Shown: in pieces, positions 1 through 32,000 of the stretch | How the letters are laid out: every line of letters starts with the position of its first letter | How positions within the stretch are numbered: the stretch's first letter is position 1 | NCBI RefSeq assembly: GCF_000015805.1 | Contig: NC_009073.1 | Coordinates: 720,001-752,000 of the forward strand | Direction of reading: 5' to 3' | Origin: Pyrobaculum calidifontis JCM 11548 | GTDB lineage: Archaea > Thermoproteota > Thermoprotei > Thermoproteales > Thermoproteaceae | DNA: 32,000 nucleotides | Made by a program: the position numbers and the translations under genes | The notes under the pieces: model-generated | The model's database searches: none | What the model was told of the DNA's origin: nothing | The model's input: the letters and a program-made list of their open reading frames with translations, nothing else

Positions 1-216
1 TCGCCGAGGGAGTTCGCTAGGCACATGGGCTACGTCAAGGTGTGGGTGAGATTCCCCGAATTCGACATGGACCAACGGCAAGGCGTCCACTGGCACCCCT
101 CAGTGGCGTATGTGACGGTGTACGCCGCGTCCAAGAGGTCCGCGGCGGCTCTTGCCGCATTGGGCGTGCCTCTCAGAGGCGCCAAGGCGGAGTTCGCCAT
201 GGAGGTAACGCCGTGA
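1..216 (+). CDS. 3' end of a hypothetical ORF entering from upstream of the window
   Basis: Frame 1 is open from nt 1 to TGA 214-216. The peptide (..GYVKVWVRFPEFDMDQRQGVHWHPSVAYVTVYAASKRSAAALAALGVPLRGAKAEFAMEVTP) is protein-like, whereas the overlapping frame-3 peptide of track ORF 42.. is Arg/Gly-rich here. The stop overlaps GTG 213-215 of the next ORF (GTGA). Confidence 0.4.
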   Translation, partial: SPREFARHMGYVKVWVRFPEFDMDQRQGVHWHPSVAYVTVYAASKRSAAALAALGVPLRGAKAEFAMEVTP

Positions 217-797
217 GTCGGGCCAATAGGCGCGCCGACCCCCTCCGCATAGCCCTTGAGAGGCTTAGGCGGGACTTCCCCGGGAAAAGCCGCTCTTGGA
301 TCAAAAGGGCTTTGTTGAGACTGCCGTATGTGCGTGAAGTAAGAGATGGCCTCTACGTCGTGGAGGGCGTGAGGGAGCTGGGGGATTGGAAGCCCCTCTA
401 CCAAGTGTGGTGGAGCGGGCGGGAGGGGCGTTGGGAGTGCACGTGTTATTATTCGACGTGGGGGTGGAGGAGGCGGAGGGGCATATGCACACACGTGGCC
501 TCTGTCCTCCTCTATCGCCGCTTCAAGAGGGCGGTGGAGGCAGTTGAGAACCGCCCCGTCTACTTCGCATCAGCTGAGGTGGAGTGTGTAAACGTGAAGG
601 TGAGGGGGTCGCTGGAGCACCGCATCACCCCCCTCGAGAAGGCTGGGTCGCTCCTCGACTTCGCCAGGGGGAGGCGGTATGTAGTTTACATAATCGCCGA
701 GGGGCCGTCTGCCGAGCTGTTGTGCGACGGGTCGCCGGTGGAGCTGGCGTGGGAGAGGCTCAGCCTAAAAGTGGCCAAGGCCCTCCTAGAGGGCTGA
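213..797 (+). CDS. SWIM-type zinc-finger protein (about 194 aa if the GTG 213 start is used)
   Basis: C-x-C-x(n)-C-x-H signature CTCYYSTWGWRRRRGICTH at nt 438-494. The frame is open to TGA 795-797. GTG 213 is preferred over track start 42 because it gives a GTGA overlap with the upstream ORF and avoids a 170-nt two-frame overlap. Confidence 0.65.
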   Translation: MSRANRRADPLRIALERLRRDFPGKSRSWIKRALLRLPYVREVRDGLYVVEGVRELGDWKPLYQVWWSGREGRWECTCYYSTWGWRRRRGICTHVASVLLYRRFKRAVEAVENRPVYFASAEVECVNVKVRGSLEHRITPLEKAGSLLDFARGRRYVVYIIAEGPSAELLCDGSPVELAWERLSLKVAKALLEG

Positions 798-830
798 GGC
801 GCCCCTAGAAGACGGTCGGCGCCTTTTCCC
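798..830 (+). terminator. Possible terminator: GC hairpin followed by a T-run
   Basis: Self-complementary GGCGCC at 798-803 and 818-823 (14-nt loop, extendable by A797:T824) is immediately followed by TTTT (824-827), just after the SWIM ORF stop. Archaeal termination depends mainly on oligo-T, so this is weak. Confidence 0.3.
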
Positions 831-1019
831 GCAGTCCTCACATAGGCTTTCTCCAGACGCCTTTCTCCCTCGACGTCTTTTCCCACGGCCCTTGCGCCGT
901 CTCTCTTCGACGTATTCTCCCGCAGTTTTTACGCCGTGTTTACGTAGCGTGTGTCCACTATTGTTCTTCTGAGGCTTTCAGGGGCGTTGGGTTTTTCCCC
1001 TTCGGCGTAGGCCACTCCC
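824..1019 (+). promoter_or_regulatory. Upstream non-coding region of the giant-gene operon with pyrimidine-rich direct repeats
   Basis: TTTTCCCGCAGT (824-835) and TTCTCCCGCAGT (915-926) match 11/12 and are 91 bp apart. TCGACGT+YTTYTCCC occurs at 870-884 and 907-921. Further YTTYTCCC-like copies lie at 862-869 and 992-1000. The T-rich box GTTTTTCC (991-998) sits 22-29 nt before ATG 1020. Confidence 0.35.
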
Positions 1020-1481
1020 ATGCCCAAACCCGCGTTTGCGGCAGTGGCGCTGGCCGCGCTTGTGCTGGCACAGCTCGCAGTGGCGCAGGCCACAACTACG
1101 CCTGCCAGCGGCGGCGGTGGCGGCGGCGTTACCAGCGTGGAGTTTTGGCAGAACATCGCCTCTGGCGTGGGGAAGTGGCTTAGGGCAATATTCGCCATCG
1201 CCTTCTGGTCTTCTCTCATCTTGTTGACCTTCTACGCCATTATGACCCAAGTGGCGCCCTCCAAGGTCTTCCGGCTGGGCGCATTGGTGGACCTCATCGA
1301 GAGCGTGAAGACTGTGTTGTTAGGCATCTTCGTCTTCACAGCCTCCGTCACCGGCATTATCGCAGGCGTGGCGGCCATAGCCAACGCCTTCGGCGCCTCC
1401 TTCGGAGTATCGCCAATCGACGTAGTAAACGCCCTCATATTCCAGCCAATAGTAGACATGGTAAAAGTGGTAACTGGGTAG
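1020..1481 (+). CDS. Secreted small membrane protein, 153 aa: signal peptide plus two long hydrophobic helices (VirB2/TrbC/TedC-type pilin-like architecture; hypothesis)
   Basis: MPKP n-region, then an 18-residue Ala/Leu/Val h-region ending AQA|TTT (A-x-A cleavage-type site, aa 22-24). Gly6 run at nt 1110-1127. Helices LRAIFAIAFWSSLILLTFYAIM and VKTVLLGIFVFTASVTGIIAGVAAIANAF are joined by the basic loop APSKVFRLG. The next ORF starts 4 nt after the stop. Confidence 0.75.
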   Translation: MPKPAFAAVALAALVLAQLAVAQATTTPASGGGGGGVTSVEFWQNIASGVGKWLRAIFAIAFWSSLILLTFYAIMTQVAPSKVFRLGALVDLIESVKTVLLGIFVFTASVTGIIAGVAAIANAFGASFGVSPIDVVNALIFQPIVDMVKVVTG

Positions 1482-1485
1482 GGCA

Positions 1486-2418
1486 ATGACGCTTACCTCA
1501 AACACGCCCCTTTTTTCCACCTCTCCTTCCCTCTCCTCGCCTACTCCCTCGCCCTCCCTAGCCCTCTTCCTCCCCTCCACAGGCATACCAGTGCTGGACG
1601 TGGGGCTGGCTGTGCTGGGGGCCATGGCCACATACGGCGCAATTCTCTGGCTCATGGGGGTTAGGCGCCTTAGGGAGGAGGCTGTGGACGCCTTTCTACA
1701 CGCCATATTCGGCGCGGCGCTGTTCGCAGTGGCCCTCGTCATTGGGAACTTGGCGGTGCAGGCCGCTTCGGCCTACTACGACTATGCCAATGTAAGCAAA
1801 TTGTGCTTCAACCTCGCCGGCCAGCCGAGCTTGCTCGACGACTATAGGCGCTGGATTAACGCCACTATGAGGTGCGCCGCGGGCAACTTCTCAAGGTACG
1901 CAGACGCCGCCGCGGCCACACTGTCTGACATGTTCACCGGCGTGGCTGTGCTCGGCTTGCTCCCCGTGGTTCAGCAGTTCGCCTTCTCCTTCATGCAGAT
2001 CCTCTTCGCCGCGGCCACAGCCGCCACTTCGCTCATGGCCGCCTCCATAGCCGCCACGGTGGCAGGCTGGCTTTTGGGAAACGTAGCCGGCATGTACCTC
2101 CTAATGCTGGCCGCCATAGCCGTAACCCACGAGAGGACGAGGGTGCTGGGGGCAATAGTGCTGGGAGTGGCAACGGCGGCGCCGGCCCTCGTGACGTTGG
2201 CAGACACGCTGGTGGCGAAGTGGCCACCCGACAGCGTCAGACTCACCGGCTGGCACCACATTGTGACGTTCTGGGACTGGGGCGCCGTCGTCGACAAGGC
2301 CAAGGCCATATACGAGGCCGCCGTGACGGCGGGCATCGGCCTGTCGGTGTTTATCGCCGTTGCGGCCGCAGTGGCGTACCTCTTCTCAAGGGTGCCCCAC
2401 GCCATTGGGGTTGAATGA
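1486..2418 (+). CDS. Polytopic integral membrane protein, 310 aa (about 6-7 TM helices; VirB6/TrbL/CedA-like in architecture only)
   Basis: Ser/Thr/Pro-rich N-terminus and multiple 20+ residue hydrophobic segments. One hydrophilic loop (aa about 95-150) carries 2 Cys and all 3 N-x-S/T sequons of the protein (NVS, NAT, NFS). The stop TGA 2416-2418 overlaps ATG 2415-2417 of the giant ORF (ATGA). Confidence 0.7.
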   Translation: MTLTSNTPLFSTSPSLSSPTPSPSLALFLPSTGIPVLDVGLAVLGAMATYGAILWLMGVRRLREEAVDAFLHAIFGAALFAVALVIGNLAVQAASAYYDYANVSKLCFNLAGQPSLLDDYRRWINATMRCAAGNFSRYADAAAATLSDMFTGVAVLGLLPVVQQFAFSFMQILFAAATAATSLMAASIAATVAGWLLGNVAGMYLLMLAAIAVTHERTRVLGAIVLGVATAAPALVTLADTLVAKWPPDSVRLTGWHHIVTFWDWGAVVDKAKAIYEAAVTAGIGLSVFIAVAAAVAYLFSRVPHAIGVE

Positions 2419-5400
2419 CCTGTGGCCCGGCGCCCCCGGCCCCGCCCGCCCCGGGGGACCTCCTATGGTGGATAGTCGCCGCCGCGGGGTTCTACTCCTT
2501 CCTGAGGGCTTGGGCTAGGCGGGAGTGGGACTGGTTTCGCCCCATCCTAGGCGCACTGATCGCCATAGTCGTAACGCCCGCCGTGATAAACTTCGTAATT
2601 GGGGGACTGTTCGGCCACCCCACCCCCCTCTACTCGGTAGAGGGCTTCACCCTCGTTCTACCCTCGCTGGAGGCCCTTGAGCGAAACGCCGCACTGACCT
2701 GCGCCGCATACGACGCACTCGCAGAAGCGGCCAAGGCTCTGGCTAACGCATACGGCTACGTCACAGCCGCCACGGCGGCCATAGGCGTTTTGATGACGGC
2801 CATATTCGTCATGGCCGTCTTCACTGGCGCGGGGGTGGCGGCCGCCGTCCCCATCCTCTGGTCGATGTACAAGGCCTACAATGTGGCCAGCGGCGTCCAC
2901 GAGGTTCTCCTGTCCTTCTTCACCATCACCTTCTCCTTCATGGCCATCGTGGGGGTGCTTAAGCACTTGGCCCAGATAGCCCTCTGGTCGCCGTGGCTGA
3001 TCACCTTCGGCGTGGCGGCGCTGTCAGTGCCTAGGCTGAGGGGGATTGGAGCCCTATTCGTGTCGCTGGCCGTCATCTCAATAGTCGTGTCGTATGTGGC
3101 TGGCGCCTATGCCGCAGACGCCTACGCAACGGCGCAGTGGGCCCAAGCCATTGCAAAATGGGCCCTCGACCTCTCAAAAGAGTGGCAGACCGAGCAGAAT
3201 CTAACGGCCGGCGGCTCACCCGCCTACGTCTACATGCAGCCCGCCCTCTGGATAGGGCATTATAACAACACCTTTTCGACGAGGGCGTTGGAGGGCCTCT
3301 ACCAAGACCTCGTCAAAGACCCAGTCCTGGGCAATAACACGAGGGCCGCCGAGGCTTGGCGTAGGGCGCTGGAGGCGTGGAAGTTCGCCTACAACACGAC
3401 CATCCTGGCCCGAAACGTAACTAACGCCCCCCTCTACGGCGGCCTCGTCGCCGCCGTTGAGTATGGGAATAAGACCTGGTTCTTCAAGAGGGGCAACGCG
3501 ACAGACGAGTTGAAGGCCCTCGTGGTGTGGCTCGACATGGACGTCCATGTCTCAAACGCCAGCCTGTGCTCCATGGGCATGCTGGCCCCCGCAGAGAAGG
3601 CTCTCCTAGACCGATTCCTCCAGCGCAGGCCTGACAAGAGGGGCGAGTTTGAGACGTTGAACGAGACGGCGCACCGCCTCTGCCGCTACCTAGAGCGGAG
3701 CGGCTTGTTGCAGACGTGGGTTCTGACGTGGGATGGGGCGTTTAGGCGGCTTGTCCAGCCCTACACCTACAACGTGACTTACCACGTTGGCTTTCAAGCG
3801 GGCTCAGCCTACGGCGTCGCCGGCGCTTGGGGCTGGGTTGTTCCGCCGGAGGGGGAGAAGTGCTACGACGCCGATGGGAAAGAGGGCGGCTGCGGCTCGC
3901 TACTGGCCTCCCTCAAGCCTGGCCTCTACAAGTACGACGCGGCGGCTGGGCAGTGGGCCGCCAAGATAGACCCGTTGCCAGGCGCCGTGAAGTCTGTGTG
4001 GAACTTCACTGTGAGGGAGGCGGCCGACTCTTTCTACGTCAGCAAGTCTGTGGACCTCTACCACTACACCGAGTACTGCCGCTGGTGCGCCCAGTGGGTC
4101 AACGGCACGTGCGTAGACTGGCGACTGTCGTGGCGGGACTGGTACGAGAGGTATAGAGTCGACTGGAACTACACCACCCGCTACTACAACGCCACCGTCG
4201 CATGGGTAGACAAGCCGTGGAGGCCCAGCCACCTCGCCCACCCCTCCTCCAAGGTGGTGCAAGTGCCTTGGACTGAAGCCATCGCCGTCGTGGTAAAGTG
4301 GCGGGAGGCCGGGCCTTGGTGGCCTGACCAGCCGGGCAACTACTGCGCAAACTGGTGGACCACTGCGCCGGACGTCTACAAGGTGGTGACGGTGTTTCAC
4401 ACGCCCCGCCAGCCGGCCGTCGGCTACGTGTACGGCTGGGCTTGGCTGTCGAGGGCAGACGTGGCGTACGCCTACAACTCCACCACCCTCATTGGACAAA
4501 TCTCCTCTAGTCCTCAGGAGGACGTGTGGATGGAAGGCGCAGTGCAGTCGGCCTACTGCGCACTGGCCATGGACCGCTACCCGTACTGGGCTGTTGACAA
4601 CGCCACGCTGAGATACGCCATTGGCAATTTGACTGCTATAAACCGCAGGGCCCTCGCCGCCGGCGTTACGTACAACAACCTCACGGCTAGGTGGTGGCAA
4701 CTGCGCCACATCGACGAGGCCTTCCAAAAGCTTGAGGCAGACGTCCAGAGGGCCATGAACTCCCCCGACCCAGAGGAGAGGAGAGACGCCCAGGTGGTGT
4801 GGAACTTGGTACAGTTCTACCGCCGAATGGCGCAGATAGACGTGGGACAGCTGGCCTTCCTCCCGCCGCCCCACGAGGAGCCGGAGGGCTACCAGCTACA
4901 CCAATACCACGTGGTGTGCATCAACTTCCACTGGAAGGCCAAGACCGCCGTAAACGGCACCACGAGGATGGAGCCCGCCGCCCTTTGGACCATCGGGGCC
5001 ACCGGCTTCCCCTTGGGCTACACAAACCTAACCGACTTCTTGATTGGGAGGCTGGCGGACTTCTACGCCCGCCTCTTTAGGAAGGGCTTTCCTCCCCCGC
5101 CCAAGAACGTCACTCTCGTGGCGTGGCTTGGGGACAGGCGCTTCGAGGTAAGGGGCTACACCCGCTTTGCCGCCGGCGGGGAGTGGTGGTGGGACGGCTC
5201 GCCGCTGCCCTACACCCCCGTCGATTATAACAAGACGGGCGCGCTTCCGGCGTCTGTGTGGGGCTTCCCCATCTACGACATATACGGCGTTGTTTTTCAA
5301 GCCCTCGTCCTAATGGCCTCGATTGCTGGTGAAGCGTGGGCTAGGATGGTGGCGGGCAGCCTATACGCTTTGGGCGCTCTTGAGGCCCTCGGCCACCTCT

Positions 5401-8400
5401 TTGGCTTTCCCACGCCGGTTCGCCTCATCTACCCACTGGTGCTAGACATTATCTCCCAGCTGGGCTACTGGCTTATGATACGCGTGGCGATTAGGGCCAA
5501 GCTCGTGGCGAGGCTTCTGAGGCCAGTGAAGGTCTACATTGATAGGGCGGGCAGGGCCGTCGCCTCTAAGATACCTCCCGCCCCAGAGTGGCTTAGGCGC
5601 GCCTTTGGCTGGTATGTGAGACACGAGCCCACGCCGCTGAGGGTGGTCAGAGTGCACATGCTCAGCGCGGTTGAGCAAGTGAAGAGGAGGTTCTGGGAGG
5701 AGCTGCGGAAAAGGCTTAGGGAGCTTGAGAGAGGGCGAATACGCGGAGAGGAGCTGGAAGAGGCGGCGCGGGAAGCCGCCAGATCGGCCGCTGAAGGTGC
5801 GAAGCAGGCGGCAAAAGAGGCCGTCAAGAGGACGTGGTACGTCCTCCAATCCCACGACGTGGTTGAGTTTGCTAGGAGGGTGTCGGGGAGGGCCGACGCC
5901 TTCTTCCGCACCATGGAGGAGAAGCTCATTGAGGCACATCCAGCCATCGCCGTTCTTCTGGCCCTCTACAGGGGGCCCTACGGGGTATTCGCCATCGTAT
6001 CCGAGGGCGCAATTAGGTGGCTTCTGCGGACTGGCCGAATCACCGCGCAGGAGGCTGAGGAGCTTAGGCGGCTTAGACACCTCTTCTGGGCCATGGCGGC
6101 AGAGTCCCGAGCCAGGGCAGTGGCGATGGAGAGGCCCAATGAAGAGGCGTTGAAGCACTACTTTGAGCATAGGGAGAAGGTGTTGCGCGTCGTCTTATCG
6201 ACGGTTGAGCAGATCAAGGAGGCTAAATCAAAAGAGGAAATAGAGAGAGCTTTGTACAGCGCCGCAGAGCACCTGGCCAGAATCGACCTAAAGGCCGTCG
6301 AGCGTGTGAGAGAGGCCTTTGAGCTGGCGGCCTTCGGCAGGAGGGTCGGCATCGGCACCACGGCCAAGCTGGCCGAAGCGCTGTGGGAAAAGCGCGTTGG
6401 GATTGAGGCCGTGGTGGAGAGGGCCAAGGAGCTACTGCGGATGCACTACGAGAGTGCTCCTCTCTCCTACGAGGAGTTGAGACATGCGGCACTAATGCGG
6501 CAGATCGTGTTAGTCAAGCCGCTCTACGCCGCCCTCGCAGAGGCTAGGCTGTACGCCGCAGAGGGCGGGGTTGAGCAGGCTAAGAGGGCATATGAGGCGT
6601 TGAAAGCCGTAAAGCCCTTTGAGCGCTTCGGCGAAGTGCAGTTGAGGGAGCTTAGGTCGATGGCGAAGAGGGCCCTCTCCCTCGAAAGGAAGTTGACAGA
6701 GGTGGAGAGGGAGATCGCAAGGGTGAGGGAGCTTTTACCGACGGCGGATGGGCAGAGGGCCGCCCTTGAGGCCCAGCTCGCAAAGCTTGAGGCCCAGAGG
6801 GCCCACATCGCCGAGAGACTAAGGGAGCTGAGGGCCCGCATACGCGTAGAGGCTGGTGAAGCAATTGAGCGCATTGCCAGAACATACCGCGGCTTCTTGG
6901 AGGACGTTAGGCGTGAAGTAGATCCAGCGTTTAGGCGGCTTAGAGACGCCCTCGTGGCGGCTGAGGTTAGGCCTAGGCTAGTCGAGGAGCTCACAAACGC
7001 CGTCAAGCGGCACGAGGAGGTGATAAGGGGGGAGGCGGCGAGGTGGAGCGAGGCAGTGCAGAGGCTAGAGAGGGCCCTCTCCACGGAGATTACTGAAGAA
7101 GACATAAGGCTGGCCAAATCGCTAGGCCTCCACCGCCTGGCAGAATACCTTGAGTACGTGAGAGAGGTTAGGGCGGCTGATGCCGCGGCTTCTCAGCCGC
7201 TGGCCGACGTCAAGGTCAAGCTGGAGAGGGCTGAGGAGGTGGTTAGAAAGCTGGCGGAGGGGAAGGCGGATAGAGCACTGGCAGAGGCGGCTGAGGCCCT
7301 TGGCCTCAAGCGAGTTAAGGCATATGCAGAGGAGCAGATCAAGTGGAGGGCGGGGGAGCCCCTCACGACGTCGTTGCTGGACGCCCTAGAGGAGGCCAGG
7401 CGCTACGCAGACGCCCTTGCCAAGGCTGGGAGGGCGTTGTCGCAGTGGCGCTCCCTTGACGTGGCCGAGCTGAGAGAGGCGGCAAAGGCCGCTAGGGAGG
7501 TGGGCCTTGAGCAGGCGGCCAAGGCCATTGAGCGCTTTGTGGAACTCAAGCAGAGGCAGGTGTCAGACACTGCGCTGGGCGAGCTTTCCAAGGCAAAGGC
7601 CGTGGCAGAGGGCTTGAAGGCGTTGTTGGAGGGCCGCCTCCTTGAGCGGCTGGCCGAGGTAAAGGCCGCCGCTGAGGCCCTAGGCCTAAAGGACGTTGAA
7701 AAAGCCGTTGTAAGGCTTTCGGCCGTCTCGCACGTCGAAAGCCTGGAAGAGGCGTACCGCGCGCTTAAGGCTCAGTTCGAAAGAGAGGGGAGAGACACGT
7801 CGCGCCTCGACGAGGCTTATCAGAGGCTGAAGAAAGTGTCGGAGGACCTGGCCAAGGCGAAGGAGGACGTCAAGGCCGCCGTTAAGAAGTACAAAGAGGT
7901 AATCAGGCGTGAGGCGGTTAGGTGGGGCGAGGGCGTCCATCAGTTGAAGGCCCTCTTCGAGTCTCAGATGTCTGCCGAAGACGCCCTAAAGGGCGTTGAA
8001 GTTGCAAAGGCGCTGGGCCTCAGGCGCGTTGAGAGGTTCTTGGAGGAGTATGTAAAATACATACCGAAGAGGGAGGAGTACTCAGTTGCGGCGACGGCGG
8101 TTAAGGCGGCTAGAGAGAAGGCCCTCTCCGTTGAACCGTTCGCCAGGAGGGAGCTGGAGGAGGCCGTGGCAAAGGCCTCCTCGGCGGAGAAATTGTTGAC
8201 GTCACTGTGCGAGTTGTACAACGTCGGTGCCGAAGAGGCGAAGCGTCTCTCCGAGTTGGCAAAGGGCGTTGGGCTTGGGGGGGCGGCGCAGTTCTTCGCC
8301 GAGTGGGGCAAGGTGGCTAAGGAGGCGTCTGAGAGGAGGGAGTTTGAGGCTCTCTCGAGGCTGGCTAAAGGCTTGGCGAAGGGCCGTCTGGCTGAGGAGG

Positions 8401-11400
8401 TGGCGTTGGCCGCCGGCGAGGGGCTTGAGGTGGGGAGGTGGCTCAGGGCAGTGGAGGGAGTAAAGCCCCTCTACGAGAGGGCGGTGGAGGAGGCCTCTAG
8501 GCTGAAGACCACGGCAGAGCTTGCAAAACGCCTCTCCGAGTCAGTCGAGAGGTGGCGCTACCTCGACGCTGGGGAGCTTAGGGCGGCCGCTCAGATGGCG
8601 AGGGAGGGAGGCTTCACCAAGACGGCTGAGTTCCTCGAAAAAGCCGCAGACTTCAAGGCCGTCGTTGAGACAGCCCGAGAGGTCTTCGAGCGGCACGAGA
8701 AGGTGTTGAAGAGACTTAGGGCACTTGAACAATCGGCGAGGCACGAGCTCTCAAAGGCCGTTACCATCGCCGAAGGCCTACGCGCGTTGTTGGAGGGAGA
8801 CTTCTACGACAGACTTTCGGAGGCCAGGAGGGCGGCTAGGGCCCTAGGCCTATCCGAAGTTGATGAGGCCCTCGCGAGGCTTGGCCGCGTGAAGCTGTCC
8901 ATCGAGCGGGTGGGCGACGAGTACGCCTACGATGTGGGCGGCGCCGTTAGGCGGGTGATGGCGGACTTCGGCGTGGACCGCCTGTTGCTGAGGGCGCCTT
9001 TGAGCGCATACGTAGTGGCGACAATAGAGGCGTCTATTGCGAGAGAGGCGGCGTCGGTGTTTAGGCAGGCCTTCGCCCGCTATGAGCGCGAGGTTGCTAC
9101 AACCGCCGTATATCTGCCAGTGAGGGAGGCGCAGAAGCTTGGCCCTGTTGTTAGCCCCATTACGGCGGCCTTCGACTTTAGGAGCTATGTGGACGAGCTG
9201 GTGAAGGCCGGCGACCTCAGGCGCTACTACTCCTCGGGAGGAAGAGCGTGGAGAGAGCTGGCCCACCTCGTGGCAAAGGCAAGCGGAGCCGTCCTCGACT
9301 TGAGAGCCGCCAGAAAGGCCCTTGAGAAAGGCGATGATGCGTCAATCGCCTTGGCAATTGCCCTGGCATATCGGGCGGCCAAGACTTACATGAGGCTTGA
9401 GGGGGACATAAGGCCCTTGGCGGACGTGGTGGCCGAGGTGAGGTACCGCCTTGGCCTGTACGACCGCACGTGGGCCGAGTTCATCGAGAAGGTGGAGGGC
9501 GAGAAGGCCAAGGCCAAGATTCTTGAGGCGTTGAGGCCTAGAACCGTGGAGGAGGCGGTAGAGCAGTTGAAGGCGGCTTGGGCCAAGTCGAATTACCACG
9601 CCCTGGAGGAGAGGCTTGGGCTGACGAGGACTTACGCGATACCGGACGCCGATAGGGCCCTTGAGTACACGGCCAAGGCCCTCACGGCGTACCGCCTAGC
9701 CGCCATGGGCTTCGAAGAGGCTTTGTCTGTGGCTAGGGCGCAGTCCTTTATCAGAACTGCTGAACGCTACCTCAGGGGCAGGCCGCTTGAAACGCCCGCG
9801 AGGGAGCAGCCGCTCTACGTGGCTAGGGCTCTGGCGAGGCCGCTTCCAGAGGTGAAGCCCTCTGCCATAGACGAAGTGGCGAGGGAGGCCGTTATTAGGC
9901 TTTTGAGAGAAGTTGAAGCTGGCGGCGCAAAGGCCAAGGCCCTCTGGCGGCAGGTGGAGGAGCTTGTGAAGGTGTCTCCCGACGCCTTTGCAGAGGTCGT
10001 GGCCTACGCCTCTTCGGCGAGGGGCCTTGCGGCGCATTGGGCCCGCCAGCTTGTTGCAAAGATGAGGAGGGAGTGGGACACGTACCGCACTCTCTGGGAG
10101 GCGCCAGTCGCCATTAGGCTTGAGCGGCTGAGGGATATCCCGGCGGCAAAGGTGGAGGCTCCCGTGCCGAGGGAGCTTGTGGCGCTGGCGTTGTGGGCTG
10201 AGCTGGCGGCCAAGGCGAGGCCCACTGCGGCCAAGGACATTGAGGCAATTAAGCGCGTCGTTGGGGAGGTGTCTCCCGCCGCGCTTGAGGAGGCGAGGCT
10301 TAGGGCCGAGCGGGTTAGGGCCGTGTTAGACGACATAGAGAAGCTGAAGGCGGTCGACGTGGAGAGGCCGGTCTACATCGCCTTCTCCTCCCTAGAGAGG
10401 GAGGTGCCGGGGGAGGACGTCAAGGCGTTGACCATCGACGAAAGAGCTGAACTGCTGAAGGCCCAGCGCTACCTGAAGCACTCAGACCCGCGCGTCGCGA
10501 GGGAGGGCGAGCTACTGGCCAAATTCGCCGCCGGCGAATTAACGAGGTCGCAACTAGCCGATGAACTGCGCAAGCTCGGCGGCCCCTACACGCAGGAGGG
10601 GTGTGGGGCAATCGAGATGCCGAATCGGCTGAAGGACATACACGCCGTTTTAACCGCCAAGCTGGCTAACGAGGTCGCAATTCTGAGAGACGTGGAGGAG
10701 CTCAGGCACGTTGCCGTCGGCACGGCCTTCCACACCGCCGTGAGGGCCGGCCTTGGCGATGAGGATGCGTGGAGAGAGCTGAGGGCGCTTGCGGCGTTAG
10801 ACAAGGCCGCTGAGAGGGCCGTCAGATACGCCGAATTGTTGCGCATTTTGAGGGCCCTCTCGGAGGGCCTTGAGCGGGTGGTTTACGAGACAGAGTTGGC
10901 AAAGCGGTGGCCGGAGTATAGGCACGTCCTCCTCGAGCGGGAATACGTCCTCAAGAGGGCTGAGGAGTTGCGCAGAGAAGGCCCGGAGAGGGCCATTGTG
11001 GCCGGTCTCCTTGAGCAGTTTGCTGAGGGTAGGATCACGAGGAGCGAATTGATCGAGGCCGCTAGGCAGAAGGGAGTTGACTTACACGAATTTTCTAGAA
11101 ATGGTGTTGAAAGAGTGCGTGGCGACGTCATTAGGGCTGTCCGCGAGGCCGCGGCCGAGTTTAAGCAGTTTGCGGGCGCTCCCCGCTCTCTCCGCGACCT
11201 GCTTGAGGGCAAGCTGCCCCGCGGCCTATACGCAAAGATGGCGGAGGAGATAGGGGTGGCAGACGTCGTCTACGCCGAGTTGGGGGTGCCGGCGAGGTAT
11301 GCCAAGTACGGCTTGTTAGAAGGCATCGAGAGGTACGTCAAAGAGCTGAAGAAGCTGGTGTTACAACTGCCCGGCGACGCCTCTAGGGCCCTCGTCGCAA

Positions 11401-14400
11401 TTGAGGCGTTGAGAGGAGAGCTGTCGGCCATCACCCCGGCCGACCTAGTGGCCGACGTGGTGAACAAGAGGGGCGAGGTAATCGCCCGCCTCAAGAAGGC
11501 GCTGGAGGAGGCGAGGGCAGAGGTTGTGAGGGCAGTCTTCGACTCGATTAGGACTGCTGGTGTCAGACGCATTCCGCGTGAGCTGTTGGAGCTGGCGGCC
11601 TCTACCCACTTTACGCCGGAGGAGTTGAGGATGTTGTTGACAGAGCTAGACGCTGTTAGGGCTGTGGAGGAGAGGGCCGTCGGGTGGCCCTCCTTCGCCG
11701 AATACACGCCGTACATCTTCGCCACGACGGACGAGGCAGTGGCGAGGGCTTGGCGCAAGGGCGGTGGGCTGGTGTACGAGGCATATGAGCTCACAGAGGC
11801 CGGCCCGCGCCGCGTCTACGTCCTAGCGCCCAAGAATGCGCCAATAGACGAAATTAGGGAGGCGTTTCTGTCGCTTAGAGGGGTTGAGATTGTGGGCGAG
11901 CCCCGCTGGATTTCCTGGGACGCCGTTGAAGCCCTTGGCTATGTCGTCGAGCGCACAGAGAAGGGCGTCGTCGTTAGGCCACGCGCCGAATATCAACTAA
12001 GTTTGGAGAAGCCTCTCCCGAGGGCTAGGGAGGCTTGGGAGGTGGTGAAGCGGTTTAGGCCGGACGTGGTGAGAGAGGCACTTGGCCACGGCTGGGAGCT
12101 GGTGCACTGGGAGGATGGCGTAGAGGCCGTCAACGCATATTTGTTCTTGCGCAAGCTTAGGGGCTGGGAGAAGTTCGAGGGCGGGGACGTGGAGCGGATG
12201 TTCGACGAGCTTCGGCGTTGGTATACGCCGGGGCTTGAGCGCCATGCCGCCGTCATTTCGCGTAGGATGTATGGCTTTGACGCCGTTGACTGGCTGAAGG
12301 GGGCCTACGCGGTGTGGGCGAGGAGCCGCGGCGAATTTGTCGCCAAGTACGTGCACAGAGACCCGGAGGCCCTCGCCCGCGTCGTCTGGTGGGCGAAGAA
12401 GTGGGCGTGGGGTAGGCTGTACGACCTGCTTGAGCTAGAGTTCAGAGACCCCACTGTCCTTAGGGCGGTGAACATCGCCGTCAAGCGCGGCTTTCTGTCG
12501 TGGGGAGAGGCGCTCGACCTCTTCCACGAGTGGGTTAGGAGGAACAACATAGCGAAGTGGGATGAGGAGGCGCTGAGGATTGCCCTCCGCGGAAACATAA
12601 CGTCGGAGGACTACGAGAGGGCCGTTCGGGCCTTCATCACCTCGGTGAAGACGGCGCAACAGCTGGAGGCCGAGCGGGAGGCGCTGGAGCGGTGGAAATT
12701 GCTACAGGAGAGGATGAGAGAAGAGGCGGAGAAGGCGAGGGCAAGGCGAGCCACCAGACTCAGGCCGGAGGCGGCTCCTAAAGAAGAAGCTAGGCCAAGG
12801 GAGGAAGTTGAGCAGAGAGAGGCCGCAGTGAAGCCGGGTGAAGAGGCGAAGGAGGCGGCTCCGAGGGAGGAGGCCAAGCCGGCGGTTGAGAAAGCTGAGG
12901 AGAAGGAGAAGCCCTCCGCCGTGGAGAAGCCGCCTACGGCCGAGGCGGCCCGCGGAGTGGAGGAGAGGAGGGCTGTCGAGGAGAAGAAGGAAGCTGAAGA
13001 GAGGAGAGAGGAGGAGTTTGTCCGCGTTGGGAAAGTCATGGTGAAGAAGGGCTATGAAGACGACGCCGTGGTGAAGGCCTTCGCCGCTGAGGACCCGCAG
13101 AACTGGTTTACAAAGCTGACGCCGGAGACCTACTTCAGGCTGAGAGAGACACTGGCGCCGGCCTACCTGCACTACCTGGAGAGGGCTAGGGAGTGGGCCG
13201 CCTCACGGGAGAGGGCCCTCTCAATACTCGCAAGCAGGCACGGCCGCATTGACATACCGAAGAGAGTCAAGGATAGGGCTGTGGAGAAGGCGAGGGCAGA
13301 GCTTGAGAAACACGCCGCCAGGCTTGTCTACCGCTACGGCGAGGAGAAGGCCCAGGCGGCCCTCGTGAAAATCGGCATCCTCCTTGAGGAGTGGGTGAGA
13401 GAGGGCGAGTTGCCAAACGCCCATGCGGAGATTTTGAGGGCTATGTGGGCTTGGGAGGGGGAGGAGAAGACGGCCAATGTGACAAGAGAGTGGGGCTTTT
13501 GGCTCTTCCGCGAGCACTTCGCAGAGCTGAAGAAAACGGCGGAGGCCCTCGGCGTTGATGTAATGCACCTCTGGAACGCCTACCGTGCCGCGCTTGAGCG
13601 GTACTTGGCCGCTGTGTTTGCCTACGGCGGCCTTGTGGAAAAGGCAGTCACGACGGTGGACAAGGCCCTCTACACGACGCTGGTCGCCGCCGGCGGCGTC
13701 GCATTGGCTGAGGCGTTGCAAGGCGTCGTTAGGCCTGAGATCGTCTACACGGTGTCGTCTGCCGCCTCCCTCGCCTTAGCGGGTAGGTACAGGGAGGCCG
13801 TTGACGTCATCAAGACAGCGGTGCACAACGTCGAGCTGGCGGTGAGGCGCGTCGCGGGCGAGGTTAGAGTCGCCGTTGAGCGCCTCTATGAGGCCATAGT
13901 CGAAGCCGTCGCCAGATTGCTACAGTGGCTTGGCGAGCACTGGCGCGTACTGGCGTTTGTCACAGCCGCGGTGGCGGCCGGCTTGTTGACGTGGATGGCG
14001 GCTCAGCAGATACTGGCCGACGTCGACATGGCGCAGTTTGCCAAACTGGCCGCCGGCGGATTCTTCGGCTTGGCCGGCGTTAAAAAGGTCGACGTTGACA
14101 AAGCCTTAGACGACGTGTTGAGCGGGCTTAGGGCAATGGAGGGCCTTGAGAGGGGCGGGCTCGCCGGCCACGTCTCTAGGGGCTACGCGTCGGCCGACTT
14201 TGCCCGCCTTGTTGAAGAGGCTGTTAAGGCCAGGCTGAGGGCTGAGGCGGAGGCGGCCGAGGCCGGGCGCTTGATAAGGGCCAAGCTTGCGGGCGGGGCG
14301 GCGCCGCGGGGCGACTTCGATCGCTTTGCCTTAAACGCCGCGGCGGTTGCAGACACGGCGCTTGGCCTCGTTTACGAGGCCCTGAGGCAGAAGTGGAGGG

Positions 14401-17400
14401 CCGTGGCTAGACCCGGCATTGTGGAGAACTACGCCCATGTGGACAAGAAGTTTGCCGAAGTGTTCAACGTGCGCGAGAGGGACGTGGTGCACTTCCTGCG
14501 CTATGATGTAGGAGATATAGCATATGGAGACGCCAAGACAGAGGGAGCTGTCGTGTTGGTTTTCCTGGGTGGTGAAAAGATCATAAGGGTGGAGGTGTTG
14601 GCCAAGTCCGTCGCCGGCCTCCCAATACGCTTTAAGGAAGTGGAGTGGGGTGGAGGGAGGTGGGTTTGGTTGGCCACTGCTATGATTAACAAGCCCAAGA
14701 ACTATGTGGCGCGCATCGAGCTCAGATTTACTGAGAAGCCGGAGGTCGAGGTGAGGGGCGGCGCCGCAGGCGTTGAGGGGCTTAGGGGCCTACTGGCGAC
14801 GGACGCCTATGGGAAAGAGATAGGAACCCCAGACCCGCTTCTCGTCAAGCTTTTCATCGACCACTTCGAGAAAGCGAAAGTCGAGGTGGCTGGGGTGACG
14901 CTAACTAAGGCCGGCTTCTCGCTTCAGTTCAGAGCTGTCACACTGGACGAAAAGCCGTTTGAAGAGCTATTCGGCGACATAGCCAAGAAGTATGGGAAGG
15001 ACTTGTGGGAAATCATGAAGAAGACCAGAGAAATGTGGCGGGAGGCTGTGCGCAAGTTGTACAAAGACATCATGCGCGTGGCCAATGAGGCGGCCGAGGT
15101 GGGCAAGGTGAAGGGCGTTGAGGCGGGGAGGGAGGCCCTCGTCGAGGGTCTAAAGCGCTTGTTTGAGGAGAGGGAGCGGGAGGCGCTAAGCGCCGGCCGC
15201 CTCGACGATGCCCTCGCGATTGCAGTGGCGGGCCGCCTTCTGTTGGGCATTGTGAACAGCCCAAGGGAATGGTTCTCGCTGTTGGCCGGCGATGGCGTAG
15301 TGGACATTGGCGGCAAAACGCTGGGCTTCTCAGCCAAATACGCCGAGGTTGCCGAGGTCGTTCTCCGCCTGTTGGCCGCGTGGGCTGGCGCATATGGAGC
15401 GGGAATAAGGGCGAAGGAGCGTATGGCCGTGTATTCCAGCGCCGACGACATAGTCAAAGTCCTTGGGGCCATCTTCAAGGGCGAGGTGTTGAAATACGCG
15501 GAGTCCTCGGCAAGGTCGTGGAGTGGGCTTGCCGGCTCACATACACCTAAGGTCATCTCGCTTCTGGCCCTCGCCCAGCTCCTCGGCGTAGTCGAGGGGA
15601 AGTGGGCCGTGGAGCTGTGGCTCGCCCACAAGGCCGCAACGACGCTTGCGGAGCCGGAGGTGGCCCAAGCGCTCGACAAGTTCTTTGCCAGAGTTGAGGG
15701 CGTCGGCGAAGTGAAGTGGGAAGAGAGGGGCGTCAACCTCTACTTCAAGGTGAGGGGTTTAGAGGATGTCGAGCGCACAGCTACGCTGAAGTTGTACACA
15801 GACTTCCATAACTTCCACCTCTCCTGCGACTCGTGTAACGAGGTCTCGGTGAGGAGGGTTCTTGAGACTGTGGCCGAGTGGCTGAGGCCTGCGGTGGAGC
15901 TGTTGGAGGAGCGGCTGAGGCTGGCCGCCGAAAAGCAAAAGTGGCCGAGGTGGCATTGGAACTCTCTCGACCTCCCGGCAGAGGTGGGCTGGCCCATGTT
16001 TTTAAAACTGTGGAGGGTGTATAATATGTCTCTCCGCGTGGAGGAGGGCGGGCGGGAGCTACTCCGCGTGGAGGTTCTGGAGGCTAGGGCGGATGGGACG
16101 GCGAAGTTCCGCCTTTGGTTCTACAAGTGGCGCGAGACTAGGCCAGACCAGCCGTACGTGGACGTCGAAATAGAGCCATATCAGCGCAAAGGCGACAGTA
16201 TCGCCTTTAGAGGTAGCGTCTATGCCAACAAGGCTAAGGGTATTCTCAGAGACCACTTGGCCGAGATTGCCGATCTGCTGAAGCGCGAGGGGGTGGAGGG
16301 CGTGTCGCTGGTGCGTGACGGCAAAGTGCTTGAATTCTCAAGCGCTTTCCGCGACTCCGTCCTCGGAAGGCTTAGCATTAGGCCGGAGCTCCCGCCGGGC
16401 GAGCCGCCAGCTGTGCAGTACTTGGGCGGCCTTAGGTTTAGAGTGGGCGATAAAGAGGTGGAGTTCGGCGAGAGGGTCTTTGGCAAGACGAGAGAGTTCT
16501 ACGCAGAGCCGATGTTTCTGTCTAGAGAGGAGGCCGAACGCTTCGCATCGTCGCTTAAGGCCGTGGGAGTAGACGCAAGGATAGTCGGCAACGTGGTTAG
16601 GCTAGACAGCGACTCCTTCTTCGGTCTGCTCGCCGTTACAAATGCCACGCCGCCAGGCCTTACGCCGCTGTACCGCTCCAATGATCTACAGGTATACGCC
16701 AGCGCCGAGGGCGGCCGTATGCGCTTCTACTTCGCCGTAAAGCACGAGGGAGTGTGGAGGGCCGTCGAGGGGCTGTACGAGGAGAGAGCTCTCGAGCTCT
16801 GGCGCAAAGAGCGCGAAGTCCTTGAAGCCGTCAGAGACGCTGTGGCGAGAGCGCTTAAGGAGCTGGGCCACCCGGCGGAGGTGGGAGAGCCGAAGGAGAG
16901 AGTGGACGAAAAAGGTAGCGCTGTAGGCCACCGCCTCCTCCTATACGGCCCCCACCTCAAGCCGTTTCTGGAGCACGCCGTTAGGCACGTAGAGGCAAAG
17001 CCTGTCGAGGTGCGGCTGGAGGGGAGACACATCGTTATCAGTGCAGGCAATGTTAAGGCAGAGGTTGAGTTCAAACTGTTGAAGCACAGGGAGGCCGAAT
17101 TCCTCGTGGCTCAAGACGTGGTACAGACTCTCGCCCTTTACAAGTCGCTCAAGGAGATGGGCGTGCCCGTGGAGATTACGCCAGAGGGCGTCAAGATTGA
17201 CAGCGAGACGCTGTGGGCCCTCGTGGCAATAGCAGTTGAGAGGGATACGCCCAGCGCGTTGCCCGCCGAGGTTATGCCTGGCGTAAAGCTCTTGAAAGTA
17301 TATAATGTCGGCAACATGCATATGTACATATTCTGCGCCGAAGGCGACCACTACTACTTCGTCGTAAAGACTGGGCAGGAGTGGAGAGCGGCAGGCGGAA

Positions 17401-17591
17401 AGAAAAGCGGCAGACATGTGATGATCGCTGGCAAAGCCGCCGTGGTCATCGTAGAAGCCATAAACGCCCTATACCGCGAAAAGGGAGTAGAGAGAAGGGT
17501 TGAGGTGAAGCACGACAAGCACAATGACAGACACTACATCTATCTCACTAACGTAGACTTGAGGCTGTTAGGCGTGGAGCCGACGTTATAG
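2415..17591 (+). CDS. Giant multi-domain membrane protein, 5,058 aa. Order of domains: N-terminal polytopic domain; sequon-rich ectodomain; TM cluster; about 2,400-aa Ala/Glu/Arg/Leu-rich helical repeat region; Glu/Lys/Pro/Ala linker; late hydrophobic segment; C-terminal beta-rich repeat modules
   Basis: Single open frame of 15,177 nt. At this GC content a random frame should hit a stop every few tens of codons. The ATG start is coupled by ATGA to the upstream ORF. Domain-specific amino-acid composition and internal protein-level duplications show it is a genuine coding sequence. I recognised no enzymatic signature. Confidence 0.9.
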   Translation: MTCGPAPPAPPAPGDLLWWIVAAAGFYSFLRAWARREWDWFRPILGALIAIVVTPAVINFVIGGLFGHPTPLYSVEGFTLVLPSLEALERNAALTCAAYDALAEAAKALANAYGYVTAATAAIGVLMTAIFVMAVFTGAGVAAAVPILWSMYKAYNVASGVHEVLLSFFTITFSFMAIVGVLKHLAQIALWSPWLITFGVAALSVPRLRGIGALFVSLAVISIVVSYVAGAYAADAYATAQWAQAIAKWALDLSKEWQTEQNLTAGGSPAYVYMQPALWIGHYNNTFSTRALEGLYQDLVKDPVLGNNTRAAEAWRRALEAWKFAYNTTILARNVTNAPLYGGLVAAVEYGNKTWFFKRGNATDELKALVVWLDMDVHVSNASLCSMGMLAPAEKALLDRFLQRRPDKRGEFETLNETAHRLCRYLERSGLLQTWVLTWDGAFRRLVQPYTYNVTYHVGFQAGSAYGVAGAWGWVVPPEGEKCYDADGKEGGCGSLLASLKPGLYKYDAAAGQWAAKIDPLPGAVKSVWNFTVREAADSFYVSKSVDLYHYTEYCRWCAQWVNGTCVDWRLSWRDWYERYRVDWNYTTRYYNATVAWVDKPWRPSHLAHPSSKVVQVPWTEAIAVVVKWREAGPWWPDQPGNYCANWWTTAPDVYKVVTVFHTPRQPAVGYVYGWAWLSRADVAYAYNSTTLIGQISSSPQEDVWMEGAVQSAYCALAMDRYPYWAVDNATLRYAIGNLTAINRRALAAGVTYNNLTARWWQLRHIDEAFQKLEADVQRAMNSPDPEERRDAQVVWNLVQFYRRMAQIDVGQLAFLPPPHEEPEGYQLHQYHVVCINFHWKAKTAVNGTTRMEPAALWTIGATGFPLGYTNLTDFLIGRLADFYARLFRKGFPPPPKNVTLVAWLGDRRFEVRGYTRFAAGGEWWWDGSPLPYTPVDYNKTGALPASVWGFPIYDIYGVVFQALVLMASIAGEAWARMVAGSLYALGALEALGHLFGFPTPVRLIYPLVLDIISQLGYWLMIRVAIRAKLVARLLRPVKVYIDRAGRAVASKIPPAPEWLRRAFGWYVRHEPTPLRVVRVHMLSAVEQVKRRFWEELRKRLRELERGRIRGEELEEAAREAARSAAEGAKQAAKEAVKRTWYVLQSHDVVEFARRVSGRADAFFRTMEEKLIEAHPAIAVLLALYRGPYGVFAIVSEGAIRWLLRTGRITAQEAEELRRLRHLFWAMAAESRARAVAMERPNEEALKHYFEHREKVLRVVLSTVEQIKEAKSKEEIERALYSAAEHLARIDLKAVERVREAFELAAFGRRVGIGTTAKLAEALWEKRVGIEAVVERAKELLRMHYESAPLSYEELRHAALMRQIVLVKPLYAALAEARLYAAEGGVEQAKRAYEALKAVKPFERFGEVQLRELRSMAKRALSLERKLTEVEREIARVRELLPTADGQRAALEAQLAKLEAQRAHIAERLRELRARIRVEAGEAIERIARTYRGFLEDVRREVDPAFRRLRDALVAAEVRPRLVEELTNAVKRHEEVIRGEAARWSEAVQRLERALSTEITEEDIRLAKSLGLHRLAEYLEYVREVRAADAAASQPLADVKVKLERAEEVVRKLAEGKADRALAEAAEALGLKRVKAYAEEQIKWRAGEPLTTSLLDALEEARRYADALAKAGRALSQWRSLDVAELREAAKAAREVGLEQAAKAIERFVELKQRQVSDTALGELSKAKAVAEGLKALLEGRLLERLAEVKAAAEALGLKDVEKAVVRLSAVSHVESLEEAYRALKAQFEREGRDTSRLDEAYQRLKKVSEDLAKAKEDVKAAVKKYKEVIRREAVRWGEGVHQLKALFESQMSAEDALKGVEVAKALGLRRVERFLEEYVKYIPKREEYSVAATAVKAAREKALSVEPFARRELEEAVAKASSAEKLLTSLCELYNVGAEEAKRLSELAKGVGLGGAAQFFAEWGKVAKEASERREFEALSRLAKGLAKGRLAEEVALAAGEGLEVGRWLRAVEGVKPLYERAVEEASRLKTTAELAKRLSESVERWRYLDAGELRAAAQMAREGGFTKTAEFLEKAADFKAVVETAREVFERHEKVLKRLRALEQSARHELSKAVTIAEGLRALLEGDFYDRLSEARRAARALGLSEVDEALARLGRVKLSIERVGDEYAYDVGGAVRRVMADFGVDRLLLRAPLSAYVVATIEASIAREAASVFRQAFARYEREVATTAVYLPVREAQKLGPVVSPITAAFDFRSYVDELVKAGDLRRYYSSGGRAWRELAHLVAKASGAVLDLRAARKALEKGDDASIALAIALAYRAAKTYMRLEGDIRPLADVVAEVRYRLGLYDRTWAEFIEKVEGEKAKAKILEALRPRTVEEAVEQLKAAWAKSNYHALEERLGLTRTYAIPDADRALEYTAKALTAYRLAAMGFEEALSVARAQSFIRTAERYLRGRPLETPAREQPLYVARALARPLPEVKPSAIDEVAREAVIRLLREVEAGGAKAKALWRQVEELVKVSPDAFAEVVAYASSARGLAAHWARQLVAKMRREWDTYRTLWEAPVAIRLERLRDIPAAKVEAPVPRELVALALWAELAAKARPTAAKDIEAIKRVVGEVSPAALEEARLRAERVRAVLDDIEKLKAVDVERPVYIAFSSLEREVPGEDVKALTIDERAELLKAQRYLKHSDPRVAREGELLAKFAAGELTRSQLADELRKLGGPYTQEGCGAIEMPNRLKDIHAVLTAKLANEVAILRDVEELRHVAVGTAFHTAVRAGLGDEDAWRELRALAALDKAAERAVRYAELLRILRALSEGLERVVYETELAKRWPEYRHVLLEREYVLKRAEELRREGPERAIVAGLLEQFAEGRITRSELIEAARQKGVDLHEFSRNGVERVRGDVIRAVREAAAEFKQFAGAPRSLRDLLEGKLPRGLYAKMAEEIGVADVVYAELGVPARYAKYGLLEGIERYVKELKKLVLQLPGDASRALVAIEALRGELSAITPADLVADVVNKRGEVIARLKKALEEARAEVVRAVFDSIRTAGVRRIPRELLELAASTHFTPEELRMLLTELDAVRAVEERAVGWPSFAEYTPYIFATTDEAVARAWRKGGGLVYEAYELTEAGPRRVYVLAPKNAPIDEIREAFLSLRGVEIVGEPRWISWDAVEALGYVVERTEKGVVVRPRAEYQLSLEKPLPRAREAWEVVKRFRPDVVREALGHGWELVHWEDGVEAVNAYLFLRKLRGWEKFEGGDVERMFDELRRWYTPGLERHAAVISRRMYGFDAVDWLKGAYAVWARSRGEFVAKYVHRDPEALARVVWWAKKWAWGRLYDLLELEFRDPTVLRAVNIAVKRGFLSWGEALDLFHEWVRRNNIAKWDEEALRIALRGNITSEDYERAVRAFITSVKTAQQLEAEREALERWKLLQERMREEAEKARARRATRLRPEAAPKEEARPREEVEQREAAVKPGEEAKEAAPREEAKPAVEKAEEKEKPSAVEKPPTAEAARGVEERRAVEEKKEAEERREEEFVRVGKVMVKKGYEDDAVVKAFAAEDPQNWFTKLTPETYFRLRETLAPAYLHYLERAREWAASRERALSILASRHGRIDIPKRVKDRAVEKARAELEKHAARLVYRYGEEKAQAALVKIGILLEEWVREGELPNAHAEILRAMWAWEGEEKTANVTREWGFWLFREHFAELKKTAEALGVDVMHLWNAYRAALERYLAAVFAYGGLVEKAVTTVDKALYTTLVAAGGVALAEALQGVVRPEIVYTVSSAASLALAGRYREAVDVIKTAVHNVELAVRRVAGEVRVAVERLYEAIVEAVARLLQWLGEHWRVLAFVTAAVAAGLLTWMAAQQILADVDMAQFAKLAAGGFFGLAGVKKVDVDKALDDVLSGLRAMEGLERGGLAGHVSRGYASADFARLVEEAVKARLRAEAEAAEAGRLIRAKLAGGAAPRGDFDRFALNAAAVADTALGLVYEALRQKWRAVARPGIVENYAHVDKKFAEVFNVRERDVVHFLRYDVGDIAYGDAKTEGAVVLVFLGGEKIIRVEVLAKSVAGLPIRFKEVEWGGGRWVWLATAMINKPKNYVARIELRFTEKPEVEVRGGAAGVEGLRGLLATDAYGKEIGTPDPLLVKLFIDHFEKAKVEVAGVTLTKAGFSLQFRAVTLDEKPFEELFGDIAKKYGKDLWEIMKKTREMWREAVRKLYKDIMRVANEAAEVGKVKGVEAGREALVEGLKRLFEEREREALSAGRLDDALAIAVAGRLLLGIVNSPREWFSLLAGDGVVDIGGKTLGFSAKYAEVAEVVLRLLAAWAGAYGAGIRAKERMAVYSSADDIVKVLGAIFKGEVLKYAESSARSWSGLAGSHTPKVISLLALAQLLGVVEGKWAVELWLAHKAATTLAEPEVAQALDKFFARVEGVGEVKWEERGVNLYFKVRGLEDVERTATLKLYTDFHNFHLSCDSCNEVSVRRVLETVAEWLRPAVELLEERLRLAAEKQKWPRWHWNSLDLPAEVGWPMFLKLWRVYNMSLRVEEGGRELLRVEVLEARADGTAKFRLWFYKWRETRPDQPYVDVEIEPYQRKGDSIAFRGSVYANKAKGILRDHLAEIADLLKREGVEGVSLVRDGKVLEFSSAFRDSVLGRLSIRPELPPGEPPAVQYLGGLRFRVGDKEVEFGERVFGKTREFYAEPMFLSREEAERFASSLKAVGVDARIVGNVVRLDSDSFFGLLAVTNATPPGLTPLYRSNDLQVYASAEGGRMRFYFAVKHEGVWRAVEGLYEERALELWRKEREVLEAVRDAVARALKELGHPAEVGEPKERVDEKGSAVGHRLLLYGPHLKPFLEHAVRHVEAKPVEVRLEGRHIVISAGNVKAEVEFKLLKHREAEFLVAQDVVQTLALYKSLKEMGVPVEITPEGVKIDSETLWALVAIAVERDTPSALPAEVMPGVKLLKVYNVGNMHMYIFCAEGDHYYFVVKTGQEWRAAGGKKSGRHVMIAGKAAVVIVEAINALYREKGVERRVEVKHDKHNDRHYIYLTNVDLRLLGVEPTL
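3198..5237 (+). other. Predicted extracellular, N-glycosylated Trp/Tyr/Cys-rich domain of the giant protein (aa 262-941)
   Basis: By direct count there are 22 N-x-S/T sequons in about 680 aa, against 4 in the remaining about 4,380 aa. There are 10 Cys. Trp clusters include DWRLSWRDWYERYRVDWNY, GPWWPDQPGNYCANWW and GGEWWWDG. The domain is flanked by hydrophobic TM clusters (nt 2460-3130 and 5270-5500). Confidence 0.6.
7002..8895 (+). repeat. Diverged tandem duplication inside the giant ORF (two units of about 245 and 335 aa, each with four 'xxLGLxxV/A' helical sub-repeats)
   Basis: Unit 1 starts VKRHEEVIRGEAARWSEAVQRL (nt 7002). Unit 2 starts VKKYKEVIRREAVRWGEGVHQL (nt 7881). Later segments also pair: WRSLDVAELREAAKAAREVGLEQ with WRYLDAGELRAAAQMAREGGFTK, and AEGLKALLEG..AAEALGLKDVEKAVVRL with AEGLRALLEG..AARALGLSEVDEALARL. 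LGL-type motifs lie near nt 7122, 7299, 7503, 7683, 8013, 8272, 8600 and 8845. Confidence 0.75.
10441..11075 (+). repeat. Second internal duplication in the giant ORF (about 47-aa conserved core, about 160-aa period)
   Basis: ERAELLKAQRYLKHSDPRVAREGELLAKFAAGELTRSQLADELRKLG (10441-10580) aligns with EREYVLKRAEELRREGPERAIVAGLLEQFAEGRITRSELIEAARQKG (10931-11075). By eye roughly 40% of positions are identical, including LL..FA.G..TRS.L. Confidence 0.55.
12655..13017 (+). repeat. Low-complexity Glu/Lys/Ala/Pro/Arg linker of the giant protein (aa about 3414-3535)
   Basis: Purine-rich GAR/AAR/GCN codon run encoding EAEKARARRATRLRPEAAPKEEARPREEVEQREAAVKPGEEAKEAAPREEAKPAVEKAEEKEKPSAVEKPP..EEKKEAEERREEEF. 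It also generates long spurious antisense ORFs (12611-13039, 12702-13172). Confidence 0.7.
15732..17369 (+). repeat. Four diverged copies of a beta-strand module in the C-terminal region of the giant protein
   Basis: VNLYFKVRG (15732-15755); AKFRLWFYKWRE (16101-16136); LQVYASAEGGRMRFYFAVKHEGVWRAVEG (about 16686-16770); LKVYNVGNMHMYIFCAEGDHYYFVVKTGQEWRAAGG (about 17290-17395). The last two copies align clearly (L.VY....G...[FY]YF.VK....WRA..G). Confidence 0.5.
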
Positions 17592-17603
17592 CCCTTTATA
17601 TTG

Positions 17604-19010
17604 TTACCTTCCGTACAGCCGAGTTACTTCTCTCAGCTTCCGCAGGAGGGCGCGGGGCGGCTGCTCTGCCAGTCTCCAGCGCCAGTTTCCTCCGACTGTG
17701 CCCGGCTTGTTCATTCTGGCCTCTGACCCTAGGCCGAGGACGTCTTGCATTGGCACAATGGCCACGTCTGCCACAGACATGTGGGCGAGGCGTATTAGGC
17801 ACCAGTTTATCTCGCGGGGGCGGCAGTTGCCGTACTTCAAGACCTCCCGCCGCACGGCGGGGGTCGCCTCCTCTGTGAACCACCCCACTGCCGTGTTGTT
17901 GTCGTGGGTCCCCGTGTAGACTAGAGAGTTTTTGACGTGGTTGTGGGGCTTGTGGAGGTTGGCTGGGTTGCCGTCCCAGGCGAATTGTAACACGCGCATG
18001 CCTGGGAGCCCCAGCGAGTCCCTCAGCTCTTCCACGTCTGGCGTTATGTAGCCCAGGTCCTCTGCCACTAGCCGCCCCAGGTCCACCTCGGCGGCCGCGG
18101 CGTCGAAAAGCCTCTTCCCAGGCCCGGGGACCCAGCGCCCCCCGGCGGCCGTGGGCTCGCCGGCTGGCACTTCCCAGTACGCGGCGTATCCTCTGAAGTG
18201 GTCTAGGCGGACGTAGTCGAAGGTGCGTAGGGCGTGTTTCAGGCGGCGTATCCACCACCGGTACCCCTCTCTCTCCATCTCCTCCCAGTTGTACACTGGG
18301 TTTCCCCAGAGCTGCCCCGTGGGCGAGAAGTAGTCTGGGGGGACTCCGCCCACGTAGAGGGGCCTCCCGTCTTGCCCCACTTTGAAGAGGCGTGGGTGTG
18401 CCCAGACGTCTGCGCTGTCTGGCCCCGGGTAGTAGGGCAAGTCGCCGATGAGGAATATTCCGAGGCTGTTGACGTATTCCTTGAGGCGGCGCCACTGGGT
18501 CCAGAAGACGAATTGGGCGAATGCGTAGAACTCCACGCGGTCTCTCGGCGCGTTGCCGCGTGGGGGGTGTGGGCCGTGCCTCTCCCTCAGTGCCATGTAT
18601 GTCGCGTATTCCCCCAGCCACTCCCACTCCTCTTCCATGAACGCGGTGAAGTCCTTCAGCCTCCTGTGGCGTTTGTAGGCCTTCTCAAGGGCCTTTGTCT
18701 TTACCTCCCAGGCAGCTTGATAGTCCGCGCGGGGCGTGGGCGGGCACTGGGGGACTTGGTCTATTAGCCCGTCTCGCTTCATGAGGTCTAGGCTGACTAG
18801 GCGGGGGTCTCCGGCGAAGCTGGAGGCGGCGCTGTATGGGGAGTTTTCGTATTCTGGCAGTGTGTGATTTATGGGGAGGGTCTGCCAGTAGGTCTGCTCT
18901 GCGTATGCCAGCGCCTCTGCGAAGGCGTACGCCTCTGGGCCTAGGTCCCCAACGTGGCAGCCGCCTGGGAGCGAGGTGATGTGTAAGAGGACCCCGGCGC
19001 CTCTGAGCAT
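17604..19010 (-). CDS. malQ: 4-alpha-glucanotransferase (amylomaltase, GH77)
   Basis: 468 aa with GH77 hallmarks: VRLDHFRG (nucleophile region), AEDLGYITPDV (acid/base), YTGTHDNNT. The ATG shares one base with the TAA of the upstream ORF (TAATG at 19008-19012). Confidence 0.9.
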   Translation of the reverse strand: MLRGAGVLLHITSLPGGCHVGDLGPEAYAFAEALAYAEQTYWQTLPINHTLPEYENSPYSAASSFAGDPRLVSLDLMKRDGLIDQVPQCPPTPRADYQAAWEVKTKALEKAYKRHRRLKDFTAFMEEEWEWLGEYATYMALRERHGPHPPRGNAPRDRVEFYAFAQFVFWTQWRRLKEYVNSLGIFLIGDLPYYPGPDSADVWAHPRLFKVGQDGRPLYVGGVPPDYFSPTGQLWGNPVYNWEEMEREGYRWWIRRLKHALRTFDYVRLDHFRGYAAYWEVPAGEPTAAGGRWVPGPGKRLFDAAAAEVDLGRLVAEDLGYITPDVEELRDSLGLPGMRVLQFAWDGNPANLHKPHNHVKNSLVYTGTHDNNTAVGWFTEEATPAVRREVLKYGNCRPREINWCLIRLAHMSVADVAIVPMQDVLGLGSEARMNKPGTVGGNWRWRLAEQPPRALLRKLREVTRLYGR

Positions 19011-19441
19011 TAGAGGTTGAACTCCACGACGCCGCTGGTGGTGGACTCGGCGAGTACTTGCTCGTCTATTTCAATGTAGTAGTTTACCTGCGCCGTGTAG
19101 ACGTAGTTGTTTCCCTCTTCCCCCGTCGGCGTAGTGGGTATGACGGCCTCCATCACCGCGCGGCCCTTCACCTCGCCACCCTTCAGCAACGGGATCTCGA
19201 GCCTGGCCCTAATGGCGCCTCCCTCGGTCTTCACATCCCACGTCTTTTGCCCCTGCTCGAGGCCGTAGTCGGCGGCATATATCTGCACCAACTTGCCGAA
19301 GTTAGAGCCAGACTCGTCGAGCACCACCGTGGTGCCCGCCTCTCGTGGCCAGCGTTCCAGCTTCCTCAGCCTGGCCTGCTCGTCTGCGCCCTTGGAGATT
19401 CTTATGGGGACCTCCACCCTCCTTTCGTACGTCTTGTACAT
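19010..19441 (-). CDS. Hypothetical beta-rich protein, 143 aa, translationally coupled to malQ
   Basis: ATG 19441 lies 21-29 nt downstream of a minus-strand TTATATAAA box (19462-19470). The composition is protein-like and I recognised no motif. The stop overlaps the malQ start. Confidence 0.7.
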   Translation of the reverse strand: MYKTYERRVEVPIRISKGADEQARLRKLERWPREAGTTVVLDESGSNFGKLVQIYAADYGLEQGQKTWDVKTEGGAIRARLEIPLLKGGEVKGRAVMEAVIPTTPTGEEGNNYVYTAQVNYYIEIDEQVLAESTTSGVVEFNL

Positions 19442-19526
19442 GGCAGTGGGTCGGGGTCGTGTTTATATAAGTTCTGGCCGGCGTATTTGTTGCACAGCCT
19501 TTTTATATCGGCCCGTACTTTTCTTT
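19442..19526. promoter_or_regulatory. Divergent promoter region with two TATA boxes
   Basis: TTTATATAA at 19462-19470 serves the minus-strand ATG 19441. TTTTATAT at 19501-19508 serves the plus-strand GTG 19527. Both spacings are about 20-29 nt, as expected for leaderless archaeal mRNAs. Confidence 0.5.
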
Positions 19527-20231
19527 GTGAGTCTTGAGCGCTACCTCTCCGCTGTGAGGGCTCTTGTGGCTAGGGAGCTGGTGGCGAGGGGGCTGAGCGT
19601 CAACGAGACGGCGAGGTTGTTGGGGCTTACTCCCGCTGCTGTGTCGATGTATGTGGCTGGGAAGAGGGGCGGCGATCTTGTCAACGAGCTGGCGAGGGAT
19701 GAGGGGGTTATGGCCATTATCAAGAGCCACTGTGACGCCATCGTGGACATGGCGGCTAGGGGTGCCAAGGGGCCTGTGGATTTGACTGAGTTGGCCAAGG
19801 TGGTGGCTAGGCTGGTGGAGCAGAGGCGTCCTGAGGCACGCCTTGAGGACTTGATTCGGGAGCGCATTAGGCTAGAGCAGGAGACGGCCACTAGGGCCAT
19901 GGCCTACTCCTACAAGACTCGCAACCCCCTTGTGAGGGCGCTGTTCATGCAGATAGCGACGGACAGCTTGCGACATGCCGAGATTTTGACCCTCATTTTG
20001 GACTACCTGGGGGGGCGGGTGAAGGCGGAGGAGGTTGATCTGTCGTCTGAGGAGTTGGAGAAGTTGGCTGAGGAGGAGTGGGAGATGAGGGAGAGCCTCG
20101 CCGAGCTTTACCGCTCTCTTAGCCCGTTGGTGAGGGCGCTTGTCCTCTCCATTGAGCTCGACGAGCAGAAGCACTACCAGTTGATTAAGGCGCTTCAACT
20201 TGCCGCTGGCCGGGGAGGAGGGCAGGCCTGA
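19527..20231 (+). CDS. HTH DNA-binding protein with a C-terminal internally duplicated helical (ferritin/rubrerythrin-like) domain
   Basis: N-terminal GLSVNETARLLGLTPAAVSMYVAGKRG is a helix-turn-helix. The C-terminal half contains the paired segments NPLVRALFMQIATDSLRHAEILTLIL and SPLVRALVLSIELDEQKHYQLIKAL (ExxH-like). GTG 19527 is preferred over track start 19293, which would cross the divergent promoter and overlap the 143-aa gene. Confidence 0.65.
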   Translation: MSLERYLSAVRALVARELVARGLSVNETARLLGLTPAAVSMYVAGKRGGDLVNELARDEGVMAIIKSHCDAIVDMAARGAKGPVDLTELAKVVARLVEQRRPEARLEDLIRERIRLEQETATRAMAYSYKTRNPLVRALFMQIATDSLRHAEILTLILDYLGGRVKAEEVDLSSEELEKLAEEEWEMRESLAELYRSLSPLVRALVLSIELDEQKHYQLIKALQLAAGRGGGQA

Positions 20232-21411
20232 CCTTTGTCAACACCTCCCTGGCGAGCTCTCTCTTGTGGGCTGGGCCCAGTCTCTCTACGCCGCTCTCTG
20301 TCACCACGATGTACTCGTCTTTTAGCGTGCCGAACCCCGTCTTTGAGACGTCGTGGGCTAGGGCCATCAGCCAGCCGCCGGCCCTCAGCCTCGCCCTGGC
20401 CTTTTCCACGAGCTCTTCCTCTGACGCGCCGTACTCGGCCTTGAACCCCACAACCACCGCGCTTGGGTTTACGCGCTTCACCTCTTGCGCAGTTTTGGGG
20501 GCCTGCCTCAGCGTGACTTGGTAGACGGGGAGGGAGCTGTCGATTTTGCCTGCGGCCTTCCCCTCTACGTAGAAGTCTAGTGGCGCCGCGGTGAATATGA
20601 AGAGGTGGTGTTCCCTCGCCCTTGCCATTACTTCTCTGTGCATGTCTAGCACAGACACGACTTTTACCACTTCTACGCCCGGCGGTGGGCGCAGGGGGGT
20701 GGGGCCTGTGACTAGGGTGACCTCGGCGCCTCTGGCGGCGGCTTCTCTTGCGAAGTAGTACCCCGTCAAGCCGCTACTTGGGGTTGTGATGTATTTTACG
20801 TCGTCTATGTGCTCGTGGGTGGGTCCCGCCGTTACGAGCACTTTTACGCCGGCGTAGTCTCTGGGGGCTGTGGCGTCTATGACGTATTCGGCCACCTCCT
20901 CGGGCGGGGGGTACTTTGCCTTGCCCTCTTCTACTACTGGCGGCACGACTGTGGCGTACTTCCTGAGTTTCTCCACGGCCTCTTGTACTTGGGGGGAGTT
21001 CCACATGGCTAAGTTCATGGCGGGGACTACCACCTTTTTGGCGCCGCTGGCCGCCACTGCGCATGTCAAAGCCGCGTTGTCCGCAATGCCGAGGGACAGC
21101 TTCACTATGGTGTTTGCCGTTGCTGGCGCGGCCACCAGCAGGTCCGCCTCTGCGCATATTTCCACGTGTTCTGCCGCGCCGGTCAACTCGACGACGGGCT
21201 TGTTGCCTGTGGCCCAGTGGAATAGGCTGGGCGAAACTAGGCGCGCCGCCTTGGGGGTCATGAATACGTGGACGTCGGCGCCGTGGCGTATAAGCAAGCG
21301 GGCTAGGTCGATAGACTTGTAGAGCGACACTCCGGAGGATACGAGCAATACGACTCTGCGCCCCTTGAGTAGAGAGCTGTATGTACCTCTTATCGCCGCT
21401 ACTTCGCTCAT
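20185..21411 (-). CDS. coaBC: Bifunctional phosphopantothenoylcysteine decarboxylase / phosphopantothenate-cysteine ligase (CoaBC)
   Basis: The flavoprotein half has VVLLVSSGVSLYKS and PATANTIVK. The CoaB half has VLVTAGPTHEHIDDVKYITTPSSG. The start is moved to ATG 21411 (MSEVAAIRG), which forms an ATGA overlap with the speE stop. The 60-codon upstream extension in the track lies inside speE. Confidence 0.9.
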   Translation of the reverse strand: MSEVAAIRGTYSSLLKGRRVVLLVSSGVSLYKSIDLARLLIRHGADVHVFMTPKAARLVSPSLFHWATGNKPVVELTGAAEHVEICAEADLLVAAPATANTIVKLSLGIADNAALTCAVAASGAKKVVVPAMNLAMWNSPQVQEAVEKLRKYATVVPPVVEEGKAKYPPPEEVAEYVIDATAPRDYAGVKVLVTAGPTHEHIDDVKYITTPSSGLTGYYFAREAAARGAEVTLVTGPTPLRPPPGVEVVKVVSVLDMHREVMARAREHHLFIFTAAPLDFYVEGKAAGKIDSSLPVYQVTLRQAPKTAQEVKRVNPSAVVVGFKAEYGASEEELVEKARARLRAGGWLMALAHDVSKTGFGTLKDEYIVVTESGVERLGPAHKRELAREVLTKVRPALLPGQRQVEAP

Positions 21412-22277
21412 CTGAGTTTTCTGTGTATTGGCATGTTCATAAGGGCTAGGTGGACGCGGCCCGTGTAGAACGCGGTCTTTACCCCCCTGGCCCTTAGCCT
21501 CTCGTCTACCTCCGAGGGCGTGAGGGCGTGTGGGTCGTATCTCAAAGAGCCTAGTATGAAGTTGACGGCGTAGCCGAAGGAGGGTATCCACACCTCGTAC
21601 TCGGCCACTATGGGGAAGTTCGCCTTTACGCCTTCGAGGACCATGTCGTACTCGGCGGGGAAGTAGAAGCTGTTTCCCGCCTGTGTGACCACTACGCCGT
21701 CGTCGTTTAGTATCCGCCTAATTTTTGCGAAGAACTCCCGGGTGTAGAGCTGTTTTGCGATGTCTGAGCTGTATGGGTCTGTCAAGTCCATTATTATCAC
21801 GTCGTATTTGTCGCCCGCCTTGATTGCCTCTTCCACGTAGACGAAGCCGTCTTGTATTACCACTTTTGCGCGGGGGTCGTCGAAGGCGCCTTGGTGCATC
21901 TGGGGGAGGTACGCCCGCGACAGTTCTACTACGTCTCGGTCTATGTCCACCATCACTGCCCTCTTCACCGTGCCGTGTTTCAACGCCTCTCTGAGCGTGG
22001 CCCCCTCTCCGCCGCCGAGTATTAGCACGTCGCGTGGGTTGGGGTGCGTGGCCATGGCTGGGTGGACGAGGGACTCGTGGTAGTACTGCTCGTCGACGTA
22101 GGAGGACTGGATGTAGTCGTCCAAGATGAGGACGCGGCCGTAGTCCTCAGTGTCGGCTATTATGATCTCTTGATACGGCGACTTTTTAACTGAGTGTATT
22201 GCGTTTATCTTTATCAAGAGCGAGGTGTTGCCGCTGAGGGGCTCTATGAGCGTTATGGGACCGGGCACCTTGCGCAT
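21408..22277 (-). CDS. speE: Spermidine synthase-family aminopropyltransferase
   Basis: 289 aa with LILGGGEGATLRE (SAM-derivative binding loop), DIDRDVV and IIMDLTDP, which are typical of SpeE. Confidence 0.9.
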   Translation of the reverse strand: MRKVPGPITLIEPLSGNTSLLIKINAIHSVKKSPYQEIIIADTEDYGRVLILDDYIQSSYVDEQYYHESLVHPAMATHPNPRDVLILGGGEGATLREALKHGTVKRAVMVDIDRDVVELSRAYLPQMHQGAFDDPRAKVVIQDGFVYVEEAIKAGDKYDVIIMDLTDPYSSDIAKQLYTREFFAKIRRILNDDGVVVTQAGNSFYFPAEYDMVLEGVKANFPIVAEYEVWIPSFGYAVNFILGSLRYDPHALTPSEVDERLRARGVKTAFYTGRVHLALMNMPIHRKLR

Positions 22278-22288
22278 AGCCCTATGTG

Positions 22289-24004
22289 TTACCCTCTTCT
22301 TAAGTTTTCGCCTATGAAGCGTATCACCTCGGTGTAGACCCTCACCCTGTTTTCCACTTTGGCTATGCCGTGCCCCTCGTCTGGCAGTATTACGAGCTTC
22401 ACCTCTCTGCCCAGCTCCCTCAGCCGCTGTGCCAACTGCTCGGCCTCGTACACGGGCACTCGTATGTCGTTTGCCCCGTGGATTACCATGAGGGGGGGCT
22501 TTATCTTCTCGGCGTGTGTAATGGGGCTTAGCTGGAGTAGTAGATCTCTGTGCTTCTCCAGAGAGCCGTACTCCGTCTCGCGGTACTTACGCCTCCAGGG
22601 CGCCGTCTTCTCTAGGAAGGTCACAAGGTTGAAGATTCCCACCATCTCTACTCCACATGCCCAGAGGTCTGGCGCCGTTGCCAACGCCATGAGTGTGAGG
22701 TAGCCCCCGTACGACCCGCCGAGGACGCAGGGCTTCTCCTTGGCGATTCCCTCGCTCTGTAGCCATTTGGCGAATGCTTCGACGTCTTTAATTGCGTCCC
22801 AGCGCTTTTCCACGTCATCGAGGTGTATAAAGGTTTTGCCGAAGCCCGTGGAGCCGCGGTAGTTCGGCGCCGCCACGACGTACCCTGCCAGGAGGAGGGC
22901 CGCGACGAGGGGCTTGAACTCGGGCCTGTCCTGCGACTCGGGGCCGCCGTGGAGGTACACGACCACTCCTCTGGCCTCTCCAGGGGGGTTGTAGATGTTG
23001 GCGTATATCTTCAGCCCGTCGTGGCTTTGGTATTGGACTATCCGCGGCTCTGGTATTGCGTCTAGGGGGGTGCCGTACTTGGGCGAGCTGGTGATCTGCC
23101 TCACGGCGCCCTGGTAGAGGTACACCTCGTGTCCCTTGTTTATGGAGGATAGAGAGAACAGGGCCTTGCCTCCCCTGTACTGCAGTGCGGTTATCACGCC
23201 TGTGGGTATCGCCGCCCTGTGTGTAAGCGCAGAGGGGAGGTGCATGAAGTAGAGGCCCGAGGCGCCTCCCTCGTTTAGGGTAAAGGCCATGTACCCCCCG
23301 TCTACGTCGAAGTGTTCTACGTCTCTGTCGAGTTGTACTACGTACTTCCACTCGCCAGTGGACAAGTTCATGGCCGCCACGCCCACGTACTCCCAGGCCA
23401 TGTTGGTGAGGAAGTAGAGCCTCTCGCCGACTAGGCGTGGGGAGTAGTTGAGGGCTTCTCCCTCGTGTTTTGTCAGCTCTCTCACCTCCCCGTCTTTGTA
23501 CCAGAGTATGGTGCTGTCGAAGTTTGTCTCATAGTGCGTGATAAAGATGCCTGCCTCGTTCCACTCCTCCACCACGTTTATGCCGGCCAGCTGTAGGGCC
23601 AGCTTTGTCTCTCCGCTCTCCCTGTCGTATATGTATAGGTGGAAGTTCTGCGGATCGTCTCTCGTCGAAGTGAAGGCCAGCCTTCTGCCGTCTGGGGAAA
23701 AGGCGCCCAGGCTGTTTACGCCCTCTGTGGAAACGGGCACAACATCGTTGCCCACGGCTATGTAGATCCGCCACTTCTCGTCCCCGTTTTGGTCCGCCGC
23801 CAGCGCCAGTGCGCCGTCTGGCGCAACGCGGTAGTCTCCCACTCTGCCGTCCCACGGCAGAACTACGTCGTGTACGCCGCTCTTGTTGACCCACAGTTGC
23901 ATTTGGCCAGTCACGTCGCTGAGGTAGTACACCTCGCCTCTTGGGCCAAACCTAGGCGAAGTTGCTGAGCGTATTGAAAGCGCACGCTTCACTAGCCACT
24001 CCAT
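22289..24004 (-). CDS. S9-family serine peptidase (prolyl oligopeptidase / acylaminoacyl-peptidase type) with an N-terminal beta-propeller
   Basis: 571 aa. Nucleophile elbow GGSYGGY, Asp in HGANDIRVP and His in PDEGHGI. The N-terminal about 330 aa are repeat-rich and propeller-like. The stop lies 11 nt upstream of speE. Confidence 0.9.
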   Translation of the reverse strand: MEWLVKRALSIRSATSPRFGPRGEVYYLSDVTGQMQLWVNKSGVHDVVLPWDGRVGDYRVAPDGALALAADQNGDEKWRIYIAVGNDVVPVSTEGVNSLGAFSPDGRRLAFTSTRDDPQNFHLYIYDRESGETKLALQLAGINVVEEWNEAGIFITHYETNFDSTILWYKDGEVRELTKHEGEALNYSPRLVGERLYFLTNMAWEYVGVAAMNLSTGEWKYVVQLDRDVEHFDVDGGYMAFTLNEGGASGLYFMHLPSALTHRAAIPTGVITALQYRGGKALFSLSSINKGHEVYLYQGAVRQITSSPKYGTPLDAIPEPRIVQYQSHDGLKIYANIYNPPGEARGVVVYLHGGPESQDRPEFKPLVAALLLAGYVVAAPNYRGSTGFGKTFIHLDDVEKRWDAIKDVEAFAKWLQSEGIAKEKPCVLGGSYGGYLTLMALATAPDLWACGVEMVGIFNLVTFLEKTAPWRRKYRETEYGSLEKHRDLLLQLSPITHAEKIKPPLMVIHGANDIRVPVYEAEQLAQRLRELGREVKLVILPDEGHGIAKVENRVRVYTEVIRFIGENLRRG

Positions 24005-24020
24005 GGCTTCGCCAATTGGG

Positions 24021-24031
24021 GACTATTTAAC
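24021..24031. promoter_or_regulatory. Shared A/T box between divergent genes
   Basis: GACTATTTAAC reads TTAAATAG on the minus strand, 19-26 nt upstream of peptidase ATG 24004. On the plus strand it precedes the possible starts TTG 24039 and GTG 24063. Confidence 0.35.
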
Positions 24032-24038
24032 GCTATAG

Positions 24039-24380
24039 TTGCTTTTAACCACGCATATTGACGTGAAGAATGAGTACATTGCGGCACTGGTGTACTACGT
24101 GTATAAAAAGGCCAAGACAGACAGAGGTACCGCCGTAGTTGTGCGCACCGCAGAGATATGCGGCGTCGACAGGCAGTGCGGCTGGGCAATGCGAGTGGCA
24201 ATGATGACGCTCGTGGAAGCCGGCGTGGCAGTTAGGCACAAGCCCGGCGTCTACATGATAGACAAAAACTTGGTAGATATGGCGTTGAACATTTTGAGGA
24301 GCTTTGTGGGCAGGAGGGGCAGGCGCGCGCTTCTCCTCGTAGAAGAAAAGCTTGGGGACAGGTCTCTCACGAGACGGTGA
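24039..24380 (+). CDS. Small hypothetical protein (113 aa or less), possibly winged-helix-like
   Basis: Open frame with TTG 24039 or in-frame GTG 24063 as start. The composition is protein-like (..TAEICGVDRQCGWAMRVAMMTLVEAGVAVRHKPGVYMIDK..). No diagnostic motif. Confidence 0.45.
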   Translation: MLLTTHIDVKNEYIAALVYYVYKKAKTDRGTAVVVRTAEICGVDRQCGWAMRVAMMTLVEAGVAVRHKPGVYMIDKNLVDMALNILRSFVGRRGRRALLLVEEKLGDRSLTRR

Positions 24381-24522
24381 AGGCTGTTTAATGATCGCCA
24401 GCGCTCCGAGCCAGGGCGCTGTACCACAGATGGGGTACTGCCAAGGCGGGGCCCCACAGATGGCTACAACGGCCGTGAAGACGGGGCCTAGGACGTGAGA
24501 GATATTAAGTTACGAGTTTTTC

Positions 24523-25152
24523 TTGCTAGTGTATACTCCAGAGGAGGTTAAAAAGAGGGAGCTGGTGGACATTGTAGTTGCTTTGTTGACGCTGGCACTC
24601 GGATTTTCCATTGCCATGGCCAACGTAAATCTTGCACATATTGAAAATCTTGCACACATTCCTCTTTTCTTCCCAATAGCGCTTTTCGTTCTGCTATTCG
24701 CCTTCATTGGACACGAACTGGCCCATAGGCAAGTCGCCAGGAGGCTCGGCTACTTTGCCTATTTTCAGGCCGACTACCGGCTCTTACCCCTGGCCGTAAT
24801 TTTGCCGCTTTTCGTGGGCGTGGTGTTCGCCGCGCCGGGGGCCGTGGTCATTTCGCCATTTAGGTTCTATGGCCGCGGCGACGAGAGGCGTGACATATTT
24901 TTCATCTCCGCGGCTGGCCCGTTGACAAATATAGTGTTTGCAGCTCTGGGCCTAGCCGCATATCTGTGGGCTGGGTACGGGCTACTTCTCGGCTTTGCAT
25001 ATGTGAATGCGTGGCTTGCTCTTTTTAACTTGCTTCCACTGCCGCCGCTTGACGGCGAGAAGATTATAAAAACTAATTTGCCCATGTGGCTGTTGTTAAT
25101 TATCACGGCCGGCGCTTTGACGTGGCTTACTTTGAGACGGCTTACATGGTGA
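24523..25152 (+). CDS. M50-family (site-2 protease-like) membrane metalloprotease
   Basis: HExxH in a TM helix (FIGHELAHRQ) plus the second signature NLLPLPPLDG, with about 6 hydrophobic helices. The start is TTG 24523 or GTG 24529, 20-28 nt after GATATTAAG (24501-24509). Confidence 0.8.
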   Translation: MLVYTPEEVKKRELVDIVVALLTLALGFSIAMANVNLAHIENLAHIPLFFPIALFVLLFAFIGHELAHRQVARRLGYFAYFQADYRLLPLAVILPLFVGVVFAAPGAVVISPFRFYGRGDERRDIFFISAAGPLTNIVFAALGLAAYLWAGYGLLLGFAYVNAWLALFNLLPLPPLDGEKIIKTNLPMWLLLIITAGALTWLTLRRLTW

Positions 25153-26213
25153 GAGTCTCTGCGCCTGGTCGGCTGGATTTTCTAAATACGCACCAGGACT
25201 ACAAGGGCCTGCCTGTTGTGTCCATTGCCGTTAATCTGAGGGCCTATTTGACGGCGGCGGAGGGGGGCGGCAAGTGTGTTGTCTCGTCTAGAAACACCGG
25301 CGACGTGTGCGAGTTTGAGGTAGGCGAGAGGCCGAGGGGGAGGGGGTTCTGCGACTATATGAAGGCGGCTGTGCTTGCCGTGGGCGCAAGGCGGTGCTTC
25401 AGGGGGGAGTTGTATTCACAGATCCCCATAGGGGCCGGCATGGCGAGTAGCGCCGCCATTTTGGTAACCGCCGTTGCCGCGTTGTTAAAGCTCAACGGCG
25501 CCTCTCCCTCTCTCTACGACGTGGCAGAGCTCGCGTATGTGGCAGAGAGGGAGGTACTCGGCGTGCCCTGTGGGCGGCTGGACCAGTACGGCTCGGCGTT
25601 TGGCCACGTCTCGCTGATTTACCCAACGCCCCCAGTCAAGGTGGAGAGGCTGGAGCTTCCGGGCGGGGTCTTCGTGGTGCTCCACAGCGGGATTAGCCAC
25701 AGCACCGCAGAGGTTCACACAAAGAGGCAGGAGGAGCTACAGAGGGCTGTGGAGTTGTTAAAGGAGTGGCTAAGAGTGGAGGCGTCGGGGTATTGGGACT
25801 TCCCGTGGCGCGCGCTTCTCAGCCACAGAGATGTCGTTGATCAGTTGCCAGAGCCGCTGAGGAGCAGGGTCTTGTTTACACTGAAAATGGAGAAGTCCAC
25901 TGAGGAGGCGGTAGCCGTTTTGAAAAGTGAAATGTCTCCGCTGGAGAAGCTTAAACGGGTGGGCGAAGTAATGACGCAACAACACTGGCTATTGTCAAAG
26001 CTTTACGAAGTTTCTCTGCCCCAGCTAGACCTGCTAGTAGAACGCGCCCTGGCCGCGGGCGCGTACGGCGCAAAGCTCTCTGGCGCAGGCCTCGGCGGCG
26101 TAGTAATAGCGTTGGCCCCTGATATTCACACTGCGCAGAGAATTGTTAAAGAGGCAGAAGCACCCTCGTGGTGGATTGTGGAAGTGGATAGGGGCCTGGA
26201 GTATGGAGATTAG
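25146..26213 (+). CDS. galK: Galactokinase (GHMP kinase family)
   Basis: Galactokinase-type N-terminal signature GRLDFLNTHQDYKG and GHMP motif PIGAGMASSAA. ATG 25146 (MVRVSAPG) overlaps the M50 stop by 7 nt. The track start 25086 lies inside the M50 gene. Confidence 0.85.
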   Translation: MVRVSAPGRLDFLNTHQDYKGLPVVSIAVNLRAYLTAAEGGGKCVVSSRNTGDVCEFEVGERPRGRGFCDYMKAAVLAVGARRCFRGELYSQIPIGAGMASSAAILVTAVAALLKLNGASPSLYDVAELAYVAEREVLGVPCGRLDQYGSAFGHVSLIYPTPPVKVERLELPGGVFVVLHSGISHSTAEVHTKRQEELQRAVELLKEWLRVEASGYWDFPWRALLSHRDVVDQLPEPLRSRVLFTLKMEKSTEEAVAVLKSEMSPLEKLKRVGEVMTQQHWLLSKLYEVSLPQLDLLVERALAAGAYGAKLSGAGLGGVVIALAPDIHTAQRIVKEAEAPSWWIVEVDRGLEYGD

Positions 26214-27144
26214 GAAGAACCCCCTCACTGGGGAGTACACCCTCGTCTCGCCCCACAGACTCTCTAGGCCGTGGCAGCCCGAGGGCTTTTGCCCATTCTG
26301 CCCCGGCGCGCCTGAGACAGGCCACGGCTGGGACGTCTTGTTGCTGCCCAACCGCTACCCCGTGGTAACCCCCACCCCTCCGAAACCATACACCGAGGAC
26401 TTCTATGTCGCTCAAGAGGCGTATGGCCGCGCCTATGTGCTCGTGGAAACTTCTCAACACGACGTAGACGACTTAAGCGACTTGCCAATAGGCCAGATAG
26501 TTAAAGCGTTGAAGCTCGTGGTCGAGGCGGCGCGGGAGTCAGAGCGGGATGAGAAACTGGCCTACTTCTTCTACTTTAGAAACAAGGGGAGGGAAATCGG
26601 CGTGTCGCTTACCCACCCCCACTCCCAAATATATGTACTCCCCGTAGTGCCGCCTAGGGTAGCCCTGGAGCTGGCCCACTCAAAGAGGTGGTATAAGAGG
26701 CGTGGCGAGTGTTTACACTGCGCCATTGTGAAAAGGGAAGATAAACGTGTCATATATGAAAACCGCGGGTGGAAGAGCTTTACTCCGTACTACGCGAGGT
26801 GGCCCTTCGAGGCCCACGTCTACCCAAAGCGGCACGTGTCTTCTATAGTGGAACTCGGCGAAGACGAGCTAGTGGACTTGGCAGACGCCCTAAAAAAGAC
26901 GCTATGCGCCTTTAAAAACGTCTTGGAGAAGCCAATGCCCTACATCATGGTAATGCACCAAGCCCCCCTCCGCCTAAGACTCCCCTACTACCACCTACAC
27001 TTCGAAATATACGGCATGTACCGCCCCGACGGGAGACTGAAATACGCCGCCGGCGCTGAAACAGGGGGAGGACTATTCACCCTTGAGACAACCCCCGAGG
27101 AGGCCGCGCAGAAGCTGAAGGAGACAGCCGCGAGGCGGTGTTAG
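26203..27144 (+). CDS. galT: Galactose-1-phosphate uridylyltransferase (HIT superfamily)
   Basis: Zn site CPFCPG and active-site HPHSQIY (H-x-H-x-Q). ATG 26203 ([12 protein letters not shown]) overlaps the end of galK by 11 nt. Confidence 0.9.
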
Positions 27145-27680
27145 AGCATTCTCTTAATTAAGTCGTTGATCAAAGGCCCTCTGTAGCCCAAGTCGCCTCC
27201 CACAGAGAAGTGCAATTTTACACTGTTGAGGCCGCCTCTAGGCGGATGTAAGCGGAAGAAGGGCTTTAGGTATGGAATACACGGCGGCCGTTGCCCCTCC
27301 CTAGCCTTGAAGTCCTTTTTACACGCAAGCGTCTCTATCTCCCCGGAGATGTACGCGAGGGCCACTTCCTCAAAGGAGTTCCACCCCCACTTCTGGAGGT
27401 ATTCAAGCGTAAGCGGCTTGTCGCCCACAATTCGCCCCCTCTTACGCAACACCTCTGCGAGAGTATCTGCGTCAATTTCCCCCCAAGTGACCCAGTCATT
27501 CACCCTTTCTATCATGCCCATGACACTTGGAGAGCCCACTACCACCACCATGGTGAACTTCCTCCTAAGCCTCAACAAGTCAAGCGTCGCGGCAATGTCA
27601 CCCGGAGTGGTGGGTATACCTCTGAGCCTAATTACGGCGTAGCGGGGGTACACCGTCTTTTGCTCAGTTGCCGCCATCAT
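27141..27680 (-). CDS. rpl30p: 50S ribosomal protein uL30 (L30P)
   Basis: [34 protein letters not shown] is typical of archaeal L30. The ATG overlaps the uS5 stop (ATGA). Its stop codon overlaps the convergent galT stop (TTAG, 27141-27144). Confidence 0.9.
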
Positions 27681-28285
27681 AGCTTGAAGTAGTAGGTGTT
27701 TCTAAGAGCGTTGAACACCGCCAGCGCAAAGTTCAACGTAGTTCTAGTGTCGCCTCTAGTCTTTGTCCACACGTCCTTTATCCCCGCCAGACGTAACACC
27801 ACCTTGGCCACGTCGCCTGCCACAAGGCCCACGCCCTTAGGCGCCGGGATTAACGTCACTTCTACGCTCCCGGACTTCCCACTTACCACAAATGGCACGC
27901 TGTGAGGCTCGTCGCAAGAACACTTCCAAGAGCCGCAGCCGCGCCTCACGGGCGTAATGTTCAACTTGGCCTCCCTAGTGGCCTTCTCAATGGCCTGCCT
28001 CACCTGTCTAGATTTCCCAATTCCCACGCCAACGTACCCATCCTCGTTGCCCACCGCCACCACCGCCTGAAACTGGTTTCTCTCGCCAGCATGCGTCTGG
28101 CGTTGGACTAGGTTTAGGTTTAAAAGCTCCTGCTTTAGTCCCGGGAGCAGAATATCCACAATCTCGGGCTCCTTTATTAGGAGGTTGTTCGCAAAGATCT
28201 CATCTATAGTCCTTATCTTCCCCTCTTTCACCATTCTCCCAAGAGCCGTCTTAGGCTCCCAAAGGCTTAAATCGACGACGCTCAC
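27677..28285 (-). CDS. rps5p: 30S ribosomal protein uS5 (S5P)
   Basis: 202 aa. Contains [32 protein letters not shown] and [32 protein letters not shown] start at 28285. Confidence 0.95.
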
Positions 28286-28303
28286 GAGGCCTCTAAAACC
28301 GAC

Positions 28304-28320
28304 CAGTTTTTATACTTTAA
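28304..28320 (-). promoter_or_regulatory. Candidate TATA box for the uS5-uL30 unit
   Basis: The minus strand reads TTAAAGTATAAAAACTG and ends about 20 nt upstream of GTG 28285. It lies within the last codons of rnhB. Confidence 0.4.
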
Positions 28321-28933
28321 ACCTCACCTTCCACGAGTGTCTAATACACTCGCTGGGCACGAGTCCGCGTTTTACAAACTCCACCGTACGCGGGTCAGAG
28401 GGGTAGCCACTGCCGAAGTCCCCCACCTCCCTCTTCAACAAGTCTATCAAGCGGTCTCTCACCACTTTGGCCACTATACTCGCCGCAGCCACCTGGGGCA
28501 CGCGCTCGCCCTTGTTAAGCGCCACTATGCGCTTACCAGTGGCCATAGACAACGCGCTTCCATACCTCTCAGGCTTCACATCTGGCGAATCTACGTAGTA
28601 CACATCGGCAGGGCACGTGGCCAACAACTTGGCAGTGTAGTCTATCTCAAGCGCGTTGAGGAGGCCCTTAGACGTATACATGTCCACTATGTGCGGCTCC
28701 ACTACTATGTAGTTTACGCACTCCGCCACCTCCAGCACTCTGGCAAACACCCTCTCCCTAGCCCCAGGGCTCAAGGCCTTGGAGTCCCTAACCCCCACCC
28801 CTAGGAGGACGTCGCTGTCGCCAACTACCACAGCTATCACCAACGGCCCCACCAGCGGCCCCCTACCCGCCTCATCGACGCCTCCGATCACGGTTAAATA
28901 GGGTCTGCTCAATAAATCTTGTGGAAATCCCAC
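28310..28933 (-). CDS. rnhB: Ribonuclease HII
   Basis: 207 aa with the GVDEAGRGPLVGPLV catalytic motif, plus DSK and GSGYPSD motifs. GTG start (plus-strand CAC at 28931-28933). Confidence 0.9.
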   Translation of the reverse strand: MGFPQDLLSRPYLTVIGGVDEAGRGPLVGPLVIAVVVGDSDVLLGVGVRDSKALSPGARERVFARVLEVAECVNYIVVEPHIVDMYTSKGLLNALEIDYTAKLLATCPADVYYVDSPDVKPERYGSALSMATGKRIVALNKGERVPQVAAASIVAKVVRDRLIDLLKREVGDFGSGYPSDPRTVEFVKRGLVPSECIRHSWKVRFKV

Positions 28934-29094
28934 AAGATCTCAAGTCGTATCTACAGGTGGAGGTGGATCAGTGGGACGTGGCGCATATAGTGTGTATAAA
29001 GTGTAAAAAGAGATTTTTCACCGTGAGAGATGCCGCGATACACTTGTACCGTGTCCACGGGGTAAAAGTTGCCCAAAAATACGCCGAGACTTAG
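28921..29094 (+). CDS. Small C2H2 zinc-finger protein (57 codons from GTG 28921; alternative GTG starts at 28957 and 28963). Not in the supplied ORF track
   Basis: Translation: VEIPQDLKSYLQVEVDQWDVAHIVCIKCKKRFFTVRDAAIHLYRVHGVKVAQKYAET*. C-x2-C-x12-H-x4-H at nt 28993-29058 with Phe at the classical position. A TTAAATAG box at 28894-28901 lies about 20-27 nt upstream of GTG 28921. The TAG stop (29092-29094) overlaps the convergent thiolase stop. Confidence 0.5.
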   Translation: MEIPQDLKSYLQVEVDQWDVAHIVCIKCKKRFFTVRDAAIHLYRVHGVKVAQKYAET

Positions 29095-30275
29095 ACAAGC
29101 TCAATGGCCAGGGCCGTTCCTCCACCTGTGCCGTGGCAGAGCGCGGCGATGCCTCTCCTCCCGCCCATGCGCCTAAGCACCGATATGAGCGTGGTGACAA
29201 TCCTTGCCCCCGAGGCGCCGAGCGGGTGGCCGAGGGCAATGGCGCCGCCGAAGACGTTCAGCTTGTCGTAAGGCACATCGAGGAATCTGTGGAATAGCAC
29301 GTTGTTCACGGCGAAGGCCTCGTTGTTTTCAAAGTAGTCAAAGTCGTTAATTCCCATGCCCAGCTTCTTCAACAGTTTTTGAACAGCGTAGAGGGGGGCC
29401 TCGACGAATCGCCAGGGTTCCACCATGTGCCAGCTGTAGCCAAGGATGCGCGCCACTGGCCTGAGGCTGAGCTCCTTTGCCTTCTCCTCAGTGGTGAGCA
29501 GGAGGGCGGCCGCTCCGTCGGACAGCTGGCTGGAGTTCCCCGCGGTCAACACGCCGTCGGGCCTAAAGGCGGGCTTAAGCTTGGCCAATTTTTCAAGCGT
29601 GGTGTCCGGCCTAATGCCCTCGTCTCTGTCTAACTTGACGCGCACTCCGCCTAACTCGCCGTCTATGGGCTCCATTTCTTCAAACCACCTGTTCTCAGTA
29701 GCCCGCCACGCCCTCATGTGGCTCTCATAAGCCACCCAGTCCAACTCCTCCCGCGTAATTTTGTGCTCCCTAGCCACTAGCTCGGCCTCCTCGCCCATGA
29801 GGAGCCCGTTGGAGGGGTCCGTCAGACCGTCGTATACCATCAAGTCTCTGAGCTCGGCCCGCCGCCCGATGAAGTGCCTCAGCCCCCACCGGGCGTCGTC
29901 TGGAAGACATATAGGCGGCGTAGACATAGACTCGGCGCCGCCCGCGATTACGACCGAGGCGTCCCCCACCGCGATTTCCCTATATGCCTCTATAATGGCC
30001 TGCATCCCCGAAGAACAGACCCTGTTCACCGTATATGCGCTCACCTCCACCGGCAGGCCAGCCAACAGAGCGGCGTACCTCGCCAAGTTTTGACCCATGC
30101 CCCCCTGGAGGGTGGAGCCAAACACCACTTCGTCCACCTCCTTTCCCGAGAGCCCCGTCCTTTCCAGCAACTTCTTTATGACAAAGGCGGCTAGGTGGGG
30201 AGTCTTCACGTCCTTGAGGGCGCCTCCAAACTTTCCAATGGGCGTCCTAACGAAGCCCGCAATAACTATCCCCAT
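29091..30275 (-). CDS. Acetyl-CoA C-acetyltransferase (thiolase)
   Basis: 394 aa. Acyl-Cys region NRVCSSGMQAI, C-terminal GHPLGASGARI, and CHGTGGGTALAIE. Confidence 0.9.
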   Translation of the reverse strand: MGIVIAGFVRTPIGKFGGALKDVKTPHLAAFVIKKLLERTGLSGKEVDEVVFGSTLQGGMGQNLARYAALLAGLPVEVSAYTVNRVCSSGMQAIIEAYREIAVGDASVVIAGGAESMSTPPICLPDDARWGLRHFIGRRAELRDLMVYDGLTDPSNGLLMGEEAELVAREHKITREELDWVAYESHMRAWRATENRWFEEMEPIDGELGGVRVKLDRDEGIRPDTTLEKLAKLKPAFRPDGVLTAGNSSQLSDGAAALLLTTEEKAKELSLRPVARILGYSWHMVEPWRFVEAPLYAVQKLLKKLGMGINDFDYFENNEAFAVNNVLFHRFLDVPYDKLNVFGGAIALGHPLGASGARIVTTLISVLRRMGGRRGIAALCHGTGGGTALAIELV

Positions 30276-30320
30276 GGCCCAGCGGGCCTGAGGGTTAATA
30301 AGCCTTGTCGCTAATGTTAA

Positions 30321-31391
30321 TTACCTAATTCGCTTGCCATCTCTAAAGAGCTTCACCCCCTCCGGCTTCAGAAACACCTTGACTGTGCCGCCCTCTGCGG
30401 CCTTGCCATAGGCCACGGCTCTGAGCTCCGTTTTGCCCCACGTCACAACGGCGATGGGGGTAAAGCCTAGGTATTCCACGAGCTTCACGCGTGCTGGCGG
30501 TAGCGCGACGTCGTTAGGCGACAGGGGGGCCTCGGCCACGTACACGTCTGTGGGCCTTATGCCAACTTGCAACTTCCCCTCCGGCGCCTTCACGGGGATC
30601 TTTAAGTCTCCCAAGTCGACGTACTCGCCCCTCCCCTCCCCCTCCACCACGTTTATGGGAGGGTCGCCGAAGAACTGTGCCACGAAGAGGTTCGCCGGGT
30701 TGTTGAGAACCTCGTCTGTGGTGCCTATCTGCTGCACCTCGCCGTTGTTTATCACCATGAGGCGATCCGCCAAGGCGTAGGCGTCGTGCTGGTCGTGGGT
30801 AACAAGGATAGTGGTAATTTTCAACTTCCTCTGAAGCCCTTTCACAAACTCTCTGGCAGAAATCCGCAGCCTTGCGTCTAGGTTAGAGAAGGGCTCGTCC
30901 ATGAGCAAGACCTGTGGCTCTTTGACCAACGCCCTGGCTATGGCGACTCTCTGCTGTTGCCCTCCAGAGAGTTGCCTAGGGTACCTGTCCAGGAGGTGGG
31001 CTATCTCAAGCGCCTCGGCTACCTCCTTAACCCTCCGCTGAATCTCGTGGCGGGGCAACTTCTTGATCTTAAGCGGGAAGGCTATGTTGTCAAATACCTT
31101 CATGTGCGGGTAGAGCGCCCAGTTTTGAAACACCATGCCCACGTTCCTCTTGGCAGGCGGCACGAAAACCCCCTTCTCCACGTCTACCACGGGCTCGTCT
31201 CCAAAGAGGATGCGGCCCTTAGTCGGCGTCTCAAGCCCAGCAATACACCTTATGAAGGTCGTTTTGCCAGAGCCAGAGGGCCCCAAAACCACTAGGAACT
31301 CCCCATCCCTAATCTCCACAGACACGTCCCTCAGCGCGTATGTGTTAGGAGGAAAGACTTTCTCAAGCCTCTCCACCAGTACAGAAACCAC
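30321..31391 (-). CDS. ABC transporter ATP-binding protein, MalK/UgpC-like sugar importer type
   Basis: Walker A GPSGSGKTT, signature LSGGQQQRV, Walker B LLMDEPFSNLD, H-loop VTHD, plus a C-terminal regulatory (TOBE-like) extension of about 120 aa. GTG start at 31391. Confidence 0.9.
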   Translation of the reverse strand: MVSVLVERLEKVFPPNTYALRDVSVEIRDGEFLVVLGPSGSGKTTFIRCIAGLETPTKGRILFGDEPVVDVEKGVFVPPAKRNVGMVFQNWALYPHMKVFDNIAFPLKIKKLPRHEIQRRVKEVAEALEIAHLLDRYPRQLSGGQQQRVAIARALVKEPQVLLMDEPFSNLDARLRISAREFVKGLQRKLKITTILVTHDQHDAYALADRLMVINNGEVQQIGTTDEVLNNPANLFVAQFFGDPPINVVEGEGRGEYVDLGDLKIPVKAPEGKLQVGIRPTDVYVAEAPLSPNDVALPPARVKLVEYLGFTPIAVVTWGKTELRAVAYGKAAEGGTVKVFLKPEGVKLFRDGKRIR

Positions 31392-31435
31392 AGTACCCTG
31401 TACAAAGAGATTTTAAAGATATATCTCGCTCCAGA
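31392..31435. promoter_or_regulatory. 44-bp bidirectional promoter
   Basis: TTTTAAAGATATAT (31411-31424) is the only A/T-rich element between GTG 31391 (minus) and GTG 31436 (plus). It lies about 12-25 nt from either start. Confidence 0.5.
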
Positions 31436-32000
31436 GTGTGGCTCAGCGACGTGGCCAAGGCGGCCGAGATCATACGCCGGGGAGGCTTTAAGGCTATTAC
31501 GCACGGCGGAGTTGCCCACGCCGATGATACAATAGCCGCGGCTCTGCTCCACAGGGCAGGCGCCGAGGCCATATACCGGCTAAACGAGGCGGAGGAGGCG
31601 CTGGCGGTCGAAGGCGACGTGATGCTCTTCGACATCGGCGACTCCTTCGCGGCAAGACTGCCACAGCGGTTCGTGGTGCTGGACCACCACGGAGTCGGAG
31701 ACCCAGCGGAGGAGCCGTCCTCCGTGGTTCAAGTGGCCCTGGCGGTGGGGGCAAGGGCCGGCCCCCTGGTGCAGACCCTGATAAATTTCGTCGACCTCTT
31801 CGACCGCTTTGGACCATCCGCCAAGAGGTGGGCGGGGCCCTACGGAAACTCGTTGAACAACGGCCTCGCCAAGTACTTCGGCGACGCTACGCCGAAGGGG
31901 CTGGTCAAAGAGGAGAAGTTCCTCTCGCTGGTGGCAGACGCCTTTTACTCCACGCTGGACGTAGACCTCACGGCGTTTGGAGAGGCGTTCAGAGTGGCCG
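31436..32000 (+). CDS. MYG1/UPF0160-like metal-dependent hydrolase with a DHH-type motif. Partial; it continues beyond the window and is not in the ORF track
   Basis: The frame is open from GTG 31436 to the window end (188 codons). ITHGGVAHADDTIAAALL resembles the MYG1 N-terminal THxGxFHxDE..A..LL motif. FDIGDSF..RFVVLDHHG resembles the DVGG..(R)YDHHQ motif. The antisense track ORFs 31363-31635 and 31497-31817 are Arg/Pro/Ala-rich shadows. Confidence 0.6.
   Translation, partial: MWLSDVAKAAEIIRRGGFKAITHGGVAHADDTIAAALLHRAGAEAIYRLNEAEEALAVEGDVMLFDIGDSFAARLPQRFVVLDHHGVGDPAEEPSSVVQVALAVGARAGPLVQTLINFVDLFDRFGPSAKRWAGPYGNSLNNGLAKYFGDATPKGLVKEEKFLSLVADAFYSTLDVDLTAFGEAFRVA

Follow-up and report, generated by a model that had tools for sequence, protein, structure and literature searches.

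Organisation of the locus

Ted (Thermoproteales exchange of DNA) is a chromosomal, conjugation-derived system for DNA transfer that resembles type IV secretion. The window, that is, the whole stretch of 32,000 nucleotides of Pyrobaculum calidifontis JCM 11548 analysed here (contig NC_009073.1, positions 720,001 to 752,000), carries three plus-strand ORFs: 1020-1481 (153 aa), 1486-2418 (310 aa) and 2415-17591 (5,058 aa). A 4-nt spacer (1482-1485) separates the first two, the second and third overlap in an ATGA stop/start (2415-2418), 222 non-coding nucleotides follow the upstream ORF ending at 797, and a convergent gene begins 12 nt past the last stop. The coordinates given in the initial annotation were all confirmed. 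The following features were assigned:

1-216, plus strand: 3' end (last 72 codons) of a Ted-associated AAA ATPase gene, from tblastn with the L001 protein
42-797, plus strand: SWIM zinc-finger protein, 65% identity to L001 7568-8140 (E=4e-90)
798-1019, no strand: non-coding, 5' of tedC, with repeat family D1 and a highly conserved proximal part of ~110 nt
1020-1481, plus strand: tedC (Pcal_0765), VirB2-type conjugative pilin with signal peptide (8DFT_A match; WP_011849449.1)
1486-2418, plus strand: tedA (Pcal_0766), polytopic CedA/VirB6-like membrane protein (exactly WP_011849450.1)
2415-17591, plus strand: giant protein (WP_011849451)
17604-19010, minus strand: GH77 4-alpha-glucanotransferase, convergent (Pfam Glyco_hydro_77, E=3.4e-148)

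The GH77 gene is the downstream boundary and lies outside the unit. Rfam and tRNA scans of the window returned nothing, and tedC-tedA found no match by blastn against plasmids, which sets the locus apart from known plasmid modules. The sequence is GC-rich and many spurious antisense ORFs are found in it, while the GC skew is consistent along the giant gene.

On the upstream side, residues 226-297 of the 296-aa AAA ATPase of L001, a Pyrobaculum MAG, align by tblastn with window positions 1-216 (78% identity, E=1.6e-37); this L001 protein has Pfam AAA_22/AAA_16 matches. The initial annotation had suggested looking upstream for an ATPase, and one is indeed present, as the C-terminus of this Ted-linked protein, with a VirB4/HerA-like ATPase further upstream in relatives. 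The Pfam SWIM match of the neighbouring protein, scored in L001, is weak and below the cut-off (E=0.0017, 18.3 bits vs 19.6). The similarity of the SWIM protein to its relatives begins only near nt 231, and the true start of the gene is therefore probably internal to the listed ORF 42-797. Three direct repeats of ~20 nt (family D1) precede tedC at 816-835, 870-889 and 907-926, and the last 60 nt before its ATG are 100% identical in the alignment with L004, the encoded proteins being ~82% identical. The stretch 798-1019 is a candidate promoter/operator.

The first two genes: tedC and tedA

The first two genes are tedC and tedA of the P. calidifontis Ted locus. The first product is exactly WP_011849449.1, an accession cited in PMC9905601, and its residues 38-149 are identical at 111 of 112 positions to chain A of PDB 8DFT, a pilin solved by cryo-EM (E=7.5e-64). 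Pcal_0765 and Pcal_0766 were named TedC and TedA, respectively, in the work that solved the lipid-bound TedC pilus (Beltran et al. 2023, PMC9905601). The kinship of TedC to VirB2 comes from that structure (PMC9905601) and not from sequence: a Pfam scan of TedC, T4SS_pilin (PF18895) included, gave 0 families.

TedA shows about 7 hydrophobic segments by hydropathy. It was published in 2023 as CedA/VirB6-like, with an HHpred match to CedA of 98.6% and a distant one to VirB6 (PMC9905601). Orthologues are present in L001 and L002 (Thermoproteus CP80), and identity to the Thermoproteus counterpart is 28% (E=2e-19). Pfam searches with 10 TedA sequences found no TrbL and a single faint T4SS_pilin match in the N-terminal hairpin (E=0.035), and an HMMER profile of TedA run against the PDB retrieved no VirB6.

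These identities settle much of what the initial annotation had left as alternatives. It had proposed either a strongly divergent or expanded Ted-like module with its ATPase encoded elsewhere or an unrelated system. The Ted-like part was right and even understated, the locus being the type Ted locus itself, while "strongly divergent" and "unrelated" do not hold for genes that are TedC and TedA. The idea of an undescribed apparatus fails for the first two genes; the giant is undescribed and, as the initial annotation rightly saw, unusual.

The giant and its domain plan

The giant carries the database name "chromosome segregation ATPase-like protein". No description of it was found in the literature searched, and the published accounts of Ted omit the 5,058-aa gene overlapping tedA. 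Pfam, NCBIfam, PHROGs and PADLOC searches with all three products assigned no family to the giant and gave no defence, viral or toxin link. Its sequence could be divided as follows:

2415-3164, plus strand: aa 1-250, N-terminal transmembrane bundle, candidate TedA paralogue (hydropathy, motif, HMM)
3165-5264, plus strand: aa 251-950, predicted extracellular, N-glycosylated, Cys/Trp-rich ectodomain (sequons, conserved columns)
5265-5504, plus strand: aa 951-1030, hydrophobic segment(s) predicted to lead the chain back into the cytoplasm (hydropathy peak 953-974)
5505-13640, plus strand: aa 1031-3742, charged, predicted cytoplasmic short-helix region with internal repeats (composition, repeats)
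13641-14084, plus strand: aa 3743-3890, block 2, second conserved membrane-associated block (hydrophobic 3844-3864)
14085-17591, plus strand: aa 3891-5058 and stop, tail type A, globular alpha/beta with internal duplication (AF2, repeats)

The bundle has transmembrane segments at aa 40-68, 114-151, 161-186 and 205-236. In the ectodomain 22 N-x-S/T sequons occur, against 3.2+/-1.6 in shuffled sequences, and in four divergent giants (that of the window and three others) this excess of sequons, about 7-fold, is confined to the ectodomain. It also holds conserved Cys and Trp columns, and AF2 predicts a beta-rich core at aa 470-720 (pLDDT ~90), for which no fold match was found in the PDB. CxxC motifs are confined to the ectodomain (555) and the tail (4471). 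The claim of the initial annotation that all three products are membrane proteins with parts facing outward is thus upheld by hydropathy as regards the membrane, and the sequons support an outward-facing part of the giant. A conserved motif in the segment at aa 951-1030, FGFPxP...YWLxIR, served as the pattern for searching metagenomes.

Beyond the membrane domain there remain ~4,000 aa with internal repeats. The helical region has 31-40% charged residues, includes eight A[KR]xLGL modules (aa 1567-2156) and has no match among PDB sequences; its longest run free of Pro and Gly is 66 aa and its heptad-like fraction 3.8%. Between homologues it varies in length by over 1,000 aa, with insertions visible in pairwise maps. 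Identity to all distant giants is 36-41% in block 2 and ~25% in the N-terminus, and the block-2 HMM matches 10/10 complete giants (E<=5e-41). The AF2 model of tail A (pLDDT 83, pTM 0.67) shows a globular fold, and residues 4713-4786 resemble 4911-4995; when both AF2 models were compared by Foldseek with the PDB, and the tail model also with BFVD, no match scored below E=0.02. The initial annotation had seen no convincing P-loop, and rightly so: the sole candidate, GERVFGKT at aa 4685, recurs in none of the homologous giants, and the sequence lacks a Walker B motif.

Distribution and gene order in related loci

Homologues of the giant, searched exhaustively by segments (a word-indexed search with the N-terminal 1,050 aa gave one protein), were found in Pyrobaculum/Thermoproteus-type archaea only. 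None was found under a Vulcanisaeta or Caldivirga name; both genera have Ted (PMC9905601). At least 10 independent genomes or contigs encode a giant in one uninterrupted ORF of 3,990-5,058 aa. This integrity over 4-5 kaa in many lineages, together with the ectodomain-only sequons and the conserved Cys and Trp columns, indicates at the sequence level that the giant is a real protein under selection.

The order tedC-tedA-giant recurs in 38 of 61 related loci (class I), among them L001 and L002. In 38/38 of these the distance from the tedA stop to the giant start is -4, -1 or +1 nt, even where the giants at this constant junction have diverged to 25% identity. With the order repeated in 38 independent loci and the junction always between -4 and +1 nt, the arrangement is not due to chance. 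Upstream sequence of 5 kb or more is available for 15 class I loci; among these, a RadA paralogue (Pfam Rad51, 1e-39) lies upstream in 12, the SWIM gene lies 5' of tedC in 7, and a 669-aa HerA/FtsK/TraG-P-loop ATPase, also found in L002, in 6. Such co-directional VirB4/HerA-like ATPase, AAA ATPase, SWIM and RadA-paralogue genes accompany class I loci only. In P. calidifontis the VirB4/HerA-like ATPase upstream, beyond the edge of the window, is TedB (PMC9905601).

The other 23 loci (class II, counted where the upstream sequence extends to 1.5 kb or more) encode giants 55-80% identical, with neither tedC, tedA nor any other Ted-type neighbour, so that adjacency of giant and tedA is not obligatory. 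Their neighbours are unrelated, for example STAND/AAA NTPases of 1,382-1,438 aa, and when giants are clustered by identity, the two classes intermingle. A tblastn search for decayed tedC or tedA in class II loci matched nothing but a short conserved stretch immediately 5' of the giant. Small upstream ORFs in these loci were considered as divergent TedA remnants and rejected, their sequences resembling translated non-coding DNA. Components of Ted are known to be split between distant loci (PMC9905601), and class II giants may accordingly act in trans or be second copies.

Tails and free-standing families

Block 2 is followed, in the 10 giants that have it, by at least three unrelated tail types, the tail of ~1,100 aa differing between lineages. 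Tail A is common to the window giant and the Thermoproteus giant P0091 and absent from P0074, L002 and P0085; a fusion confined to the P. calidifontis lineage was dropped as an explanation on account of P0091. The body of P0074 is closer to that of the window giant and its tail is different, whereas P0091 combines a more distant body with the shared tail A. Furthermore, free-standing tail-A homologues of ~1,210 aa exist (45-70% identity), and these genes begin with a degenerate block-2 remnant; the two found in L003 lie in a housekeeping context with no giant alongside.

The PaRep2b family (PF07775; gathering cut-off 20.4 bits) was detected in the tails of L002 (44.8 bits, E=8e-12), L059 (50.6 bits, E=1e-13) and P0085 of P. 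aerophilum (299.6 bits, E=5e-89), and by Pfam not in the window's own tail. Weak LAGLIDADG-like signals were also seen in tails. Sequons are not enriched there, and the tails are therefore probably cytoplasmic. PaREP2b is a multi-copy family of Pyrobaculum, regarded as repetitive or transposon-like, whose members have been called putative transposons (PMC3558965), and no paper was found that links it to a DNA-transfer machine.

Possible relationship of the N-terminal bundle to TedA

The bundle and TedA have a TM-(E)RTRxLG-TM motif in common and their topologies match. An HMM of the giant N-terminus recovered 6/37 real TedA sequences at E<=1e-3, against 0/37 reversed and 0/925 shuffled ones, and TedA was the only other family matched among 3,972 ORFs. 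Alignment of the two families with hhalign gave E=1.4e-3 (probability 18%) and E=3.4e-4 (probability 38%) over 33-81 columns only. A second, richer HMM dominated by one cluster recovered no TedA, the reciprocal search gave no match, and neither TedA nor the giant matched Pfam TrbL/VirB6. The low-confidence N-terminal model (pLDDT 62) was compared by Foldseek with R388 TrwI/VirB6 at E~1, which is not significant. Weak as the positive signals are, the bundle is probably a TedA paralogue.

Proposed role and alternative explanations

The most satisfactory explanation, and one that we believe has somewhat better than even prospects, is that the unit forms the distal end of the Ted locus and that the giant is an undescribed third component, with an N-terminus probably paralogous to TedA and a counterpart in the bacterial "extended VirB6-like" proteins. 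The role of the giant in Ted is what we infer. TedC would supply the pilin and TedA the VirB6/CedA-like channel protein of the membrane, and the N-terminal bundle of the giant might associate with TedA at the base of the pilus, in the way proposed for CedA/CedE. The glycosylated ectodomain of ~700 aa would then lie under or through the S-layer as a stalk, a collar of the pilus base or a surface for cell contact. The helical region of ~2,700 aa, with a predicted membrane anchor at either end (TM ~950-1030 on one side, block 2 on the other), could form a large cytoplasmic scaffold below the channel, a possible docking site for the ATPases encoded upstream (VirB4/HerA-like, AAA), the RadA paralogue and DNA. 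The variable tail may add a function that differs from lineage to lineage, with DNA binding or partner specificity as possibilities.

The giant might instead be an independent envelope or cytoskeleton-anchoring protein of Thermoproteaceae, with no role in DNA transfer and in some lineages merely downstream of tedA. The class II loci, with related giants among unrelated neighbours and no Ted genes nearby, and the interspersed clustering of both classes speak for this; but a junction kept within -4 to +1 nt in all class I loci, with giants down to 25% identity, would not be maintained by chance, the motif-level similarity to TedA would be left aside, and the possible splitting of Ted components between loci (PMC9905601) offers another reason for class II, so that we consider such a protein unlikely, if worth keeping in mind. 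A different emphasis would make the giant a polymorphic cassette carrier, with a conserved body and block-2 junction, exchangeable tails of ~1 kaa and the free-standing tail-A/PaREP2b genes as orphan cassettes; or the tails could be selfish elements fused at the 3' end. By analogy with CdiA/Rhs, mating or exclusion specificity could be set by the tails. The best-conserved segment, block 2, does stand directly before unrelated tails, its remnant opens the free-standing tail-A genes, body and tail are phylogenetically incongruent between P0074 and P0091, and PaRep2b, from a putative transposon family (PMC3558965), and weak LAGLIDADG-like signals occur in tails. However, these tails exceed known toxin tips by far in size and are probably cytoplasmic, no immunity-like gene was seen, nor any small gene downstream of the giant, where GH77 is convergent at 12 nt, the L003 copies are not beside a giant, and plain paralogy or differential loss would give the same pattern; cassette exchange or selfish fusion appears doubtful to us.

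Two further explanations fare worse. An SMC/Rad50-type ATPase of chromosome segregation or recombination is what the public annotation would imply, with a faint NCBIfam match to an archaea-specific SMC-related protein (E=0.001, 17.8 bits vs a cut-off of 300) and the mention of "rad50" genes in Pyrobaculum Ted loci (PMC9905601) on the same side. Nevertheless, neither Walker B nor an LSGG-type signature is present, the lone GxxxxGKT occurs in no homologue, a long unbroken coiled coil is missing, no SMC/Rad50 match was obtained in the PDB or Pfam, the protein is polytopic with a predicted glycosylated ectodomain, and the "rad50 recombinase" of the paper fits the upstream RadA paralogue. This assignment is refuted at the sequence level, and we give it almost no credence. 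That the 5,058-codon ORF could be an annotation artefact or a decaying pseudogene is suggested by some metagenomic homologues broken into ORFs of 1,100-1,800 aa and by the spurious antisense ORFs; it is very unlikely in view of the uninterrupted homologues, the domain-specific sequons and conserved columns that indicate selection, and the consistent GC skew.

To our knowledge, Ced and Ted are the only archaeal machines for chromosomal DNA exchange, and a key case of domesticated conjugation; several parts of bacterial T4SS have, as far as we know, no archaeal counterpart. Coupled to tedA, reaching both sides of the membrane and probably derived from the channel, the giant is a concrete candidate for such missing parts, and its candidate roles touch on pilus anchoring, envelope crossing and the hand-over of DNA to the ATPases. 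It is directly testable, the pilus of this host having already been purified and solved. Should the Ted interpretation be true, the misleading name "chromosome segregation ATPase" would be corrected and PaREP2b-type repeat genes would receive a first functional context. Ted has been called "the most simplified T4SS". A bolder proposal, which we put forward tentatively and think improbable as it stands, is that Ted would be more than a minimal T4SS of three parts, with a core containing a TedA-derived giant of 4-5 kaa that extends from the cell surface to a megadalton-scale cytoplasmic scaffold and bears an exchangeable tail of ~1 kaa from PaREP2b-type families. If this were so, the enigmatic "repeat" genes would be a reservoir of spare tails that diversifies partner or DNA specificity.

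Comparison with known systems

With SMC/Rad50 proteins the giant shares only a database name and abundant charged helices; it has no ABC-type head motifs, hinge, zinc hook or long coiled coil, and it is a membrane protein. CdiA and Rhs proteins have a very large conserved body and junction, C-terminal modules that are unrelated between strains, and free-standing copies that keep a junction remnant. The body, block-2 junction, unrelated tails and orphan tail-A copies of the giant follow this plan, but it has neither a secretion or toxin domain nor an immunity gene, and its tails of ~1 kaa are probably cytoplasmic, so that the resemblance would be one of architecture only. As for PaREP2b, the window's tail too belongs to a multi-copy free-standing family, although one with no PaRep2b match.

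As regards Ted and Ced, the first two genes are TedC and TedA, and the upstream ATPases and RadA paralogue fit the published Ted locus (PMC9905601). The sister Ced system consists of CedA, A1, A2 and B plus CedD and CedE; of these, CedE is a second paralogue of VirB6 type, without which Ced does not import DNA (PMC11868833). In contrast to the giant, CedE is a small 5-TM protein with neither ectodomain nor cytoplasmic extension.

A further likeness is to the extended VirB6-like proteins (VirB6-3/-4 of Anaplasma and Ehrlichia, TraG of the F plasmid and SXT), in which a polytopic domain is also followed by a very large, repeat-containing hydrophilic extension. The VirB6-4 proteins reach 4,322 and 9,935 aa (A. 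phagocytophilum) and belong to tandem virB6 operons, and the extension of F TraG acts in mating-pair formation and entry exclusion (PMC7648143). These proteins stand in tandem with a shorter paralogue in one operon, as the giant does with tedA in 38/38 class I loci but not in the 23 of class II. Differences are that the N-terminal homology of the giant to VirB6/TedA is weakly supported, that its extension appears to be cytoplasmic and not surface-exposed, and that its membrane domain is interrupted by a 700-aa, predicted glycosylated ectodomain, with a further membrane block and a swappable tail behind it. If the Ted interpretation is true, the "extended VirB6" theme would reach from obligate intracellular bacteria into the archaea.

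Gene organisation and surroundings

The unit comprises three co-directional open reading frames:

1020-1481, + strand, gene 1 (tedC), 153 aa
1486-2418, + strand, gene 2 (tedA), 310 aa
2415-17591, + strand, the giant, 5,058 aa

These coordinates are all as read in the initial annotation, and so are the 4 nt that separate tedC from tedA, the ATGA in which the tedA stop overlaps the giant's start, and the convergent gene, encoding a GH77 glucanotransferase, 12 nt past the giant's stop. Further downstream lie housekeeping genes (CoaBC, spermidine synthase, S9 peptidase, galK/galT, ribosomal protein L30), and among them two short ORFs, at 19010-19441 (-), for which no Pfam or NCBIfam family was matched, and at 24039-24380 (+). 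Scans of the whole window for tRNAs and Rfam families found none.

The 222 non-coding nt 5' of gene 1 (798-1019) carry three direct repeats of ~20 nt (816-835, 870-889 and 907-926; core TCGxCG..TT.TCCC). The ~110 nt before the tedC ATG are nearly unchanged in a related locus (L004), the final 60 nt being 100% identical, versus ~82% identity for the proteins. This repeat-bearing, conserved region is a candidate promoter/operator of the Ted operon.

Identity of genes 1 and 2

By exact-sequence look-up, all three proteins belong to P. calidifontis JCM 11548, under the accessions WP_011849449.1 (gene 1), WP_011849450.1 (gene 2) and WP_011849451.1/ABO08193.1 (the giant, which bears the database name 'chromosome segregation ATPase-like protein'). 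Residues 38-149 of gene 1 match 111 of 112 positions of PDB 8DFT chain A ('Pilin protein', E=7.5e-64). According to Beltran et al. 2023 (PMC9905601), this pilus has been solved and its pilin, Pcal_0765 (WP_011849449), named TedC, while the downstream 7-TM protein Pcal_0766, a homologue of CedA (HHpred 98.6%) and distantly of VirB6, was named TedA. Since the sequence identities match, genes 1 and 2 are the already known TedC and TedA, and the locus is the Ted type locus. Thus, the suspected Ted-like module is real, although it is the type locus and not a divergent relative. The TedA-VirB6 relationship is taken from the same paper (PMC9905601), as the HMMER searches performed here did not reproduce it: TedA matched neither TrbL nor any VirB6 in PDB, and a faint T4SS_pilin match (E=0.035) was obtained with the N-terminal hairpin of one out of ten TedA sequences.

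In a Pyrobaculum MAG locus (L001, 8700-10001), the tedA frame is extended at its N-terminus, in frame, by a further TedC-like pilin domain that brings a signal peptide of its own and shares 40% identity with TedC of the window across 112 aa (E=7e-16). This frame reads as a second pilin, either fused to TedA or read through into it, and fits the published idea that the N-termini of VirB6/CedA are related to pilins.

Upstream ATPases and the name 'Rad50'

The expectation that the ATPase is encoded elsewhere was borne out, upstream of the unit. The C-terminal 72 residues of an AAA ATPase are encoded by window nt 1-216 (78% identity to a 296-aa protein of L001). Next comes a SWIM zinc-finger protein (65% identity to its L001 counterpart); its ORF is listed as 42-797, but the true start is probably close to nt 231. 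In related loci, co-directional genes further upstream include those for a 669-aa HerA/FtsK/TraG-P-loop ATPase, the AAA ATPase and the SWIM protein, as well as for a RadA paralogue (Pfam Rad51, 1e-39) and a protein of 174 aa. Beltran et al. 2023 place TedB, a VirB4-like ATPase, 'transcriptionally upstream ... separated by a few genes' (PMC9905601). Among loci of the tedC-tedA-giant type (class I) with at least 5 kb of flank, the AAA-SWIM pair precedes tedC in 7/15; the RadA/Rad51-type paralogue is a regular upstream neighbour (12/15 class I loci; in L001 at 5222-6163).

The paper describes in Ted loci a 'rad50 recombinase ... coats 3' tails ... strand invasion' (PMC9905601). Because ssDNA coating and strand invasion are RadA-type activities, this is probably the upstream RadA paralogue, a less likely alternative being that the giant itself is drawn as 'Rad50' in the figure of Beltran et al. 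2023. The gene name 'Rad50' in the Ted literature may need correction. An SMC/Rad50 identity of the giant is ruled out at the sequence level: it has no Walker B, signature motif, hinge or hook, nor any Pfam or PDB match. Its sole GxxxxGKT (aa 4685) is missing in every homologue, in agreement with the earlier view that it has no convincing P-loop, and the only SMC hint was an NCBIfam match of 17.8 bits versus a cut-off of 300.

Anatomy of the giant

Hydropathy places the TM segments of the N-terminal bundle at 40-68, 114-151, 161-186 and 205-236. The ectodomain that follows (~250-950) contains 22 N-x-S/T sequons versus 3.2+/-1.6 expected from shuffles, whereas elsewhere they occur at chance (helical region, 2 vs 1.0; tail, 2 vs 1.4), a pattern repeated in three divergent giants. 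The ectodomain also has conserved Cys and Trp columns, and its AF2 model shows a confident beta-rich core (aa 470-720, pLDDT ~90; whole model 62) with no significant match in PDB. Hydrophobic segments at ~953-1020 lead the chain back to the cytoplasm. The region ~1030-3740 is helical and 31-40% charged, with internal repeats and eight A[KR]xLGL modules, and matched no PDB sequence; its longest Pro/Gly-free run is 66 aa and heptad-like windows amount to 3.8%. It forms no long coiled coil. Block 2 (3743-3890) includes a hydrophobic segment (3844-3864), and the last ~1,170 aa fold into confident alpha/beta domains with internal duplication (pLDDT 83, pTM 0.67), whose recurring, non-significant fold matches are LAGLIDADG endonucleases and sliding clamps. 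Since the tail has no sequon enrichment, it is presumably cytoplasmic, and block 2 would then be a membrane anchor or a hairpin instead of crossing the membrane once.

In TedA and the giant alike, the motif (E)RTRxLG(A/G) ('THERTRVLGA' in TedA, 'SRTRALGG' in giants) lies on the cytoplasmic side between two TM helices, the second of which leads outside. TedA continues with a short outside loop and its last TM; in the giant that loop is the 700-aa ectodomain, and the return TM comes next. Profile-profile comparison gave E=1.4e-3 (probability 18%, 81 columns) and, with larger alignments, E=3.4e-4 (probability 38%, 33 columns). When 3,972 ORFs were searched with an HMM built from eight diverse giant N-termini, TedA was the only other family matched. 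In a control with 37 real TedA, this HMM recovered 6 at E<=1e-3 and 10 at E<=1e-2; none of 37 reversed and none of 925 shuffled TedA sequences were matched, even at E<=10. A second giant HMM, dominated by one clade, matched no TedA. The chances that the bundle is a TedA paralogue are put at slightly better than even.

Distribution and linkage to tedC-tedA

Searched exhaustively by HMMER with aa 1-1050 of the giant, 1.84 billion representatives yielded only 13 clusters, from Pyrobaculum (calidifontis, aerophilum, ferrireducens, sp.), Thermoproteus sp. and Thermoproteaceae, the label being doubtful for the few MAG bins among these sources. Complete homologues have 3,990-4,633 aa. All giants share the N-terminal ~1,050-1,800 aa (~25% identity to the distant clade) and block 2 (36-41% identity; 10/10 complete giants, E<=5e-41), and their helical regions differ in length by over 1,000 aa.

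A scan of genomes and a scan of metagenomes together yielded 77 loci, with tedC and tedA called by HMMs from the window, L001 and the Thermoproteus CP80 locus (L002). The order tedC-tedA-giant is found in 38 loci, window included. However, tedC and tedA are absent from 23 giant loci that have sufficient sequence on the upstream side (class II; tblastn also negative). In the 38 loci, the distance from the tedA stop to the giant start is +1 nt in 22, -1 nt in 9 and -4 nt in 7, tight in 38/38; from tedC to tedA it is for the most part between -1 and +11 nt. That the coupling holds even where giants are ~25% identical (window vs Thermoproteus CP80) argues for co-translation and a shared function.

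Class II loci show Ted-type upstream genes in 0/11 cases, and their giants are interspersed with those of class I in identity clustering. They may be second copies or, since Beltran et al. 2023 (PMC9905601) note that Ted loci can be split, partners of Ted genes encoded elsewhere. The ~100 nt immediately before the giant start are conserved among class II loci, which often have a large STAND/AAA-type NTPase (894-1,438 aa) upstream, for example:

L033, 5252-9400
L030, 421-4737
L007, 5091-7775

Tail types

Free-standing homologues of the window tail (type A) are numerous; they are ~1,200-1,240 aa long (45-70% identity), and their N-termini keep a degenerate remnant of the block 2 end with its hydrophobicity lost. 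Two such paralogues, 5.5 kb apart, lie amid housekeeping genes on a 93-kb contig (L003):

L003, 10001-13630, free-standing tail-A paralogue, 1,209 aa
L003, 15511-19017, free-standing tail-A paralogue, 1,168 aa

Hot-spring metagenomes hold at least 20 further clusters of tail-A-like proteins of ~1,210 aa. The giant of a Thermoproteus MAG (P0091) has tail A as in the window and a head only 30% identical, while that of a Pyrobaculum MAG (P0074), with 40-48% identity across head and body, has an unrelated tail, homology breaking at aa ~3887, directly after block 2. Other tails match PaRep2b (cut-off 20.4 bits):

L002 (Thermoproteus CP80), 18752-21892, 44.8 bits
L059 (a related locus), 11670-14570, 50.6 bits
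P0085 (P. aerophilum giant), aa 4358-4603, 299.6 bits

In L059 a near-threshold LAGLIDADG_3 match lies beside PaRep2b, a hint of a possible LAGLIDADG-like fold for that domain. From the P0091/P0074 tail mismatch, the PaRep2b tails and the free-standing copies, the giant is, at the sequence level, a conserved body plus junction with exchangeable tails that match free-standing families present in multiple copies. Cassette exchange, fusion with a selfish element or plain paralogy may lie behind this pattern. PaREP2b is a multi-copy Pyrobaculum family described as putative transposons (PMC3558965), and its link to a Ted-associated giant was unexpected.

Proposed role and comparison with known systems

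An undescribed apparatus had been proposed; genes 1 and 2 are published, and only the giant keeps that status, Pcal_0767 being mentioned in none of the searchable papers and its gene not being described in the Ted/Ced follow-up papers. The giant is a putative archaeal extended VirB6/TedA-like component of Ted. Its TedA-like bundle would assemble together with TedA at the TedC pilus base, in line with a suggestion made for CedA and CedE (PMC11868833). The ectodomain, predicted to be glycosylated, could be the envelope-crossing or cell-contact part, for which archaea are not known to have counterparts of VirB7-10 or VirB5. The helical region, membrane-tethered at both ends, might serve as a cytoplasmic platform for ATPases, the RadA paralogue and DNA, and the tail may contribute lineage-specific binding.

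The nearest bacterial analogues of the giant are the extended VirB6-like proteins. Anaplasma VirB6-4 proteins reach 4,322 and 9,935 aa and are encoded in tandem, and co-transcribed, with shorter paralogues, while the TraG extensions of F and SXT act in mating-pair formation and entry exclusion (PMC7648143).

Follow-up and report, generated by a model that had tools for sequence, protein, structure and literature searches.

The window, by which we mean the whole stretch of 32,000 nucleotides that was analysed, comes from Pyrobaculum calidifontis JCM 11548 and contains the following genes, all on the plus strand.

25..216, plus strand: 3' end of the gene for a 296-aa AAA_16-family ATPase (PF13191), which starts before the window and spans 346-1236 on contig L001 and 8307-9197 on contig L003
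213..797, plus strand: gene upstream of tedC, also called on contigs L001 and L003, for a 194-aa protein that has a SWIM-like CxC...CxH motif
1020..1481 (stop codon included), plus strand: tedC (Pcal_0765), 153-aa Ted pre-pilin, assigned from an exact database match, the match to PDB entry 8DFT, and the published name
1486..2418, plus strand: tedA (Pcal_0766), 310-aa polytopic membrane protein, VirB6/CedA-like, exact match to WP_011849450.1
2415..17591, plus strand: Pcal_0767, an ORF of 5058 aa, exact match to WP_011849451.1, with an ATG that overlaps the tedA stop codon (ATGA)

The ORF at 1020..1481 uses the first possible start codon, and both its sequence and its coordinates agree with the 153-aa ORF of the original prediction. 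In an exact-sequence look-up, the product was letter for letter that of P. calidifontis JCM 11548 (WP_011849449.1, ABO08191.1, UniRef100_A3MU74), and the exact 153-aa protein was present on 16 contigs. When the product was compared with all PDB chains, the sole match was chain A of 8DFT ("Pilin protein", 112 aa), which is identical to residues 38-149 at 111 of 112 positions (E 7.5e-64). [quoted passage not shown] 2023, Nat Commun 14:666, PMC9905601). Since the exact protein occurs on 16 contigs and its residues 38-149 were modelled in a native pilus, tedC is a real gene and no chance ORF. [quoted passage not shown] The one mismatch concerns residue 129, which is Gly in the genome (codon GGA, 1404-1406) and Ala in the deposited chain. 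Gly at this position is nearly invariant among the homologues; the difference probably arose in modelling or deposition, the resolution being 4.0 A.

The sequence-based reading had proposed a filament subunit of the VirB2/TraA/CedA1/TedC type and a comparison with the published P. calidifontis pilus subunit. The outcome of that comparison was identity: the protein is TedC itself, part of a published lipid-containing helical tube. The pilin reading is thus supported, yet the protein, its filament structure, the bound lipid, and the gene neighbourhood have all been known since 2023. In the 4.0 A cryo-EM structure of the native pilus, residues 38-149 form three hydrophobic helices, and each subunit binds one bipolar tetraether lipid, modelled as GDGT-0, which touches mainly alpha1 (Ser64 included) and packs against alpha2 of the adjacent subunit (PMC9905601). 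The pilus is a hollow helical tube with a rise of 5.0 A, a twist of 74.2 degrees, and right-handed 5-start strands; its lumen is too narrow for dsDNA, whereas ssDNA fits (PMC9905601).

Within tedC we distinguish the following segments; the helix boundaries are taken from DSSP on an AlphaFold2 (AF2) model.

1020..1085, plus strand: Sec-type signal peptide, residues 1-22, overlapping the hydrophobic segment 3-27, with a predicted signal peptidase I cut at A22|Q23
1086..1130, plus strand: disordered Thr/Gly-rich linker of the mature pilin, residues 23-37, absent from the cryo-EM map and of low AF2 pLDDT
1137..1253, plus strand: helix alpha1, residues 40-78 (39 aa), the main contact of the tetraether lipid according to PMC9905601
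1254..1274, plus strand: inter-helix turn and basic motif A79-P-S-K-V-F-R85, with an AF2 break at 79-81 and invariant P80 and R85
1263..1403, plus strand: helix alpha2, residues 82-128 (47 aa), with invariant K97
1413..1475, plus strand: helix alpha3, residues 132-152, the extra helix of PMC9905601

A Kyte-Doolittle scan found the hydrophobic N-terminal segment that had been read as a signal peptide (residues 3-27) and more hydrophobic stretches across about 53-131. The original prediction had placed the cleavage site after AQA (A22-Q23-A24, before T25), which is less well supported than a cut two residues earlier. SignalP gave a probability of 0.97 for a cut that separates residues 22 and 23, AVA|QA (PMC9905601). 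In the family alignment, which reaches down to 24-35% identity, Q23 is invariant and A22 nearly so, and only A, V, or I occur at position -3, whereas position 24 varies (A, T, N, Q, or S). Some close relatives read ...LALAANN... here and would carry Asn at -1 if they were cut after the residue corresponding to A24. Together, the SignalP result and the conservation of A22 and Q23 next to a variable position 24 make A22|Q23 the more likely predicted site, and this family-wide support is a small addition to what was published.

The Thr/Gly-rich stretch TTTPASGGGGGG, which had been noted as the start of the mature protein, corresponds to residues 25-36. It lies in a region that was taken as disordered in the cryo-EM work, since the model begins at residue 38 and residues 23-37 were not built (PMC9905601); in the AF2 model, the pLDDT falls below 50 at residues 25-38. 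Among the homologues, the linker, from the signal peptide to V37-T38, varies in both length and sequence. N-x-S/T sequons occur in the linker of 17 of 36 distinct family members and nearly nowhere else in those proteins. The P. calidifontis protein has none, as had been stated, and its linker carries Thr, Ser, and Gly in their place. The concentration of sequons in the linker, which agrees with diffuse peripheral density around the pilus (PMC9905601), suggests an exposed and often glycosylated tail in the TedC family. This sequon hot spot in half of the homologues is a second small addition.

The AF2 model of TedC was calculated from a 25-sequence alignment and has a low-confidence pLDDT of 64, with clear secondary structure: a signal helix (3-26), a disordered segment (27-39), and helices at 40-78, 82-128, and 132-152. 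The two hydrophobic helices that had been described are present; their lengths are 39 and 47 residues in this model, instead of the 25-35 first given. The basic loop APSKVFRLG between them maps to residues 79-87. What had been taken for a small amphipathic C-terminal tail is a third helix (132-152), the alpha3 of the published structure. The family consensus for the turn is P-[STIA]-[KRTQ]-x-x-R, and P80, R85, and K97 are invariant down to 24-35% identity. TedC thus shows the family architecture of a Sec signal peptide, a variable linker, and three hydrophobic helices with a P-x-x-x-x-R turn. The fold is helical in the AF2 model and in the solved structure, and the protein is located in extracellular filaments.

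The close relatives of TedC number 28 and are 72-92% identical to it. When 1.84 billion representative proteins were searched exhaustively with an HMM, only 14 matched at E values up to 0.001. No model in Pfam (which includes PF04956 TrbC/VirB2, PF18895 T4SS_pilin, and PF05513 TraA), NCBIfam, or PADLOC matched TedC, and its name in the databases searched is still "hypothetical protein". The value of the present case is that of a control: a reading of the raw sequence correctly recognised an archaeal mating-pilus subunit that none of these model collections matched. When the 16 members of the diverse alignment were scanned singly, four had sub-threshold matches to PF04956 (best E 0.0015), the Pfam family matched by the most of those 16 members. 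These matches are a faint sequence echo of the homology argued from structure in PMC9905601.

Neither the single TedC sequence nor its profile showed similarity to the CedA1, VirB2, and TraA chains in the PDB, and CedA1 (8DFU) was not recovered at E values up to 10. Foldseek with the AF2 monomer (pLDDT 64) gave zero matches and missed 8DFT itself. Because our own sequence and Foldseek searches were empty, the kinship of TedC to VirB2/TraA rests on the published structural comparison. We also compared TedC with TedA by BLASTP and hhalign, looking for a pilin-like N-terminus as reported for CedA/CedA1, and detected no similarity with these shallow profiles. A genome-contig search with the closer TedC alignment confirmed no relative, and the genomes of P. 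calidifontis and P. oguniense were among those it missed. In the diverse alignment, no stretch was conserved well enough for such a search; gene context was taken from the contigs that encode the relatives.

TedC and CedA1 of Aeropyrum pernix (APE_0220a, PDB 8DFU) are both hydrophobic helical-hairpin pilins that form a lipid-containing tube; their genes adjoin a VirB6-like gene (tedA or cedA), and both have a VirB4-like ATPase as partner. The similarity between the two sequences is undetectable, and the published superposition of the subunits is loose (RMSD 6.5 A). CedA1 has no cleaved signal peptide, whereas TedC has one, with a predicted site, and CedA1 binds two C25,C25-diether lipids per subunit where TedC binds one tetraether. 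The additional hydrophobic helix alpha3 of the mature P. calidifontis pilin is missing in CedA1 and in the bacterial VirB2/TraA pilins (PMC9905601).

With VirB2/TrbC (PF04956) and TraA (F, pED208, pKpQIL), TedC shares cleavage by signal peptidase I (predicted for TedC) and two long hydrophobic helices with a short turn. TedC and the bacterial conjugative pilins also have in common a 1:1 ratio of pilin to lipid, 5-start helical tubes, and VirB6/VirB4 partner machinery, and each TedC subunit contacts four lipids, as in VirB2 (PMC9905601). Unlike the lipid of the bacterial pilins, that of TedC is a membrane-spanning tetraether, and unlike the bacterial conjugation systems, the Ted locus is chromosomal and has no known relaxase (PMC9905601). 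The mature protein is longer than classical VirB2, as first proposed (about 131 aa against 74 aa by the numbering of PMC9905601). The extra length is accounted for by the 15-residue disordered N-terminal linker and helix alpha3.

The tedA gene begins 4 nt past the tedC stop codon, the arrangement described by Beltran et al. (PMC9905601), and tedA also follows tedC directly on contigs L006, L008, L010, L011, and L014. Several hydrophobic segments were found in TedA by a hydropathy scan. The published description gives it seven predicted TM segments, an HHpred probability of 98.6 to CedA, and a distant relationship to VirB6 (PMC9905601). In HMMER searches of the PDB sequences, neither the single TedA sequence nor a 6-sequence profile matched VirB6; the published link between TedA and VirB6 needs HHpred-level sensitivity. 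TedA residues 39-89 have a weak match to Pfam T4SS_pilin (E 0.035), which is below threshold.

Upstream of tedC, the start of the 194-aa gene overlaps the stop of the preceding AAA_16 ATPase gene. The 194-aa protein matches Pfam SWIM with an E value of 0.011, which is below the cut-off. A metagenomic contig with an identical tedC shows what precedes these two genes: the order is a CbiA/ParA-like gene, a 645-aa ATPase, a Rad51-family gene, the AAA_16 ATPase, and the 194-aa protein. The 645-aa ATPase (DUF87/HerA_C/TrwB_AAD_bind) lies about 7 kb upstream of tedC on contig L003, outside the window. The published locus has the VirB4-like ATPase TedB encoded upstream of tedC (PMC9905601), and a later paper adds a further ATPase, TedD, and states that the system may include other genes of the locus. 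In P. oguniense, the genes are similarly arranged around a TedC that is only 35% identical, and a 193-aa gene follows an AAA_16 ATPase gene there. As for a defence system at this locus, PADLOC returned zero matches.

The gene that follows tedA, Pcal_0767, encodes hydrophobic helices at about 40-236, a sequon-rich region of about 700 aa, and a further hydrophobic segment near 953-974. Most of its N-x-S/T sequons (22 of 26) fall within residues 262-939. The last 4000 or so amino acids are rich in Glu, Lys, Arg, Ala, and Leu and contain internal repeats. The predicted topology is one of N-terminal TM helices, an ectodomain, one more TM helix, and a helical cytoplasmic region of about 4000 aa. An AF2 model of the first 1040 residues, calculated from a 2-sequence alignment, had a pLDDT of 29.8. 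Pcal_0767 had no family match in Pfam, NCBIfam, or PADLOC, and a literature search by identifier (Pcal_0767, A3MU76, WP_011849451) found no paper mentioning any of the three.

A Rad50/SMC assignment was considered for Pcal_0767, whose database name is "chromosome segregation ATPase-like", and was rejected. No SMC_N, AAA_23, or Rad50 profile matched. Strict motifs for Walker A, Walker B, and the ABC signature were all absent, a loose P-loop-like string at residue 4685 being the only such sequence, and the protein begins with TM helices and an ectodomain. With no family match and no ATPase motifs, the SMC/Rad50-type name is unsupported. A "Rad50 recombinase" that coats 3' single-stranded tails was named for the Ted locus (PMC9905601); this description reads like RadA/Rad51 and may refer to the upstream Rad51-family gene.

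In five of five divergent Ted loci with downstream sequence, a counterpart of the Pcal_0767 N-terminal module was encoded directly after tedA.

P. oguniense: protein of 4372 aa, aligned across some 1000 residues at 24% identity (E 4e-47)
Thermoproteus MAG: incomplete protein of 1532 aa or more, E 6e-51
Metagenomic contig L014: complete protein of 1484 aa, E 1e-68 across residues 20-1305
Metagenomic contig L010: protein of 848 aa, 26% identity, with invariant residues that include five Cys and many Trp
Metagenomic contig L011: fragment of 187 aa that matches the N-terminus weakly (E 1e-4)

The conserved module consists of 4-5 TM helices, a Cys/Trp-rich ectodomain with 16-31 sequons, and one further TM helix. 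In the P. oguniense protein, for which 3030 residues were covered, all 24 sequons fall within 223-832. The cytoplasmic tail ranges from absent, in the 848-aa protein, to about 4000 aa. In the window and on contigs L008 and L014, a 4-nt overlap joins the tedA stop to the start of the downstream gene. Among the 8000 candidates at which word-indexed searches with the N-terminal module were saturated, there was one homologue.

The conservation of this module after tedA may be new. It provides a third addition to the published account: a conserved gene for a large predicted membrane glycoprotein, located directly after tedA and often coupled to it in translation. Pcal_0767 might be a third core component of the Ted system, as yet without a name; we make this proposal tentatively and would put it somewhat short of probable. 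Its module could sit beside TedA at the base of the pilus or act as an element of cell-cell recognition or of the mating pair, and the helical cytoplasmic tail could be a scaffold for DNA-processing factors. If Pcal_0767 is a part of the machine, it would be a starting point for finding the partners that archaeal DNA-exchange systems have at the cell surface and in the cytoplasm.

For the pilus itself, the following sequence of events appears plausible. The TedC pre-pilin would be inserted via Sec, and signal peptidase I would cut it, most likely after A22, to leave an N-terminal Gln and a 15-residue disordered Thr/Gly-rich tail. From homology and gene order, we infer that TedC embedded in the membrane would then be extracted along with lipid and would polymerise on TedA, the VirB6-like protein, with the VirB4/HerA-like ATPase (TedB), encoded about 7 kb upstream, as the likely source of energy. 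The function proposed for the pilus, by analogy with Ced of Sulfolobales, is to let cells exchange or import chromosomal ssDNA that would be used in recombinational repair. The passage of ssDNA through conjugative pili has no experimental evidence to date (PMC9905601).

A pilus that serves adhesion or aggregation, or that secretes some cargo different from DNA, is the alternative that survives best, and we consider it unlikely. The literature contains no DNA-transfer assay for Ted, and P. calidifontis readily aggregates; however, this aggregation was ascribed to separate, TasA-like bundling pili (PMC9905601). The N-glycosylation sequons on the exposed linker of about half of the TedC homologues would suit a role in cell-cell recognition, as would the heavily sequon-rich surface domain encoded by Pcal_0767, the next gene but one. 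Against this reading, genes for a VirB4/HerA-like ATPase, a ParA/VirC1-like protein, and a member of the Rad51 family are present at the locus. The homologous Ced system of Sulfolobales is a DNA importer, and a hollow tube lined with lipid is characteristic of mating pili. DNA exchange is the reading we prefer.

Within that reading, DNA import by a domesticated chromosomal system can be set against export by an integrated conjugative element that transfers its own DNA. The latter seems improbable to us, more so than a pilus for adhesion. The Ted locus of P. oguniense (CP003316.1, 507,820-528,290) does lie inside a 485-530 kb region that is tagged paREP2 and is missing from the largely syntenic genome of P. 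arsenaticum. The TedC family is also small and patchy, with its 14 representatives, and genes for RHH and HTH regulators adjoin tedC on several metagenomic contigs. The G+C content of the Ted part of the window (0.60-0.65) exceeds that of the housekeeping part (0.54-0.60), although the high value is for the most part explained by the Ala/Glu/Arg-rich giant ORF. Against such an element, the window contains zero tRNA genes, integrase is absent among the Pfam labels listed for the called upstream genes, and the locus adjoins ordinary housekeeping genes; domestication was also argued in PMC9905601.

CedA1 was once taken for an integral membrane protein (PMC9905601), and the three or four hydrophobic segments of TedC might suggest that it, too, is solely such a protein, with its N-terminal anchor left uncleaved and no part in a filament. 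This reading has next to no chance of being correct and is refuted by the solved structure, in which the chain was built into extracellular filament density (PDB 8DFT) and the residues before 38 have no density.

P0037, a 431-aa metagenomic representative from the profile search for TedC relatives, joins a TedC-like pilin (residues ~1-140) to a TedA-like polytopic protein within one open reading frame (ORF). The TedA-like part is 42% identical to the TedA encoded in the window. This single-ORF fusion supports a tight functional linkage of TedC and TedA, although it is possible that the fusion is an artefact of assembly or gene calling.

The part of the locus on either side of tedC and tedA, and the N-terminal region of TedC itself, contain the following features:

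25..216, + strand, 3' end of a gene for an AAA_16-family ATPase
213..797, + strand, gene for a 194-aa protein with a weak match to the SWIM zinc finger (CxC...CxH, E 0.011)
1086..1130, disordered linker of TedC (residues 23-37), after the signal peptide
2415..17591, + strand, Pcal_0767, an ORF of 5058 aa whose start codon overlaps the tedA stop

From the N- to the C-terminus, Pcal_0767 consists of transmembrane helices, an ectodomain that carries 22 sequons for N-glycosylation, another transmembrane segment, and a tail of ~4000 aa; this tail is a helical cytoplasmic region carrying internal repeats. The N-terminal module was also found after tedA in five other Ted loci, where the proteins that contain it range from 848 to 4372 aa. 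The database name of Pcal_0767 is "chromosome segregation ATPase-like"; however, the protein matched no family in the searches, and the motif scans detected no ATPase motifs. No papers citing Pcal_0767 by its identifier were found. Along the giant ORF, the GC skew is strongly positive (0.16-0.30 across 6001..17000), whereas it is ~0 to 0.1 elsewhere in the window. G+C content lies between 0.60 and 0.65 across the Ted portion of the window, compared with 0.54-0.60 across its housekeeping portion. Both patterns are probably a consequence of coding sequence rich in Glu, Lys, Arg, and Ala.

The Ted locus of P. oguniense (CP003316.1, 507,820-528,290) falls within the 485-530 kb region, which is listed as present in P. 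oguniense and tied to paREP2 elements; P. arsenaticum, whose genome is largely syntenic, is listed as lacking this region. The C-terminal part of the P. oguniense giant gene has a Pfam match to PaRep2b. The location in this region and the PaRep2b match are hints that Ted loci belong to the flexible genome.

The AAA_16 gene and the gene for the 194-aa protein sit just upstream of tedC, and the stop of the former overlaps the start of the latter. In P. oguniense a 193-aa gene also follows an AAA_16 ATPase gene, a likeness of length and position. Upstream of the window, as seen in L003, a metagenomic contig with an identical tedC, the neighboring gene whose product has a recombinase-type domain (L003 7207-8145) belongs to the Rad51/RadA family (PF08423). 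The text of PMC9905601 refers to a "Rad50 recombinase" said to coat ssDNA tails; "Rad50" is likely a naming slip.

Among TedC homologs, the length of the linker is hypervariable (alignments A1 and A2). N-x-S/T sequons occur in the linker of 17 of the 36 family members, whereas the remainder of the protein almost never contains any. The P. calidifontis linker has no such sequon, only TTTPAS and G6. Position 129 is nearly invariant as Gly among the homologs, and the genome encodes Gly here (codon GGA, 1404..1406); in contrast, this residue is Ala in the 8DFT chain as deposited. The mismatch probably reflects a discrepancy in model building or deposition at 4.0 Å.

Follow-up and report, generated by a model that had tools for sequence, protein, structure and literature searches.

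What is a gene of 15 kb doing in the operon of an archaeal pilin? Ted (Thermoproteales exchange of DNA) and Ced are the only known conjugation apparatuses domesticated for chromosomal DNA exchange, and their parts list is incomplete. No relaxase is known for either of them, nor a coupling protein or an envelope-spanning scaffold, more components are still to be found, and the organisms lack tractable genetics (PMC9905601; PMC11823120). The window analysed here, a whole stretch of 32,000 nucleotides from Pyrobaculum calidifontis JCM 11548 (contig NC_009073.1, positions 720,001 to 752,000), holds the Ted pilin gene and, on the same strand, an open reading frame of 5,058 codons, Pcal_0767, which has been drawn as part of this operon before and never discussed. 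Our literature search returned no mention of Pcal_0767, and no expression or interaction data for it were found.

A real gene in the tedC-tedA operon

All features described below lie on the forward (+) strand. Pcal_0767 (2415..17591) starts with ATG and its only stop codon is the terminal one. Its 15,177 nt occupy 47% of the window, and with the base composition of the ORF itself, a run of 5,058 codons free of stops would have a probability of about 1e-75. The GC content at codon positions 1, 2 and 3 (0.64, 0.44 and 0.76) is typical of coding DNA, and the translation exactly matches the P. calidifontis protein ABO08193.1 / WP_011849451.1 / A3MU76. Three independent Logan assemblies (ERR9765783, ERR9765743 and SRR4136268) agree with the window at every position over alignments of up to 11,481 nt (100% identity), the internally duplicated region of the gene included, and on the 72-kb contig of ERR9765783 a gene of the same 5,058 aa is called. 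Against the orthologue at L012, dN/dS is 0.085 for the body of the protein and 0.21-0.35 for its tail, including across the junction. Pcal_0767 is a real gene under purifying selection. An assembly artefact, or a fusion specific to P. calidifontis, is ruled out by the independent assemblies, by a fused orthologue of 76% identity and by distant full-length orthologues.

The frame of 5,058 codons without an internal stop, which the original prediction had called at 2415-17591, is thus confirmed by translation and by three identical assemblies, and the map of modules drawn at the same time was accurate, composition and hydropathy agreeing with it module by module. It was an overstatement to place the product among the largest archaeal proteins conceivable, as halomucin of Haloquadratum walsbyi, with about 9,159 aa, is larger. 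When the protein was cut into four pieces and scanned in full against Pfam, NCBIfam and PHROGs, nothing rose above noise, and no PDB sequence was matched by phmmer and profile searches, for which the queries were the head, the middle, the TedA-like domain and the tail family. HExxH is absent, and the sole Walker-A-like (G-x4-GK[ST]) string, GERVFGKT at aa 4685, is not conserved in the family. The earlier statement that there is no catalytic motif therefore holds for HExxH and a conserved Walker A, but it overlooked two LAGLIDADG-like motifs (at D4130 and D4293). Rfam and tRNA scans of the window found no non-coding feature.

A reading of the giant free of its context, as first attempted, missed the operon. 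Directly upstream lie tedC (Pcal_0765; 1020..1481), which codes for the VirB2-like pilin of the conjugation-like Ted pilus, and tedA (Pcal_0766; 1486..2418), which codes for a VirB6/CedA-like polytopic membrane protein. The product of the former exactly matches WP_011849449, and its protein cluster includes PDB 8DFT 'Pilin protein'. Pcal_0765 is the TedC of Beltran et al. 2023 (PMC9905601), a work which also describes TedA and its HHpred match to CedA, at 98.6%. The TGA stop codon of tedA overlaps the ATG of Pcal_0767 (ATGA), the junction being GTTGAATGACC, and Pcal_0767 comes third in this operon, translationally coupled to the gene before it.

The order tedC-tedA-giant is kept in six loci of divergent Thermoproteales lineages (L011, L013, L014, L015, L016 and L017), a set in which the named genera are Pyrobaculum and Thermoproteus and from which loci of Vulcanisaeta, Caldivirga and Thermocladium were left out. 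In all six, the gene directly before the giant codes for a TedA orthologue of 27-41% identity, and the tedA stop overlaps the start of the giant, by 1 nt in L016 and by 4 nt in the other five, even if proteins across these loci are only 24-43% identical. Lengths of the orthologues range from 2,839 to 5,058 aa. The family is rare, with 12 matches among 1.84 billion representatives and one match in a word-indexed search, and in these searches it was found in tedC-tedA context only.

A further gene linked to Ted, of 194 aa and unassigned function, is located at 213..797 according to the gene call of the identical Logan contig L001 (1233-1817); the ORF list gives a longer, GTG-extended ORF at 42-797. 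BLASTP finds it with 65% identity in L013 and 48% in L015, there too upstream of tedC, and Pfam does not match it. On the other side of Pcal_0767, a convergent GH77 glucanotransferase gene lies 13 nt away. Pcal_0767 was also considered, and rejected, as the 'Rad50' of the Ted paper: it has no Rad50 signature, and the gene fitting that description is a RadA/Rad51 paralogue at the locus.

Membrane domain, head and cytoplasmic region

The protein starts with a predicted polytopic membrane domain of 6-7 hydrophobic helices (aa 1-240; 2415..3134), with Kyte-Doolittle (KD) hydropathy peaks at aa 44, 118, 164, 185 and 211 (KD 1.6-2.6) and weaker ones at aa 16-34 and 138-153, and this domain is kept in six orthologues. 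Its segment aa 160-251 (2892..3167) aligns to aa 168-267 of TedA when the profile of the giant (A8) is compared to that of TedA (A9) by hhalign, with a probability of 70.7%, an E-value of 3.8e-5 and a score of 41.6, whereas reversed sequences score 14-15 and 30 block-shuffled ones no higher than 15.5. The similarity spans ~92 columns, covers the last three helices only and includes a shared motif, which reads RTRALGG in the consensus of the giant family, PRLRGIGA in Pcal_0767 and ERTRxLGA in TedA. Judged by these profiles, the N-terminal membrane domain of Pcal_0767 is a paralogue of the VirB6/CedA-like TedA, a relationship missed by the original prediction. No bacterial VirB6 was matched when both profiles were run against PDB sequences by hmmsearch, and the link of the giant to VirB6 goes through the published TedA-CedA-VirB6 HHpred result (PMC9905601).

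The following region (aa 262-941; 3198..5237), rich in Trp, Tyr and Cys (5.6%, 6.3% and 1.5%), carries 22 of the 26 N-x-S/T sequons of the protein (within aa 262-939). Of its 32 asparagines, likewise 22 are part of a sequon, where 9.5% would be expected (P = 7e-16). This head has 2.5-3.2 sequons per 100 aa in each of the six orthologues examined, compared to 0.03-0.11 elsewhere, an enrichment of N-glycosylation sequons by ~30-fold in every one of them. The head also contains invariant Cys and Trp residues and a PPPP run, and finds no match in Pfam, NCBIfam or PDB. It is followed by a putative second anchor (aa 953-1027; 5271..5495) of two strong hydrophobic helices and a weak middle one (KD 1.06, within aa 953-1026), with a conserved motif, FEALxxLFGFP(T/S)P...YWL, and then a strongly basic stretch. 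From the positive-inside rule and the depletion of sequons downstream, we infer three spans here, with the C-terminus inside. Since the enrichment in sequons is seen in the head of every orthologue, the head is assigned to the outside and the remainder to the inside; the data support an extracellular location of the head and a cytoplasmic one of nearly everything past aa ~1027. The topology first proposed, in which a glycosylated outer head is bridged to a very long internal region, agrees with both the sequon partition and the basic stretch after the last helix. We also considered whether the ectodomain might interrupt the last loop of a core similar to TedA, and rejected this because the post-head helices have no similarity to the last helix of TedA.

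Past the second anchor extends a putatively cytoplasmic helical region rich in Ala, Glu, Arg, Leu and Lys (aa 1030-3410; 5502..12644), which has no match in PDB, Pfam or PHROGs and is collinear with a Pyrobaculum MAG orthologue at 37-49% identity. Proline or glycine breaks it every 30-66 residues, the longest stretch free of both being 66 aa. By its sequence, this middle region is not a single coiled coil but a series of many short helices, and such interruptions do not agree with a continuous coiled-coil ruler. The internal duplications claimed for the region, on the other hand, are real but old. Chunked self-BLASTP identifies an ancient tandem duplication (aa 1473-1771 and aa 1763-2159; 6831..8891), whose copies are 32-39% identical (E 1e-12 to 5e-17, with 6e-12 also given), and a self-match of aa 2676-2722 to aa 2841-2887 (E 3e-3). 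The L013 orthologue aligns to both copies of the tandem duplication and is ~260 aa shorter there. A charged linker of Glu, Ala, Arg, Lys and Pro (aa 3414-3535; 12654..13019; E 29.5%, P 7.4%) follows, and an equivalent charged stretch exists in P0050.

The C-terminal tail

Where the conserved body gives way to the variable tail, there is a segment with the residues EHW and a hydrophobic stretch (aa 3845-3889; 13947..14081), the latter at aa 3845-3863 with KD 2.03. It is kept in the orthologues L012/P0018, L013, L014 and P0050, whereas the stand-alone relatives of the tail are polar there, and it is probably a membrane-dipping anchor, as judged from hydropathy and conservation. The tail itself (aa ~3836-5058; 13920..17588) is predicted to be mixed alpha/beta (AF2 pLDDT 75). 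Among its modules, aa 4713-4786 and 4911-4995 (16551..17399) match each other in self-BLASTP (E 2e-6) and repeat their secondary structure in the AF2 model.

The tail is homologous to dispersed stand-alone genes of ~1,200 aa, its close relatives being multi-copy in some Pyrobaculum, and other orthologues of the giant have a different sequence in its place. At least 17 such relatives are full-length, 45-68% identical and located in unrelated housekeeping contexts, one of them between rpl3 and rpl4 and two on one contig. They have ~250-360 bp of conserved upstream DNA in common, an element without match in Rfam, and their similarity ends at the stop codon. No second copy of the tail was found in P. 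calidifontis, and no relatives were found in the plasmid, phage and IMG/VR collections. A tail past the hydrophobic segment is present in P. calidifontis, P0018, L013, L014 and P0050, five lineages that diverge from one another. The tails of different orthologues, however, show no similarity to the tail family profile (hhalign, hmmsearch --max), and as neither BLAST nor HMM similarity exists, they are not demonstrably homologous to one another. The complete orthologue P0042 (2,839 aa) has neither the hydrophobic segment nor any of the tail, and so the core function cannot depend on a tail. The suspicion that the modules might prove to be separate genes is unfounded where the first ~3,840 aa are concerned, these always forming a single gene, and justified for the last ~1,220 aa, which have stand-alone relatives and are absent in one orthologue. 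Both features of the tail give the mosaic an evolutionary history not foreseen when it was first described.

Within the tail, aa 4105-4375 (14727..15539) probably adopt a double-motif LAGLIDADG (DOD) fold with a helical insertion of ~100 aa, as suggested by structure prediction and Foldseek. The AF2 model of this subdomain has a pLDDT of 88.6 and a pTM of 0.87, and its second half is alpha-beta-beta-alpha-beta-beta-alpha. The two motifs, both assigned by eye, are LRGLLATDAYG (D4130; nt 14802-14804) and WFSLLAGDGVVD (D4293, WFSLLAGD(4293)GVVD; nt 15291-15293), and the T-D of the one and the G-D-G of the other do not vary among 17-21 members of the family. L013, L014 and P0050 have similar motifs, at a comparable distance past the hydrophobic segment; in P0050 the equivalent motif gives a sub-threshold match to Pfam LAGLIDADG_3 (E 0.026, 15.2 bits against a cutoff of 22.5). 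Neither the giant nor its family is matched by Pfam LAGLIDADG_1/2/3. Among the eight top BFVD matches of the subdomain, six are named LAGLIDADG, DOD or homing endonucleases, Hint/intein domain or possible intein-carrying enzymes (probability 0.54-1.00, E 0.04-0.41), and its best probabilities against PDB are 0.69 for the TliVMA intein endonuclease domain and 0.35-0.44 for WhiA. All these structural matches, with E of at least 0.04 and TM of 0.32-0.43, are below strict significance. The whole tail in Foldseek against PDB returned noise with weak meganuclease matches, and a small profile of the LAGLIDADG motif against PDB returned only designed helical repeats and DARPins, which we dismissed as spurious.

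Two helix-terminal motifs with a conserved Asp and, as far as the AF2 model suggests it, an alpha-beta-beta-alpha-beta-beta-alpha topology are what the predicted domain has in common with LAGLIDADG endonucleases and with WhiA, an inactive derivative of LAGLIDADG (DOD) homing endonucleases. It differs from such enzymes in the helical insertion between the halves and in the lack of Pfam recognition, and whereas they are proteins of 200-300 aa, free-standing or borne by inteins and introns, it sits in a multi-domain region of 1,200 aa. The relatives of the tail nevertheless behave, like homing endonucleases, as dispersed, intergenic selfish genes. In addition, the tail of the Thermoproteus orthologue CP80 passes the gathering threshold of Pfam PaRep2b (PF07775; 44.5 bits against 20.4, E 1e-11), a model without match in the P. 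calidifontis tail or in any of 17 family members. The paREP2b elements are repetitive, putative transposons (PMC3558965). The giant's tail resembles PaRep2b in its repeated alpha/beta modules, and its close relatives are, just like paREP2, multi-copy and dispersed, but it and its 17 or more relatives have no HMM-level similarity to the CP80 tail.

Discussion

Just like TedA, CedA and VirB6, Pcal_0767 has a polytopic N-terminal membrane domain, and its gene stands beside those of a pilin and a VirB6-like protein in a T4SS-derived DNA-transfer locus; to TedA the likeness reaches the profile level over ~92 residues, the RTRxLG motif included. A VirB6-type membrane module joined to a very large extra region is also typical of the 'extended VirB6' proteins, namely TraG of the F plasmid and RvhB6 of the Rickettsiales. 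The extension of the giant, however, amounts to 4,800 aa, far beyond any of them, and differs in its putatively glycosylated ectodomain, its second membrane anchor, its helical cytoplasmic region of ~2,800 aa and its predicted endonuclease-fold tail. In Ced of the Sulfolobales, according to PMC11868833, the VirB6-like paralogues CedA and CedE are both required, and CedE of Saccharolobus islandicus, a paralogue of CedA, is needed for DNA import and export. By description only, CedE could be likened to the giant, as each would be a further VirB6-like paralogue that accompanies the canonical one in archaeal chromosomal DNA exchange.

The interpretation we favor, with a confidence only slightly above even, is that Pcal_0767 is an overlooked giant component of Ted, an 'extended VirB6-like' scaffold with a candidate DNA-handling tail. 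What the analysis shows is the identity of the gene, its place in the operon, the conserved synteny, the paralogy to TedA, the partition into outside and inside and the purifying selection; every functional step of the following model is inferred. Pcal_0767 would be made together with the TedC pilin and TedA from one operon, and its TedA-like N-terminal domain would be placed together with TedA in the base of the mating pore or pilus. The N-glycosylated, disulfide-capable head of ~700 aa might then project through the pseudo-periplasm and the S-layer, anchoring the pilus or contacting the partner cell, before three further helices bring the chain back to the cytoplasm. There, ~2,800 aa of short-helix bundles could serve as a platform for the DNA-handling ATPases encoded at the locus, i.e., TedB, the RadA paralogue and the ParA-like and AAA_16 proteins. 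A hydrophobic hairpin would re-tether the chain to the membrane, and the C-terminal modules, LAGLIDADG-fold and paREP2-like, may bind, and possibly nick, the DNA entering or leaving the pore. The words 'scaffold' for the middle region and 'contact' for the head are guesses from composition and topology. A bolder extension of the model would regard the tail as the missing DNA-processing enzyme, a membrane-tethered LAGLIDADG-type nuclease or DNA-binding module in the role of a relaxase, with the paREP2-type genes of Pyrobaculum and Thermoproteus as its free-living, homing-endonuclease-like relatives, which would either take advantage of the Ted machinery or have arisen from it. We consider this extension quite unlikely; if true, the giant would be the first candidate DNA-nicking component for archaeal chromosomal DNA exchange, and the paREP2 elements would be explained.

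The tail is also the starting point of two other interpretations. It could be a paREP2-like, possibly mobile gene of homing-endonuclease type, fused in frame to a Ted protein of ~3,840 aa and doing nothing for Ted function. Its closest relatives are dispersed genes without linkage to Ted, at least 17 of them of ~1,200 aa and in unrelated contexts; their shared upstream DNA and the end of similarity at the stop codon resemble a repeated element; the Thermoproteus tail matches Pfam PaRep2b, whose elements have been described as repetitive, putative transposons (PMC3558965); and tails differ among orthologues, are missing from one of them, and are under weaker constraint than the body (dN/dS 0.21-0.35 against 0.085). 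Nonetheless, purifying selection still acts on the tail, fused copies keep a hydrophobic junction missing from the stand-alone ones, and the viral and plasmid collections searched hold no relatives. The presence of a tail past that conserved segment in five divergent lineages makes the arrangement old or recurrent rather than a recent accident, and we regard a tail without any part in Ted as unlikely, though far from negligible. The succession of a conserved body, an EHW-hydrophobic junction and tails unrelated by BLAST and HMM also brings to mind polymorphic effectors (Rhs/CdiA-like), the body delivering an exchangeable nuclease-like cassette, for which the Ted apparatus might be the route into the mating partner. 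'Orphan' copies that keep homology to the junction (aa 3836-3889) and the nuclease-type fold predicted in the tail would fit. These orphans, however, are located elsewhere in the genome as complete genes that bring a conserved upstream region with them, and are not promoter-less cassettes by the main gene, no candidate immunity gene follows the giant, the convergent GH77 gene being 13 nt downstream, and 1,200 aa is far larger than known toxin tips. The tail is also poor in sequons and thus probably cytoplasmic, which counts further against delivery, and we deem the effector reading highly improbable.

The remaining alternatives concern the body. An outside head, an inside scaffold and an enormous helical region devoid of enzymatic signature could describe a ruler, a cytoskeletal anchor or a structural tether of a generic kind that runs from the surface to an internal scaffold and has no role in DNA transfer. 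We find this very unlikely in view of the paralogy to TedA and the strict, translationally coupled tedC-tedA linkage in six lineages. Moreover, the helices are short and often broken, which is not what a measuring coiled coil looks like, and a ruler of fixed cell geometry would not tolerate orthologues of 2,839 to 5,058 aa. As to an SMC/Rad50-type ATPase of chromosome segregation or repair, its likeness to the giant comes down to the NCBI name 'chromosome segregation ATPase-like protein' and to a charged helical composition resembling that of coiled-coil arms. SMC_N, AAA_23 and the Rad50 zinc hook find no match in Pfam/NCBIfam, and no SMC or Rad50 is matched among PDB sequences. There is no ATPase head, no conserved Walker A, no long unbroken coiled coil and no hinge or zinc hook, CxxC occurring only at aa 555 in the ectodomain and aa 4471 in the tail, and the giant is, by its sequence, a polytopic membrane glycoprotein. 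This identity is refuted at the sequence level and retains next to no probability.

In conclusion, the linkage to tedC-tedA in every lineage examined, the paralogy to TedA and the predicted span from surface to cytoplasm make Pcal_0767, the favored giant component of Ted, an obvious candidate for the missing scaffold, and its predicted endonuclease-fold tail is a testable candidate for DNA handling. What was a vague 'giant hypothetical protein' can now be approached by specific experiments, and the paREP2-type link may open a first way to the function of a family of repeats that shape the genomes of Pyrobaculum.

The giant gene and its conserved neighbourhood

The giant open reading frame of Pcal_0767 (2415-17591, forward strand) starts with ATG and translates into 5,058 aa with a terminal stop only. 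From its base composition a stop would be expected every ~30 codons, which puts the chance of a 5,058-codon stop-free run near 1e-75, and the GC contents of codon positions 1/2/3 (0.64/0.44/0.76) are those expected of a real gene in this frame. The translation exactly matches ABO08193.1/WP_011849451.1/UniProt A3MU76 of Pyrobaculum calidifontis JCM 11548, and the intact frame of the original prediction is thus borne out. Contigs from three separately assembled sequencing runs (ERR9765783, ERR9765743 and SRR4136268) match the window at 100% identity over as much as 11,481 nt, and the 72-kb contig of ERR9765783 yields the identical 5,058-aa gene call, which rules out the collapse or expansion of repeats that the prediction had wanted excluded; the internal repeats are merely 32-39% identical as protein in self-comparison. 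GC skew is strongly and persistently positive (0.16-0.30) at 6000-17000, over the helical and tail regions, and the cumulative skew rises throughout, due to purine-rich Glu/Ala/Arg/Lys codons on the coding strand and not to replication.

The gene lies in the locus of Ted (‘Thermoproteales exchange of DNA’), a system of which TedA is the VirB6/CedA-like protein (Beltran et al. 2023, PMC9905601). Two genes upstream is tedC (Pcal_0765, 1020-1481), encoding the pilin with filament structure PDB 8DFT, followed by tedA (Pcal_0766, 1486-2418), which encodes the VirB6/CedA-like membrane protein. The start codon of the giant, an ATG, shares bases with the stop codon of tedA (GTTGAATGACC), as is typical of translationally coupled genes. 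On L003, a metagenome contig with an identical tedC, the upstream 10 kb contain the rest of the locus, namely genes for a ParA/CbiA-like ATPase, the VirB4/HerA-like TedB, a RadA/Rad51 paralogue, an AAA_16 ATPase and a 194-aa protein, whilst downstream of the giant are ordinary housekeeping genes on the opposite strand (GH77, CoaBC, spermidine synthase and others). The gene of the 194-aa protein (213-797, immediately upstream of tedC, no Pfam match) and that of the AAA_16-type ATPase (ending near 216; 346-1236 on L001, a contig identical to the window) occupy the same position in a Pyrobaculum MAG (L013) and a Logan contig (L015), at 48-75% identity, and their products are further candidate Ted components. 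Further along the window, a 312-aa ORF (19293-20228, forward strand) has weak, sub-threshold HTH_3 and rubrerythrin matches and is overlapped by a 143-aa ORF on the reverse strand (19013-19441).

The recombination gene of the locus is a RadA/Rad51-family paralogue (Pfam Rad51; L003 7207-8145, L013 5222-6163, L015 3106-4047, L017 1702-2652), and no Rad50 signature was found within 10 kb upstream of the giant or in the giant itself. The Ted paper names a ‘Rad50 recombinase’ coating 3′ tails (PMC9905601), an activity that describes RadA.

The giant's family is very rare and fast-evolving. A word-indexed search of 5.8 billion proteins returned a single relative of aa 1-1030, and exhaustive phmmer returned 12 among 1.84 billion representatives. 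Every relative with readable context sits at the same place, in the order tedC-tedA-giant, with TedC and TedA confirmed by BLASTP at each locus. The orthologues are complete in Thermoproteus sp. CP80 (L014; 3,992 aa), Logan DRR667284 (L015; 3,851 aa) and a JGI metagenome (L016, 2884-11403; protein P0042, 2,839 aa); that of Pyrobaculum MAG DRTY-8 (L013) extends past the end of the locus and has at least 4,345 aa, and that of a Thermoproteus MAG (L011) is partial and runs off its contig. In an ENA metagenome (L017) the frame continues past an in-frame TAG after 2,516 aa (about 11690-11835; ..ALE*LKKVLREL..) and matches P0042 beyond it, so that the gene is split, a pseudogene or affected by a sequencing error. 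Between the tedA stop and the giant's start the overlap is 4 nt in five loci and 1 nt in L016, and several of the six loci also keep the RadA paralogue, the AAA_16 ATPase and the 194-aa gene. Judging from the conserved order in every readable locus and these overlaps, the giant behaves like a core member of the tedC-tedA operon in at least Pyrobaculum, Thermoproteus and three further lineages. In L013 the TedA-containing ORF (8697-10004) can be extended ~130 aa upstream, to right after the tedC stop; the extension begins with a signal-peptide-like MTPLFSLPLFFLLLALPAYAQ followed by a hydrophobic pilin-like stretch, and may be a pilin-like domain fused to TedA.

Architecture of the protein

Pairwise BLAST detects no similarity between the giant and TedA. 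A profile of six giant N-termini, however, matches a profile of the six cognate TedA proteins (probability 70.7%, E 3.8e-5, score 41.6, 92 columns), pairing giant aa 160-251 with TedA aa 168-267, and both share a motif just before the last helix (RTRALGG in the consensus of the giant family, ERTRxLGA in TedA). Membrane proteins often yield spurious profile matches, and controls were run with reversed alignments (scores 14-15) and with thirty versions shuffled by columns inside 25-column blocks (at most 15.5); the similarity is therefore not compositional, and by these profiles the N-terminal membrane domain is a TedA paralogue. Direct matches to bacterial VirB6 were not obtained with profiles of the giant N-terminus and TedA against PDB sequences; it is through TedA, and the published TedA-CedA-VirB6 relationship (PMC9905601), that the giant becomes an ‘extended VirB6-like’ protein. 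A single archaeal system with two VirB6-like paralogues has a precedent in CedA and CedE of Saccharolobus (PMC11868833). An insertion of the ectodomain into the last loop of a TedA-like core was also considered, and testing did not support it.

The module map of the original prediction proved accurate in hydropathy, sequon positions, compositions and duplications. By hydropathy, aa 1-240 contain 6-7 peaks; after the head, helices at 953-976 and 1004-1026 enclose a weaker one, and aa 3845-3863 form the late hydrophobic segment. The predicted duplications are present (aa 1473-1771 vs 1763-2159, 4713-4786 vs 4911-4995, and a short pair, 2676-2722 vs 2841-2887); of the tandem one of ~290 aa, the Pyrobaculum MAG orthologue has a single copy or none and is ~260 aa shorter at that place. 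The absence of HExxH and of any credible Walker motif also holds, the sole Walker-A-like string (aa 4685) not being conserved among relatives.

N-x-S/T sequons are concentrated in the head (22 of 26 within aa 262-939); in each of the six orthologues their density there is 2.5-3.2 per 100 aa, as against 0.03-0.11 in the rest of the protein. Of the 32 Asn in the giant's head, 22 lie in sequons, where composition predicts 9.5% (binomial P = 7e-16), and shuffles average 3.0 and never exceed 11. Conserved residues (Cys, Trp and a run of PPPP) further mark the head as a folded extracellular domain. After aa 1026 comes a basic stretch, and sequons are nearly absent downstream; both put the last ~4,000 aa on the cytoplasmic side, including the region past the late hydrophobic segment (2 sequons in 1,170 aa), in support of the external head and cytoplasmic helical region foreseen earlier. 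The late segment, kept in all long orthologues, consists of EHW, ~19 hydrophobic residues and a shorter hydrophobic stretch, and is best read as a membrane-dipping hairpin that would re-tether the chain. The middle (aa 1030-3840) is A/E/R/L/K-rich, has no match in Pfam, NCBIfam, PHROGs or PDB sequences, and is interrupted by Pro or Gly every 30-66 residues; it is therefore a chain of short helices or helix bundles and not one continuous coiled-coil ruler.

A tail with its own history

By its relatives, the last ~1,220 aa have a history separate from that of the body. This tail has 20 or more close relatives (45-76% identical), including a fused orthologue, P0018 of L012, 76% identical over aa 3245-5054; most are stand-alone genes of ~1,200 aa from hot-spring metagenomes, set among unrelated housekeeping genes. 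One lies between rpl3 and rpl4 in L009 (9640-13684) and L010 (892-4575), one adjoins other metabolic genes in L008 (9697-13684), and L007 has two, with a peptidase gene between them (10001-13630 and 15291-19203); the second seems disrupted near its 3′ end (calls of 1,168 and 56 aa). The ~4-kb repeated unit comprises the gene and ~250-360 bp of conserved upstream DNA without Rfam match, its 3′ boundary being the stop codon. The stand-alone N-termini are homologous to giant aa 3836-3889 yet polar, this stretch being hydrophobic in fused copies only. Tails of other giant orthologues have no detectable similarity to that of P. calidifontis, and P0042 ends before the hydrophobic segment, without an alpha/beta tail and followed by unrelated genes (a PIN-domain gene and others), so the tail is dispensable in at least one lineage.

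Two motifs were picked by reading the tail sequence, LRGLLATD(4130)AYG and WFSLLAGD(4293)GVVD, whose T-D and G-D-G are invariant across the tail family. An AF2 model of the whole tail (pLDDT 75) gave only noise against PDB, with a few weak meganuclease matches, whilst a separate model of aa 4105-4375 is confident (pLDDT 88.6, pTM 0.87), with a ~100-aa helical insertion between its halves and a helix-strand-strand-helix-strand-strand-helix second half. Its top eight Foldseek matches in BFVD (probabilities 0.54-1.00, E 0.04-0.41, TM 0.28-0.43) include the LAGLIDADG endonuclease of Halogranum virus HGTV-1, a LAGLIDADG domain protein, a DOD-type homing endonuclease, a Hint-domain protein, and one polymerase and one terminase that are presumably large enough for inteins. 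Against PDB the highest probabilities went to the endonuclease-bearing TliVMA intein (0.69) and WhiA (0.35-0.44); no E-value in these structure searches was conventionally significant. Pfam does not recognise the domain in the giant, but orthologue P0050 has a sub-threshold LAGLIDADG_3 match at the equivalent first motif (E 0.026), and comparable motifs (LLGLVIGDGS, AIAGDGS, LFDGS) occur in L013, L014 and P0050 at similar spacing past the hydrophobic segment. A small motif-based sequence profile search returned spurious matches only. On balance, a LAGLIDADG-type fold of aa 4105-4375 is probable, and the domain could be either an active nuclease or, like WhiA, a DNA binder only.

Proposed role

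Most plausibly, Pcal_0767 belongs to the Ted apparatus as a component that structures and organises it, a role that, like all functions here, we infer. What the analysis shows is the gene's identity, its place in the operon, the synteny, the paralogy to TedA, the inside/outside partition and the selection on the frame. Its TedA-like membrane module would sit beside TedA, the glycosylated head would reach the envelope, pilus or partner cell, and a very large helical platform would lie at the pore's cytoplasmic side; in most lineages, a membrane-re-tethered tail would add a DNA-recognising, possibly nicking, LAGLIDADG-type domain and paREP2-like modules. The papers on Ted state that T4SS functions, relaxase-like ones included, have still to be found in archaea.

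The chief alternative takes the tail for a selfish gene of paREP2 type that did no more than fuse to a Ted protein, which is compatible with the core Ted claim. In Thermoproteus CP80 the orthologue's tail scores above the Pfam PaRep2b gathering threshold (E 1e-11), and paREP2b elements are repetitive, putatively mobile Pyrobaculum genes (PMC3558965). Against the L012 orthologue, dN/dS is lowest in the body (0.085) and reaches 0.21 at the junction and 0.21-0.35 in the tail, and the fused frame is thus maintained by selection, the tail less tightly. Less likely is the generic tether or ruler proposed originally, given the short, often broken helices of the middle region. A polymorphic effector is less likely still, and least likely of all is an SMC/Rad50 protein; the database name ‘chromosome segregation ATPase-like protein’ (A3MU76/WP_011849451.1) is unsupported, since ATPase head, hinge, zinc hook and long coiled coil are all absent.

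The protein was already in databases and the Ted system published; its recognition as part of Ted appears to be new, and the papers found on Ted do not mention Pcal_0767. We know of no described counterpart to such a combination, an extended VirB6-like protein 2,800-5,000 aa long whose head is glycosylated and whose putative endonuclease-fold tail is related to a genomic repeat family. Wholly inferential as its function is, the giant would surprise specialists in archaeal DNA transfer, and it leads straight to experiments.
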